Source: Selaginella moellendorffii (taxonomy: Eukaryota; Plantae; Lycopodiophyta). Taken from it: a stretch of 64,000 nt of DNA. The translations under genes were made by a program, and so were the position numbers. The notes under the pieces are model-generated. The model made no database searches and was not told the origin of the DNA. It saw only the letters and a program-made list of their open reading frames with translations. Below are positions 1-64,000 of the stretch, one piece after another (position 1 is the stretch's first letter; every line of letters starts with the position of its first letter). The stretch spans positions 434,001 to 498,000 of the forward strand of contig NW_003314315.1 in the NCBI RefSeq assembly GCF_000143415.4, in the 5' to 3' direction.

Positions 1-499
1 GACGCGAGGGCCGCTCTCCAATCCACTGGAATTTCTCGTGCCGGACGCCAGCGCGTCTATCAAATCGGGCTGTTGCCACGTGGGGCCCCTCCAGCCGCCG
101 GATGCGCGTATCCGACGGCCGCGGGCCGGACTCCAAATGGGCTCCTCAAACTGGTTAACTGATTTCTCAGTGGCGAGAATAAGTATCAGGGCGTGCGGGC
201 GAGGGTTTCGTCTGGGCGCGTTGGGAGAGGAGAGGGCGAGGGAGGAAAGAGGGTCCTGGGAATCGATCGAGCGAGGCCGTGAGAGATCCAGGGCGGCGGC
301 GCGCGCGCGTGATTCCTCCGGGGCCGGCGGTAAGCCCCCTCTGGCCGATTTCTCCCCGCGGGTTAGGGTTCGTGCGTGGTCTCATGTTGGATAGCTGGCC
401 ACGGGCTTTAGAAGGCTTAGATCGCGTGAGCAGAGGCTACAGGAGAGGGCGTGGTTCTTGGCGCTCCAAGCTAAAGCGACCCATCTGGAATCGCCGGGA

Positions 500-555
500 G
501 AGATAGAGGAGATAGAGATAGAGATAGAATTTGTGGCAGCACACACACACACACA
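500..555. repeat. (GAGATA)n and (CA)n microsatellites in the CAF1 5' leader
   Basis: Read directly: gagata repeated at 500-527 and a CA run at 540-555. Confidence 0.85.
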
Positions 556-567
556 AGGGGGAGATAG

Positions 568-1431
568 ATGTCAAAATTTCCAAAGGGTGGGTCTCTCCGC
601 ATCAGGGACGTGTGGGCGAGCAACCTGGAGGAGGAGATTTCGTTCATCCGGAGCATCGTGGATGAGTTCCCGCTGCTGGCCATGGACACGGAGTTCCCGG
701 GCGTGGTGGTGAGGCCGGTGGGTAACTTCCGGAGCTGCGCAGAGTATAACTACCAGACCCTCCGCGAGAACGTCAACATGCTCAAGCTCATCCAGCTGGG
801 CCTCACCTTCTGCGACGCGGACGGCAACCTCCCGCGCTGCAACACCGGCGAGTACTGCGTGTGGCAATTCAACTTCCGCGAGTTCAACATCCGGGAGGAC
901 GTTTGCGCCCAGGACTCGATCGACCTCCTGTGCCACAGCGGCATCGACTTTGCCAAGAACGAGGAGCAGGGCGTGGACTCGAGGCTGTTTGGGGAGCTGC
1001 TCATGTCCTCGGGGGTGGTGCTCAACGACGACATCCAGTGGATCACCTTCCACAGCGGCTACGACTTCGGCTACCTCCTCAAGCTGCTCACTTGCCAGCC
1101 ACTGCCGGCGTGCGAGGCCGACTTCTTCAACCTCATGCGCCTCTACTTCCCGGTCTTCTTCGACATCAAGTACATGATGAAGTTCCATGACAGCCTCCAC
1201 GGCGGCCTCAACCGGCTGGCGGAGCTGGTCGACGTTGCGCGCATCGGGCCGTGCCACCAGGCGGGGTCGGACAGCCTGCTCACGTCCGAGGTCTACCGCC
1301 GGCTCAAGGACAGGTACTTCCTGGAATCCATGGCCAAGTTCACGGGAGTGCTCTACGGGCTGGGATCGGACAATGCCGACGCTGCTGCTGCTGCTGCTGC
1401 CGCCGCCGCCGCAGCCGCTGCTGCGATCTAA
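568..1431 (+). CDS. CAF1: CCR4-associated factor 1 (DEDD deadenylase), intronless CDS, C-terminal poly-Ala
   Basis: Motifs [29 protein letters not shown]; 287 aa. Confidence 0.96.
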
Positions 1432-1733
1432 CTAGCGGCGGAGTTGCGTGATCTATGGAAGCGACGAGAAGATCCAACAACAAGACTCTCTACACTAATG
1501 TCTGCTGCTGCTCTGTACACTTGACAGTATGGACAAAGTCCGACATTTTTCTTATACTTATCACTGCTACAATCATCTCAATGCTACATAGTCTTTATTC
1601 TTATTTCCTCCCCACCATGATTTCACATGGTTTGTTTTCTTCGTCCTTTTCTGATTCGTCCTTTTCTTGTGGCTGGTTTTTTTTTCTTTTTCTTTTTTTC
1701 TTTTATGGTTTTTCTTTTGCTATGGTTGACTTC

Positions 1734-2054
1734 TCACCCAGTCGAAGTGGTCTCCAGTAAATAGAAGTTGTAGCTTTTAAGAGGATTCTTGAGATTGTAT
1801 TTTTTGGGATGAACTCTCTCTTCTTCCTCATTTAAGTACTGATGCTTTCTCTTCAAGCTTTTACCATTGCTCATGTCCATTTCTCTCTTCTCATGAACTT
1901 TGTGACTGGTTTCTTCCATGGTTGCTGTACTAGTAAATTTTGGAGGCGGCTCACAATCGATGACTTTGGAGACCAAGTCCATGAGATCTATGAAGTCCCG
2001 CAACTCATTTAAAACTTGTGCTACTGGAATGCAACCATCCTTCTGATTCGCCAT
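1734..2054 (-). CDS. Small orphan YNL(R)-family protein, copy A (diverged, lacks C-terminal His/Cys tail; may be a pseudogene)
   Basis: MANQKDG..V.QVL.EL..DLMDLVSKV, SLKRK and KKYNL align with the ORFs at 5303, 10083 and 14038. Confidence 0.55.
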   Translation of the reverse strand: MANQKDGCIPVAQVLNELRDFIDLMDLVSKVIDCEPPPKFTSTATMEETSHKVHEKREMDMSNGKSLKRKHQYLNEEEERVHPKKYNLKNPLKSYNFYLLETTSTG

Positions 2055-2799
2055 ACCTCACAGATACAACCCATGGTGGAAGGTCAACTCTTTTGTATTC
2101 CTGGAGCAGAAAAGGGTCATAAATCATGGAATTTCCAAAACCTTCCCTTTAGAAAAAGGTTTAAGTGATCCTGCTACATGGAATGCATAAAACCTGTCAT
2201 ATTTGCAATCCTGGCGTCCATTCCCGCCTATCTAGTAAGAGAGAACAAGGATGGCTTTGAAAGACTTCTGCAAGACTCTAACGTTAGCCCTTACTGCTGC
2301 CTCTAACCTCTTGGAGATACCAGAACTGGATGCTTTCTGTGACTTGTTAAGCTCCTGCGTGGAAAGCTGTTGGCATTGCTCACCCAGAAGCCCGTGATGG
2401 AGGTTGACTGAAGCTCTATAAACAAATTGCTAGGTTAAAGACCAGCTGCTTGCTGGGATAAGTTTGTAGGGGCCAGTGCCACTAAAGATGATAGAGTTTG
2501 TGGAACTATCCTCCAAGTCTCGCCCCGTCAACTTTTGGGTTGTGTGTGAAGCTTGAGTTGTTGCGTTGAGATCAGTAGGTGACGCTGGTTTGGAGACGAA
2601 AGTGTCGATTACAGAATTTCAGACCAAGCCAGCAGCGAGGAGAGAGGATGTTGCCAGTGCTGCTTGGCTCCCACGACCTTCTGGAGTTCATCCCTCTAGT
2701 TGAAATTCAAGGACATCACAGCCTGGTGCTTTCTTGAAAGTTTTGATGCGGGACATGGTGAGATGGTGATTCGGAGAGAGAGATGAATTTGATTTGATC

Positions 2800-2940
2800 A
2801 GGAGGGCCGACTGTGCTGCTGTTCCATGGCTTCCCCGAGACGTGGTATACATGGAGGTTCCAACTCAAGCTGCTGGCGGACGCTGGATTCCACGCTGTTG
2901 CTCCAGAGTTGCGAGGCTTTGGGCTCACCGAGTGTCCGAA
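2800..2940 (+). pseudogene. Epoxide hydrolase (alpha/beta hydrolase) N-terminal exon fragment
   Basis: [20 protein letters not shown]...AVAPELRGFG; no downstream catalytic exons found. Confidence 0.8.
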
Positions 2941-3214
2941 GGATTCATCCGGCAAGTTAAAGCTCTCGCCTCTGGGTCTCCTGGGAGACATTGTGCGCTT
3001 GGAGGAATTGGCATGGCTATAGAGGGAGCCCAAGAGAAAGTATCTTATCACGACTAACTGCATTTTGGAGCTGGACCAAGCGGTGGAGGAGCTTGAGCAG
3101 CAGCAGGGCGAACGAATCCATCGCTATTCCATTGAGTATAGAATAGGGAAGAACAAGTTTGTGGAAAACCTCGGAAAGACAATGTTTTCGCATTGACGGT
3201 GATTTATGAAAAAC

Positions 3215-3322
3215 AAAAAAGTTTAATTGGCTCTGGATTCGAACCTGTGACCTTGCTAATATATTTCTTCATGTTCCCACCCAAATTAAACATTAATAGC
3301 CTCTTAACGTATCTGCTATTTT
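3215..3322 (-). other. Degenerate tRNA-derived Pol III-like element (A-box-like, perfect B-box, T6 run)
   Basis: Minus strand reads TAGCAGATACGTT...AAGGTCACAGGTTCGAATCC...TTTTTT; acceptor and D stems do not pair. Confidence 0.55.
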
Positions 3323-3830
3323 CGCAGGCCAGCTTCCTAGCTCTAGTCATCCTTTTTGCTGCTCGTCAAACACAAGAAAGAAATCATTCTCTTCTCAATG
3401 GAAAGATCTTACTGGTACATTCTTCAAGCTGTTCTCGGACATGATCACGAGCTAAGTTTCAGAAGAATCCAAAGCCATGGCAAAGAAAGTGGTCTGGCAT
3501 CGGCTGGTGCAAGGAATAATCGCGAGCAACTAGCCGACGGACTCTTTGGAATTGTTTTGGCGGATGCTGACTGTGATTTTTGTTGCAGAAAACTCTGTTT
3601 GCACCATTGCCGATGCGTTCTATCCAAGATCGCATTAAGACTGGATTTCAATTTCTTCCACATGATGATTATCATGATCATTCTTTGGATTGTGTTCTTC
3701 AGAAGGAGCATTGAAGTTTTCCTTCCTCTTTAACTTTATGTTTGTTGTAATGCTTCGTTTGGGCACTAAAGTTGTGGATTTAAGCTTTTTAAAGAGCGCA
3801 TTCTTCTAGGGCTGCACAGATCGATCGGCT

Positions 3831-5129
3831 ATGGACAAGTGTGTTGCGAGCGTGCTACTGGTGGTGGTGGAAAGTGTCCCACTGGACCAAGACCTGTGCG
3901 TCGCCCTCGGCAGGCTCTACGTCGCCCAAAAGGACTGGTTCCCGGACGACGAGGCCATCCTCGCCATCATCCAGAGCGCGCCACCACTGCACACTTTTGG
4001 TGAGTTCCACCAGCTTACGGGCCAGAAGTTCCATCGCCAGCTCGCCCGGAGGCTCGCGGATCACGGCCACATAGCGGAGGCCTTGAGCATGCTGGACGAG
4101 AGATGCGACGAGCCGACGTTCACGCAGACTCTCCTCCACTACCACCCGTACTACCCTCTCTCGATTCTCGTTCGTTATCGTCACGTCGCCACCATGACAG
4201 CGCTGGGCTACCCGCGGGACTTCAGGCTCTTCGAGATCCCCCTTGAGATTGCGTCATATAGTACATGTCAATCGCTGGAGATGTGCAACGCTGTGAAGAT
4301 GCTCTTCCGGCAAATGCTGGAGGAGCACCCGAGCAGGGCACTTGGTCGCAATGTGTATAAGGGTTTGGTCTGCTATTACACTTCCGATGACTTCAGCTTC
4401 TTCCACCTCGTCCTCGCCGAAGCAAAGGCGAAGAACGCCAACATACCGGTGCATGAGATTACGCTACTTCGGCACTTCCAGCATGACCATGTTTACGGCT
4501 ACGAGGCAAAAGTTGACGCGGTGCTAGATCTGCACCCCATACCCGAGGAGGCATACCAGAAGCTCTTCGAATTAACCCCGGATCTGAAAGATGCCCTCTC
4601 GCTGTTGAAGCGCGCCAAGCTCGCGGGCGTGCGCCTCGACCCCAGCGAAAAGGTGGCGGCCAGCGTCGCCCAGGATTCGCTTGATGTCTATGCCATGGAT
4701 CTGCTCAAGGAATCGGGGCTTCTGAGCGACGCTGCCATAGCCGGATTGGCAAACAGGGAGAATCGCCAGGCCATACTCAAGGTGGTGCTCAGGAACAAAA
4801 GGTGGTGCGCTTTCCCACAAAGTATCGAGGCCATGCTATGTGAGGGCCCAAAGGTGTGGGCGTGGCTCTCGCGGGTCATGGTCAGCAAAAAGTCAAGTCA
4901 AGAGGTGGTCAAGCAGCTGCTGCGGCGGGGCCTCGTGGCCACTGCGCTGGAGCTCCTCAGTGGGAGGTGTGACGAGGGCACGTTTACCATGGTGTTGCTA
5001 GAGGCGGTAAAAATGCAGCAAAGTGAAACCATGGTAAAGAGGATTCGTAAGAAACAGGCCATGATGAAGAGCTTGGGTTACAAATGTAAGCTTAGGTTGA
5101 AGAAAGGCAAGTTTGAGCTCCAAGCGTGA
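3831..5129 (+). CDS. Intronless 432-aa orphan helical-repeat protein with two degenerate PPR-like units
   Basis: Long ORF with internal repeat GHIAEALSMLDERCDEPTFTQTLL..MTALGY versus GLVATALELLSGRCDEGTFTMVLL..MKSLGY. Confidence 0.75.
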   Translation: MDKCVASVLLVVVESVPLDQDLCVALGRLYVAQKDWFPDDEAILAIIQSAPPLHTFGEFHQLTGQKFHRQLARRLADHGHIAEALSMLDERCDEPTFTQTLLHYHPYYPLSILVRYRHVATMTALGYPRDFRLFEIPLEIASYSTCQSLEMCNAVKMLFRQMLEEHPSRALGRNVYKGLVCYYTSDDFSFFHLVLAEAKAKNANIPVHEITLLRHFQHDHVYGYEAKVDAVLDLHPIPEEAYQKLFELTPDLKDALSLLKRAKLAGVRLDPSEKVAASVAQDSLDVYAMDLLKESGLLSDAAIAGLANRENRQAILKVVLRNKRWCAFPQSIEAMLCEGPKVWAWLSRVMVSKKSSQEVVKQLLRRGLVATALELLSGRCDEGTFTMVLLEAVKMQQSETMVKRIRKKQAMMKSLGYKCKLRLKKGKFELQA

Positions 5130-5302
5130 TTTATCTCTTCACAGTTGCAAGTATGACTACATTAAAATTCAAAACCATTGTCTACATTTGTTTAGATAGT
5201 TTAACATTTTTATTAGATACTACATGCTTTACAATTAGAATATTTAAAGATTTTGGTTGGATAACCATTGCCGTGATTGATTGTTCTACGGGATGTTGTC
5301 AC

Positions 5303-5704
5303 TCAGTGGCACTGGTACATAGAGCAAAGGGTGGCAGTGTGCTGCTCGTGTGCCCTGAGATTATACTTCTTGGGCACTATTTTAGTCAGCCGAGGTTTCT
5401 TCGATATCCCATCCAAAAGCTTGTAATCCTCCTCCTCCAAGTTTTTCGCATCGCCCACATCTGCTTCTCTTTTCTTCTTGGGCAGTTCCTCCACAAGAGG
5501 AAAACTTGACTTGCCCTGGATCTCCTCCCCTGTTGTTCTCGTTTCCTTGCCAGAATCTCCTGGAAGCGACTCGTAGAGCAACTTGGACACCACATCCATG
5601 AGATCCATCAAATCCCTGGTGCGGATGGGTAGCCTCTCTGCCGATCGTCGCAGCTCGCTCAAGACTTGCTCCACTGGAACATACCCATCCTTGTGATTCG
5701 CCAT
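5303..5704 (-). CDS. Small orphan YNLR-family protein, copy B (133 aa)
   Basis: ATG at 5704, TATAAAAA at 5748-5741; paralog at 14038 differs only by in-frame indels and substitutions. Confidence 0.7.
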   Translation of the reverse strand: MANHKDGYVPVEQVLSELRRSAERLPIRTRDLMDLMDVVSKLLYESLPGDSGKETRTTGEEIQGKSSFPLVEELPKKKREADVGDAKNLEEEDYKLLDGISKKPRLTKIVPKKYNLRAHEQHTATLCSMYQCH

Positions 5705-5828
5705 ATGTATGCTTTGAGGCCTTTGATGACCTCGCAATCCTTTTTATACTCCGGGGAAAAGGGTCGTACATCCTGGAATGTGCCGAAAAAGTTTCCTTTA
5801 GAAAAATAGGAAAACCTTTAAGTACCTT

Positions 5829-6600
5829 TCAAGTGATATCCTGCGACTTGGAGTGCCTGGAATACCAAAACCCGAGCCTGCTTTTCATCTTTGCAACCTC
5901 TGGTGCCGCGTAGATGTTGGAGAGCATCACGTACGACGACGATGTCTCCGGGTTCCTCTTCATGGCCTCCTGCGACACCCGCTTCCCGCGCTCCAAATCC
6001 CCATGCATCTGGCACGAGTTGAGCAGTGACAGCCATGGAACTCCACCCGCCTGTGGAAACCTCTTGAGAAACTCCTCGGCCTCCTCCAGCCTTCCCAGCC
6101 GGCCCAGCATATCCGTCATGCAGCTGAAGTGCTCGTCCTCCCACTCGATCCCCCTGTCCGTCTTGAGCGACACGAACTGCTTCCAGGCCTCGTCCAGCAG
6201 CCCCGCGTGTGCGCACGCAAACAGCACTCCGGTGTAAGTCACGCCGTTCGGCTCCACGCCGTCCAAGTTCATGAGCTCGTACAGCTCCAGCCCCTGCTTC
6301 CCCTCCCCATTTTGAGCATACGCCACGATCATTGCGTTCCACGAGACCAGGTTGCTCAAGTCGGAGCCGTCGAAGATCTTCCGTGCTTCGTCCAGGCTCC
6401 CGCACTTGCCATACATGCTGACGAGTGCTGTGGAGACGAGCGCTCCGTTCTCCAGGCCGGCTCTCACTATCCTGTCATGGACGGGCCTTCCTTCCACTAG
6501 AGACTGCATGTCACAGGTAACGTAGGTGATCTCGTCGGGCTCAACTCCGTCTGGCTCCATTCGCTGGCAGAGTCTGATGGCTTCGCTGTGCCCATGCTGA
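5829..6600 (-). pseudogene. 5'-truncated duplicate of the PLS-E PPR gene
   Basis: Near-identical to 14580-15370 with small in-frame deletions; homology stops about 100 bp before the TRIM. Confidence 0.88.
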
Positions 6601-6699
6601 ATGGGTTGTGTTGCCAAGCTGATCATTGTCGTTATCCCATTGCTCGGTGCAACGTTGGTTGGCATATCACGTGTTGATGGATATTAGCACCATTGGCAA

Positions 6700-7504
6700 T
6701 GTTAACAGTGGAGAGACGTGCATGAGGAAGAAGAACTTTCTATGTATTCAACTGTGACATGTACATAGAATTACTGCACGTGGGCATAACTACATGCCAC
6801 ATCATCTCTACCTCTAACACTCCTACTCGTGATCAAGTGACTGATTAAAGCTTGAATCTAAGCTTGAATCGTGCGTAGCTAATTTGAGATGATGAGCATG
6901 GAGAGTTGATGAAAAAAGCATATGAAAAAATCATCAATCAACTACCCAAAACTTGGTTTTTGGTCTTGGACTTGTTTGCACACTTTTTGCTCTTTGCTAT
7001 GGCTTCAATCTTGCCATTAGCATGTAGTCTTGGTTGTGAATTGCCAGATTCCCACTTCTAAGGCACTTGAATCTCTATAAACATCCTTTCCACTTAGAGG
7101 AAATGAAGCAAACAGGAACAATTAGTTCTTGGATCTTGACCTCTAATTCTTTGATATGGGTTGTTGAAAATTTTCAATCTCCCACTACTTTTGTGTTTTG
7201 CTTGTTGCTGCTTGCTGCTTAATGCCTCTGCATGGCTTGGTTGATGCAATGCATCAAGCATCTAGTGCATCCCACAAAAGTTTCAAGCATTGCAAAAGGA
7301 ATTGCAATTAAAAGGCTCATCCTCCTCCTCCATCACTGGCCTCCTGCCCAGTAAGTGCCATGCCCAGGATCAAGGAGTCAATTGCTCCAATACCATGTTA
7401 GCAGCAGAGGGATGTGCAACTTTCTGTGTATCCAACTGTAACATATACATGGAATTATTGCCACGTGGGCATAATTACATGCCACATCATCTCTACCTCT
7501 AACA
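6700..7504 (-). mobile_element. TRIM / internally deleted Ty1-copia element (805 bp)
   Basis: Direct repeats 6700-6819 and 7396-7504, both TGTTA...TAACA; PBS TGGTATTGGAGC (iMet-like) at 7395-7384; purine tract GAGTAGGAG before the 3' LTR; gag-like LWDAL remnant; flanks GGCAA/AACAA. Confidence 0.82.
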
Positions 7505-7849
7505 AACAAGACATGTTTGCTAGTGCTATCATTCTACTTGGTTTTATATTTTGTGCTTAATTCTATTTCATTCTACAGGCCTGACTATGGCACATATTTG
7601 CTACAGACAACACTTTCCTAGTGTGTACGATGAATACAGTAAGTTCCGATTTCCAAATGTTTGCAAACGTAGATTCTTATCGTGGCATCTCCAGGCTTTT
7701 CTCCATATCCCGAGAGATGCGCTCCGGCCGACTGGCCACCACCACGAGCCAACAGTAGCGTTGGAGATCTAGAGAACGGGAGAGATGTGGAGATCTCCAG
7801 ATTATAGCTGCGACTGTGATGGGTGTATACTCTGCTGGTATGCGTTTAG

Positions 7850-7990
7850 GTGTACGGGTTCATGGTGACATGCATTATGATAATGTGATGGTCAGAGGCA
7901 TCAGCGAGAATGGCAAAGCTGATGTTCGTTTTCTCCACTTCGATTGGGCTGCTCAAGAGCTGGATGGGGTTTATCCGCCTTTCCGATCCT
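7850..7990 (+). pseudogene. Protein kinase-like fragment (subdomains VIb-VII)
   Basis: VHGDMHYDNVMV...VRFLHFDWA...YP; no N-lobe found. Confidence 0.55.
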
Positions 7991-8602
7991 GTTGGAGCTG
8001 GAGTCGTGATGCGGCAGGAGCACAATGTTGTGCTGCTATCACTCAGGAAGGATCAGCAGATCACATTATCAACTTTTTTTTTTGAGCCCAAGCACTCTCG
8101 CTTGGTTGTAAAAGCAGTGACATGACATGCACACTTTGCGTCACCTCAGAATTCTCTTCCTTGGGGTGGGGCTTGCCGCTGCTGGATCAAAGATTCCAAA
8201 TGCCACCAGAAGCGAAGTAAAAGCTTCTCCAACTTCTCCTGTAGCGCTTTCCTAAAGCAAAAGCTTTTATCCTGACAGGACTTTTTCAAACAAGATTCTG
8301 GTATATGGGCATATGCAGTGATCTAAGTTGTTTAAAAAGTCTGGTTGGATTGATAATATGAACAAGAATTTATAGTCTGATTGCATTGCTTGATTCGTGG
8401 TTGTATACAAAGCTCGCAGATTAGTCATTTTTCTATAATGCCCTGTTGTAGAATTTTCTTCAAATAAAGCCTCACTATATACTTCAGGAAACAGGAGGAT
8501 ATAGAGACAATTGTTATTCTTCTCAGCTTAGATTCAAATAAGAATAGAATTCAATATTTATTTCAATATCAAAAGTAACCAAGTAACTTCATAAGCATCT
8601 CA

Positions 8603-9853
8603 TTATGATGATGCTAATTCACTAATGCTGATGGGAGAAACATCACCTGAAGTAGCACCAGTCCACCATCGATGAGCAGCCATACTATTAAATGCATCAG
8701 TTTGGTGAATACCATCCCAAAAGGCATACTTTGTTCTATCTTGACAAAGCCTAGCTCCAGAATTGCAATTCAAAGTATGGGATCCTTGTGGACAACAAGC
8801 ACTGGTTGAATCAATGAATCCTGTTTATTCCCAAAATATAAAATGTTAGATTGGTTAATTAAAACTAAAGCTTACCATAAGATTGTGGATTGTTGTGAAC
8901 ATCTACCATTAATCCGTAAAAATTAGTCATCACAAATTGAGCATCTTTATGAGAATTTCTTAAATTCTCAAGAGCTGATTGTAACATATTATTATATATT
9001 TGAGCTCCTTGCTGTGCAACAGATGCACATTGTCCTCCAACCACATTCAATGGAATGCATCCAACAGCACTTAATCCAACTATAACAAATTTTCTAGCAC
9101 CCAAATTATATAATGTCTGAAATCAAATAAAAATTATAAAATCAAAAATAAAATTGAAAATACTAATAATAATATTTACCTGAAGTTCATTAACAAAAGT
9201 ATTAATAATGGTTTGCTCATCAGATTGTGAAATCCTCCTTGTTCTTTGATACATATTATTAATATCATTGTTTCCTGAGCAAATATAAAAAATAGATTTT
9301 GCGACAAGAGTAGATGCATTAGATGATCCAATCATTTGAACCATTTTTTGTTTCAAACTCCTAAAGTCATCAATTTGACTTGCAAGAGCTTGTCCTCCTC
9401 CCTTTAAAATCACAAAATTATAAAGTCAAAATCAATAAAATTAATAATGTTTACCGTATGAGTTTGTGAAAGGATTCCAGAACCAGCAGAACCAAAATTT
9501 GCACCTTGAAGAATATTATTTCCAGCTTGGAAATAAGCTGGTGGTAATGGTAATCCCAAATGTAATGCTAAAAAACAGAATTATAAAATAACATTCAACT
9601 ATAAAAACAGCAAACACTTACCAATATATTCAACAAGCAAACGACCATTACAAAATCGACTTGCTTGACCTCCAGGAAAATCAACACCATAAGGATAACC
9701 AACATGAGCATTATCACCCGCATCTACTAGAGAATCCCCAAATGCAAATAAAGCTGGGACAGATGAATTCATTTGCTGAGAAAACACCCTCAAACCAGAA
9801 AACATAGCAAACACAACAAAGAAAAGAAAGAAAAGAAATGCAGAAGTTGCCAT
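8603..9853 (-). CDS. Secreted GDSL esterase/lipase, 5 exons, unusually AT-rich
   Basis: Signal peptide, FGDSLVDAG, RFCNGR, GNND, FWDGIH; GT-AG introns; TAA at 8605-8603. Confidence 0.93.
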
Positions 9854-10082
9854 GTTGCTAAGTGTAAAGAACAATATTTTGTGAGACGAACCCTTCAGTT
9901 TTTATACCACAAAATGTTATAATCTTAGCGATCTATTCCAAGTAAAGAGATATTATATACACGATTACATATTATTCCTATTAACTTTTTAAAGCAAAAT
10001 TTTTTATCCTACGGTTAAAAGGAAACACCTTTTTACGCAGCAGTATAAAAAGGGGTCGCACTCCTGTAACCCTCATCATCAA

Positions 10083-10502
10083 ATGGCGAATCGCTACGTT
10101 TCAGTGGAGCACGTCCTCGCGCTGCTGCAAAACTCGGCGGAGATGCTACCCATCGGCGCCAAGGATTTGGAAAAGCTCATGGACGTGGTGGCCAACATGC
10201 TCCCCAGCAAGAGCAAGGATTTTGTGGGAGCTCCAGCCAGCGTCGTCGAGAACAAGCGACTCGATGGCGCCGCTCAAAGCTTGAAGAGGAAGGCCTTGGA
10301 CTTGGAGGACTTGGACAAGGACGATTACGCGCTGCTGGAAGAGGCCAGCGCTGAAAGCTTGAAGAGGAAGGCCTTGGAGGAGGAGGAGGCGAGCACCAAG
10401 TTCACAGAATCGAGAGCTTGCAAAAGGTATAACCTCAGGAAGAAGAACAAGAAGCAGCACACGAGCGTTTGCCAGGAGTTTTTCTTGTGCAAGTGCCACT
10501 GA
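10083..10502 (+). CDS. Small orphan YNLR-family protein, copy C (139 aa, divergent)
   Basis: TATAAAAA at 10044; two SLKRKAL repeats; KRYNLR and HTSVC...CKCH tail. Confidence 0.72.
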   Translation: MANRYVSVEHVLALLQNSAEMLPIGAKDLEKLMDVVANMLPSKSKDFVGAPASVVENKRLDGAAQSLKRKALDLEDLDKDDYALLEEASAESLKRKALEEEEASTKFTESRACKRYNLRKKNKKQHTSVCQEFFLCKCH

Positions 10503-10649
10503 GTAGATCTCGCAGTGTAAAGATATCTTGAATCGAGAGAAACTTGGAGAGTTTACCCCACGATCAAACATCTTTCGTCTTTCTTGTCAGAGATCTAGCG
10601 AAAAAAAGTCTTAAAACCTTGTGCGACTTTCCAGGAGAAACCTAAGCGC

Positions 10650-11340
10650 TTACTTTCTATAGAACTCGGCCAGGTAGTCGAGCGCCTCGGAGTTGTTCCT
10701 GCAAACTCTCCACAGCGCCTTCACTTCTCCCTCGCCCACAGTCCCCCACTCTCTGCACGTAGCCAGGAACTCCAGCAAGTGATAGTAGAATCCATCATAG
10801 TTTATCAGCAGGAACGGCACTGGGAAGCTGGAGCCGATCCGCCGCAGCTGGATCAAAGTCAGCACCTCGAGATCTCGTCCATGCTTCCAACGCTGCCGGG
10901 CAAAGCCAGGAACGCGGTGCGATCGGACGGAGCGTTACGTACTCCCGCATCAACCAGGCCGTGCTTTCGCGCCGAGAAGAATCTAATTGCAAGGATGGTA
11001 TTCCCCTGCAGGTGAGATAAGTTCCCGAGACCATGTAAGGATGTCTCAAAGTGTTCGTCCACACACCGCCCTCGTTGTGGATTCTAAATACTCCCACCGG
11101 CTTCCCGGCCTCGAGAGCTCCTTTGGTGGCAGCGTCCATTAATCCTGGGCCAGCTCCACACCAGGACGTGCAGTCGAGCAGCAAAGCAACCTGGGAGGAA
11201 CTCGAAGAACTTACAATCTTGCCATGATCTTAGAAACCATGCTTTTCTCACCTCTCGCCCGAGCTTCATGGCTTGAAGGAAGTGAGGATGGTATGGCTTG
11301 GACACGGGCTCTGGAAGGCGAGATCTCGATGACAAATGCA
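10650..11340 (-). pseudogene. LOG-like / putative lysine decarboxylase family pseudogene
   Basis: WCGAGPGLMDA, FFSARKHGLVD, PGSVGSMDEI, EALDYLAEFY; 1-nt deletion near 10872 and a 23-nt GG-AG pseudo-intron near 10983-11005. Confidence 0.85.
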
Positions 11341-11916
11341 TCGCCCAAGTCGGGCAATCAGGCACTGTGCTGTTCGAAGAGCTCTCCAACTTACATTCAA
11401 GAGTTTGAGAGCCGGAGCAGCGCAGACGAGGTAACTCTTCCAGAGCTCGAGCGAGAGAGCTTGACATTGCTTGTTTGTGCTGATCTTGAGCTGCTATGAT
11501 CTCGTGCAGAAGCTTGGCTGTGGAGCCGTGAATAATCCTCCTTGAAGAAAGAAGAGAACTCTCAAACTCGTCAAGAAACTCTGAAACCCGTGATGGAGGC
11601 TCTATGAACAAATTGCTGGGTTAAAGAGCACAAACTCTAAGCCAGCGCCCTCTTTAGTTCCCAGCAAGCAGCTGGAATTATTCTCCAAGTCTCCAAGAAA
11701 AACTCATAAGGCGACTACAAAGCCAGGACCCGCCAACTTTTGGGTTGTGTGTGAAGCTTGAGTTGTTGCGTTGAGGCTGGTCTAGAGAGGACACAGTTTG
11801 GTGAAGAAGTGTCGATTAAAGAATTTCGGGCCACTTGAGCACTGAAAGTTTTGATGCGGGACATGGTGAGATGGTAGTTGGGAGGAGAGAGATGATTTTG
11901 CGACAATGATTTGATC

Positions 11917-12060
11917 AGGAGGGCCGACTGTGCTGCTGCTCCATGGCTTCCCCGAGACGTGGTATACATGGAGGTTCCAGCTCAAGGCGCTGGCGGACGC
12001 TGGATTCCACGCTGTTGCTCCAGACTTGCGAGGCTTTGGGCTCACCGGGTGTCCCAAGAA
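11917..12060 (+). pseudogene. Epoxide hydrolase fragment (duplicate)
   Basis: [36 protein letters not shown]. Confidence 0.8.
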
Positions 12061-12224
12061 TTCATCCGGAGAAATCTTATCACGACTAACTGCATTTTGG
12101 AGCTGGTTGGAGAAGCTTGAGCAGCAGCAGGGCGATGCCACATTCCGCTGGATTGGTGCTCTGGAAGCGGGCAAAACGAATCCATCAGTATGGAATTTTG
12201 ATGAAAAACTAAAAATTTTAATCG

Positions 12225-12341
12225 GTTTTCTGGCTGTGGATTTCGAACCTGTGACCTTGCCAATAAACTACTTTATTCTAGCCAGATATCCGGCCAACAG
12301 GAAACTAAACATTAATAGCTTCTTAACGTATCTGCTATTTT
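12225..12341 (-). other. Duplicate of the degenerate tRNA-derived element
   Basis: Same A-box-like and B-box arms as 3215-3322 with a different central spacer and a 1-nt insertion in the B-box. Confidence 0.5.
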
Positions 12342-12619
12342 GACATTAAGGGTTTTGAAATTCTCGTCTCAGATTCTACTGGTGATCGCGAGCTAAGGTT
12401 CAGAAGCGTCCACAAAGAAAGTGGTCTGGCATGGACTGGTGCAAGGAATAATCACAATCCAGCAGATTCAGTCTCTTTGGATTTGTTTTGGCAGATGTTG
12501 ATTGTGATTTTTGTTGCAGCAAACTCTGTTTGCACCAATGCCGATGTGTTCTACCAAAGATCGCGTTAAGACTGGATTTCAATTTCTTCCAGGAGCTGGT
12601 AAATAGCACGATGATGAGA

Positions 12620-13831
12620 ATGACGAGGCCATCCGCGCCACCACTGCACACTTTTGGTGAGTTCCACCAGCTTACGGGCCAGAAGTTCCATCGCCAGCTC
12701 GCCCGGAGGCTTGCGGATCACGGTCACATAGCAGAGGCCTTGTGCATGCTGGACGAGAGATGCAACGAGCCGACGCTCACGCAAACTCTTCTCCACCACC
12801 CGTACTACCCTCTCTAGATTCTCATTCGTTATCGTCACATTGCCACCCTTCACTCCCCACCCATCATCCTACAGGTAAGAAAGTCCTTCCTCTTTCTGGG
12901 ACTTTCAGAAAGTCCTCCCAAATAGCTTTTAGCTATTTGGGACTTCAGGTCCGAGTTCCCCCTTGAGATTGCATACTACATGTCAATCATTGGAAATGTG
13001 CAACGCTGTGAAGATGCTCTTCCGGCAAATGCTGGAGGAGCACCCGAGCAGGGCACTTGGTCACAATGTGTACGAGGGTTTGGTCTGCTATTACACTTCT
13101 GATGACTTCCACCTCGTCCATGCCGAAGCAAAGGCGAAGAACGCCGACATACCAGTGTACAAGATTACACTATTTGGGCACAGCATGACCATGTTTATGG
13201 CTACGAGGCAAAAGTTGACGCGGTGCTAGATCTGCACCCCATACCCGAGGAGGCATACCAGAAGCTCTTCGAATTAACCCCGGATCTGAAAGATGCCCTC
13301 TCGCTGTTGAAGCGCGCCAAGCTCGCGGGCGTGCGCCTCGACCCCAGCGAAAAGGTGGCGGCCAGCGTCGCCCAGGATTCGCTTGATGTCTATGCCATGG
13401 ATCTGCTCAAGGAATCGGGGCTTCTGAGCGACGCTGCCATAGCCGGATTGGCAAACGGGAAGAATCGCCAGGTCATACTCAAGGTGGTGCTCAGGAACAA
13501 AAGGTGGTGCGCTTTCCCACAGAGTATCGAGGCCATGCTACGTGAGGGCCCAAAGATGTGGGCGTGGCTCATGGTCACCCATGGTCAGCAAAAAGTCAAG
13601 TCAAGAGGTGGTCAAGCAGCTGCTGCGGCGGGGCCTCGTGGCCACTGCGCCGGAGCTCCTCAGTGGGAGGTGTGACGAGGGCACGTTTACCATGGTGCTG
13701 CTAGAGGCGGTAAAAATGCAGCAAAGGGAAACCATGGTAAAGAGGATTCGTAAGAAACAGGCCATGATGAAGAGCTTGGGTTACAAATGTAAGCTCAGGT
13801 GAAGAAAGGCAAGTTTGAGCTCCAAGCGTGA
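12620..13831 (+). pseudogene. Disabled copy of the 432-aa orphan gene
   Basis: 5' deletion, premature stop at 12815-12817, replaced segment ~12850-12935, several frameshifts. Confidence 0.9.
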
Positions 13832-14037
13832 TTTATCTCGTCACAGTTGCAAGTATGACCACATTAGAATTCAAAATCATTGTCTACATTGTTTAGATTA
13901 TTTAACATTTTTTATTAGCCTTTATATGTGAAATAGCCTACAATACAATGTGTTTTCTAGCTATGCTTTACAATAAAATATTAAAATGCCCTAGAATATT
14001 TGGATAACCATTGCCGTGATTGATTGGATGTTGTCAC

Positions 14038-14448
14038 TCAGTGGCACTGGTACATAGAGCAAAGGGTGGCAGTGTGCTGCTCGTGTGCCCTGAGATTATA
14101 CTTTTTGGGCACTATTTTAGTCAGCAGCCGAGGTTTCTTCGATATCCCATCCAAGAGCTTGTAATCCTCCTCCTCCTCCTCCAAGTTCTTCGTATCGCCC
14201 ACATCTGCTTCTCTTTTCTTCTTGGGAAGTTTCTCCACAAGAGGAAAACTTGACTTGCCCTGGATCTCCTCCCCTGTTGTTCTCCTTTCCTTGCCAGAAT
14301 CTCCTGGAAGCGACTCGTAGAGCAACTTGGACACCACATCCATGAGATCCATCAAATCCCTGGTGCGGATGGGTAGCCTCTCTGCCGATCGTCGCAGCTC
14401 GCTCAAGACTTGCTCCACTGGAACATACCCATCCTTGTGATTCGCCAT
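14038..14448 (-). CDS. Small orphan YNLR-family protein, copy D (136 aa)
   Basis: ATG at 14448, TATA at 14492-14485, intact ORF ending LCSMYQCH. Confidence 0.7.
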   Translation of the reverse strand: MANHKDGYVPVEQVLSELRRSAERLPIRTRDLMDLMDVVSKLLYESLPGDSGKERRTTGEEIQGKSSFPLVEKLPKKKREADVGDTKNLEEEEEDYKLLDGISKKPRLLTKIVPKKYNLRAHEQHTATLCSMYQCH

Positions 14449-14579
14449 ATGTATGCTTTGAGACCTTTGATAACCTCGCAATCCTTTTTATACTCCGGGG
14501 AAAAGGGTCGTACATCCTGGAATGTGCCGAAAAAGTTTCCTTTAGAAAAATAGGAAAACCTTTTAAGTTTAAGTACCTT

Positions 14580-17567
14580 TCAAGTGATATCCTGCGACTT
14601 GGAGTGCCTGGAATACCAAAACCCGAGCCTGCTTTTCATCTTTGCAACCTCTGGTGCCGCGTAGATGTTGGAGAGCATCACGTACGACGACGATGTCTCC
14701 GGGTTCCTCTTCATGGCCTCCTGCGACACCCGCTTCCCGCGCTCCAAATCCCCATGCATCTGGCACGAGTTGAGCAGTGACAGCCATGGAACTCCACCCG
14801 CCTGTGGAAACCTCTTGAGAAACTCCTCGGCCTCCTCCAGCCTTCCCAGCCGGCCCAGCATATCCGTCATGCAGCTGAAGTGCTCGTCCTCCCACTCGAT
14901 CCCCCTGTCCGTCTTGAGCGACACGAACTGCTTCCAGGCCTCGTCCAGCAGCCCCGCGTGTGCGCACGCAAACAGCACTCCGGTGTAAGTCACGCCGTTC
15001 GGCTCCACGCCGCCCAAGTTCATGAGCTCGTACAGCTCCAGCCCCTGCTTCCCCTCCCCGTTTTGAGCATACGCCACGATCATTGCGTTCCACGAGACCA
15101 GGTTGCTCAAGTCGGAGCCGTCGAAGATCTTCCGTGCTTCGTCCAGGCTCCCGCACTTGCCATACATGCTGACGAGTGCTGTGGAGACGAGCGCTCCGTT
15201 CTCCAGGCCGGCTCTCACTATCCTGTCGTGGACGGGCCTTCCTTCCGCTAGAGACTGCATGTCACCGCAAGCACCGACGATGGTAACGTAGGTGATCTCG
15301 TCGGGCTCAACTCCGTCCGGCTCCATTCTCTGGTAGAGTCTGATGGCTTCCTCGCTGTGCCCGTGCTGACCATACGCCGTTAAGAGCGTGTTCCATGTCA
15401 CCACCGTTCTCGTTGTCATCCTGTCAAACACCTCCCGTGCGTTCTCCAAGTCTCCACACTTGCCATACATGTTGACGAGCGCAGTGGAGACGTAGACATC
15501 GGAGTCGGAGCCACTGGAAACTATCCTCTCGTGAATCTGTTTTCCCGTTCTTACTGCATCGATCCGGCTGCAAGCTTCCAGCACACTGATGTATGTCACG
15601 TCGTCGGACTTCAATCCTTCGAGGTCCATCTTGTGGTAGAGCTGCAACGCTTGCCTCTCGTGTCCGTTCTGCGCGTACGCTGCGATCATCGTCGTGCACG
15701 AGCACACATCTCTCGTCTCCATCTCCTCGAACACTCTGCGTGCGTGGGCGACGTCGCCAAGCTTTCCGTAGACGTTGACGAGATTGTTCCTCAGAACACC
15801 GGACGAGTGGAGGATACCACTGGCAGATATCCTGGAACGAATGGACTCGGCCTCGGAGCGCACTCCCAAACTGCAACAGGCACCAAGAACATTGACGTAA
15901 GTTACTTCGTCCGCCTTGACCCCTGCAAGGTCCATCTGTCTAAAAAGTTTCAGAGCTTCCATACCTTGGCCCTGTTGAGCATAAGCCGAGATAAGTGTCG
16001 TCCACGTAACCTCTGTCTTTAGCTGCATTCGATCAAACACGCGCCTCGCTCGCTCCAAGCTCTTGCATTTCGTGTACATGTTGACGACGGCGCTGTCAAG
16101 AACAGCGTCACCGACGTAGCCTGTAGCGGTGATTCGTGCGTGCAAGGCCTGACCATCGGTCAGGCTCTCCAATTCCGAGCAAGCGTCCAAAAGGCTCAGA
16201 TACGTGACCCTGTTTTGCTTCACTCCTTCCAGCTCCATCCTTTTCTGAAGCCTCAGAACTTCATCCGGGTGACCATACTGCGCGTAAGCTCCCATGAGTG
16301 TGTTCCAAGTGATGATATTCCTGGAGCTAAGCCTGTCAAAGACTTGGCTGGCCTCGACCAGATTGCCAGATTTCCCGTACATGGTCACGATTGCGGTTCC
16401 CAAGACGGGCTGGTTCTCTACCCCGGAAGCAATCACGCATTCGTGGACCTGCTTTGCATAGCGGTCCTTACTGCAAGCTCCAGTTATGCCGACGAACGTC
16501 ACGTCGTTTGGCTTGGTACCATCTAAGAGCATTTCCTGAAAGAGCTGGATCGCATCCCTGGAGCGTTCTTCCCGTGAGTAAGCGGTGATCAGCGTGTTCC
16601 ACGAGGCCTCGCTCTTTAAACTCCTGTCGAAAACGTCCCTGGCTTCTTCCAGATAACCACACCTGCTGTACATGTTTACCAGCGCGTTGCCGACGATCAC
16701 ATCCGAGTCGAGGCCCTCGGCCGAGAGGCGGCGATGAATTCCCCTCCCTTCGGACAAATCTTCCAAGTTGGTGCACGCTCGGAGTGTGTTAATGAAGCTC
16801 ACAATGTCCGGCTTTACACCCTCGCAGTCCAGCCGATGGAAAAACTCGAGCGCTTCCCTGTTGTGACCTCTCTGAGCACAGGCTCCAATGATCGCAGTCC
16901 ACGCGAACAATCCTTTGCTCTCAAGCCTCTCGAAAATCTCCCTTGCCTCCTCCAGCCCCTCGCATTTGAGATACGTGCTCACCATCGTATTCCCCAGCTC
17001 CTGCTCTAAACCGCTATCTACGAGGCAAGCATGGGCCGACCTGGCTGTGTCGAGCGACGCGCACGACGAGATCAAACAGAGAAGTATCTGCCTGTCCGGT
17101 CTCAGGCCTTCCAGCAGCAATCTCCCAAACAAACCAGCCACTGCCCACTTGTGATCCCTCTCTTGAGCTGCCGCGGCGATCACCGTCCCGAAAGAGAAAG
17201 CATTCTTGTGTTCTATCTTCTCGAAAGCCTGCCTCGCATCCTCCCAGCTCCCACACTTGGCGTACATCTCCACCAGCAGATTCCCCAGGAACGTCTCCCC
17301 CTCAAACCCGTTCTTCCGGATCTGCTCGTGCACGCGCCGCCCTTCCTCGAGCGCCTGCCGATCCCTACACCGCCTGACTAAGCACGTATACCTGTACGAG
17401 CACGACGTCCCCTCCCGGAGCCTGAGGGCCTCCTCCACATCCCAGGCATTGCCGCCATCACCGGAATCCTCGTGTAGCCGCCGATGCAACACACTCCACA
17501 ATCCCTCCCGCCGCCGCTGCCGCCGATTCTCCCTGCGAATGGCGCTGCCGATCGCCCAAACCCTCAT
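14580..17567 (-). CDS. PLS-class PPR protein with E domain, no DYW (putative organellar RNA-editing factor)
   Basis: 995-aa intronless ORF with many P/L/S repeats and E-domain motifs HFSCMTDMLGRLG and YVMLSNIYA. Confidence 0.95.
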   Translation of the reverse strand: MRVWAIGSAIRRENRRQRRREGLWSVLHRRLHEDSGDGGNAWDVEEALRLREGTSCSYRYTCLVRRCRDRQALEEGRRVHEQIRKNGFEGETFLGNLLVEMYAKCGSWEDARQAFEKIEHKNAFSFGTVIAAAAQERDHKWAVAGLFGRLLLEGLRPDRQILLCLISSCASLDTARSAHACLVDSGLEQELGNTMVSTYLKCEGLEEAREIFERLESKGLFAWTAIIGACAQRGHNREALEFFHRLDCEGVKPDIVSFINTLRACTNLEDLSEGRGIHRRLSAEGLDSDVIVGNALVNMYSRCGYLEEARDVFDRSLKSEASWNTLITAYSREERSRDAIQLFQEMLLDGTKPNDVTFVGITGACSKDRYAKQVHECVIASGVENQPVLGTAIVTMYGKSGNLVEASQVFDRLSSRNIITWNTLMGAYAQYGHPDEVLRLQKRMELEGVKQNRVTYLSLLDACSELESLTDGQALHARITATGYVGDAVLDSAVVNMYTKCKSLERARRVFDRMQLKTEVTWTTLISAYAQQGQGMEALKLFRQMDLAGVKADEVTYVNVLGACCSLGVRSEAESIRSRISASGILHSSGVLRNNLVNVYGKLGDVAHARRVFEEMETRDVCSCTTMIAAYAQNGHERQALQLYHKMDLEGLKSDDVTYISVLEACSRIDAVRTGKQIHERIVSSGSDSDVYVSTALVNMYGKCGDLENAREVFDRMTTRTVVTWNTLLTAYGQHGHSEEAIRLYQRMEPDGVEPDEITYVTIVGACGDMQSLAEGRPVHDRIVRAGLENGALVSTALVSMYGKCGSLDEARKIFDGSDLSNLVSWNAMIVAYAQNGEGKQGLELYELMNLGGVEPNGVTYTGVLFACAHAGLLDEAWKQFVSLKTDRGIEWEDEHFSCMTDMLGRLGRLEEAEEFLKRFPQAGGVPWLSLLNSCQMHGDLERGKRVSQEAMKRNPETSSSYVMLSNIYAAPEVAKMKSRLGFWYSRHSKSQDIT

Positions 17568-17727
17568 AAACCCTAAATTTGAAAATGGCGCTAAAATCTA
17601 AAGCCCTAAAATCTAAAGAGATTGGAACCGGCGACCCATTGACACTTCCTATCTTTTCTTCTTCTTCCCGGGTAAATGTTACACTAGGAAAAAAGAGAGA
17701 GAAGCTCTCTCGTCTCTCTTTAGAGCG

Positions 17728-20243
17728 CTACTCGTCCTCCTCTGGAGCGCTAAAATCCGGTTCCGCCGGCTTGGACAACTTAACCGTCAGCTCCGCCGCC
17801 CTGGCCAGCCTCATCCTATGTACACCGCGAAGAGCATTCGCAGCAAATCGAGACGCCAGCAGCGCCGCCCCGATCGACGTCCCGGACGTTCTCGTCCCAG
17901 CGATGGCGTCGATGGCAGCCTCCTGGAGGCTCTGATCCACGGTTTCTCGCCGCTCGTGCTCCTTCCTCCGCTGGAAGCGCCTCCACGCCGCCTGGATGTA
18001 GAGCACGGCCCAAGTCCGCCACTGCTGGGAGTAGTATCTGAAAGTGTGCTGGAGCTGCTTGCTGTGGAGGCGGCGGAACTGGCCGGCCACGAACTTGAGA
18101 TCCTCGGCCTTGAGTGAGAAGGCCTCCACTTCCACCAGTGCTCGGACTGTCCGCGTCGAGGATGGGAGGTTCTTGCTTGGTTTGGGATGGAGAGCCCAAG
18201 TGAGTAGCTCCTCTCCACAAAAGGCACCGGGCCCGAGCTCTTGGACGTTGTAGAAGCCGGTTCGTCCACCGTTTGTTGTCACGCTCTCGAGGCGTCCCCG
18301 GATGATGAAGAGCATCTCGTTCACCGGGTCTCCCTCTCGGACGATGTAGTTGCCTTCGGTGTGGAGTGCCGGTTGCAAACGCTCGCAAATAGCTTCTAGT
18401 AGCCGCTCGTCCATTTTATCGAACATTGGAACCTGGAGAAAGAAACGTCAAACTCATGGTTTGCCAAACACTGATGGATCATTTTGCTTACTTGTCGAAC
18501 AAGGTCCAAACAAAGATGGCGCTTGATATCGCGTCGGAGATCCAGAGGTAATGTTTGCACGAGCAATTCCTCGTCAACTCCTCTGGTTGTGACCCACTTG
18601 TACTGGTCATAGCGTCGAACTCGATCACGAAGGACGGGAGGGAGTTGTCTGTGACGCATCCACTGCTCGGAATCTCGCCGCTTGAGTCTCATCTCTTCAA
18701 GTCTGACGGTTATTGACGCAAGGTAAGTCTGCAATAAGAAAACTTTGTCACTACAAAGTCAGATGTCAAGAGTGCACTTGCCTGCATATTGCCAATGAGA
18801 AACGCGAAGAAGATCAAGCCAAGTATACCAATCAGAATGGCAAACAGCGTCTCCTCCACGTAATTGCTTGTTGCAAGGCCTTGACCGAGCGAGCTGCAGT
18901 ACAGAAAAACACAGAAAAGTGAGTCTCGCAATACAATTCAAGACTTTGTAGCTTACCTCAAATTGCGAAGACCCCACCAGAGGCAATAAAAGTACTGGTT
19001 GACGAAGTCTAGTCCAGTAGAGATGATTCCATTGTCAAGAGCGTCCTTGTAAATCCCGTAGGAAAACGTAGAGTTTGTGGAACAGTTCGCTTGCACTGCA
19101 TTTAACCATTCCGTTCGCGCGGAGTTGTCTATATCAGCACCACAGTCGAAGAAGTCACTGTTGCAACTGTTGGAACAATTTCTCCTCCAGCACCGGTCTT
19201 GAGCTTGGGTCGACAGCAAATACCACCACGCTCCAAGCACCTATAAAGTCACACAGGTTGACAATTCCTTCCAGTTTAGACAATTAAAACAGTGAGTAAG
19301 ACAAAGCACTTACGTGACTAGCCAGAATATAAAGGAGGAGATTAAACGCGGCACCAGCCCAGGCTGTTTCCAGCAGGATCCCAGTCGTGCTTTGCTTCTG
19401 CGTTGTCAAAGGGATGATCCGGAGCAGCCTTGGAAAGTATTGGACGAGTACTATGTATCTCAGCGTGTTCATGGTCTTGTTCGCGGTAAGGTGAGAATTC
19501 CCCCAGATGAGAATCTGGAACCAAGCAACGATACATGTAAGCTCAGTGAAAACAAGAAAGAAAGAACCAACAAGAGCAAAATATACAGTACCTGTGGGAG
19601 AGGAAGGACGGACAAGATGTCCATGACAAAATCCTTGAACAAGTAACGTTTGGCGATTTGCCAGGAGTCGACGACGAGCTCGCCTCGGCCAAAAACTCGC
19701 GACGATGGAGCAATGAATGCCGTCCGGAACCGAAGAAGCATGTGAAAGAGGTAGGAGCAGTCGATGATCGTGCGAAGAACAGTGACGACAACTTTGAGGC
19801 TGTTCCGGAGCTGCGAGCAATTCCTCGTCTGGTTGATCACTGGGAGGTAGAAGAATAATGGGTCGATGAAGGCCGCGAGCAAGCACGAGAGTATGAAGAA
19901 GTTGTTCCATTGCTGGATGAATCGGCTTCTCGGATCAAAGATCCTGGTCTCGGAGAGCTCGTGATCCTCGGAGAAGACCCTGGCCCCAAAATTAAGAGAC
20001 CTCCCAAACCTCTGTAAGCTGCCCAGCCCCGAGAACCATCTGCTTCCGTGCTTGATGCCATGGACATCGCCACTGCCCGGCTTAATCGTCTCAAAAGCAA
20101 ATGTGTGAGGAACCTCGGCATCAAAGTCGAGGTAATCGCTCTCAAACCTGCGAGAAAAATCCACCGCCGCGACTAAGCACTCCGCTAGCCTAAAGAAGTG
20201 CGAGCATTCCATACCTCACGAATTTCTTGACCCGGCCCTCCAT
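17728..20243 (-). CDS. CNGC: Cyclic nucleotide-gated ion channel (GQGL pore type)
   Basis: MEGRVKKFVR start, IDPLFFY, YCLWWGLRNL-SSLGQGL pore, GAFCGEELL CNBD, IQAAWRR IQ motif; short GT-AG introns. Confidence 0.95.
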
Positions 20244-20404
20244 TTTCTGCGTCTTGACGCGCCCAAACTCCCGCATCGCCGTGGCGATTCAATCCCCGCC
20301 TCGCTCCACGCGCGCTTGCGACCAATCCTGCGAGCTCCCGCGCGCCCTAGCTAGCGCGCCACATTAGGGCTGAATTCGTCGCGCCCTCCATAGCTCGCCC
20401 GCCA

Positions 20405-20630
20405 GGCTATTAGCTTCGCCTTGGAACGGGTCTTTCCTGCAAATGCTAAAACCAGTCATGGGTTCGAATCCATTGTCCACAAAAGTTTAAACTAGTCAAA
20501 TAAAGTCAGCGCCCTTTGACCTTAACAGTCAACGAAGCATTTTTAACCAAAGGAAATTTTAGGGCGTGTGGGGGCGATCGAACGCGCGACTTGGGGCGTC
20601 CAAAGAGGGGCCTTTAGCAAGCGCGCTAGC
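20405..20630. promoter_or_regulatory. Two inward-facing tRNA-like A/B-box elements in the CNGC/BRF1 divergent promoter
   Basis: Plus: TAGCTTCGCCTTGG at 20411, perfect GGTTCGAATCC at 20461-20471. Minus: TAGCGCGCTTGCTAA at 20628-20614, AAGTCGCGCGTTCGATC near 20592-20576. Confidence 0.5.
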
Positions 20631-20703
20631 ATAATCCTAGTTGTGAGACAAGGAAATTTTGGGAGAGAGGAGCGAGGGTTTTCTTCTCCGCGAGAGACGC
20701 GCG

Positions 20704-23624
20704 ATGGTGTGGTGTAGCTACTGTGGCAAGGACCAGATTGCCGAGCACAACGATGGATTCATGTAAGTCCTCGCCAATGCTCTCGCTCGGACTGCGCGGT
20801 TTCTTGATCCGCAAGAAAATCTTTGTATCTCCTAATTTCCATCACTGTGTAGATGCTGTACTGGGTGTGGGAGAGTGCTCGATGACAATGTCTTCTCCTC
20901 CGAGCCGACCTTCGCGAAATCGGCGTCTGGACAGGTACTAAATCGTGATTTTCACGTAGATTTCGTTTCTCTTTGGTTTGCTCGAGATAAAGCTAGAAAA
21001 CTTTGCTTTGATAGATAACAAGTTTTCTTTCTTTCCTTTGATAACTATCTTACGTTCTCTCGCTTGCGCAGAGCCAATTCGTTGGGAACATTGTCAAGCA
21101 ATCACAGTATGGAACTTACGCTCGCATCGTCGACGATGGCACCGGGACCGTCTCGGGCTACCAGTCGAATTCTCATCAGAGAACGCTGGACAAAGGCAGG
21201 CAGGAGATTCGAAACATAGCGAGCTCGCTCTCAGTTGGCGGTGGCGATGATATCGTTGGTTCCGCGCATAGGATTTATGTCGTAAGTTTCTTTGTTTCCT
21301 TTTCTTTGCTTCCTTTTCTTTGCTCTTTTTTCCTGGCATAACACTCTACATAGTTAGCCGTGGAGAAAAACTTTACGAAAGGAAGGAGAACATCTCAAGT
21401 CGCCGCAGCATGCCTCTACATTGTTTGCAGGTAGAGTTTTCCTCGTATACGAACTCAAGCTTTGGCGCTTGTAGACAGGGAAATAAACCATATCTGCTGA
21501 TTGATTTCTCGGACTGCCTACAAACCAGTGTGTAAGTTGTGGTCGATTTTCGTGTGACTTCCTTAACGCTCAGACCTTGCATCTCTGCAGATATTTGCTA
21601 GGAGCAGTTTTTCTCCAACTATGTACCCTACTGAGATTAGATCAGCATCCAATGGTTCAAAAGCCTGTGGATCCAAGTCTGTTTATCCATCGTTTCACGG
21701 ACCGTGAGTATTGTTTTCTTTGTCTTGATGCTCATCTGATGTTACTCTTCAAAACCGCAGGACTTCTACACAGAATAGCACCAGGGACTTCCTCCAAAAA
21801 TCAATTTGCCATTGCAAATACTGCACTTAGGATAGTAGCTAGCATGAAGCAAGATTGGATTCAGGTTTGTATCTCTGATTTTGAGATACTGACCCCCGAC
21901 GTAATCTGGATCTTAGACGGGTAGGAGACCCAGCGGGATCTGTGGAGCTGCTTTACTTTTATCAACTCGAATTCATGGTTTGGAATGCTCGACAGCGGAT
22001 GTGGTAAATATCAGGTGTTGTTTTTCTTTCTTTGTGTAACGTTTTTGCTACTTCAGGAAAGCGTCGTTTACGTTTGCAAGGCTACGATAACCAAGCGGCT
22101 TGTAGAGTTTAGCAACACAGAAGCTGGTAGCCTAACTGTGAGAATCTTTTTAGTTTTTGCTGTTAACTTTGTTATTGAAGACAAAGAACTTATATTTTGC
22201 AGCCAGAAGAATTTGAAGCGAAGGCTAAACAACGAGAGAAAGAGATGCTGTCCGTTTCCCAGACTGATATTGTAAATAACGGGGTTATTAAGGAAATTCT
22301 TTGCGAGCACAAGGACTCGGGAGCTCAACACTACGCACATGGACTCTGCAAAAACTGCTATGACGATGTAAGCGTGGTCTACCTTGAATGATTGACATCT
22401 CTCTTTTCTTGTCTCCATTAGTTCGTCAAGATTTCTGGTGGATTACAAGGAGGATCTGCACCCCCGGCCTTTCAAAGAGCCCAGAAAGAGCGGGAGAGAC
22501 TATTGAAGAACAAAAAGAGAAAGCTGACCGCTGAGGTGAGCATAATAGAACGTGTTGCCGTCCTTACTTCTTTTCATTTTGTCCAGGCCATCTCAGACGA
22601 GGACGAAGATTTGACATGCACAAACAGCTCTCCAGTCGCTGAAAAAGCTATCAAGAAAAAGCTGGAACAAGAGGAACACAGTTACTTTGACGCTGACGAT
22701 GTGACCGAGAGTTGTGTCACACACGAAACGAAGGCCGAAAAGCGATACGAAGACAGTGTGGACGACGAACCGGAGTCACTATCTGATATCGACGACGTTG
22801 AGGCACGCAGTTTCTCTCTTCAATTAATCCAGACCCGCCATAAACGTTTCTTTTCTGCAGCTAACTACCTATCTCAACACAGAAGACGAGATCAGACTGA
22901 AAACCATTGTCTGGACGGAGATGAACAAAGAATACATCCAGGTATGATATGCAAAACGTGGAAGTTTCATGCGTGATGGTTATATTTCAGGAGCAAGAAG
23001 CCAAGGAGGCAGCACTCAAGGCGCAAGCTGAGTCCATGGCTGCCGTGTCGACGTCAGGAACTGCTGCAGAGATTGCCGCAGCTACAGTAGTGATGTCCAG
23101 AAAGGTAACGTCACTGCTTTTCATTTCGTCAGTCGGTCGTGATCTTCTTCCTCATTTATCCAGGCTAGAAAACACAAGCATGGTGATACTGCAAACTGCA
23201 AGCCCGCGGAATCAGCAGCCGAGGCAACCAGACAAATGCTAGAGAAAAAGGTAAGCTGGTCGTCATATAAAAGGAGAGGTGTTTAATCGAACTGTACTGG
23301 CAGAGACTGAGCTCCAAGCTGAACTATAGTGTGCTGGAGAAGATGTTTAACGGCAAGGTACGCCATATGTTTGCCTAGTCGCTCACTCTCACGACCTGTA
23401 TGGATGCTACACAGGAGGATTCGCCATCAAAATGGGTCGAAGAGCCTCCGGGAAAGACCGAGCCAGCCGACACCAAAGTCCCACCGGAAGAAGAACACGA
23501 TCAGGAAGGAAACGAAAACGAAAACGAGCACGAAAACGAGAACGAAGCCGAGCTGGAGAACGATATCCCGAGCTATAGCTACATTTACGAACAGGCCGTG
23601 GAAGAGGACTACGAAGAGTACTAG
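20704..23624 (+). CDS. BRF1: TFIIIB subunit Brf1 (TFIIB-related), multi-exon
   Basis: Zn ribbon MVWCSYC...CTGCG, cyclin repeats (KPYLLIDFSD, VDPSLFIHRF, DWIQTGRRPSG), PPAFQR, ESLSDIDD, RLSSKLNY. Confidence 0.92.
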
Positions 23625-23742
23625 ACAAACAATGAAACAAAATTTTGGTAGGAGCGAGCGAGCGAGCGAGGTAAGAAGAAAGAAGCAAGGTAAAAGACCA
23701 AAAGAAAGTTCTTGCTTTGCTTTCTTTCTTCCATGTATCTAA

Positions 23743-25612
23743 TCAAAACACGTCGAATGAATTGGATTCAGTCTCTACGAGCTGCTGGACCTTTTGCAAC
23801 TCCTCCTCGCTCTCAAAATTCTTGACGACGACGACGACTTTGCCACCGTCCTCGCCGCCGCCACCGTCACCCTCGCTCGTGACTTCAAACACCAGTCCCA
23901 CCGCAGCTTTCGAGTCGAGAAGCTCCAAAGTCTTGGCTCCAATCTCCTCCCGAGCACCGTCAGAGGCCAGCAGCGTCGAAGTTCGCAACACCACAACGCC
24001 ATCTTCCTCCTCCTCGTCACCACCCTCGCCGAGCAACCGAGGAGGAGGAAGATCGCAACTGGCAGCGTACTTATCATACGACGAGCAAATCTCCACGTCT
24101 TGCAAGGCCGGAGGACAAGCTTGCGCCAGCATCCCCTCCTGGAGCTGCTTCACGGCTTGGAGCTTCTTCTTCCTGGCTAGCAGCTCCTGGCTGTGGTGAT
24201 CGTCGTCAATGCCAATCTCTCTAAACTTCCTGCCTCGCTCGATCTCCTCGAGCGAGAAAGGTGGTGGAACCACCGGCGGCCGCGCTACCAGCTCCACCTC
24301 GCTCCATCTCACTTCCTGGAAGAAGGCGTGGTTTCTCACTTCCAACGCTCCCTGCCTGGATCCCAGCCTTTGCTCCGGGTCCTTGACGAGCAGCCCGGCG
24401 ATGAGATCCTTGAGCGGCGTCGGAGGGCCTGGAAGCTCCACCTCCTTGCAAAGGATGTTGTAGAACGTATCCTTCCTCCTCGAGCCTTTGAATGGAGTCT
24501 TGGCGTAGACGAGCTCGTAGAGGAAGACTCCAAACGTCCACCAGTCCACCGGCAGTCCATGGCCGGATCCCCACACCACCTCGGGAGCGACGTACTCCTC
24601 GGTCCCAACGAAGGAATTGGATCGGCAATCCGAGGAGGAGCCGCAGCTCCTGGGGAAGATTCTAGCCACGGCCTTCTTGCAGCTTTTGCTCGTATTCTTC
24701 CTCCTCTGGGTGATGATCCTCGGGAGCTCGAAGTGGAGTCCACAAGAGAGCGGCCTCGGCTTGCTCGGCTTCTTCTTCTTGTCCGTAAAGAGAGGTGACG
24801 AGGACGTTTTCTTCTTGGTGGCGAGGTTGAGCGAGAGATCGAAGTCTGTGAGCATTACGTGACCGTTCTCCTTGATGAGGATGTTCTCGGGCTTGAGGTC
24901 ACGGTAGATGATGCCGTGTTCGTGGAGATACTCGAGAGCTAGCAAAACCTCGGCAGCATAGAACCTGTAAGTACACACGCGATCAGTCTGAAAGGAAGGC
25001 AGTCCACAGCACCGAGTCAGGCTTTGCAAGCGAATCGAATACCCAAAGTTTTTCGACACGAGTTCTATCACGAAAGCAAACTCATCACAGTTCTTCCAAG
25101 CAAGAAAAGTTCTTCCAAAGAACGAGAGAGCACGCCTCCAAGCAAAGTTTCGTTTTTTCTTACCTGGTAGCGCTCTCCGAGAACCGCTTGTCCGGCTGCT
25201 TCTGCCGCAACACGTTGAGATCTCCTCCACAGCAGTAGTCCGTCACCAGGAACGTGTGCTTGTCCGTCTCAAAGTGAGCTAGCAGCCGAGGAAGAAACGG
25301 ATGATCCAAGGCCTTGAGTATCTCCTTCTCAGTCTGGGCCCTGTGGAAGTTCTCCCTCGCCGCCAACACCTCCTTCTTCATCACCTTCATGGCATACGGC
25401 GAGTTGTCCCCGCGGAGAGCCACCAAGAACACGGTCCCCATGTCACCATGCCCGATCGACTTGATGATCCGGAAGTCCCCCTGACTGTAGCATCGAGCGG
25501 GCTTGCAACTGCCGGCGGTGGAAGTGATGCATCGCAGCAGCGAAGAACTTTGCTGGACGCAACCATCCTCTCCTCCTTTTCTTTCTTCTGCTGCTACTGC
25601 GTGTGGAGGCAT
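23743..25612 (-). CDS. AGCVIII-family Ser/Thr kinase, one intron (~24965-25164)
   Basis: [19 protein letters not shown] motif, basic insertion, [10 protein letters not shown]; first in-frame ATG at 25612. Confidence 0.92.
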
Positions 25613-26072
25613 GCTGCGATCTTCTTCCTCTTTCTTCTTGCCGTTGTCGAGCTTGAAGATCTTCGCAAGAGCTCTCACTACCGCATCGCCACCTCCGCCT
25701 CCATCCCCGCCGGTGACGAAGAGAGGACCCAGCTTGGAATGTAAGTCACTGGCCTTGGGCGATGGCCTGGAGTCGTTAGTCCATCGCCGGGCGCTAGCCC
25801 CTCCTCCCGCGATCCATCACCACTGTGACTTGATAGCGTGATCTTTCAACCGGGGAGCGGCGGCGGCGGCGCGCGTTCGTTGCACGCTTGCGGTGAACCG
25901 CCATCTTCAATGGTCGTGCCAAGTCAGCCCTTCTATCAAACTATGACTTGGAAAAGAAAGAAAGAGTGGTCGATACTTCAAGCAAGAAAAGAAAGAACGA
26001 TCACGTACTAGGCATGATGGTAGCTCGGAGCTGATGTCTCCACCGCCACCAAATTTACTCTTTCTTTTCATC

Positions 26073-26560
26073 TCAGTCCTTGAAAGGCAAGCCATGGAGG
26101 CCTTGCTCGAGCATGAGAGCATGTTCTTCCACCACGGCCGCCAGCGGCATCGGTGTAAAGTTTCCAGCGGGACCGTAGAAATGTGGAAAGAACACGCCAG
26201 GCTCGGCCTCATCGTATTTTACCACTCCATCATCGGCCAACTGAAGAAGAAACATTAGGATCAAAATAGTAGTTTAAAAGCAAACTTTGGGCTATGGCTA
26301 CCTTGTGAGGGTCGACAACCAGGAGCACTAGATCGTCTCTACCAGCGAAGAAGAGAGCCAGGACTCCCGCAACCTGGAAACTTAATTAAGCCGTCACTCA
26401 AGAGCTAGAATCAGAAGTAGAAAACTTGTACCTGAGACTTGGTACTAAGATGGATGAAACCCGATTTCTTGTCAAGAGTGTTGCCTCGCAGTAGCCCATC
26501 AAGCTTGGCCTCGTTGAGCTCCTCTCGGGAGCAAACCCTGTAAAGGAAGCGCTCGCCCAT
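26073..26560 (-). CDS. DUF952-family protein, 3 exons
   Basis: MGERFLYRV...GFIHLST..Q / FFAGRDDLVLL / FPHFYG. Confidence 0.85.
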
Positions 26561-26729
26561 GGCTAAAAAGAATTTGCTATTTGCTTAGAACAAAAAGATT
26601 CTAAGTCAGTCAGTCTATAGACTATGTTTCCATGTGTTTCGGAAACACACATGCTTCTTTCCTAGCCTGTGTGATGCATATGCTGACTGCATCAAGATGA
26701 ATTCTAATCAAAGCTTTACCTCGTTGAGG

Positions 26730-28926
26730 CTATGACGTGAACAAACGAGGAACTTGGTTTCGGATTCTGCTAGATCGCCTCACGGGTGTGAGTTTTACCT
26801 CCTCTTTCTCGGATCCCTGGAAAGTTTTCAGTAGAGAACTTGAGGATGCGAGCGAGATAAGTATACTCAGCAAACGTACCTCGTTGTAAACAACGCGCTT
26901 GTAAGCAGTAAAACTCCCGTATGGCGAGTAGCCTCCAGTCTCCTGCTCCGGCGTCAGTATAAGCTCTTCGTCAGCTCCTCTCATCCGCATTATATCTTGA
27001 ACTGATAGCTCGCAACCCGGGCTTGAGAACTCTTCCACTGGTGGTTTCTCCGGAACTTTCGCAGGCGATTGGAGACGGTAGGAAACAGCCAAGCCCAGAA
27101 CTGCGACGATTAAAACTGCTCCAAGATAAAGCTTGTTGTTGTTGTCATGCTGCTCTTCGAAGTAGTTTTCTCCAGCATTGGGAATTTCCAACTCCATATC
27201 AGCTTCGTTGATCATGTCTTGCTTCACCGCTGCGTTTGGCATCGACGCTGAGTTCACTGGAGAACGATGCTCTGGTAACCGACACACCGAAATGGTGTCT
27301 CCTATCCAGTCAATGGCTTTAGAAACCTCATCACTTTCGAACGCCGGATCTGTTTCCGCTACGTGAGTGTTACCGTCTGCCTCTTCGTTAAGCTTCTCGA
27401 AATATGGAACGTCGCGATGAGCAGCGGAAATAGACGGGGATGGAAGACGAAGATAGCGGTGAATCAAAGCCTCATTTGCATAGCTTTCGACCGAAGTAAA
27501 CCACTGGCGCGCCTTCGAGAAGCTATCTTCGAAACTCCATCCTGTGAGCACATCTCTAGCTGTACTCTCCAGCGGTATGGCTTGTTCAATAAGCGATACT
27601 GTCGCAACCCTCAAGCGGTAGTACTGTCCTTGAAACTCGCGGCAGGAGTTGAAGAGAACGTCCTTTGCATGGTTGCCAAGAACCAAGCTCGAGTAGTAGC
27701 TGGTGATGATCCTCACGGAATTGAAGCCCAGTCCTTCCGCGAGCTTGCCGGAAGACTTCTCGTAAAGCTCCAAAAGCTGGCGTTTTGCTACTGAGCAGTG
27801 TTCCAGCAATGTCGCAGGATTAACATAAAGCCCGACCGTGTCTGCCTCGGAGCTCCACTCTATCTCGCCAGGAACCACGCAAAATTCTGATCGTCTGCTC
27901 CAGAGTTCATGAAAAATCTGCCTTGGTGGAGCTGCCAGTGCCGAGATGTACAACAAAAGAACCAGGAATCCCAGAGCCCCGCTCCACTTGATACTTCTCG
28001 AGATGTTTTGCCTTCCACAATGAACGTTGGAAACTGTCTTGGTTTCTTCCACCACCACCGCTGCTACGTTGCTTTCGATTGAAGTTACTGCCGCAAGAGC
28101 TTCCTCAGGAGCATGAACGATCCAATCATCCAGCTCCACTTTCTCGAAAATCATCGAGGAAGCGATCGCCAAATCTTCCTCTTCGCTCGTGCCATGGCTG
28201 CTGCTCCCCGAGGACGAATGCTGAGGAGATTGATGTTCTCCAGGAGTTTCTACGCCACCAAAAAGATTCCTGGCCAAATCCTTTGAGTCCGCCACCTCTC
28301 GATGATGAGTCGTGGGACGCTCTTGGACCCATCCAGCCACTGGCTCCGGCTCTCCCAGCACCTCTACGTTCACCGGAAACGTCGAGACTTGATCCACAGC
28401 ACACGCAGCATCGGCCGGAGACTCCATCCCACTCAAGCTCTCTTTGAGCTCTATCCCCGAAGAACTTGGAATCTGCCATTCCTTGCGGCACCTCTTCGAA
28501 GAAACCACCGCAGCGTCAACGACGTTGTGTTCTCCAAGAATTTTCTTTGGCGAGGGTGGTTTCGCAAGAGCTCTCTGTTTGTTCGAAGAAGCCGGAGAAG
28601 AAGGGATCTTACAAGGAGGACCATTTTCCTTGAGGTGCTGGTGGTCTGGCGTCTTCGGCACCGGCAAGGGAAATCCCCTCCTCACTGCCAGGAATTTCAT
28701 CCAGCGATTAGGCCATAGTTTCGCAACGCTATGCTAGATTGGAGAGCTAGAAATCTAGAAATCTCTCACCTGGAGGGCGCATTGGAGAGCTCGTGAACAC
28801 TGGACTGCTGCATTTTCGCGCAAATCCTCCCCCCTCCTGCCGCGGCACGACCTGGCAAGGGCTCTTTTTGGGAGCGACCGGCGACCTGGTAAACTTGGAG
28901 CGATCTGGCTTGCAAGAAAACGCCAT
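26730..28926 (-). CDS. Plant 2-TM protein with KEN box and C-terminal YGSFT...TPVRRSSRIR motifs
   Basis: 656-aa ORF with two hydrophobic segments, KEN, YGSFTAY and LTPVRRSSRIRNQ; probable first exon 28926-28771. Confidence 0.75.
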
Positions 28927-29014
28927 AGCGAGCGCGCAGCGGAGCGAGAAATCTATACAAAATACCTCTCGATCGCTACTACTACGATCTCGTAAGAACC
29001 CTAGGTACATCCGC

Positions 29015-29055
29015 CCAAACGGTCCCAACGTTTTTTAAACTTCCAACGGTCACTG
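29015..29055. promoter_or_regulatory. MSA-like (AACGG) elements upstream of the 2-TM gene
   Basis: AAACGGTC at 29017 and CCAACGGTCA at 29043, with TTTAAA between. Confidence 0.45.
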
Positions 29056-29085
29056 GCCCAAACACGGCCCATTCCGTACAGAGAA

Positions 29086-30903
29086 TCATTTTGGGCATCT
29101 AGGGTTCTTTGAATTTTTGGGCTTGGTGGCGTAGATCTGTGCGAGCAAGACGTGGGCGGTTCCGGGGTCTAGATCGAGCAATTCTTTTGCGACGCGCTCG
29201 CCGCGATCGAGGTCTCGGTGGATCCGGCACGCGCCCATCAGCGCACCCCAGGCCATCAAATCCGGCTCGAATGGCATGCTGTGGATGAGATCCTCGGCCT
29301 GATCGAGATGCCCCATTCTTCCCAGCAGATCCAGCACGCAGCAAAACTGCTCCTTGCGAGGGCGGAGCCCAAAATTGTAGCCCATCGACACGAAGTAGCT
29401 CCAGCCCAGATCGATGTGGTCGCACGCGATCAAAGCGCCAGTGAAAGCGATCTCGTCGGGATGGATTCCATCCAAGACCATCGCCCAAAAGAGCTCCAGC
29501 GCGCGCCCGCCATTGCCGCCATTGGCATTTGCTACGATTAGAGTAGTCCAGGTGACCAAATTCCTCTCGCTCATCGCATCAAAAAGCGCCATCGCTCGAT
29601 CGAGATTACCACTTTGGACAAACGCCACCACGGTCGCTGTTCTTGACACAACGTTGTGACCCGGCATATTCCAGACGGTAGTAAGAAATTCCTGCATATG
29701 CCCTTTTTGGGCATATGCTGTGAAGAGAACAGTCCAGCATACAATGTCGTGCTCGGGCATAGAATCTAGCATATACTTTGCCTCCTCTAGATACCCACAC
29801 AAAGAATATGCTTGAACTATTCCTGTCCATGACACCAAATTCCTGGCCTCCATGGTGTCAAATAAGACTTTGGATTCCTCCAAATACCCTTCTTGGGCAT
29901 ATGCACGAAGTATAACAGTTTGAGAGACTACGTCATGCTTTGGCATGGAGTCGAAAACTATTTTAGCGTCTTCCAGCTCGAAATTCTCCACGTAACCTTG
30001 CAACAGCAGTGTCCATGAAGCGAGAACTCTCTCCGGGATGGAATCGAAGAACTTACGAGCAAGGACGAGGCACCCATTCTCAGCCAGTGCCTTGATCATC
30101 GCGTTCTTGGTCACAATATCGTGCCAGGGCATTAGGTTGAACAGATCTGTGGCTTGGGCGAGGAGTGAGTTCTCCGCAAGCGCAGTGATGAGCGCATTGG
30201 ACGAAGAGAGGCACCACTCGGGCATCTGATTGTAAAGAGTTCTTGCGTGTTCCAAATTTTCTCTCTGGGCATTTGCTGTCACAAGGATGTTCCACGAGAT
30301 CACGCTCCAAGCCGGCATCTGATTGAAAATCCTTTTAACCTCGGACAATTTTCCGTGCTCGCTAACACAGTGCATCATAGAGTTCCAGGAGATTACGTTT
30401 TTCTCTGGCATGGAATTAAAGAGAAGCTTCGCTTTCGACAGATACCCGTTGTGGGCATATGCTGTGAGCATTGAGTTTAAAGAGACCAGCGTCACAAACT
30501 CCATGGAAACAAAAATCTCCTCGGCTCTACCAACTTTCCCCTGCTGCCCAAATGCCGCAATCGCGATGTTAAACGAGACGGTGTTCTTAGCAGGCATTGT
30601 CTCGAACACACTAATCGCTCTCTCAAAATCCCCTGTCTGGGCAAATGCTGCAATGATATGTGTCCAGGAGAAGAAATTGCGCTGCTCAAGGCCCTGGAAC
30701 ACAAGCCAGGCATCGTCGACGCTGCCACACCTGGTGTACATCTGGATAACAAGATTCGACAGGAAAACATTGCTCTTGAGCCCATTCGTGAGAATTCTTG
30801 CATGGATTTGCCTTGCCCGGTCAAGGCGCTTGCATTCCCTGATCTGTGAAGCTAGACTCGTGAAGCTCAAATCGCGAGATTGGATGACACCAATGGACGA
30901 CAT
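29086..30903 (-). CDS. PLS/SS-rich PPR protein with E domain
   Basis: Tandem short PPR repeats, FCCVLDLLGRMG, WGALMGACRIH; first ATG at 30903. Confidence 0.92.
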   Translation of the reverse strand: MSSIGVIQSRDLSFTSLASQIRECKRLDRARQIHARILTNGLKSNVFLSNLVIQMYTRCGSVDDAWLVFQGLEQRNFFSWTHIIAAFAQTGDFERAISVFETMPAKNTVSFNIAIAAFGQQGKVGRAEEIFVSMEFVTLVSLNSMLTAYAHNGYLSKAKLLFNSMPEKNVISWNSMMHCVSEHGKLSEVKRIFNQMPAWSVISWNILVTANAQRENLEHARTLYNQMPEWCLSSSNALITALAENSLLAQATDLFNLMPWHDIVTKNAMIKALAENGCLVLARKFFDSIPERVLASWTLLLQGYVENFELEDAKIVFDSMPKHDVVSQTVILRAYAQEGYLEESKVLFDTMEARNLVSWTGIVQAYSLCGYLEEAKYMLDSMPEHDIVCWTVLFTAYAQKGHMQEFLTTVWNMPGHNVVSRTATVVAFVQSGNLDRAMALFDAMSERNLVTWTTLIVANANGGNGGRALELFWAMVLDGIHPDEIAFTGALIACDHIDLGWSYFVSMGYNFGLRPRKEQFCCVLDLLGRMGHLDQAEDLIHSMPFEPDLMAWGALMGACRIHRDLDRGERVAKELLDLDPGTAHVLLAQIYATKPKNSKNPRCPK

Positions 30904-31010
30904 TGGTTTGAAGAGTCCATAAGGAGAAGTCAAAAAAGGTCAAATAGGAATTAGGGTTCTTGAGGATCTATAAGGACTGTGAGAGATTAGGGTTTTTGTA
31001 TCGAGGAGGA

Positions 31011-31604
31011 ATGAGGCAAGTTCGCGAGTGGCTCTACATTGGCAACGCTGACGACGCGGGTAGTTTCGTCTCTGGGTCTTGGCATGGATTCACCCACATC
31101 CTCACCCTAGCTCCAGTTTGCCTGGGCGATGGCTGCAACTTCATCAAAGTCGTGCCCGAGTATCGCATGGAAGAGTTCGTTCGTGTCGCCCGGCAGCTCC
31201 AGGAGAAGCGCCCCGGCTTTGCTGGCACTCCACCAGTGCGTAAGATCGTCCCGTTGGTGGACGAGGAGAGCCAGGACATAGCGCAGGTGCTGCGAGAGTG
31301 CCTGGGTTTCATTGATCGAGGGGTGGAGGAGGGGATTGTTCTCGTCCACTGCATTGGCGGCTTCTCTCGCAGCGCGTCGGTGGTGACGGCGTATTTGATG
31401 TGGAAGGAGGGGCTGGGCATGGACGAGGCGCTCGAGTCCCTGAGGAGATGCAAGGAGGGGATTCGCCCAAACGCGGGATTTATCAAGCAGCTGCGAGAAT
31501 TCGAGCAAAGAGGTGACGAGTTTGATGTGTTGCAAGATCGTGAGACCGAGCACAAAGCTATGGAGTATCGATGTAAACTGTGCAAGAGAGAAATGGTTGT
31601 ATGA
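31011..31604 (+). CDS. Dual-specificity phosphatase, DUSP12/YVH1-like with truncated Zn domain
   Basis: LYIGN, VHCIGGFSRS, PNAGFIKQL; ends YRCKLCKREMVV. Confidence 0.85.
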   Translation: MRQVREWLYIGNADDAGSFVSGSWHGFTHILTLAPVCLGDGCNFIKVVPEYRMEEFVRVARQLQEKRPGFAGTPPVRKIVPLVDEESQDIAQVLRECLGFIDRGVEEGIVLVHCIGGFSRSASVVTAYLMWKEGLGMDEALESLRRCKEGIRPNAGFIKQLREFEQRGDEFDVLQDRETEHKAMEYRCKLCKREMVV

Positions 31605-31639
31605 CTGAAACTTTCAATATAGAGTAGTGGATCAAGGCT

Positions 31640-32995
31640 CTAGAGATAGAGAAGCTCTTTTAGACGAGCGCGGGAAACCTCCATGGCCTCCATGGCCTTG
31701 GATTTGATTTCCTTTGCTCGTTTTCTCAGCGTTTCACTGCCCATCAAACTCCTGGAGGCTCGCTCGACTTCGCTCCTTCCAACAATCCTGGAGCTTCCAT
31801 CGCTGCTGTTCTTGCTCTCGATCCTCACCCCGACTCTCCACACGTCCACCATGAACTTACAGTTGATGGGCTGGTCGCCCATGAACGGCCACCCGATCAT
31901 CGGGACCCCGGAGCTCAAGCTCTCGAGCGTCGAGTTCCAGCCGCAGTGCGTGACAAATCCTCCCACGCTCGGGTGCCTGAGAATATCAATCTGCGAGCTC
32001 CATGACACGATCAGCCCCCGGTTTCCAATCCTCGTCCGCAAGCCCTGGAGGAAATCCCCGAGCTTTCGCTGGGAGCTCTCACGTAGGACCCAGAGAAAGC
32101 TCTGCTGGCTTGCCTCCAAGCCATAGCCGACCTCCATGACTTGTTCTTCCGGGAGCTCCACCATTGTTCCAAAGCACACGTACAACACGGACGAAACCTC
32201 TTGTGCGTCGAGCCATTCTTTTTGGACGTGATCTTCCATGCTTGATACCGCCCCGACGAGCACTGGCCCAACGTTGACAAGCTTGCCAAATCCCTGGTCC
32301 CTCAAATCACCCAAAGTTTGCTCCTCCAACTCGTCCAAAGTATTCATCATCAGCCATGGAGCCTTGAGCAGGTTCTTGAGCTTTCTCATCGAGCTAAAGC
32401 TCACTGGATCCAGAGGGTCCTCGGGGATGTCCGTGAAAACCGAGAGCTCGCAAGGAACGCCTGGTATCACGGACGAATCCACCACTTTCTTCTCGGGCGA
32501 TCGATCGTTCCTGGAGAGCGGAAGGAATCCTTTCTTCAGGAGCGTCTCGACGTTGACAGTGATGTGGAGCATGGCCGCCGACGACACCCAAAACGCAGCA
32601 ACGTTGCAAGCTAAGCTCTCGAGACGGTCGATAAGCAGGAAGTCGATGATGGCCAGGGAAACCGGCCCGAGCTCTGGAGCAGAAGCCGCGACCAGCTTCT
32701 TAATCTCGTCCGAGTTCCTGGCCATGACCTCGATGCTCTCAGGGAGCGTATAGCCGCTGCGGTTTCTATCGACTTCCAGAGCCTGGAATCTAATTGCTTG
32801 CCTCAATTTTTGGTCGCCGTCGCAGAGATGGTTGAGGGCCGAGAGTGATGCTTGGAGAGTGCTGCTCGTTGTGATGAATGTGATATCGGATCCAAGGGAC
32901 GCTAGCTGCACAGAGAGCTGGAGCAACGGATTAGTGTGGCCAGAGATTGGAAGAGGAATCACCACAACATGAGGCGGATTGCTTCGGGACGCCAT
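31640..32995 (-). CDS. Family 1 UDP-glycosyltransferase, intronless
   Basis: GHTNP and complete PSPG box WSSQ...HCGWNS...DQ. Confidence 0.95.
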   Translation of the reverse strand: MASRSNPPHVVVIPLPISGHTNPLLQLSVQLASLGSDITFITTSSTLQASLSALNHLCDGDQKLRQAIRFQALEVDRNRSGYTLPESIEVMARNSDEIKKLVAASAPELGPVSLAIIDFLLIDRLESLACNVAAFWVSSAAMLHITVNVETLLKKGFLPLSRNDRSPEKKVVDSSVIPGVPCELSVFTDIPEDPLDPVSFSSMRKLKNLLKAPWLMMNTLDELEEQTLGDLRDQGFGKLVNVGPVLVGAVSSMEDHVQKEWLDAQEVSSVLYVCFGTMVELPEEQVMEVGYGLEASQQSFLWVLRESSQRKLGDFLQGLRTRIGNRGLIVSWSSQIDILRHPSVGGFVTHCGWNSTLESLSSGVPMIGWPFMGDQPINCKFMVDVWRVGVRIESKNSSDGSSRIVGRSEVERASRSLMGSETLRKRAKEIKSKAMEAMEVSRARLKELLYL

Positions 32996-33229
32996 AGCTG
33001 ACAAGCTCTCTCGGCTTGAGACTTATACAAGAGAAGATTCTCAAAGTTATGCGTTAGGTAAGTTGATGACACCCCAACCGTCTAGTCGATCACATATGGA
33101 GACATAAACTCACAAGTGGCACCCACAAGACGGGTGGGCAGAGCCAGTGAGTGGGAGCGCGCCCGCAACGAGGACGCCACCAGATAATCCAACTTGCAAG
33201 AACTCGCTTACTCCATTTTGATACTTTTA

Positions 33230-34690
33230 TTTTAGAGCTCTAAGTAAAACTCTGACCATCGCAGCAGAGAAAGATTTGGAGTTCGTGCGCTACAAGGATT
33301 AGCCTCCGGCGAGAGGAGCTTGTTGACTTCTCCCCAGAGCTTAAGGCGCTGGGCGGTGCCGTGACGGCGCTCCCGCCGGGTGACGTGCGTCATCACGACG
33401 TTCTTGTGGGCTGGGACGGAGAAGTCGCTTGGGTGTGCCGAGGGTCGTGTTTTGGACGTCCACCATGACCGAGTGCCGTGTATAGTAACTTATCGAAGCT
33501 CGGAGCTTGCCAGTACGCGATCAGCTTGGGCTCTATGTCACGCTCTCGAGAATAACCTTGCCGCGGAAGTTTGGATCTGTGGCATGGAGTAGCGGTGTAG
33601 TCCAAGGCCTTGAGGTCCGGAAGTCCTGGAATCTTCACCGTGGTTCCGAAGTTATCTTCACCATGGTTCCGAGATCTAGCAATCCAAGTTATCTTCACCG
33701 TGGTTCCGAGATCTAGCAATCCAAGTTTTCTAAGATCACAAAGAAAAAGTTTGGAATTCGCGTACCTTTGATCGCATTCTCGGAGATGACTCCCTGGAAG
33801 GCAATGCGGTGAGAGCTCTTGAGCTATGAGGAATCAAAATCGGTCCTCTCTATCTGAACATCTCCACCGGGGACGACGATCCAGACGATCCAAACCAGGT
33901 ATTCCATGGCTGACAACAGGAGCCTCGATCGGTTCTCTACATTCCAGTCCCGGCAGTCGAATTCAAGCAGATAGCCCTGGAGGATGCATTCGCAGGCTCT
34001 TTCTGGCAACTGCGGGGAAGTAGGGAAATGTCGCCCTCGCTCACCAGAGCGCTGCCGGCAGGGATCACTTCGTCCAATTCCTCTGGTCTTTTGCCAAGAT
34101 CTCTGGAGGAAGAGCGTCCAGGAGCGGCACTCACGGCATCCTAGGAGCAAGAACAAAAGAGAGCAAACCGGTCAACACTCTAGTCAACACATAAGTTAAC
34201 GCCCAGTCTTACCAGCATGGTTCCGGCATGTTCTCGAGCGAGAGCAGGAAGCTCTGGCTTTGTTCTTGCTTGGCCATGGAAGATCGGTGCACGTCCATGT
34301 GCGCTTGGAGCAAGGCATGCACACTGTCCTCAGCTTGGGCAGCGAGAGATCCATTTGATCCATGGGAAGCAATCGCCGATGTGGAGGCCCCCGCTGAGCT
34401 CATTCGCGCTGGATCAAGCGGATGAAATCGTCCACATCGAAGCTTCGGCTCGTCCCAAACACGAGCGCTTGCATGATCCCGAGGACAGTCAGCTCCTGGC
34501 TCATGTTCACTGACATGCTCGTCCAAGTTCCTGGCCACGATCTCGATGACGCTGCGGTTTCTATCGACTTCCAGAGCCTAAAATCTAATGGCTTGCTTTG
34601 GTCGCCATGACAGAGATGGTTGAGGGCAAACAGTGATGCTCGGAGAGTGATGACCTTTACAACAAGAGAATATTCTCAAACTTATGCGTA
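33230..34690. pseudogene. Mosaic of UGT and P450 fragments in mixed orientation
   Basis: 33255-33505(+), 33505-33790(-) and 33790-34010(+) match the UGT at 35365; 34060-34520(-) is a P450 fragment; 34540-34690 matches the 5' part of the UGT at 31640. Confidence 0.85.
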
Positions 34691-35364
34691 AGCATAAGGA
34701 CCAGAATGTCTCCTAGTGTTGCTGTTGGTGTGTGTATGTGTCTATTGCTCCTCAGCTAACTCTCCCCGTGTTCACCTAACTCTTAACATAAAGCAAATCT
34801 CAACATATAAAGTTTACATTATAATCTCAACAACTCACAACACACTTGAAACTTTGCATTCATGTTTCAAGTTGGGCATTGCAAAACCATAAACAGCATA
34901 TATAAATAAAATGCTTGAGAGACCATTAAGTGATAGCTTGGGGTGTGTAAATTATGAAGCATGAAATAGCATTGAGCTTGAAGGTTGTGTGGAGCGTATC
35001 ATGTGTCGTAACAAAAAAAAATGTATTATTAAGTTTATGAGCATATCATAGCATATTTCTTGGTCACCTACTCTTTGTGATCCTTTTCTTTTGCTGAGTT
35101 CATCACACTTTTTCCAGAGCTCTAAGTAGAACTTCAAATCATAGTGGTCAATTCGTTGTGTTTTCAAGAAAGAATCAAGAGTAAAGAAAGAAAGAAAAAC
35201 AACAGTTACTAGAATTCGTGGGCTTGCTAGTTTACTGCCACGTATGAGAGCATTTGAGCGAACAACGAGTACGACGGACAAATAAAAGACAAGGAGGAAC
35301 GAGCTCAGCTATGCTGGAGCAGAAAACCATCAGAAAAGGAAAACTTTGAATTCTTCTCGGAGCT

Positions 35365-36818
35365 ATGGAGGAACAACACTTGGATCACATACACATTCTC
35401 GCAGTGCCATTCTTCCTCAAGGGCCATGAGATCCCTCTCCTCCATCTCTGTCGCCATCTCCACTCTCTCACTGGCGGCCGGATCGCCGTCACGATCCTCC
35501 AGCTCCCGCAAAACAAGTCGCCACTCTCTGGAGGGGCGACACCATCGCAGCGAGAGAAAGGTTTGGAGTTTGTGCGCTACGAGGATTTGCCGCTGGAGCC
35601 TCCGGCCGAGAGGAGCTTGCAGCTCTTCCTCGACTTCTTCCCAAAGTTTAAGGCGCTGGGCGGTGCGGTGTCGGCGCTCTGGCGGCACCGCCGGGTGACG
35701 TGCGTCATCACCGACGTTCTCGTGGGCTGGGGTGGAGAAGTTGCCCGTGACTTGGGCGTGCCATGGGTCGCGTTTTGGACGTCCACCATGACCGAGCTTG
35801 CCGTGTATAGTAACTTACCAAGGCTCATCTCTGAGAATGCGATCAAAGGTACGTGAACTCCAAACCTTTTCTTTGTGATCTTAGAAATGGATTGCTAGAT
35901 CTCGAAGCCACGGTGAAGGTTCCAGGACTTCCGGACCTCAAGGCCTTGGACTACACGACGCTACACCATGCCACAGATCCAAACTTCCGCGGCAAGGTTC
36001 TTGTCGAGACCTTTGTGGAAGCCGTGCGGTATAGCACCCAAGCTGATCGAGTACTGGCAAACTCCTCCCACGCCCTGGAAGGCAATGCGGTGAGAGCTCT
36101 CGAGCTATGTGGAATCAACATCGTTCCAGTGGGTCCTCTCCATCTAAACATCTCCACCGGGGGTGATCCAGACGATCCAAACCAGGTGATTCCATGGCTG
36201 GACAAACAGGAGCCTCGATCGGTGCTCTACATTGCGTTTGGAACGGTCGCTCCAGTCCCGGCAGCCCAATTCGAGCAGATAGCCCTGGCTCTGGAATCTA
36301 CTAAGAACATCGCTTTCCTATGGGTGGTACGCCCGGAGCAGCTCAAGCTAGTACCGAAGGAATTCGGCTGTACCGCGCGGTACGCTTTCAAGTCTGGTGA
36401 CACCGTTAATGGGACGGTATACCGCGGGCTGCTAACCGACTGGGCACCCCAGGTTGCGGTCCTCGGGCACCGTGCAGTGGGCGGTTTCTTGACGCATTGT
36501 GGATGGAATTCGATCTTGGAGAGCATCACTGTTGGCGTTCCTGTGATCTCGATGCCTCGAATGGCCGATCAGTGCTTGACGCGCAAGATCTTGGACGAGG
36601 AGTGGGGGGTTTCGGTACGATTGGGTAACACGGTTACTGACGCTGTGAGCAAGACCGATTTGGAGGCTGCGATCGAGGAGCTCATGTTTGAAAGGCGGGA
36701 TGAGCTTGGAAAGAAAGCGAGCGATCTTGGAGAACTCGCTAGACAGGGCATGGAAGAAGGAGGATCTTCTCGATCCGGCATCGATTCCTTGGTCAAAGAC
36801 CTTTTACTGTGGAAGTAA
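35365..36818 (+). CDS. Family 1 UDP-glycosyltransferase, one intron (~35850-35898)
   Basis: GHEIP and PSPG WAPQ...HCGWNS...DQ. Confidence 0.94.
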
Positions 36819-36856
36819 ACGCTAGTCAAAAATTTCTTTATTGGTATTTGAAATTT

Positions 36857-37344
36857 CTAGAAGTGGAGTACGCGTAGATCGAAGGAGAACGTGGAATTGA
36901 TGTCCTCCACGATTCGATCGACGAGAGCGTAGCCTTTGGCAAACAAAAACTCGCCAGTGCCAGTAGCGATTGGGAGCTGACCACTGGAATTCGTGACGGC
37001 GCTGAGAAACGTAGGCTACTGCCCTGGAATTCGTCTAGAGTGAGCGTCACAGACACCAGAGATGTGAGGCTATCCATCGACACCACCGTGCTCGTCCCTC
37101 GAATCCTTCCTACTTCGCGGGAATCGCTCGATCGGCTCACAGTCACGGGATCATCCACGACCGCGATGGCTCCGAATGGATTCGCCGGGTTTCCCAGGCT
37201 GGGAACTCCAGTGGTGACGAGGAAATCGGTGACATTGAAGAAGTCCTGCCAAAAAAGCCTGCGGTGAAGGGATCTCGCGCTGGAAATCTGGAGAGCGACA
37301 AGCGCGATGGCCGAGAGGAAGAGTAATTTGTTAACGCTAGCCAT
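36857..37344 (-). pseudogene. Dirigent protein gene with a 1-nt frameshift near 37012
   Basis: Signal peptide, FGAIAVVDDP, VGRIRG; the alternate frame gives LPIATGTGEFLFAKGYA...VLHF stop. Confidence 0.85.
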
Positions 37345-37449
37345 TATGGAGAAATTTTCAAGGAGAAACGAAGTTTTAAACCAAAAGTTTGGTGCCAACC
37401 AACCAAAGATCTAGTGCCGTGTTGAGAACAACTATAGAAAAATCTACTT

Positions 37450-37610
37450 GGTTCTTCCTAGAAGTTCTTCCAAGAAGTTCTTCCATAGAATCTATTGTCC
37501 AGTCAATTGCGAAGACAAAATAATCAACGAACTAGAAGTTCTTCCCAGAAGTTACCAGGAGTCAAAAAAAACTATGACTCTCCAGTCAAGAAAAGTCAAT
37601 CGTAGTCAAC
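37450..37610. promoter_or_regulatory. W-box cluster and AGAAGTTCTTCC repeats in the DIR/UGT divergent promoter
   Basis: Five AGTCAA (TTGACT on minus) at ~37501, 37560, 37583, 37593, 37603. Confidence 0.45.
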
Positions 37611-37819
37611 GAGAAAGTTGGCACGGTAGCCAAGGAGAACATAAATTTAAAGGCTGCCATGCACCGATTGGTGGGAGTATCTACACGTCCACAAGCATCC
37701 ATAATGGAACTTCTGGCCACTGTGCTTTTTCAGATCCGCCGTGATCCCCGTGACACAGTTTTCTCGCATATAAGTTCATCCATTTAGTCTATCAAGCATT
37801 GTCTTGCAAGTCTAGAGCA

Positions 37820-39278
37820 ATGGTGGACGATCAGCAAGTTCCACACCTCCTCGCCATCCCATTCTTCTTCCGGGGCCACGAGATCCCTCTCCTCCACCTC
37901 TGCCGCCACTTCAAATCCCGCGGAGCAAAGTTCCTCGTCACGATTCTTCGCACCTCCCGCAGCAAACCCACTGCTCCTCCCAAGGATCTGGCCGGGTTCG
38001 TGAGGTTCGAGGGGTTTCCAGACGATATCAATCTCCCGGCCGAGAGGAACTTGGAGCTCTTCATTCAATTCTTCAAACGGTTCCAGGGGGAGCTGGGCGA
38101 CTTCGTGCTTGACAGGTGGCAGTGCCGCCCGGTAACGTGCGTCATCTGCGACGTGCTCGTGGAGTGGGGCGAGCGCGTCGCGCGGCACCTGGGCGTTCCA
38201 TGGATCGCGTTCTGGACGTCCACCGTTTTGGAGATGGCGATGGCTTCCCACGTTCCACGGCTCATCGCGGAGAATGCAATAAAAGGTGAGTGAACGAACC
38301 AAAAGGAGAGGAAGCTCACTGTGTTTTTGCATAGATCCCGAGAGCATCATCAAGATTCCAGGCCTGCCGGATTTCCAAGTCCGCGACTACGTCACTCTGT
38401 CCAACGTGATCAATCCGAACTTCCCCATGAAGTTCATGATCGAGTCTCTCGTTGATACCGTGCGGCGTACCGCCGGGGCCGACATGATCCTCGCTAATTC
38501 CTCCGGCCTGCTAGAGGACGACGCTATCAAAACGCTGGAGAGCTCCGGGATCAAAGTCACTCCAGTCGGTCCCTTACACCTGATCGATCAAGACAACGAT
38601 CCCAAAGATCCAGACAAGGTAATCTCGTGGCTGGACGAGCAAGATCCAGCCTCGGTTCTCTACATTTGTTTTGGAACGGTGGCTCCAATGCCGGTTGGTC
38701 AGATGGAAGAGCTCGCAATGGCTCTTGATTCCACCGGAGTATCCTTTCTTTGGGTGGTGAGACACGACCACTTGAAGGACATACCGCCGGGATTCACCGC
38801 CAAGCACGGCATTTCCAACGGTACCAACGGTACAAATGGCGGTACCAACGGGTGTACCGCGCGGCACCGCGGGCTGCTAACCGACTGGGTGACCCAGCCG
38901 CGCGTCCTTGGGCACCGTGCCGTGGGCGGCTTCCTCACGCACTGCGGCTGGAACTCTGTGATGGAGAGCATCACTGCGGGAGTCCCGATGATCACGCGGC
39001 CGCTCATGGGCGATCAAACGCTGACAGCCGCGATGCTCAGGCAGGCATCCATGCCCGCGATCGCGCTCCCGACATCAAAGGGCGGTGCCGTGACCAAGAC
39101 GGAGATTGTGGCAGCCATCGAGGAGCTCATGGTGAGAGAGAGAGGCGCGGAGCTCCGGCGCCGTGCGGGTGATGCTGCGGCGCTCGTTCGCAGTGGGATG
39201 GAGAACGGCGGGTGCCTGGATTCTCTCGTCACTGAGCTCAACATTCTCGCCAAGAACCCTAAAAATCGTCTTGCCTAG
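37820..39278 (+). CDS. Family 1 UDP-glycosyltransferase, paralog of the 35365 gene, one intron (~38286-38334)
   Basis: GHEIP and PSPG WVTQ...HCGWNS...DQ. Confidence 0.94.
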
Positions 39279-40377
39279 ATTCACACTATATTTCAGTCAA
39301 TAAAGTTTGACTTTGCTTGTTTAATTACCTCTCCATCCATTTTAACAACTTCTCTATTTCATAGCGCCTGAATTATGTAACTTCAGGAAACATGCTGCTA
39401 AACTCTACCTTTGTTTTCGAGAGTTTATTATGCAATGTATAATTGAGAGACCATTGTATGTACACAACCAAAGTAACAATTGCAAATTTAAAATCTATCA
39501 AGCTCTATCCAAACAAAGCTCGCGAAAAGCAAAACAAGCCCTAGAACAGATTAGAATCAAGATCTCTGCCATAATTGCCAGCCAAAACGATCTTTTGAGA
39601 TAATTGCCTGAAAATTGTAAATAGAATTGGACCAGGATACATGGTAGATTGGGAGCTTCGCATTTACAAAGCTCTTTCTTCAATGGGATAGATCGATCTC
39701 ACGCAGAATTGGAGGCTTTTGAAAGACACACTGGGAGATGGCCAAAGTGGACATGCAAACGGAGTTCTTTGATCTAAGACCAAAGACCAAAGTTTTCAGG
39801 TCCACTTTGGATTGGCTTGGATGCCCAGCGTCTCTCTTTTCAGCCTGCAATTCTGAGCTCCTGTCATGGTGAATAGTGAGATCAACATGGTGATGATGAT
39901 GCAGACCGAGACCAATGCCCATTTGAAGAAAGAGCTCTGTCATTGCAAAGCTCCCAATCTGCCCATCCTAGGAGCTTCGCTTTGGTTCCGTTCACAATTT
40001 TCAGGCAATTATCTCGGAAGAAAGATATATGCCATTTCTTTCCTCCAATTGTGAAAGTCTAAAGATGGGAATGTGAATTGTTGCCAACATTACATTCAGG
40101 CTTTGCTCGCGGATCCGGCGATCACTGTGTTCCAGACCATTGCATCGTGCCAGGGTATCCACGAGAAGACGTGATCGGCGCAGCGGAGGTCTCCCAGCGG
40201 CGACATACAAGAAGAGAAAAATCCAGAAGCACGCAAGATTATTTGAATAACAAAACGAACCTTATCAATCAGATAGGGTGCTCGTGCATGAAATGTGTGA
40301 CGAAACTCTAGGCAAAGAATGTCATAAGATGACGTCCTCTATTTCACAGCGCCTGGCCAGTATAATGATTTTTTGAA

Positions 40378-40647
40378 GTGTGAAATGTACAAATTCTGAT
40401 CCACCATCTGATACGCAATAAAATCATTGATATGCTTACCTAGAGGAGTCGCTTTTCAAAATCCATCAATGCTTTCCATCTCGTTCTTGCCAATCTTCTA
40501 AACAACTTGAACCCTGTCACATTTACCACCACTCGAAGTTCTACAGAGGATTGGCAAGAATTAGAACTGATGGATTTTGAAAGCAAGTAAACATATCAAT
40601 GGAAGACAGATTTTATTGCGTATTAGAGATTTGAGTACATTTCACGC
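40378..40647. ncRNA. 270-nt fold-back hairpin, candidate MIRNA precursor with P450-derived stem
   Basis: Five nested complementary blocks; 40477-40499 is identical to P450 coding sequence. Expression unknown. Confidence 0.6.
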
Positions 40648-40750
40648 CACACAATATAGTGAGTTGGCAGTAGGTCACGAACGTATCCATTAACAAAGCA
40701 AGAGCAGATTTTAATAAACACACTCTGTTTATTCTAGTCAATATGCTTCA

Positions 40751-42313
40751 TTACTTGCGGAGAAGTGGAACCAATACAAGTGGACGAGCCCGCATGAGCG
40801 TGAACCCGACCCCCTCGCCCACGTCCACCTCTTTACCATCCGGTGTTGTCCAGTTGAACCTGTAGAGAAGATTGGCAAGAACGAGATGAACAGCAGTCAA
40901 CCCCAAGTTCATCCCCGGGCAGGATCGCCGGCCAAAGCCAAACGTCATGAGTTCCACGGCCGCATTGAATTCGCTGCTCATCCTCTCCGGGATGAACTCC
41001 AGAGGATTCTCCCAGATGCTTGGATCCCGGCCGATGGCGTAGAGGTTGATCAACACTTGGGTCTTGGCTGGGATCGTGTAGCCAGCTTCTTCAAGCTTTC
41101 ATACACGTTGATAACAAATTCAGAGATCTAGCGAGGATCAAACCTTTTAGACTACTTACCTTACAGTCGGTAGTGGATTCGCGTGGAACCATGAGTGGCG
41201 CCGGAGGGTGCTTGCGCAGGGTCTCCTTGACAATCGCGCCGAGGTACTTGAGCTTGGGAATGTCGGCCTCGCTCACCATGGCGCTACTAGCAGGGATCAC
41301 GTCGTCCAATTCCTTCTGAGCTTTTGCCAAGATTTGTGGATGAAGAAGTAGCTCTGTGAGGGCCCATTCTATCGCTGTGGCAGTCGTGTCCAGCCCTGCA
41401 CTCACAGCATCCTAGCAAGGACGGCCAACGAGTTAGTCAACACTCAAGTCAACCCCAGTCTTACCAGCATGAGGCACCGGATGGTAAGATCTGACATGTT
41501 GTCGAGCGAGAGCAAGACGTCCAGGAAGCTCTCGCCGCCATGTCCTTGCTTGGCTATAGAGGATCGGTGCTCTTCAATGTGTGCTTGAAGCAAGACATGG
41601 AATTTGGTTGCTAAGGTTCTCAGCTTGGGCAGCGAGAGATCCATCCATTTAAGCCATGGGATGTAATCGCCGATGTGTAGCCTCCCTCCCAGCTCGTTCG
41701 CCTGGTGGGCCAAGCGGAGGAAATCGTTGGCACCGAAGGTCCGGCTCGTCCCAAACACGAGCGTTTGCATGATCTCCAAGGTGAGGACGCTGAGCTCCTG
41801 GGTCATGTTCACCGTTCTTCTCAGATTCTGGGAGAGCATCGCCAGGAACTTCTCCATCTCCGCTTGCCTCACTGCCGCAAAGCTCCCCACGCGGCGCGCG
41901 GTGAAGAGCTCGAGCGTGCAGATCTTGCGGAGCTCCCTCCATCTCGCGCCATAGCGCGCGAAGACGAGATCGTCTGGGAGGATCGCCTCGGCAAACGTGA
42001 GCGATGGCCGCGAGGAGAAGATCCTGTCGTGTGTCTTGAGAATCTCTTGGGCGATCTTGGCTGAGGAGATGACGAGCGTGGGGGTGTAGCCCAGGCGGAG
42101 GTAGAAGATCGGGCCGAGCTTCTTGGCGAGATCGAAGAGGATGAGATGCGACCCGCGGGAATTGCTGGCCAGGAGTGGAATGTGGCCGAGGATTGGAAAG
42201 GCCCAGGGGCTTGGAGGCATGACATGAGAGCTGCGTGATTTAGATCGATCATAGTAGAAGATCACCAAGATGAAAGAAGCCAAGAAGGCGAAAAAAGCTG
42301 TGATGTGCTCCAT
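40751..42313 (-). CDS. Cytochrome P450, CYP71 clan, copy 1 (3 exons, appears intact)
   Basis: N-terminal anchor, PPSP hinge, [23 protein letters not shown]. Confidence 0.95.
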
Positions 42314-44567
42314 GGAAGTTTGGAAATGTAGTGTGTCCTTATATACACTTCAAATGGAAACTTCGGAAGCCTTCGCATGAGAAACAACCCTTCTAGAAAA
42401 TAAAGATGTTATTTTTGTCTTATTTCAATATGCCTTTTGTTGAGCAACAACCTTTCTAAAAAATAAAGAATTTCGATATGAATTCCATACCCACATATGG
42501 AGAATTTTGAACTTAGGTTTTAATTGTTGTAAATGGTGTTAAGTTAAGCATATTTTAACTCATCCTTAGTATGGATTAATTATAGTGTAATCATGCCAAA
42601 TGTGATTTTGAGGTTTTTCCCTTTTATCTTGATATTTCCTTATGTTTCTTTTCATTTTTATTCCTCTTTGTCTTGTGTTAACAGTGTGAAATAGATGTGG
42701 GAAACTAAAGAGATAGTTTGAATTGATTTAGCGCAAAACACTAAGTCAAACTCAAATTAGGTGGTATTAGCATAATGAAGCTCCTACAAAGCATGGAACT
42801 CATATGCTCATGCTTCACACACTTAAGGATATCTATTGCCACCTTTTGATCATCTCTCCAAGTCCTCAGACACTAAGTAGTAACCAAGAAGTGAATGACA
42901 TCCTCTTGATGAACCTATTTGTATCTCATAGTAGTCTAGTTCGCTTGAGAAAGTCGGCCACACACAAGAGGTGCTCGCATGATAAGTCTATTATCCACAT
43001 TCATATTATCACCATCTTATACCATACATGAGGATTATACAGAGTGGAAATGCCTAGAAAACTAGAAGCAGAAGCATCATCTCTTATTTCAAGTTTTTCC
43101 TTTCTAATCATCCCCAAAGGATATAAATGAAGAGTTAGTTGTGTCTTAGCACAAGGGTCACCACATCTATGATTCCTATATCACAAACACTTAAGAATTG
43201 AATGGAATTGTTTACTTAAGAAATAGACCTCTCACTATGGACAATCGATAAGTACAAAGTAATCAAATCCAATTCCTCTGAGATAAGAAAAACTTTCCCT
43301 AAAAAAAGCAACCACCTTACATCAACCAAGTTTATGATGCATTTTATACACAAAAATAATAGTAATTTCAAACGTTTTAGTAATTTTTAACATAATTATA
43401 ATTATAATATACATAGCTAATACAACATAATATAATATTTATATAAAAATCCCTTTTACAATTGACCCTATCACCATAATATAACAAATATAACTTATAA
43501 CATAATATAACATTTAAAACTCGGAATGCTAAGTGAAGTTTTGAGTGTTCTACTGAGATGAAAATGCCAGCTATGGGATCTTATGGTTAAATGAGTTGTT
43601 TAAAGCTTGGCAATTTAAATGAGGCTTGGTAGTAAAGGAATGGATATAATTATGGTTATCTTGGACTTCAACTTGGGTCCATCTCAGACTCAATTTCAAC
43701 ACTTCCATGTGTTATGTGTTGGTCAGAAATCCATGATTGGGTTTGTTAACCAGTAAAAAAGGAGAGATTACATATTTAAATTTGACCCTGTATATGATTA
43801 ATTATAGCAAACTTGGAAAATTAAATATTATGGATAACTATCTAAATAAATAAAACTTGGAGCTAAAAAAATTACATTAGTTATAGTTACTGAAGAGACA
43901 AGTTTTATATGAGATGAATTTAGAGTTAAAATTATTGAAGTGAAGGTTACAAAATACTGAAATTAATGTGATAATTTAAAGTATGTGTAGGAAATAATAC
44001 TTAATTATTTGGATAGTAATTATTAAATTTACACATATCAATACAAATGGTAAGAGTATAAAAATTACTTTCAAGTAAGATAAAAGTGAAGTAGTGACAT
44101 AATATATGGAGGATCATCTCTAATCTAATATAAAGGAGTTGAATAGCTCGAGTTATTCCATTTGATAATAAAGTCATCAGTGAAATTAATCATTCCTTTA
44201 AAAGTCCAAATAAGCTATTCACTAAACCATCTATATATGGATGATAAGCACTTGTAAAAGTATAATGTATCCCTAATCAAGATATTAAAACATGAAATGC
44301 CTTAGCCATAAATACAAAACCATTACTTGAGATAAATTGCTCTAAATAGAACACCACTCAATTGAGGAAGTATTTAATAACAATTGCTAAGTCACTAGCA
44401 AGGGCATTGATTTCCATTTAGTGAGTCAAGTAGTCAGAGGCAACAATGACATATTCATTATTAGTAGTTAATTGTGGAAAAAACCTCATTAGATCAAACA
44501 CTATTAACTCAAATGGACGTAAAATTGCAATTGATTTCAACCATCCTTTCGTAGTACGAGGGAGAGT

Positions 44568-44930
44568 TGTAACACTCCTGAGTTTGGACTTCCCGGGAGG
44601 TCACCCAGCCCAGTACTATTCAAACCCAAGGACGCTTAACCCCAAGTATCCCAAGACCCTTAACCGATTGGAAAAGGGGGTGCACTCTTATTCATGGGCC
44701 CTTTCCCTCTATATTTGAACCCCATGGATCCTCTCTCAAGTCGTTCCCTTTGGTTGCTTACAATCCACCACGCTTCCCTGCAAGTTCACGCCCTCGTGAA
44801 CGGAAGCTGAGAGCCGCAGCTCTCCCGAGAGCCCTGCTCTCTTGACACCCTACCCCTCGGGTCGAGCCCAGCGGGAGCAAACTGGACCAGCCAGATGTTA
44901 ATCAACATGTGGTGTGATTCCCTTAACCAA
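44568..44930 (-). mobile_element. Cassandra-like TRIM fragment: one 195-bp LTR with 5S rRNA promoter segment, PPT and internal region
   Basis: LTR 44568-44762 with TGTAA...TTACA ends; 44640-44586 closely matches the plant 5S A/IE/C region; absent from the paralogous Gypsy copy near 56298. Confidence 0.85.
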
Positions 44931-45924
44931 ATTACGGGCTTGGCACCAAATACAACTACATATATATCAAATAATATCATATTGCATCTCCAGCTAATAG
45001 AAAGACTTTGTAGCTTCTTAATCATACACTAATATCCCATATGTCTACCTAGAATAAGAGAGTCTATGATAAATATGGAAAAAGCATAAATAAATATCAT
45101 AAGTACCACTAGTTATAAATGATCATCAAGATAAATCCCAATAATAAAAAAGGTCATCTTTAAGGTGATATTGAAAATATAAATGTTAAAATGGCAAGTC
45201 ATTAGTAAATGATGTAGAATTATTAAATCCCTCACAAAGCCTTTGGATCCATAACTCAACCTTTTGAGCCTCACAAACATCATTATGTGAAAGTAAATCT
45301 TGCTTTACACTTTGTGAATACTAAACATTAAATATATCAACTGTCAACGGCACAAAATCCTCATCCAAGAAATTCACAGGTGTTGGAACAATAAGCTCAC
45401 TAGGAATCTTGAGAAAGGGTATCAACATTATCCATAAAACTTCCTAGGCAATGAACAACCTTTAAATTGTATATCTAAAGCTTTAGAGCATTTACTACTA
45501 TGACTAACCAAGTTCTTTTACTTTAATAATAAAGTAATTATAATATGATCACCTTTTAATAATATTCAAGAACCATGCAAATATGCATAAAACTTTTCAA
45601 AACCCCAAACTATTACTAAACATTCTTTTTTTGTTGTAGAGTAGTTCATTTCTACTAGTTGTAATGTACAATTGATATATGCAATGAGATAATGTTGACC
45701 AGTTACACTTGTAGTTTCTTGCATTAAGACATCCCTAAAACCAATATCCAAAACATCCACATGCAAAATGAAAGGTCAAATGTAGTTAAGATACACCAAA
45801 ATTAGAAGAGTTGTTAACAACCTTTGAGATCTATAAATGCTTGTTCGCAGTCCTTAAACCAGATAAAAGATGATATTGACAATTTCAATAACACTCGCAA
45901 TAGTGCAATGTGATTAGAAAGATG

Positions 45925-46122
45925 TTGAACCCTTATGGATTGTCTCTTAAATCATTCTTTACAAATTCACACCCTTATGAATAGAAGTTGAGAGTTATAA
46001 CTCTCCTAAGAGCATTGCTCTCTTGACACCCTACCCCTCGGGTCAAGCCCAGTGGGAGTAAATTAGACCTACTAAATGTCAATCAACATGTGGTATAATT
46101 CCCCTAATTAACCAATAGAGTC
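45925..46122 (-). mobile_element. Second, more decayed Cassandra-like fragment
   Basis: Matches 44715-44930 (e.g. TGCTCTCTTGACACCCTACCCCTCGGGTC); absent from the paralog near 57194. Confidence 0.75.
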
Positions 46123-47355
46123 GATTAACAAAATGACTGAGATATTGTATTTTGCCAAAGAAGCATTGCATGTTATTCACACATTTCGGAGTAGGGAACT
46201 TTTGAATGGCCACAAGTTTGTCAAAATTAACTTGCAAACCCTCACAAGAAATATGGTACTCAAGATAAGTTATGTCTTTGGACCTAAACATGCATTTCAA
46301 CTGTTTTAATTTTAAACCAACTTCTTATAACCAATTTGATATCTTCCGAACATCATAAATATACTCCTACGTCCCTTCCAAGTGAATTAAGACATCATTG
46401 ATAAGTCAGTAGTCATTTTTGGCATATTATAAAAAACCACATCCATCATCTACTGAAAAGTTGCTAAAATGTTGGTCAAACCAAATGGCATCACTAATAA
46501 TTTGTACAAATCAAATGGTGTAATAAAAACAGTCTTGGGAATATCCTCCTTGGTCATCGGCACTTACCAATACTTAGAAATAAGATTTAGCTTAGTGAGT
46601 TAATGATTTCTTTCTAGATGATCTACAAGATCAAAAGTGTGAGGAAGATCTAAAATAATCACTTTGTTTAACGGATGATAATTAAAGTAGAAATGAATAT
46701 TCTTATAAGGTTTTGTCACAAAATAAAGTTCACATGCCTAAAGATTCCATAACTTTTGAATAACACCTCTGCTCAACATTTCTTTGATGTTTGTATGTAA
46801 AATCTTGATTTCCTTTAGTGATTAACAATGAACAAAAACTTTGATTGGATGAGCATCCCCAATTGGAATAGGATAACATGTTAATTTTAGCTTTAAACAA
46901 CAAATCAAATTCAAATAAATCAGCATACTCTTTTATAAGCCAGTCAACCATTGTAATATAAAGACCATTGAAGGGATTTGAAGAAGGGAATGAAAGAATA
47001 ACACAAAAAAAAATATAGGAAAAGTAATAAAAATATAAAAATGATGAAAACAAAAGTAGAATAAAAAAGGACAAAGAAGAATAAAAATAAAAAGAATGGA
47101 AGAAACATAAGGAAATATAATATAAAAGGGAAAAACCTCAAAATCACATTTAGCATAATTACACTATAACTAATTCATACCAAAGATGAGTTGAAAAGGT
47201 TATTGAAATAAGACAAAAATAACATCTTTATTTTTTAGAATGGTTGTTGCTTAACAAAAAGCATATTGAAAGAAGACAAAAATAACATCTTTATTTTGGC
47301 TTCCGAAGTTTCCATTTGAAGTGTTTATAAGGACACACTACATTTCCAAACTTCC

Positions 47356-48909
47356 ATGGAGCACATCACAGCTTTTTTCGCCTTCTTGGCTTCTTTCTTC
47401 TTGGTGATCTTCTACTATGATCGATCTAAATCACGCAGCTCCCATGTCATGCCTCCAAGCCCCCGGGCCTTTCCAATCCTCGGCCACATTCCACTCCTGG
47501 CCAGCAATTCCCGCGGGCCGCATCTCATCCTCTTCGATCTCGCCAAGAAGCTCGGCCCGATCTTCTACCTCCGCCTGGGCTACACCCCCACGATCGTCAT
47601 CTCGTCAGCCAAGATCGCCCAAGAGATCCTCAAGTCCCACGACAGGACCTTCTCCTCGCGGCCATCGCTCACGTTTGCCGAGGCGATCCTCCCAGACGAT
47701 CTCATCTTCGCGCGCTATGGCGCGAGATGGGCAAGATCTGCACGCTCGAGCTCTTCACCGCACGCCGCGTGGGGAGCTTTGCGGCAGTGAGGCAAGTGGA
47801 GATGGAGAAGTTCCTGGCGATGCTCTCCCAGAATCTAGGAAGAACGGTGAACATAACCCAGGAGGTCACCGTCCTCACCTTGGAGATCATGCAAACGCTC
47901 GTGTTTGGGACGAGGCGGACCTTCGGTGCCAACGATTTCGTCCGCTTGGTCCACCAGGGGAACGAGCTGGGCGGGAGGCTACACATCGGCGATTACGTCC
48001 CATGGCTTAAATGGATGGATCTCTCGCTGCCCAAGCTGAGAACCTTAGCAACCAAATTCCATGCCTTGCTTCAAGCACACATTGAAGAGCACCGATCCTC
48101 CATAGCCAAGCAAGGACATGGCGGCGAGAGCTTCCTGGACGTCTTGCTCTCGCTCGACAACATGTCAGATCTTACCATCCGGTGCCTCATGCTGGTAAGA
48201 CTGGGGGTTGACTTGAGTGTTGACTAACTCGCTGGCCGCTCTTGCTAGGATGCTGTGAGTGCAGGGCTGGACACGACTGCCACAGCGATAGGATGGGCTC
48301 TCACGGAGCTACTTCTTCATCCACAAATCTTGGCAAAAGCCCAGAAGGAATTGGACGACGTGATCCCTGCTAGTAGCGCCATGGTGAGCGAGGCCGACAT
48401 TCCCAAGCTCAAGTACCTCGGCGCGATTGTCAAGGAGACCCTGCGCAAGCACCCTCCGGCGCCACTCATGGTTCCACGCGAATCCACCGCCGAGTGTAAG
48501 GTAAGTAGTCTAAAAGGTTTGATCCTCGCTAGATCTCTGAATTTGTTATCAACGTGTATGAAAGCTTGAAGAAGCTGGCTACATGATCCCAGCCAAGACC
48601 CAAGTGTTGATCAACCTCTACGCCATCGGCCGGGATCCAAAAATCTGGGAGAACCCTCTGGAGTTCATCCCGGAGAGGATGAGCAGCGAATTCAATGCGG
48701 CCGTGGAACTCATGACGTTTGGCTTTGGCCGGCGATCCTGCCCGGGGATGAACTTGGGGTTGACTGCTGTTCATCTCGTTCTTGCCAATCTTCTCTACAG
48801 GTTCAACTGGACAACACCGGATGGTAAAGAGGTGGACGTGGGCGAGGGGGTCGGGTTCACGCTCATGCGGGCTCGTCCACTTGCATTGGTTCCACTTCTC
48901 CGCAAGTAG
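47356..48909 (+). pseudogene. Cytochrome P450 copy 2, frameshifted by a 10-nt deletion near 47730
   Basis: Lacks AGGGAGCTCC present in copies 1 and 3 (WRELRK). Confidence 0.9.
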
Positions 48910-49599
48910 TCAAACATATTGACTATAATAAACAGAGTGTGTTTATTAATTTTGCTTTGTGCGAAGGTTAGATTGGAAGCTCCTAATCTGCCATGATCCT
49001 GGTCCAATGGGCTTCGGTTCAGTTCTCAGGCAATTATCTCAAAAGATCTACCAGGGCAAAGATCTTGATTTCTTCCTCTCTCTAATCTGTTCTGGTCTTA
49101 CTTTGCACAAGCTTTGTTTGGATACTGGGCCCATTTTTGGGCTCCAGCATGTGTAAATGAATGGATATATTTAGAATATACTAGCAATGAATGTAGCTAT
49201 TACACAAAATTAAGTCTTCAAAGATGTTTTTTGGATTTCAAACTGTTCATGGTTGCAAATTTATTTAAAAAAAGAACAATGCACCAAGTTCCTTCTTTTA
49301 TTACCATTACTATTTCCCTTCCTGCTTTGCTTGCACTAACTTCTTATAGCTCTTATGTGAATTTCTCTTTAAGAGTCTAAAGACAAATTAGTTTGTCAAG
49401 AGGTAAACCATTACAAGGAAATGGCTCACATTTTTACACTTTACTGCTTTGTCCAATTCTAAATTTCTTTAGTAGTGATCCCATATAACATCATCAACTC
49501 AATAATGCTTTGGCAATAGTTAAGTCCTTAGGATTAACTTTTGCATTTCTGCTCAGAATAGAAAGACAAGTATTGCTTTGGTCATATTGATGGATTTTT

Positions 49600-49860
49600 A
49601 ATCAAGGACTGAGCAAGCTTGCAAGTGCCTCAATTGCAGAGACATGGAATTGAAGGGACTCATGACACAGGCAGGAGCAACAATTCTCTGGACATAATTG
49701 TGGCTGCCAAAGCTGCGTGTTGGATTGATGAGATCTCATCAATCCAGAGAATTGGCAGAAGGCTTGAAAAACTGGAGCTCTGGTCAGAGGTTCCATTTCC
49801 AAATCTATAGGAAATTTTGATTCTGATTGTAACATTCCTTAAGAATTTCCTCAAGAGACT
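49600..49860 (+). pseudogene. LRR-protein fragment (mirrored at ~60390-60650)
   Basis: GSISKSIGNF and RLEKLEL remnants with stops. Confidence 0.4.
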
Positions 49861-50294
49861 CTACTTACTGGCTCAGACCTGATTGAAAACTTTCATACTT
49901 GAACCTTGATGCATTGCTCATCCAAAGAACCAATAGAACAATGTCGTAAGTCCTTGTTGTCCAACCAACAGCATCCTATAAAAAAACTAGAGCACATGCT
50001 CATTCTCAATGAAAGACCAACTTGTAACTTCTGTGTTCTAAAGTTTTCCACATAAATTTTAGCAGTCGTTACTCAGTCATGCTAGACAAATTTCTCATTG
50101 AAAATGAAGAGAGAATGGTGGATTCTTGCCTTGAAAAACAGGGATTCTCCAGAAGTCTATCTCAAAAAGTGACATTCTCTACCATGCTTTCTCGAAAGTT
50201 GGAAGTTTCTGCTAATAACGTCTCTTTAAAAATAAAACACAAATATACAGTGCTGTACCTCAGCTCTTACTACAATCATTTGACTGTTGCTTCT

Positions 50295-51360
50295 TTGAAA
50301 ATATGAACCAGCCGCTCGCTGTTGGGCACACCTCCAGTGCTACTAAGCTCTTCGATTGCATCTCCCAGCGCAATGCTGCGACCTGGAACATGATGGTCCA
50401 TGCCTACGCCGTGTGACTCTTCTTTGATCAATGCATTGGTGATCACATTTGCCAAGAGCCGCTGTGCAGTGGAATTTGTGTAATCCGACATATAGAGCTC
50501 CAATCTGAAGAAGATCTTTGATTCCATGCCGGATCATGATGTGGTCTCTTGGATCTCGCTCATTTGCCTAGTCTAGGCATCTTAAGAATGCCAAAAACAC
50601 GTTTAATGGGGTGGAGTCTCACGATCATGTCTCGCAGATCTCGATGCTCATTGGCTATGTGGCGGTATTCTGGATCCGCAACTGCCAGGATATCTTGCTA
50701 CCTGGTGTCTCTGAGGCCGTGACATGGAACTCATTTATCACAACACTTGGCAAATCGAGGCAGTGAAATCGACCTTTGATCGAATGCCAAGGATCTCGTG
50801 TCATGGACAAATCTACTACTGTGCTACGTTCAGAATGGATTCCTCGAAGAATTGACAGGGCATTCCGTCATCTTCCCTTCACTAATGCAGTGCAAGTTGT
50901 GATCTTGGTGAATGCTCAGGGATATGGCCACCACAAAAGAGTTTGATTTCATGCTGGATCAATTTATGTGGTGGCATGGATGGCTATGGTGCAAGCTTTG
51001 TGGCTGCCAAGGCTTCATCAACCTCGCAAAGAACATCTTCGATCAAATCTAGAAGAAGAAACCAGTCTTTGGAGTGTGATGCTCCTCATGTATGCTGAGA
51101 ATGGGCATTTTGATGAGGCCATGAGGTTCTTTCACTAGATCCCATGCAAGACCATTGTCTGCTGGACAGTGTTCACACAAGTTTATGTCAACTTGGACAA
51201 CCTCAAAAAATTTGAGAGCATGAAGATGTGCAGCTTGGTTTCCTGGATGACCATGGTATGGGGTTATGCTCTAAACATGCATGACAATCGAGCAGTGCAA
51301 CTTATCAATCTCAAGGGCATCAAGATGGAAAAGGTGATGTCATTGTTGGTACACTTTTGT
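50295..51360 (+). pseudogene. Decayed PPR gene
   Basis: KLFDCISQRNAATWNMMV.AYA, FDSMPDHDVVSW and VSWMTMVWGYA in shifting frames. Confidence 0.8.
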
Positions 51361-54300
51361 TAAATATCAAATTGTTCTGGGTTCAATTTATAGTCATGCC
51401 TGTGACATTCACATGCTAATCTGCAGTGGTAATAAGGTCAAAATATATAGTGAATGAGACAAATTATTTCAATACCATCTAAACCACAATTATCCACAAC
51501 AATTATCTCAACACTGTTGTAGGACAAGTAAATCAATCATAATGGCTTCAATTGACCCAACCATATTACGTCCTTTGTGTAATTTGATAAAATTTGTGAC
51601 AGAAGATATATAAGAGGTTCTAGACTAACTTCTTCAATGACAGTTGAGTGACAAACTTTTAGCACATATCTCCATGTTCATCTATCATACTTTAGTACTG
51701 CTAGGACAACTTCAAATCCAATTATCTTCAACCACTTTTCTTTTGCAAATTGCTGGTACAGCGGGATACATCCACATACTGATAGTTTCATTATTTGTGA
51801 AATCAGCCATATCAATTCGTAGTCAACCTTTTGATCATCTCTCCAAGTCCTCATGAACTTTATAGACACTAAGTAGTAACCAATAAGTGAATGACATTCT
51901 CTTGATGAACCTATTTGTATCTCGTATTAGTCTAGTTCTCTTGAGAAAGTCTGCCACACACAAGAGGTGCTCACATGATAAGTCTATATTATCCACATTC
52001 ATATTATCACTATCTTATACCATACATGAGGATTATACAGAGTGGAAATGCCTAGAAAACTAGAAGCAGAGAAAAGCATCATCTCTTATTTCAAGTTTTT
52101 ACTTTCTAATCATCCCCAAAGGATATAAATGAAGAGTTAGTTGTGTCTTAGCACAAGGGTCACCACATCTATGATTCCTATATCACAAACACTTAAGAAT
52201 TGAATGGAATTGTTTACTTAAGAAATAGACTTCTCACTATGGACAATCGATAAGTACAAAGTAATCAAATCCAATTCCTCTGAGATAAGAAAAACTTTCC
52301 CTAAAAAAAGCAACCACCTTACATACACCTATCTCAACCATTAAGCTTGATTGCTTTGCTTAGAAGGACTAGCAAAAGTCATAGATATGCCAGGAGTTTT
52401 AGTAATTTCAAAATTTGTAATAATTTTTAACATAATTATAATTATAATATACATAGTTAATATAACATAATATAATATTTATATAAAAATCCCTTTTACA
52501 ATTGACCCTATCACCAATACACATTAGAACATAATAAATATAACTTATAACATAATATAACATTTACAACTTGGAATGCCAAGTGAAGTTTTGAATCTTC
52601 TACTGAGATGAGAATGCTAGCTATGGGATCTTATGGTTAAATGAGTTGTTTAAGGGTTGGCAAATTTAAATAAGGATTGGTAGCAAAGGAATAAGTATAA
52701 TTATGGTCATCTCAGACTCCATCTTAGACTCTATCTTAGGTCCATCTCAGACTCCATTTCAACACTTCCACATGTCATGTGTTGGTTAGAAATCCATGAT
52801 TGGGTTTGTTAACCAATAAAAAAATAGATATTACATATTTAAATTTGATCCTGTATATGATTAATTATAGGACACTTGGACAATTAAATATTATGGATAA
52901 ATATCTGAATAAATGAAACTTGGAGCTAAAACAATTATATTAGTTATAGTTACTGAAGAGACAAATTTTATATGAGATGAAGTTAGAGTTAAAATTATTG
53001 AAGTGAAAGTTCCAAAATACTGAAATTAATATGATAATTAGGAAATAATACTTAATTATTTGGATAGTAATTATTAAATTTACACATATTTATACAAATC
53101 TCAGGAGTATAAAAAATACTTTCAAGTAAGATAAAAGTGAAGTAGTGACATAATATATAGAGGATCCTCTATAACCTAATATAAAGGAGTTGAATGGCTC
53201 TAGTTATTCCATTTTATAATAAAGTCATCAGTGAAATTAATCATATTGATTTTCAGTTAACTCAGATATTTACTTTATTTTATTTTTTTCAATATTACAA
53301 ATTTCTAACACTTTATTTTTATATTAATATTTTTCATTAAATAGTTTTTTAATACATAAAAATAATATTGTATAAATATGATTGAGATATTGTTACCATA
53401 ATAGCCACATAATACACATCTTTAAGTGGAACAGTGAGTCCCATCATCATATAAAGTTTTTAGTATTATATATATAGAAACTTTAAAATTAAAAATTTTA
53501 AGCTTTAAAAAATTTATAAATTATAAATTATATCAATATCACTCTTGTAAATCTATAACAGCCAAAAATAATTCAGCCAGATGAATGTAATGCAATTATA
53601 AGAGAAATTTGTGAAAATATAATGTCAAATCTAGAGAATTGTTACTAGTTCGTAGATGGTTGAATGTCTTATATATGAGAATGAAATGGTATACCATCTC
53701 AAACTATGCTTACAAAAGAAGTAGAATCTCTCTTTGAATGCCAAGAATGTTTGTGTGAAGGGAATGTTAACTTGCTTAATAACTTGCCACAATATTTCAA
53801 AATACTATCTACCCATGGTATTGTTTTTTGGCACTCTAATAAGGTATTATATTGATAAGGTATTGTGAGTTGAAAATATCAAGGTATTCTTAAAATTTAA
53901 GTTTAACCCATATGCAATATAAAGCAAATCGTCCAAATCTATATTTAGTCTTGTTATGTCCAACATCTAAATTTGTGCACCATCCTATACTGTTTGTATC
54001 AGTAGAGTTGGAGATAGCATATTTAAAGAGTTTGTCTATGATTTCAAACATCAATAAAGAGGAATCACTTGGTAAAAATAAGAGTTACTTAAGTAATTTA
54101 TATTTCTACAACCATGACACCAATTTATTTTTAAATAACCAAATTCCATATTCAAGAATTGGTGATTGATTTTCTTAAACCTTTTCTAGTTTGCAGTGGA
54201 GATACTAACACCCCAAACTTCCCCCACATAGGTGAGGAATATAGTTACCTTAGTCTCATAGTATCCTAATCATTTTGTAATTTTCTTTGGGGAGCATAAC

Positions 54301-55399
54301 ATCATTTGTAGTACTTATATTCTTTGATTTAGATAAGGTGTTAGCTATCATATGTGAAAGAGTTATTTCTTGTAAGACTAAATATCATAATTAGAGTCTT
54401 AGCCATTTTAACAGCTAACCTTGTAATTAACAAAACTCAACCAGAACATGTAACTATAGCAAAAAGAAGGAAGGAGGTAAATAATAACTTTATACATCTT
54501 TAAAATGTTGATGCCACATTAAACTCTCAAAAGCATTGATGTATAAGCCAAAGACAATACACATCTTTGTTTAACTTTGATAGTGTATTCAATTTGTTTT
54601 AGTCCTTGGTAGTCCATAAGGATAATGACATAATTTTGTTTAATAGCAACTAGTAGTGTGTTACTTTTTTGTAGGTTTTAAAATAATTTTTCACAGAAAA
54701 CTATGTTGACCAAGATGATCTTCTATAATATGCTCATGAATTGTTTATGAAGTTGAGAGTTTCATTTTAGAGTTTTCATTTTAGCACTCTTTTATTCCAA
54801 ATGTTATTCAAAAATAGAAGGATTCCTTTTGAAAAAGCATTAGTAACTATGGTAAGCTAGTAACTGTAGCTTATATGAAACACCTATTGTTGCATGATAA
54901 AATGTGATAGGCATAAAATGTATTAAAAAGTCACTATTTTCTAAAGAATGCTTGTTTCATTTATTTCCAAGAAGTAATATTTATAGCTACACTTTTTTAC
55001 TCTTCATAGTTGCAAATCAAAGGGAAATATATACTATTGACTCTTGCATCCTTCTAACATCATATTGGTGAGATATATTTATCCTTAATCATAAGTTTAT
55101 ATTATTAAAAAAGAACACCTTTATAAAGTAGCTTATCAATTAAAACAAATTGGAAAACCAAAAATTTATAAATTTTCATATTATGAGTGCATGGAATATG
55201 AAAATAGGATATAGAAATGTGCATATTCATTAACCCAAAAACCCTAGTTTATATACAAGAGTGAGTGGTGAAAATTAAAACCAATCCAATAGGTATCAAA
55301 ATCCATAGTAATATATAACATCGTAATTATACACTTAGACATCATATCATCCCCTCCTCTTTAAAGGATAAAAGGTAGTCAAAGTTCTTTAGTTGATGG

Positions 55400-57935
55400 G
55401 CTGAAATTTAGATGAACATTAGGAGGAAGTACTGGTGGATCTATAGGTGGTACTAGTTGTTCTTAATCCCTTTATACGAAGTGTTTTTTACTTATTGCAT
55501 ATGTATAATTTCTAGAGGATTAACTTATTGAATATCATGTTGAACTTCATAAACTTGTGGTTCAACTTGCCACAACACCTGATATAGTCCCTTTTACTGA
55601 GCAAGGAGCCATTTAGGCAAACCATTTATTATAAGACTAGGAAAATAGACTAATACTAAATCATTCAGGATGATGATGGGAGTTGTAGTGCCATTATTGT
55701 CCCACTTGTATGCAGCTCAAATGTTTAGTAGACTCTGCTTAAAAAAGTGTAAAAATATTCACCAAATATTAGTCCAAAGACCTAGCATCGGCAACTCATA
55801 ACAATTGTGAAGGTGAACTCAACTTTGTTAGTAATATTAGATCATAGTAGCTTTTATTAGATCATATAAACTTCTATATGGTGAAGCACTAATAGAACTT
55901 TGCACCCTTGTGACATACATATACCGAAGAGATAATAAATAATCATTCTAATCCGAATGTTGAAAGCTTATATATTTCACAATCATTCCTTTGAAAGTCC
56001 AAATGAGCCATTCCACTAAACCATCTATCTGTGGATAATACACACTCGTAAAAGTGTAGTGTATCCCCAATCAAGATATTAAAACATGAAATGCTTTAGC
56101 CATAAATGCAAGACCATTACTTGAGAGAATCCGCTTTAAACAGAACACCAAGTGAATCAATTAGTCAAAGGTAATAATGACATATTCATTACCAGTAGTT
56201 AATTGTGGAAAAGACCCCATTAGATCAAACGCTATCAACTCAAATGGACATGAAATTGTAATTGACTTCAACCATCCTTCCATAACACGAAGAAAAGTAT
56301 TATGGACTTGGCACCAAACACAATTGCACATATATCGAACAACATCATATTGCATCTCCGATTAATAGAAAGACTTTTGTACCTTCTCAATCATACACTG
56401 ATATACCCACATAGAATAAGAGAGTCATTATAATATGGAAAAGGCATAGAATAAATATCATAAGTACAATTAGTTGTAAATGATCATCAAGATGAATCCC
56501 AACAATAAAGAAGGTTGTCATTAAGTTGATATTAAGAATGTAAATGTTGAAACGGCAAGTCATTAGTAAATGATGCAGGATTCTCAAACCCCTTACAAAG
56601 CCTTTGGATCCATAACTTAACCTTTTGAGCCTCACAAACATTGTCAAGTGAAGGTAAATTTTGTTTTGCACCTTGTGGACACTAAATATCAAGTACATCA
56701 ACTGTTGATAACACAAAATCCTTATATATACACAACCTTTAAATTGTATATCTAAAGCTTCAAAACCCACTGACTAATATGACCAACCAAGTTCTTCTAC
56801 TTCAATAATAAAATAACTATAGCATGATCACCTTTTAATAATGTTCAAGAACTATGCAAATATGTATAAACGTTTTCAAAACTCCAAACTATTAATAAAC
56901 ATTCTTTTTTCGTTGTGAAGTAGTTCACCTTTGCTAGTTGTAATGTACAATTGATGTACATAATAAGATGATACTGATTAATTACACTTGTAATTTTTTG
57001 CATTAAGACACCCTCAAAACCGATATCCAAAGCATCCACACGCAAAATGAAAAATCAAATGTAGTCAGGATATGTCAAAATTGGAGAAGTTGTTAATAGC
57101 TCTTAAATGCTTGTTTACAGTCCTCAAACCAGATAAAAGATGATGTTAATGACTTTAGTAATGCTTGCAATAGTGTAGTGTGATTAGAAAGATGATTAAC
57201 AAAATGACTAAGATACTACACCTTGCTCAAGAAACACTACACGTTATTCACACATTTCAGAGTAGGGACTTTTTGAACGGCCACAAGTTTGTTAGGATCA
57301 ACTTGCAAACCCTCACAAGAAATATAATACTATAAACTATATCTTTAAACATGCATTTCGACCACTCTAATTTTAAATCAACTTCTTATAACCGATTCAA
57401 CACTTTCCTAACATCATAAACATACTCCTCCTATGTCCTCTTCAAGTGAATCGAAACATATCAATGAAGTCAATAGTCACTTTTAGCATATTGTAAAGAA
57501 CCGCATCCATCATCTATTAAAAAGTCACTAAAGTGTTAGTTAAACCGAATGGCATCATCAATAATTTGTACAAACTAAATAGTGTATGAAAAATAGTTTT
57601 AGGAATATCCTCTTTTGTCATCGGCACTTGCCAATATTTAGAAGCAAGATCTAGTTTGGTGAGTTAACAACTTCTTCCTAGATGATCTAGGAGATAAAAA
57701 ATGTGAGGAAAAGGGTGCATATCTAAATAATCACTTTGTTTAATAAATGAATATTCTTATTAAGTTTTGTTACAAAATAAGGTTCACATGCCTAAAAATT
57801 TCAAAACTTTTGAATAACACCCTTCTTCAACATTTTTTTTATGTTTGTATGTAAAATTTTAATTTGCTTTGGTGACCGATGATAAATAGAAACTTTGATT
57901 TAACAAGTATCCCCAATTGGAATAGGATAACGTGT
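55400..57935 (-). mobile_element. Decayed Ty3/Gypsy pol, second copy
   Basis: YMCNCVWCQ, PFELIAFDLMGSFP, NYFTTKKECL; paralogous to 44190-46880. Confidence 0.88.
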
Positions 57936-59139
57936 TGTAATCTTTGCTTTTGAAAACAGAAGTAGAATAAAAAAGAACTATTAACTGTTGTTAATTAATA
58001 AGAGTTTTGATAGGGTTAAACTAAAACATAAGATGGAATTGAGAGATAAGAGACATGATGTTTGCCTATTTAGGTATTAAGCTTTTAAGCATAAAAGTGG
58101 CAAGAGGATGATGGATTGACAATGTATACAACCATGCAACACAAACCCTCAAGTAAGTAACAATCAAAAGTCAAAGTAGCATAGTGTTAGATAAAATGCA
58201 AAACATCATAGATGAGTGGACAAAAACTTGTCAAGTGAAATGCAATAAGGATGATGCTATTATCAATATCAAAATTGGTGATGGACCTCGAAAAACCAAG
58301 TACTTCAAAGGCATTTCTTTTATGTCATGAACTTTTTTGTTCCCTTAGAAACTGAAGAAAAAAAAAGTGATGTTTGTTTCTTTGAAGATAAAAATGATAG
58401 TTCCAATGATGAATTAGGTTGGTTGTACGTAGAAGTGATTGACTAATGTTTTCTATGTTTGTGATGTGAATTGATGAAGATGTTGAGCATTGTAAAAATA
58501 ATTATATGCAAGTAATTTCAGTCGATTTAAATCAGTTATGGCCATAGAAGACGTGTAGATATACACGTGATAATGAGAACTTAATGTTTCCTTGCTATAC
58601 TCTTAACTATTATGGCCTTGGAAAAAATACATCTACATCCAGAGGTAGTCGACTACGAATTGATATGGCTGATTTCACAAATAATGAAACTATCAGTATG
58701 TGGATGTATCCCGCTGTACCAGCAATTTGCAAAAGAAAAGTGGTTGAAGATAGTTGGATTTGAAGTTGTCCTAGCAGTACTAAAGTATGATAGATGAACA
58801 TGGAGATATGTGTTAAAAGTTCGTCACTTAACTGTCATTGAAGTAGTTAGTCTAGAACCTTCTATGTATCTTCTGTCACAAATTTTATCAAATTACACAA
58901 AGGACGTAATATGGTTGGGTCAATTGAAGCCGTTATGATTAAGATGATTTACTTGTCCTACAACAGTGTTGAGATAATTGTTGTGGATAGTTGTGGTTTA
59001 AATGATACACTAATGGTATTGAAATAATTTGTCTCATTCACTATGTGTTTTGACCTTATTACCATTGCAGATTAGCATGTGAATGTCACAGGCATGACTA
59101 TAAATTGAACCCAGAAGAATTTAATATTTAACAAAAGTG

Positions 59140-59975
59140 TACGACAGCCCTCAGCCATGACATCACCTTTTCCATCTTGATGCCCTTGAGATTGATAAGT
59201 TGCACTGCTTGATTGTCATGCATGTTTAGAGCGTAAGCCCAAACCATTGTCGTCCAGGAAACCAAGCTGCACATCTTCATGCTCTCAAAATTTTTGAGAT
59301 TGTCCAAGTTGACATAAACTTGTGTGAAAGCTGTCCAGCAGACAATGGTCTTGCATGGGATCTAGTGAAAGAACCTCATGGCCTCATCAAAATGCCCAAT
59401 TTGCACTGCATTAGTGAAGGGAAGATGACGGAATGCCCTGTCAATTCTTCGAGGAATCCATTCTGAACGTAGCACAGTAGTAGATTTGTCCATGACACGA
59501 GATCCTTGGCATTCGATCAAAGGTCGATTTCACTGCCTCGACTTGCCAAGTGTTGTGATAATTGAGTCACGGCCTCAGAGACACCAGGCAGCAAGATAGC
59601 CTGGCAGTTGCTGATCCAGAATACCGCCACATATCCAATGAGCATCGAGATCTGCGAGACAAGATCGTGAAACTCCACCCAATTAAACGTGTTCTTGGCA
59701 TAAATGAGCGAGATCCAAGAGACCACATCATGATCCGGCATGGAATCAAAGATCTTCTTCAGATTGGAGCTCTATATGTCAGATTGCACAAATTCCACTG
59801 CACAGCGGCTCTTGGCAAATGTGATCACCAATGCATTGATCAAAGAAGAGTCACAAGGCGTAGGCATGGACCATCATGTTCCAGGTCGCAGCATTGCGCT
59901 GGGAGATGCAATCGAAGAGTTTAGTAGCACTGGAGGTGTGCCCGACAGCGAGCGGCTGGTTCATATTTTCAAAGA
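59140..59975 (-). pseudogene. Decayed PPR gene (mirror copy)
   Basis: Reverse complement of 50295-51360 with an internal deletion. Confidence 0.78.
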
Positions 59976-61337
59976 AGTAAGAGCTGAGGTACAGCACTGT
60001 ATATTTGTGTTTTATTTTTAAAGAGACGTTATTAGCAGAAACTTCCAACTTTCGAGAAAGCATGGTAGAGAATGTCACTTTTTGAGATAGACTTCTGGAG
60101 AATCCCTGTTTTTCAAGGCAAGAATCCACCATTCTCTCTTCATTTTCAATGAGAAATTTGTCTAGCATGACTGAGTAACGACTGCTAAAATTTATGTGGA
60201 AAACTTTAGAACACAGAAGTTACAAGTTGGTCTTTCATTGAGAATGAGCATGTGCTCTAGTTTTTTTATAGGATGCTGTTGGTTGGACAACAAGGACTTA
60301 CGACATTGTTCTATTGGTTCTTTGGATGAGCAATGCATCAAGGTTCAAGTATGAAAGTTTTCAATCAGGTCTGAGCCAGTAAGTAGAGTCTCTTGAGGAA
60401 ATTCTTAAGGAATGTTACAATCAGAATCAAAATTTCCTATAGATTTGGAAATGGAACCTCTGACCAGAGCTCCAGTTTTTCAAGCCTTCTGCCAATTCTC
60501 TGGATTGATGAGATCTCATCAATCCAACACGCAGCTTTGGCAGCCACAATTATGTCCAGAGAATTGTTGCTCCTGCCTGTGTCATGAGTCCCTTCAATTC
60601 CATGTCTCTGCAATTGAGGCACTTGCAAGCTTGCTCAGTCCTTGATTAAAAATCCATCAATATGACCAAAGCAATACTTGTCTTTCTATTCTGAGCAGAA
60701 ATGCAAAAGTTAATCCTAAGGACTTAACTATTGCCAAAGCATTATTGAGTTGATGATGTTATATGGGATCACTACTAAAGAAATTTAGAATTGGACAAAG
60801 CAGTAAAGTGTAAAAATGTGAGCCATTTCCTTGTAATGGTTTACCTCTTGACAAACTAATTTGTCTTTAGACTCTTAAAGAGAAATTCACATAAGAGCTA
60901 TAAGAAGTTAGTGCAAGCAAAGCAGGAAGGGAAATAGTAATGGTAATAAAAGAAGGAACTTGGTGCATTGTTCTTTTTTTAAATAAATTTGCAACCATGA
61001 ACAGTTTGAAATCCAAAAAACATCTTTGAAGACTTAATTTTGTGTAATAGCTACATTCATTGCTAGTATATTCTAAATATATCCATTCATTTACACATGC
61101 TGGAGCCCAAAAATGGGCCCAGTATCCAAACAAAGCTTGTGCAAAGTAAGACCAGAACAGATTAGAGAGAGGAAGAAATCAAGATCTTTGCCCTGGTAGA
61201 TCTTTTGAGATAATTGCCTGAGAACTGAACCGAAGCCCATTGGACCAGGATCATGGCAGATTAGGAGCTTCCAATCTAACCTTCGCACAAAGCAAAATTA
61301 ATAAACACACTCTGTTTATTATAGTCAATATGTTTGA

Positions 61338-62901
61338 CTACTTGCGGAGAAGTGGAACCAATGCAAGTGGACGAGCCCGCATGAGCGTGAACCCGACCCC
61401 CTCGCCCACGTCCACCTCTTTACCATCCGGTGTTGTCCAGTTGAACCTGTAGAGAAGATTGGCAAGAACGAGATGAACAGCAGTCAACCCCAAGTTCATC
61501 CCCGGGCAGGATCGCCGGCCAAAGCCAAACGTCATGAGTTCCACGGCCGCATTGAATTCGCTGCTCATCCTCTCCGGGATGAACTCCAGAGGGTTCTCCC
61601 AGATTTTTGGATCCCGGCCGATGGCGTAGAGGTTGATCAACACTTGGGTCTTGGCTGGGATCATGTAGCCAGCTTCTTCAAGCTTTCATACACGTTGATA
61701 ACAAATTCAGAGATCTAGCGAGGATCAAACCTTTTAGACTACTTACCTTACACTCGGCGGTGGATTCGCGTGGAACCATGAGTGGCGCCGGAGGGTGCTT
61801 GCGCAGGGTCTCCTTGACAATCGCGCCGAGGTACTTGAGCTTGGGAATGTCGGCCTCGCTCACCATGGCGCTACTAGCAGGGATCACGTCGTCCAATTCC
61901 TTCTGGGCTTTTGCCAAGATTTGTGGATGAAGAAGTAGCTCCGTGAGAGCCCATCCTATCGCTGTGGCAGTCGTGTCCAGCCCTGCACTCACAGCATCCT
62001 AGCAAGAGCGGCCAGCGAGTTAGTCAACACTCAAGTCAACCCCCAGTCTTACCAGCATGAGGCACCGGATGGTAAGATCTGACATGTTGTCGAGCGAGAG
62101 CAAGACGTCCAGGAAGCTCTCGCCGCCATGTCCTTGCTTGGCTATAGAGGATCGGTGCTCTTCAATGTGTGCTTGAAGCAAGCCATGGAAATTATCTGCT
62201 AAGATCCTCAGCTTGGGCAGCGAGGGATCCATCCATTTTAGCGATGGGATGTAATCGCCGATGTGTAGGCTCCCGCCCAGCTCGTTCCCCTGGCGGATCA
62301 AGTGGAGGAAATCTTTGGCATCGAAGGTCCGGCTCGTCCCAAACACGAGCGTTTGCATGATCTCCAAGGTGAGGACGGTGAGCTCCTGGGTCATGTTCAC
62401 CGTTCTTCCCAGATTCTGGGAGAGCATCGCCAGGAACTTCTCCATCTCCACTTGCCTCACTGCCGCAAAGCTCCCCACGCGGCGCGCGGTGAAGAGCTCG
62501 AGCGTGCAGATCTTGCGGAGCTCCCTCCATCTCGCGCCATAGCGCGCGAAGACGAGATCGTCTGGGAGGATCGCCTCGGCAAACGTGAGCGATGGCCGCG
62601 AGGAGAAGGTCCTGTCGTGGGACTTGAGGATCTCTTGGGCGATCTTGGCTGAGGAGATGACGATCGTGGGGGTGTAGCCCAGGCGGAGGTAGAAGATCGG
62701 GCCGAGCTTCTTGGCGAGATCGAAGAGGATGAGATGTGGCCCGCGGGAAGTGCTGGCCAGGAGTGGAATGTGGCCGAGGATTGGAAAGGCCCGGGGGCTT
62801 GGAGGCATGACATGGGAGCTGCGTGATTTAGATCGATCATAGCAGAAGATCACCAAGAAGAAAGAAGCCAAGAAGGCGAAAAAAACTGTGATGTGCTCCA
62901 T
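61338..62901 (-). CDS. Cytochrome P450, CYP71 clan, copy 3 (3 exons, appears intact)
   Basis: Same motifs as copy 1; exon 1 open; ATG at 62901. Confidence 0.94.
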
Positions 62902-63539
62902 GGAAGTTTGGAAATGTAGTGTGTCCTTATAAACACTTAAAAAGGTGGAATTTTCTATGACGGAAACTTCTATAAGCTGGAAGCGAGAAACAACCCTTCT
63001 ACGTTTTGAAGTAAAACATAAACACCCTTTTCTGGTCTTATTTCGATCTAAAAAAATGCAAGGTTTCAAAATTGAAGGCCCATCTCGTGCGTCTTCTTCC
63101 TGCTACTCCTCCTCGTCTTCAATTCTTCGTGTAAATCGTAAATCGCATCATATTCCTCCTAGATTCTGGAAAGATGCTTTTAAACCTTTTTGGACTGAAA
63201 TAACGTAAAGAGCTAGACCTTGCTAAATTTTGAGGTCACTTTTATTGAAAGTACATGGTCAACACACTTCAGTTGACTCCCGGTTGTTCAGCATTAGAGA
63301 CTGATTTTGTTACGCATGATTTTGAATTTGTGCATTCTAATCCGGTACCTAATGGTCAGCTTCTGCAAGTTATGTGATTTAAAGCTGTGGGATAGAGGAC
63401 GTCCATCCGTAGTCAAATTTTATGACCTGATAGACAAGGTTTCCCTTTTGTTGTGAAGGACTTATGTTGTTGTTTTGGAGAGACCATTTACGTTCAATTG
63501 GGAGACCAATTTACCTATTGTACGAATTTCGTTAAAATC

Positions 63540-64000
63540 AAGTTCTAGCAAAGCCAAGTCTCAATAAAGGAAGAAGAAAGAAATGAAAGTTCCATCTCTC
63601 ATCCAATCCAACCTTCTTAACATGGAAGTCCACGATCACAGCTTGGCATGGCTTGCGAGCGCAACGCACAAAGACCATAGCCCGTTCCCTCGAATCGTTA
63701 CCGCCATCACCGTCAGCCACAGCAGCCGCCTTGCCAAACCTCCAGAAAGATCTCCATGAACGAATCCCCGAAACTCTTCGTCCATCTCTCGCAAAGCCTC
63801 CCTCGGCCGTTGATTAGCGCTGCCGTTTTGAGGCTCTTCGTCCGGATGGTCTTCACGAGTTTCTGTGAGTGAGGAGCAGTCGTCTAGTTCCTGTACCGCT
63901 TGATACCTTGAATCCCTGGCACTGCCGTTGGACGCCCGGTCCGGCACGCCTGGCGATTGTGCGTCTCCTGGACTGATGGAAAGAACTTCATCTCTGGAGT
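63540..64000 (-). other. Possible 3' portion of an unidentified gene extending beyond the window
   Basis: GC-rich coding-like ORF with a hydrophobic end; no recognisable motif. Confidence 0.25.

What the first reader, a model, noticed from the sequence alone, without database searches (positions are those of the whole stretch)
31640..62901. Candidate biosynthetic gene cluster: 3 UGTs (two types), dirigent, 3 CYP71-clan P450s
Seen: across ~31 kb every recognisable intact gene is a UGT or P450, with a dirigent gene between two UGTs that shares a divergent promoter with one of them. Known: dirigents steer radical coupling of phenolics, and P450 plus UGT tailoring is typical of lignan, neolignan and flavonoid glycosides. 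Inference: three non-homologous enzyme classes side by side suggest a defence-metabolite cluster for a coupled phenolic glycoside in a lycophyte. No scaffold synthase is visible in the window, and the dirigent is frameshifted here.
Basis: partly seen in the sequence, partly recalled or inferred. Interest (0 to 1): 0.75.

Follow-up and report, generated by a model that had tools for sequence, protein, structure and literature searches.

The report
Spikemoss UGT, dirigent, P450 gene neighbourhood
In the spikemoss Selaginella moellendorffii, three sugar-transferase genes, one small dirigent gene and a young, unstable row of CYP792A P450 copies do sit side by side; this meets the formal rule for a candidate metabolic gene cluster, but nothing yet shows that they work in one pathway.

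Summary
The window is S. moellendorffii GL377619.1:434001-498000. It carries:
- UGT-A, intact;
- a mosaic of UGT and P450 pseudogene fragments;
- UGT-B1 and UGT-B2, both intact, each with one 49-50 nt intron;
- between them, a dirigent gene with a 1-bp deletion, which is intact on the other haplotype;
- three CYP792A P450 copies, two intact and one broken by a 10-bp deletion.

The dirigent and UGT-B2 start codons lie head to head, 475 bp apart.

About 20 of the 31 kb is AT-rich repeat plus recent P450 duplication (P1 vs P3 dS 0.04, dN/dS 0.8). The two haplotypes differ in P450 copy number (3 vs 4) and in the orientation of a 15-kb segment. CYP792A and UGT-B paralogues elsewhere have no UGT, dirigent or P450 neighbours. 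No scaffold enzyme or oxidase gene lies within 10 kb on either side.

The locus satisfies plantiSMASH's saccharide rule, and its lignan rule on the other haplotype. Such loci are common in this genome: 53-93 are predicted. I could not test co-expression or synteny.

The scan already noted the same arrangement on another piece of this genome (s1-395671). Its follow-up also found a shared pathway unsupported.

Verdict: a real but ordinary neighbourhood of tailoring genes. A co-functional cluster is possible but unproven.

The parts
31640..32995 (-). UGT-A: intact, intronless family-1 UDP-glycosyltransferase, 451 aa. The allele on the other haplotype is XP_002981172, named 'UGT85A4' by RefSeq.
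   Evidence: Pfam UDPGT 100.7 bits. The exact sequence is in the collection, and the allele is 98% identical. The PSPG box and N-terminal His are read from the translation. Allele Smo154272 is transcribed.
33267..34648 (.). Pseudogene mosaic: a UGT-B-like fragment (+, 33267-33979), a P450-like fragment (-, 33978-34513) and a UGT-A-like fragment (-, 34406-34648).
   Evidence: Self-blastn 70-80% identity. tblastn gives 35-50% protein identity in broken frames. ORFs here have no Pfam match. The same fragments are present on the other haplotype.
35365..36818 (+). UGT-B1: intact two-exon UGT (35365-35848, 35899-36818; 50-nt intron), 467 aa, XP_024543543.
   Evidence: Sequence and splice sites. Exon 2 is 100% identical to P0060. 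Pfam UDPGT.
36857..37344 (-). Dirigent gene with a 1-bp deletion near 37009. The intact allele on the other haplotype is XP_024541818, 162 aa. Its stop codon is 38 nt from the UGT-B1 stop. Its ATG is 475 bp from the UGT-B2 ATG.
   Evidence: Three-frame translation. Alignment with L002:5607-6095. Pfam Dirigent 84.6 bits for the intact allele. PDB hits are pterocarpan synthases, DRR206 and AtDIR6. Atlas result.
37820..39278 (+). UGT-B2: intact two-exon UGT (37820-38285, 38335-39278; 49-nt intron), 469 aa, XP_002982507.
   Evidence: Matches P0202.
40479..40565 (+). Imperfect hairpin in the UGT-B2/P1 spacer. One arm contains a 23-nt exact copy of P450 exon-3 sequence.
   Evidence: Inverted repeat I5. 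Exact 23-nt matches to 40866-40888, 48772-48794 and 61453-61475.
40751..42313 (-). P1: intact CYP792A P450. Exons are 41465-42313, 41160-41411 and 40751-41095; 481 aa by the RefSeq-style splice. Locus tag SELMODRAFT_116580.
   Evidence: Pfam p450 on each exon. Splice sites and frame. Matches P0188.
42841..46902 (.). AT-rich repeat X (33% GC), with no recognisable ORF.
47356..48909 (+). P2: CYP792A9 pseudogene. A 10-bp deletion at about 47730 in exon 1 shifts the frame. The database model is an N-terminally truncated 354-aa protein.
   Evidence: DNA alignment of the three copies. P0187.
48950..51827 (.). 3' flank that was duplicated together with the P450. It forms one arm of a palindrome with 58648-61297.
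   Evidence: The same flank follows the dispersed copy in L003.
51826..57958 (.). AT-rich repeat X' (29% GC), a copy of X.
58648..61297 (.). The inverted copy of the P450 3' flank.
   Evidence: Inverted repeats I1 and I6-I11, 94-99% identical.
61338..62901 (-). P3: intact CYP792A P450. Exons are 62053-62901, 61747-61998 and 61338-61682; 481 aa, XP_024543352 / SELMODRAFT_116635.

Best explanation
This is a real, compact neighbourhood of specialised-metabolism 'tailoring' genes in Selaginella moellendorffii. It was built by repeated local duplication and has not been shown to act as one pathway.

The old core is about 11 kb (31640-42313). It holds UGT-A, two anciently diverged UGT-B paralogues flanking a small divergent dirigent gene, and one CYP792A P450. 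The remaining 20 kb is a young array that is still rearranging. Its unit is roughly [AT-rich repeat + CYP792A + 3' flank].

Shown:
- the gene models and their integrity;
- the duplication structure and the differences between haplotypes;
- family membership of each gene.

Inferred:
- The UGTs glycosylate small molecules and the P450s oxidise them.
- The dirigent, where intact, binds a phenol-derived quinone-methide or radical intermediate.
- The adjacency most likely reflects birth-and-death evolution of large families that lie side by side, not selection for a co-inherited pathway.

The head-to-head dirigent/UGT-B2 pair is the piece most likely to be functionally coupled.
For: Identity and gene models:
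- The window is GL377619.1.
- Models have canonical splice sites and lengths equal to the database records.

The P450 array is young:
- The P450 copies are 92-97% identical in DNA, and the palindrome arms are up to 99% identical.
- P1 vs P3 gives dS 0.039, dN 0.032, dN/dS 0.81. That dS is no larger than the allelic dS of 0.02-0.05.
- P2 is broken.

The haplotypes differ:
- The other haplotype has four CYP792A genes, all on one strand.
- Window segment 42673-57976 is inverted relative to it.

No recurrent association between the families:
- Further CYP792A copies lie on other scaffolds next to unrelated genes.
- A UGT-B1-like paralogue lies about 75 kb away among PPR and MYB genes.

The core is older:
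- Pseudogene fragments of UGT-B, P450 and UGT-A at 33267-34648 repeat the order and orientation of the intact genes. This is consistent with an older segmental duplication of the neighbourhood.

The flanks are unrelated genes:
- Left: DSP phosphatase, PPR, kinase.
- Right: PPR, an AlkB-type 2OG oxygenase, MLO.

The genes are mostly under constraint: allelic dN/dS is about 0.4 for UGT-A, UGT-B1 and P1, so they are functional genes under moderate constraint.

Loci of this kind are common here: 53 (v1.0) or 93 (v2.0) plantiSMASH candidates in this assembly.
Against: - The tight packing of four non-homologous or anciently diverged genes within 8 kb, kept on both haplotypes, is what a functional cluster would look like.
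- So is a 475-bp head-to-head dirigent/UGT-B2 spacer.
- The pseudogene mosaic suggests that the UGT-P450 adjacency has lasted a long time.
- Lignan and neolignan glucosides are known from the genus.
- Co-expression was not tested, so co-function is not excluded.
Confidence: 0.6

Rival explanations
1. A true biosynthetic gene cluster. An unlinked laccase or peroxidase makes phenoxy radicals. The dirigent steers their coupling into a lignan, neolignan or biflavonoid-type dimer. CYP792A enzymes oxidise the dimer, and UGT-A and UGT-B glycosylate it.
For: - Three enzyme classes are adjacent on both haplotypes.
- The formal plantiSMASH lignan and saccharide rules are met.
- The dirigent/UGT-B2 pair is head to head.
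- Coupled phenolic glucosides are known in Selaginella.
- The UGT-P450 adjacency predates the haplotype split.
Against: - No oxidase or scaffold gene lies within 10 kb.
- The dirigent is a null allele in this haplotype.
- The dirigent aligns W-Q-D to the F-H-D motif and Gly to the conserved Arg of GePTS1.
- The P450s are recent near-neutral duplicates, and their paralogues elsewhere lack these neighbours.
- More than 95% of dirigent proteins have no known activity.
- An earlier follow-up on the allelic piece reported the P450s silent where the other genes are active. I did not verify this.
Confidence: 0.17
2. Only a two-gene module is functional. The dirigent and UGT-B2, and perhaps UGT-B1, share a bidirectional promoter and act on the same phenolic. 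UGT-A and the CYP792A array are bystanders.
For: - The ATGs are 475 bp apart and head to head.
- The dirigent sits exactly between two UGT-B paralogues that are only 50-54% identical, so the arrangement is old.
- The arrangement is the same on both haplotypes.
Against: - No expression data are available for either gene.
- The dirigent has a null allele.
- The UGT-B1-like paralogue 75 kb away has no dirigent partner.
- Head-to-head pairs are common in a compact genome.
Confidence: 0.15
3. Part of the P450 array as shown in the window is an assembly artefact. This applies to the palindrome and the inverted 15-kb segment. The cause would be collapsing or mis-orienting near-identical repeats and the two haplotypes of this Sanger assembly. 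This rival concerns the structure only and is compatible with any of the functional readings.
For: - The palindrome arms are 97-99% identical, which is the level of allelic identity.
- The other haplotype shows a simple direct array of four copies.
- The window's P3 looks like a chimera of two copies from the other haplotype.
Against: - The window contains no N.
- P2 carries a private 10-bp deletion and its own substitutions.
- Structural polymorphism is common in tandem arrays.
Confidence: 0.08

Closest known systems
plantiSMASH 'saccharide' and 'lignan-saccharide' putative plant clusters
   Same: At least three biosynthetic genes of different kinds lie within a few kb, including UDPGT, and Dirigent on the other haplotype. 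This is exactly the published rule (Table S2 of 10.1101/2025.10.28.683968).
   Different: The rule is only a detection rule. This genome has 53-93 such loci, including 2 lignan-saccharide loci in v1.0. I could not check whether this locus is among them. No product or co-expression is known.
Hydroxynitrile and cyanogenic glucoside clusters (CYP79 + CYP71-clan P450 + UGT85; sorghum dhurrin, Lotus and cassava linamarin)
   Same: A CYP71-clan P450 lies next to a UGT that RefSeq names after UGT85. These are listed as UGT+CYP 'saccharide' clusters.
   Different: There is no CYP79 or other entry enzyme in or near the window. UGT-A's best solved relatives are spread over many UGT groups, so UGT85 orthology is not shown.
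Predicted rice chromosome-1 lignan cluster (two dirigents + two dioxygenases; PMC6444639)
   Same: A dirigent gene sits next to tailoring oxidoreductases, and the locus was proposed from adjacency.
   Different: The rice locus has an mQTL overlap and partial co-expression. This locus has neither. Its partners here are UGTs and P450s.
Ordinary tandem arrays of plant P450s and UGTs (birth-and-death evolution)
   Same: Near-identical copies, a pseudogene, copy-number and orientation differences between haplotypes, dispersed paralogues, and dN/dS near 0.8 between copies.
   Different: Three or four different families abut here within 11 kb, which a single-family array does not explain.

Membership tests
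Plant biosynthetic gene cluster (co-functional sense) | At least three non-homologous biosynthetic genes physically adjacent | tested here: met
   UGT-A, UGT-B1/B2, the dirigent and CYP792A lie within 31640-42313, with no unrelated recognisable gene between them.
Plant biosynthetic gene cluster (co-functional sense) | Genes encode steps of one pathway | not testable with these tools
   No biochemical data exist. There is no literature on CYP792 or on the locus tags.
Plant biosynthetic gene cluster (co-functional sense) | Co-expression of the member genes | tested here: inconclusive
   Only the UGT-A allele Smo154272 was found in the stored part of the expression atlas table. It shows 17-62 TPM in most samples and 3-4 TPM in three. 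The other IDs were not in the stored part.
Plant biosynthetic gene cluster (co-functional sense) | Scaffold-forming or entry enzyme in the cluster | tested here: not met
   No synthase, laccase, peroxidase or CYP79 lies in the window or within 10 kb to the right. The neighbours are a phosphatase, PPRs, a kinase, an AlkB-type oxygenase and MLO.
Plant biosynthetic gene cluster (co-functional sense) | Adjacency conserved in related species | not testable with these tools
   The adjacency is shared by both haplotypes. No orthologues from other species were in the collections: the best non-Selaginella hits are at most 39% identical for UGT-B and the P450, and there were none for the dirigent.
plantiSMASH 2.0 'saccharide' / 'lignan' rule | At least 3 biosynthetic genes, including UDPGT (saccharide) or Dirigent (lignan) | tested here: met
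   The saccharide rule is met in this haplotype. The lignan rule is met only where the dirigent is an annotated intact gene, on the other haplotype. The program itself was not run.
Dirigent proteins (PF03018) | Full-length Dirigent domain | tested here: met
   The intact allele scores 84.6 bits over profile positions 3-145 of 148. PDB relatives are 6OOC, 6OOD, 4REV and 5LAL. The Atlas structure has TM 0.82 to dirigent clusters.
Dirigent proteins (PF03018) | Intact reading frame in this window | tested here: not met
   There is a 1-bp deletion near 37009 compared with the other haplotype.
Dirigent proteins (PF03018) | F-H-D motif and the Arg that lines the pocket (GePTS1 Phe48-His49-Asp50, Arg145; PMC7450108) | tested here: not met
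   In the HMMER alignment to 6OOC the motif reads W-Q-D, and the Arg position aligns to Gly (motif description). This rests on a pairwise alignment and on the chain's numbering, so it is a lead rather than proof of inactivity.
Plant family-1 UGTs | PSPG box ending in D-Q and an N-terminal catalytic His | tested here: met
   Both features were read in the translations of UGT-A, UGT-B1 and UGT-B2. Pfam UDPGT matches. Full-length matches to many solved plant UGTs.
CYP71-clan (A-type) P450, family CYP792A | Heme-binding Cys motif, K-helix E-x-x-R, I-helix A-G-x-D-T-T; nearest characterised relatives in the CYP71 clan | tested here: met
   The motifs were read. Pfam p450 scores 329 bits. The best solved relatives are CYP76AH1, CYP76AH3, CYP93C and CYP73A. 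UniProt names are CYP792A1/4/5/8/9.

The most novel reading that the evidence does not exclude
This is a lycophyte-specific gene cluster in which a divergent dirigent protein, two lineage-specific UGT types and CYP792A P450s together make a coupled phenolic glycoside (lignan, neolignan or biflavonoid type). It would be the first experimentally supportable dirigent-containing plant cluster, and it would show that metabolic clustering arose independently in lycophytes.
Probability: 0.12. Interest if true: 0.7.

Novelty: new member of a known kind. Interest (0 to 1): 0.3.

Why it matters
If the genes act together, the locus would give a genetic entry point into Selaginella lignan, neolignan or biflavonoid glycoside biosynthesis. 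No dirigent, P450 or UGT has yet been assigned to that chemistry. It would also extend plant metabolic clustering to lycophytes.

As it stands, the locus is mainly a well-resolved example of two things. First, recent tandem duplication inflates apparent cluster size. Second, the two haplotypes of this assembly differ in copy number, orientation and in which copies are broken.

Tried and rejected
- **Co-expression.** The bioRxiv expression atlas (10.1101/744326) holds a TPM table, but it was cut when stored. Only Smo154272 (the UGT-A allele) was found. Eighteen other gene IDs were absent. The Plant Cell version, PMC7145505, is not held.
- **Literature.** Searches for the locus tags, accessions and CYP792 found nothing relevant.
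- **Synteny in other species.** The word searches returned no lycophyte orthologues outside S. moellendorffii, so there was nothing to look up.
- **plantiSMASH output for this scaffold.** The supplement has genome-level counts only. GL377619 is not mentioned.
- **Frameshifts in UGT-B1/B2.** Rejected: both are spliced at canonical sites.
- **TE protein domains in the AT-rich repeats.** None found.
- **UGT group assignment from solved structures.** The hits are spread over many groups, so no substrate class can be inferred.
- **The large representative search and structure prediction.** Not run. Family membership was already clear, and neither would bear on the cluster question.
- **Exact-product look-ups.** P0004, P0006 and P0062 were not on record.
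- **Spliced models.** Exons were searched by reference. Whole-protein searches used the database's own records. dN/dS was summed exon by exon.
Full report
**Where this is.**
UGT-A's exact protein sequence is on record for Selaginella moellendorffii scaffold GL377619.1. Window position w corresponds to record position 434000+w. The allelic region lies on GL377612.1, referred to here as 'hapB' (loci L002, L006, L007). It is collinear with window 21681-42462 at 95-97% identity.

**Gene content.**
- UGT-A (31640-32995, minus strand) is intronless, 451 aa and intact. It has Pfam UDPGT, a PSPG box and the N-terminal His. Its hapB allele is 98% identical and is named 'UGT85A4' by RefSeq.
- UGT-B1 and UGT-B2 each appear as two overlapping ORFs. 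The break is a GT..AG intron of 50 or 49 nt at the same codon in both. The spliced lengths of 467 and 469 aa equal the database records XP_024543543 and XP_002982507.
- UGT-A is 26-30% identical to UGT-B. B1 and B2 are 50-54% identical in protein and 65% in DNA, so they are old paralogues.
- The dirigent gene (36857-37344, minus strand) lies between B1 and B2. Its stop is 38 nt from the B1 stop. Its ATG is 475 bp from the B2 ATG, head to head.
- In the window the dirigent lacks one C near 37009, which shifts the frame. The hapB allele is an intact 162-aa ORF, XP_024541818, and is otherwise about 99% identical.

**The P450s.**
- All three have the same three-exon structure.
- P1 and P3 are intact at 481 aa. 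P2 has a 10-bp deletion in exon 1 at about 47730. Its database model, CYP792A9, is an N-terminally truncated 354-aa protein.
- UniProt names place the copies in CYP792A.
- The best non-Selaginella relatives are at most 39% identical CYP71-clan proteins.
- The best solved relatives are CYP76AH1, CYP76AH3, CYP93C and CYP73A.
- No functional literature on CYP792 exists in the library.

**How the 31 kb is built.**
- Only 31640-42313 is gene-dense, at 51% GC.
- The rest consists of an AT-rich repeat (X at 42841-46902 and X' at 51826-57958; 29-33% GC) and a palindrome (47312-51827 against 58648-62945). The palindrome arms are 97-99% identical.
- No ORF in these stretches matches Pfam.
- Exon-by-exon Nei-Gojobori counts give P1 vs P3 dS 0.039, dN 0.032 and dN/dS 0.81.
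- The dS between alleles of neighbouring genes is 0.02-0.05. So the P450 copies are no older than the haplotype divergence, or they are being homogenised, and they evolve almost neutrally.
- HapB has four CYP792A genes, XP_024541819 to XP_024541822, all on one strand. They form a direct array of about 11-kb units of [X + P450 + flank].
- Relative to hapB, window segment 42673-57976 is inverted, and the window has one copy fewer.
- The hapB allele of P1 has an altered C-terminal tail.
- Further CYP792A copies, with the same 3' flank, lie on other scaffolds next to unrelated genes: an RPA-like gene and an aldehyde dehydrogenase.
- A UGT-B1-like paralogue at 87% identity lies about 75 kb to the left, among PPR and MYB genes.
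- The dirigent has no close paralogue in the word search.

**An older layer.**
Between UGT-A and UGT-B1 lie three degenerate fragments: UGT-B (+), P450 (-) and UGT-A (-), at 33267-34648. They have the same order and orientation as the intact UGT-A(-)/UGT-B(+)/P450(-) genes, and they are also present in hapB. This is consistent with an older segmental duplication of a UGT-A/UGT-B/P450 neighbourhood followed by reciprocal decay. On that reading, the UGT-P450 adjacency is older than the recent P450 burst. This is inference from order and similarity only.

**Boundaries.**
- To the left lie a dual-specificity phosphatase, PPR genes, an unknown ORF and a kinase.
- To the right of P3 lie a PPR gene, an AlkB-type 2OG oxygenase, an unknown gene and MLO.
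- There is no scaffold synthase, CYP79, laccase or peroxidase.

**Is it a cluster?**
- Formally yes. plantiSMASH 2.0 calls a 'saccharide' locus when at least 3 biosynthetic genes include a UDPGT. It calls a 'lignan' locus when they include a Dirigent.
- Such calls are frequent in this two-haplotype assembly. The totals are 53 in v1.0 and 93 in v2.0. The v1.0 set includes 20 saccharide, 8 lignan and 2 lignan-saccharide loci.
- Chemical plausibility exists. Syringaresinol, matairesinol and lariciresinol glucosides, neolignan glycosides and biflavonoids are reported from Selaginella (PMC3650682).

Several points weigh against a shared pathway:
- The P450 count comes from recent duplication.
- Paralogues of each family elsewhere are not associated with the other families.
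- The dirigent is a null allele in one haplotype.
- More than 95% of dirigent proteins have no known function.
- This dirigent aligns W-Q-D to the nearly universal F-H-D motif and Gly to the conserved Arg of GePTS1.

Allelic dN/dS of about 0.4 for UGT-A, UGT-B1 and P1 shows that these are constrained, living genes. UGT-A's allele Smo154272 is transcribed at 17-62 TPM in most atlas samples. Expression of the other genes could not be retrieved.

**Earlier notes of this scan.**
- The same arrangement was noted on another piece of this genome (s1-395671). I take that piece to be hapB.
- Its follow-up states that the P450s appear silent where the other genes are active. I confirmed the hapB arrangement but could not verify the expression claim.
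- Note s1-433196 describes a P450-derived hairpin. I confirmed an imperfect 30-nt-arm hairpin at 40479-40565 containing a 23-nt exact match to exon 3 of all three P450 copies.

**Method note.**
Exons were searched by reference, and whole-protein searches used database records returned by the tools.

**Verdict.**
- The most likely reading (0.6) is a neighbourhood of independently duplicating tailoring genes.
- A true dirigent-UGT-P450 pathway cluster (about 0.15) or a smaller dirigent/UGT-B module (about 0.15) remains open.

Noticed in passing
window 40479-40565 (spacer between UGT-B2 and P1): An imperfect hairpin with 30-nt arms. One arm carries a 23-nt exact copy of P450 exon-3 sequence that is shared by P1, P2 and P3. 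It could be a source of small RNAs against the CYP792A copies.
   Followed up: partly
window 39591-40021: Nested inverted repeats (39591-39626/39986-40021 and 39643-39683/39923-39963), resembling a roughly 430-bp MITE. A 23-nt piece also occurs in the 3' flanks of P2 and P3 (49026-49048, 61199-61221).
   Followed up: no
window 42673-57976 versus L007/L006 (GL377612.1): A roughly 15-kb segment (repeat X, P2, flank, repeat X') is inverted relative to the other haplotype. That haplotype has four P450 copies in direct orientation, against three here. This is either a structural polymorphism or an assembly error.
   Followed up: partly
window 36819-36856: Only 38 nt separate the stop codons of the convergent UGT-B1 and dirigent genes, so their 3' UTRs must overlap if both are transcribed.
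   Followed up: no
L002:1-3295 / proteins P0006, P0199 (GL377612.1): The other haplotype's allele of P1 (CYP792A1) ends in an unrelated roughly 25-residue tail after the heme-binding region. This suggests a frameshift near its 3' end. Different copies are therefore damaged on the two haplotypes.
   Followed up: no
window 2735-6600 versus 11843-15369: A roughly 3.5-kb direct duplication, 83-93% identical, covering PPR-type genes in the left part of the window.
   Followed up: no
L003 (GL377581.1:2409098-2430661): A dispersed CYP792A copy with the same 1.5-3 kb 3' flank as the window copies. It lies near a gene with a Rep_fac-A_C domain and a short P450 3'-end fragment. This hints that the P450 and its flank move as one unit.
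   Followed up: partly
window 33393-34363 (-): The GenBank annotation calls a 242-aa gene here, with no Pfam match. It overlaps the P450 and UGT pseudogene fragments and is probably a spurious model.
   Followed up: partly

What the first reader, a model, noticed from the sequence alone, without database searches (positions are those of the whole stretch)
40378..40647. MIRNA-like hairpin built from P450 sequence, 103 nt downstream of the P450 it could silence
Seen: nested complementary blocks GTGTGAAATGTAC/GTACATTTCACGC, CTGATACGCAATAAAATC/GATTTTATTGCGTATTAG, CATTGATATGCTTAC/GTAAACATATCAATG, TTCAAAATCCATCA/TGATGGATTTTGAA and TTCTTGCCAATCTTCT/AGAGGATTGGCAAGAA around a ~45-nt loop. The inner 5' arm (40477-40499, CATCTCGTTCTTGCCAATCTTCT) is identical to the coding strand of all three P450s (40866-40888, 48772-48794, 61453-61475; HLVLANL just after the heme motif). 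A minus-strand transcript (P450 read-through or 3' UTR) would carry a perfect 23-nt antisense guide. A plus-strand transcript, favoured by three G:U pairs and TATA-like sequence at 40337-40366, would give an imperfect antisense guide from 40542-40562. Known: young plant MIRNA genes can arise by inverted duplication of their targets. Inference: a lineage-specific small-RNA feedback control embedded in a metabolic cluster.
Basis: partly seen in the sequence, partly recalled or inferred. Interest (0 to 1): 0.85.

Follow-up and report, generated by a model that had tools for sequence, protein, structure and literature searches.

The report
P450-fragment hairpin between two spikemoss genes
In the spikemoss Selaginella moellendorffii, a real 270-base DNA palindrome between a P450 gene and a sugar-transferase gene carries a short piece of the P450 at its tip, so it looks like raw material for a microRNA, but I found no sign that it is transcribed or under selection.

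Summary
Window 40378-40647 folds into a roughly 100-bp stem on either strand (-100 and -104 kcal/mol, z about -11). Its 23-mer at 40477-40499 is identical to the coding strand of all three CYP792A-type P450 copies.

- **Origin:** only the apex comes from the P450 (43 nt on the 5' arm, 37 nt on the 3' arm). The outer ~90 nt of each arm show no P450 likeness.
- **Strand:** no strand is favoured (5 G:U pairs on plus, 7 on minus).
- **Known families:** Rfam gives no miRNA match.
- **Transcription:** stranded RNA-seq raw reads show P450 reads (minus strand) stopping near the stop codon and a UGT 3'UTR (plus strand) ending at about 40357. There are no reads on 40362-40703.
- **Conservation:** the hairpin is also in the other haplotype (GL377612.1) with 2 changes in 270 nt, which is no lower than the local rate.
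- **Transposon test:** no target-site duplication was found, and likeness to another locus crosses the hairpin's edge, which argues against a MITE.

Best reading: a young, locally made inverted duplication. It could be a Dicer substrate (proto-MIRNA or hairpin-siRNA candidate), but its activity is unproven and it is probably neutral at present. Small-RNA reads could not be examined. The scan noted the same hairpin on the other haplotype (s1-395689).

The parts
40378..40647 (.). Hairpin HP1: an inverted repeat with a roughly 100-bp interrupted stem. Weaker pairing extends to 40368-40657.
40378..40468 (.). Outer 5' arm, with no likeness to the P450. Its first ~20 nt, together with the left flank from about 40328, resemble sequence upstream of P450 paralogues.
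40469..40478 (.). 10-nt asymmetric bulge on the 5' arm. The 3' arm lacks these bases; they are P450-like.
40470..40512 (+). P450-like piece of the 5' arm, in the sense of the P450 coding strand. 36 of 43 bases are identical, including the exact 23-mer at 40477-40499.
40479..40499 (.). 5' half of the 21-bp apex duplex. It pairs with 40545-40565 with 1 mismatch (40482) and 2 G:U pairs.
40513..40528 (.). Spacer between the two P450-like pieces, at the axis of the inverted duplication.
40529..40565 (+). P450-like piece of the 3' arm, antisense to the P450 mRNA. 28 of 37 bases are identical.
40566..40647 (.). Outer 3' arm, with no likeness to the P450.
40866..40888 (-). Putative target site in P450 copy 1 (codons HLVLANL, after the heme-binding Cys motif).
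48772..48794 (+). The same 23-mer in P450 copy 2. This copy has a frameshift near residue 124.
61453..61475 (-). The same 23-mer in P450 copy 3.
40751..42313 (-). P450 copy 1 (CYP792A1-type, three exons). An AATAAA lies about 25 nt after the stop codon, and likeness to copies 2 and 3 ends near 40711.
37754..39278 (+). UDP-glycosyltransferase gene, convergent with P450 copy 1.
40289..40357 (+). Segment that is the end of the UGT 3'UTR in the other haplotype. It is covered by an RNA contig and one stranded read, and ends 20 nt before the hairpin.
39310..40288 (.). 979-nt stretch present in this haplotype only. It holds a second hairpin (39585-40025, -194 kcal/mol) made of the P450's 3' flank and an inverted copy of that flank.

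Best explanation
HP1 is a young inverted duplication made on the spot, in the short gap between the convergent UGT and CYP792A1 genes of Selaginella moellendorffii. The duplicated unit already joined about 90 nt of non-P450 sequence to a ~45-50-nt scrap of the CYP792A last exon, so the exon scrap now sits in both orientations at the apex. This part is shown.

The result is a ready-made Dicer substrate: a proto-MIRNA or hairpin-siRNA candidate. If RNA polymerase II runs past the poly(A) site of the P450 (minus strand) or the UGT (plus strand), the RNA would fold. Dicer-like enzymes would cut it into 21-22-nt RNAs, and those from the 21-bp apex duplex could guide slicing of the three CYP792A mRNAs at the HLVLANL codons. 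This part is inferred.

On present evidence the locus is most likely neutral, or at most a weak and imprecise siRNA source. It does not look like an established miRNA gene or a proven feedback loop. My rough odds:
- inert by-product: about 50%
- weak siRNA source without real regulatory effect: about 30%
- real regulator of the P450s: about 12%
- transposon: about 8%
For: - **Structure:** the fold is real and far beyond chance.
- **P450 content:** the P450 likeness is confined to 40470-40512 and 40529-40565, at the axis of symmetry.
- **Shared change:** both arms carry AC where the P450 has GG, so the scrap had already diverged before the inversion.
- **Local rearrangement:** copies 2 and 3 have no hairpin downstream. 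The same gap holds a second hairpin made of the P450's own 3' flank, and P450 scraps occur elsewhere in the cluster, so local rearrangement is frequent here.
- **Age:** the hairpin is present in both haplotypes.
- **Neutral pattern:** there are 2 changes in 270 nt between haplotypes against a local rate of 0.7-2% (P = 0.09-0.49). G:U pairs split 5 to 7 between the strands.
- **Transcription:** stranded raw reads show P450 and UGT transcripts ending on either side, and nothing on 40362-40703.
- **Pairing:** the apex duplex and the guide-target pairing satisfy the structural rules of 10.1101/213314.
Against: - Small-RNA libraries could not be examined, so activity is not excluded.
- The RNA-seq test is weak. 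Only about 12% of each run was read, the P450 depth was 1-7, and many of those reads carried paralogue letters. An efficiently diced precursor would leave little long RNA in any case.
- The exact 23-mer inside a piece that is otherwise 84% identical could reflect selection or gene conversion rather than chance.
- The origin of the outer arms is unknown, and genome-wide copy number could not be measured.
Confidence: 0.55

Rival explanations
1. A working, lineage-specific MIRNA-like gene. Read-through from the P450 or the UGT, or a promoter of its own, yields a defined 21-22-nt guide that slices CYP792A mRNAs. This would give dosage feedback on the triplicated P450.
For: The foldback is 270 nt. 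The apex duplex is 21 bp with 1 mismatch and 2 G:U, bounded by a bulge below and an internal loop above. There is an exact 23-nt match to all three copies. The plus-strand guide has only 1 mismatch and 2 G:U, with positions 10-11 paired (my pairing by hand of the letters). The hairpin is kept in both haplotypes. miRNA-guided cleavage is documented in this species (PMC5569507).
Against: No long RNA covers it. Rfam gives no match. The supplements of PMC5569507 held as text contain neither the core sequence nor any P450 target. There is no excess conservation and no strand bias in G:U pairs. A ~100-bp near-perfect stem is expected to give mixed siRNAs rather than one precise duplex. The hairpin lies outside both inferred mature mRNAs.
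Confidence: 0.12
2. A MITE or other foldback transposon, or part of one, that happens to carry a captured P450 scrap.
For: The whole element is an inverted repeat of MITE-like size. An 18-nt exact run (21 of 22) from the start of the 5' arm recurs in L001 at 9213-9234. The outer arms have no identified source.
Against: I saw no target-site duplication in the flanks of 40378/40647 or 40368/40657 (by eye; no systematic scan). No second copy exists in the 64-kb window, L001 or L002. The likeness to L001 and to the region upstream of copy 3 starts outside the hairpin (about 40328) and runs across its edge, so 40378 is not an element terminus. The captured scrap lies exactly at the axis of symmetry, as fold-back duplication predicts.
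Confidence: 0.08
3. A natural-antisense (cis-NAT) siRNA source, in which the UGT and P450 transcripts overlap across the gap.
For: The genes are convergent. Their stop codons are about 520 nt apart in the other haplotype.
Against: Stranded reads show both transcripts ending short of the hairpin, with no overlap. This rests on low depth.
Confidence: 0.05

Closest known systems
Young plant MIRNA genes formed by inverted duplication of their target genes (Arabidopsis MIR161 and MIR163; Allen et al. 2004, as cited in PMC3498362 and 10.1101/213314; miR163 and its SABATH methyltransferase targets, PMC5388894)
   Same: Both arms are like the target gene beyond the 21-nt duplex. The target is a specialised-metabolism enzyme family. 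The foldback is of precursor size.
   Different: Here the target likeness is only 37-43 nt per arm and the outer arms are unrelated. The hairpin sits 103 nt from its parent gene. No small RNA or cleavage has been shown. The organism is a lycophyte.
Hairpin-derived siRNA loci, i.e. long inverted repeats cut into mixed or phased siRNAs (mentioned in 10.1101/213314)
   Same: A long near-perfect stem of about 100 bp, which would be expected to give several siRNA species.
   Different: At 270 nt it is much shorter than typical long inverted-repeat loci. Expression is unknown.
MITE-derived miRNA-like hairpins (10.1101/213314 warns that these are often mistaken for miRNAs)
   Same: Size and palindromic build.
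   Different: No target-site duplication, no other copies in the ~114 kb that could be searched, and flank likeness that crosses the hairpin's edge.

Membership tests
Plant MIRNA (2018 criteria, 10.1101/213314) | Foldback of at most 300 nt | tested here: met
   270 nt, or 290 nt with the weak extension.
Plant MIRNA (2018 criteria, 10.1101/213314) | Duplex region not interrupted by secondary stems or by internal loops larger than 5 nt | tested here: met
   40479-40499/40545-40565 is continuous. A 10-nt bulge abuts it but does not interrupt it.
Plant MIRNA (2018 criteria, 10.1101/213314) | At most 5 mismatched positions in the duplex, of which at most 3 asymmetrically bulged | tested here: met
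   1 mismatch, 2 G:U, no bulge.
Plant MIRNA (2018 criteria, 10.1101/213314) | miRNA/miRNA* pair seen in small-RNA sequencing, precision at least 75%, in at least 2 libraries | not testable with these tools
   The run index works on 31-letter words, longer than a small RNA, and the single read-laying run went to RNA-seq runs.
Plant MIRNA (2018 criteria, 10.1101/213314) | Precursor transcript exists | tested here: inconclusive
   No reads on 40362-40703 in 3 stranded runs, each about 12% read and with neighbouring genes at low depth. No RNA run holds hairpin words.
Described miRNA family | Match to an Rfam miRNA model | tested here: not met
   Nothing falls on the hairpin. All hits in 39000-41200 are far below gathering score.
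MIRNA by inverted duplication of the target | Both arms like the target gene beyond the mature duplex | tested here: met
   43 nt at 84% and 37 nt at 76%. The outer ~90 nt per arm show no likeness.
MIRNA by inverted duplication of the target | Guide-directed cleavage of the parent gene family | not testable with these tools
   No degradome data were reachable. The pairing itself is adequate.
MITE | Target-site duplication flanking the terminal inverted repeats | tested here: not met
   The flanks at 40378/40647 and at 40368/40657 share no direct repeat that I could see (by eye).
MITE | Many dispersed copies | tested here: inconclusive
   No other copy in the window, L001 or L002 (about 114 kb). 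The whole genome was not searchable.
MITE | Sharp element boundary against unrelated flank | tested here: not met
   Likeness to L001 9137-9234 and to window 63300-63403 runs from about 40328 across 40378 to about 40400. The likeness is weak.

The most novel reading that the evidence does not exclude
A self-limiting circuit encoded next to the gene. Transcription that runs past the CYP792A1 poly(A) site produces, from the hairpin 103 nt downstream, a perfect antisense 21-23-mer against CYP792A1 itself and its two near-identical neighbours. Output of the amplified P450 array would then be capped by its own read-through. This would be happening in a lycophyte for which PMC5569507 found no phased siRNA clusters, no miR390 and no prominent 24-nt small-RNA peak.
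Probability: 0.1. Interest if true: 0.7.

Novelty: new member of a known kind. Interest (0 to 1): 0.35.

Why it matters
If small RNAs do come from the apex, this would be a very early stage of MIRNA birth caught in a lycophyte. The precursor would still lie beside its parent gene inside a UGT/P450 array. That would make the inverted-duplication model, and read-through-driven self-silencing of a metabolic gene family, directly testable. If they do not, the locus is one more example of how rearrangement in tandem gene arrays throws up miRNA-like hairpins, and a caution for structure-only miRNA prediction.

Tried and rejected
- **Outer arms from the P450 or another gene in the window:** sensitive blastn and shuffle-controlled global alignments found nothing.
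- **Hairpins downstream of copies 2 and 3:** none.
- **Insertion model:** I first read the hairpin as part of a ~1-kb insertion relative to copies 2 and 3. The second haplotype changed this. The hairpin is shared, while 39310-40288 is a separate 979-nt indel.
- **RNA words in X13 and X14:** these looked like hairpin expression, but they come from the UGT 3'UTR at 40289-40357 of the other allele. The contig continues into sequence like that just after the UGT stop and ends in adapter.
- **Gene upstream of copy 3:** not a UGT.
- **Likeness between the two hairpins:** the short matches are not collinear and are probably chance.
- **Literature:** full-text search for the core sequences returned only unrelated primers. 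'CYP792' gave nothing relevant. The supplements of PMC5569507 held as text had no match.
- **Look-ups that failed:** The look-up of encoding contigs had no record for P0001, P0003 or P0006.

Full report
**Observation**

As RNA it folds into one long interrupted stem: -100.2 kcal/mol on the plus strand (z -10.6) and -104.5 kcal/mol on the minus strand (z -11.2). None of 200 dinucleotide shuffles folds as well. Weaker pairing extends to 40368-40657.

The 23-mer at 40477-40499 recurs exactly at 40866-40888(-), 48772-48794(+) and 61453-61475(-), against 0 expected by chance. The P450 reading frame ends at 40751, which is 103 nt from the hairpin.

**Organism and genes**

The P450 is 98% identical to Selaginella moellendorffii SELMODRAFT_114008, named CYP792A1 in UniRef.

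The window holds three copies that are 96.5% identical over 40711-42371.
- Copy 2 has a frameshift near residue 124.
- A decayed P450 fragment lies at about 33978-34513.
- Three UGT genes lie to the left.
- The UGT at 37754-39278(+) is convergent with P450 copy 1.

**Anatomy of the hairpin**

Only the apex is P450-like.
- 40470-40512 matches the coding strand at 36 of 43 positions.
- 40529-40565 matches the antisense strand at 28 of 37 positions.
- A 16-nt spacer separates the two pieces.

The outer arms (40378-40468 and 40566-40647) score no better against the P450 than shuffled sequence does. They have no other match in the window.

The apex stem 40479-40499/40545-40565 is 21 bp with one mismatch and two G:U pairs. 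It sits above a 10-nt asymmetric bulge (40469-40478) and below a 4-nt internal loop.

Both arms carry AC where the P450 has GG, so the scrap had already diverged slightly before it was inverted. The 3' arm lacks 8-10 nt that the 5' arm and the P450 share.

G:U pairs number 5 on the plus strand and 7 on the minus strand.

**Comparison with the other haplotype and with paralogues**

Locus L002 (scaffold GL377612.1) is collinear with the window at 96-98% identity.
- It contains the hairpin with only two substitutions (40583 G>T and 40608 A>G). Both lie outside the base pairs of the predicted fold.
- That rate (0.74%) is not below the local substitution rate of 0.7-2%.
- L002 lacks window 39310-40288. 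In L002 the UGT 3'UTR joins 40289 directly.

The extra 979 nt in the window hold a second hairpin at 39585-40025 (-194 kcal/mol, z -11.8). Its outer arms are the P450's own 3' flank and an inverted copy of that flank.

Copies 2 and 3, and the paralogous locus L001 (GL377581.1), have no hairpin downstream.

An 18-nt exact run (21 of 22) from the start of the 5' arm recurs in L001 at 9213-9234. Weaker collinear likeness ties about 40328-40400 to L001 9137-9234 and to window 63300-63403, upstream of copy 3. This likeness crosses the hairpin's left edge. I saw no target-site duplication in the flanking sequence. Together these argue against a MITE terminus at 40378, although genome-wide copy number could not be measured.

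**Expression**

No indexed run that is listed or guessed as RNA holds hairpin words. The few words held by X13 and X14 come from a 593-nt contig that matches only 40289-40357. That contig continues into sequence like the one just after the UGT stop. It is therefore the UGT 3'UTR of the allele without the 979 nt, and it ends 20 nt before the hairpin.

In three stranded RNA-seq runs kept as raw reads (about 12% of each read, 9.2 million records each):
- P450 last-exon reads reach depth 1-7 in X33 and X34, none in X32, with the first mate on plus, so the RNA is on minus. They fall to zero near 40750.
- One read with the opposite orientation covers the UGT 3'UTR segment.
- No read lies on 40362-40703.

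An AATAAA lies about 25 nt after the P450 stop codon, and likeness among the copies ends near 40711. The hairpin therefore probably lies outside both mature mRNAs, in the read-through zone of both genes.

This is weak negative evidence. Depth was low, many P450 reads carried paralogue letters, and an efficiently diced precursor leaves little long RNA. Small-RNA reads could not be examined.

**Known families**

Rfam 15 gives nothing on the hairpin. The supplements of You et al. 2017 that are held as text (PMC5569507) contain neither the core sequence nor any P450 target. That study centred on conserved miRNAs, so this is also weak.

The same paper reports, for this species, no prominent 24-nt small-RNA peak, no detectable phased siRNA clusters, no miR390, and degradome evidence that miRNA-guided cleavage occurs.

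Against the 2018 plant miRNA criteria (10.1101/213314), the structural items are met and the expression items are untested.

**Reading**

The geometry fits a fold-back or template-switch duplication of a unit that already joined non-P450 sequence to a short exon scrap.
- The gene scrap sits exactly at the axis of symmetry.
- The arms differ by about 12 transitions plus indels.
- A second hairpin next door is built from the P450's flank.
- P450 scraps occur elsewhere in the cluster.

The perfect 23-mer does not require selection. The differences within it are on the 3' arm only, and a run of that length can survive by chance at this level of divergence. A short gene-conversion tract from the P450 is an alternative that I could not test.

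The hairpin is a competent Dicer substrate if it is transcribed, and apex-derived guides would pair with all three CYP792A copies. The paralogue in L001 has one mismatch in the site.

I place about 50% on an inert by-product, 30% on a weak siRNA source, 12% on a real regulator, and 8% on a transposon.

**Earlier notes of this scan**

Note s1-395689 lists the same hairpin on another piece of the genome. I confirmed the allele independently. Notes s1-432147 and s1-358671 list other gene-derived hairpins in this genome. I did not test them.

Noticed in passing
window 39585-40025: A second long hairpin (441 nt, -194 kcal/mol, z -11.8). Its outer arms are the P450's 3' flank and an inverted copy of that flank. 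It lies in a 979-nt stretch (39310-40288) that the other haplotype lacks.
   Followed up: partly
window 47356-48906 (P450 copy 2): The reading frame shifts near residue 124 (around 47712-47730), so this copy looks like a pseudogene or carries an assembly error.
   Followed up: partly
window 33978-34513 (-): A decayed P450 fragment (34-52% protein identity, several stops) between two UGT genes.
   Followed up: no
window 40741-40811, also 48849-48919 and 61328-61398: In all three window copies the last 23 residues of the deposited CYP792A1 protein (P0001) align in a different frame from the preceding residues. Either the published model or the reading frame here differs at the C-terminus.
   Followed up: no
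L001 7688-8057: A partial P450 copy (exon 2-3 pieces, with one mismatch in the 23-nt site) lies inside a called 474-residue gene with no Pfam hit, upstream of the full P450 in GL377581.1.
   Followed up: no
window 40357/40358 and about 40691: The two haplotypes differ by a 12-nt indel immediately left of the hairpin and a 45-nt indel about 45 nt to its right. The RNA contig of X13 ends (in adapter) exactly at the 12-nt indel site.
   Followed up: no
window 31643-39278: Three UGT genes in a row beside the P450 array. The allelic locus L002 also lists a dirigent-domain gene call within this stretch. This could be a tandem array or a candidate metabolic cluster.
   Followed up: no
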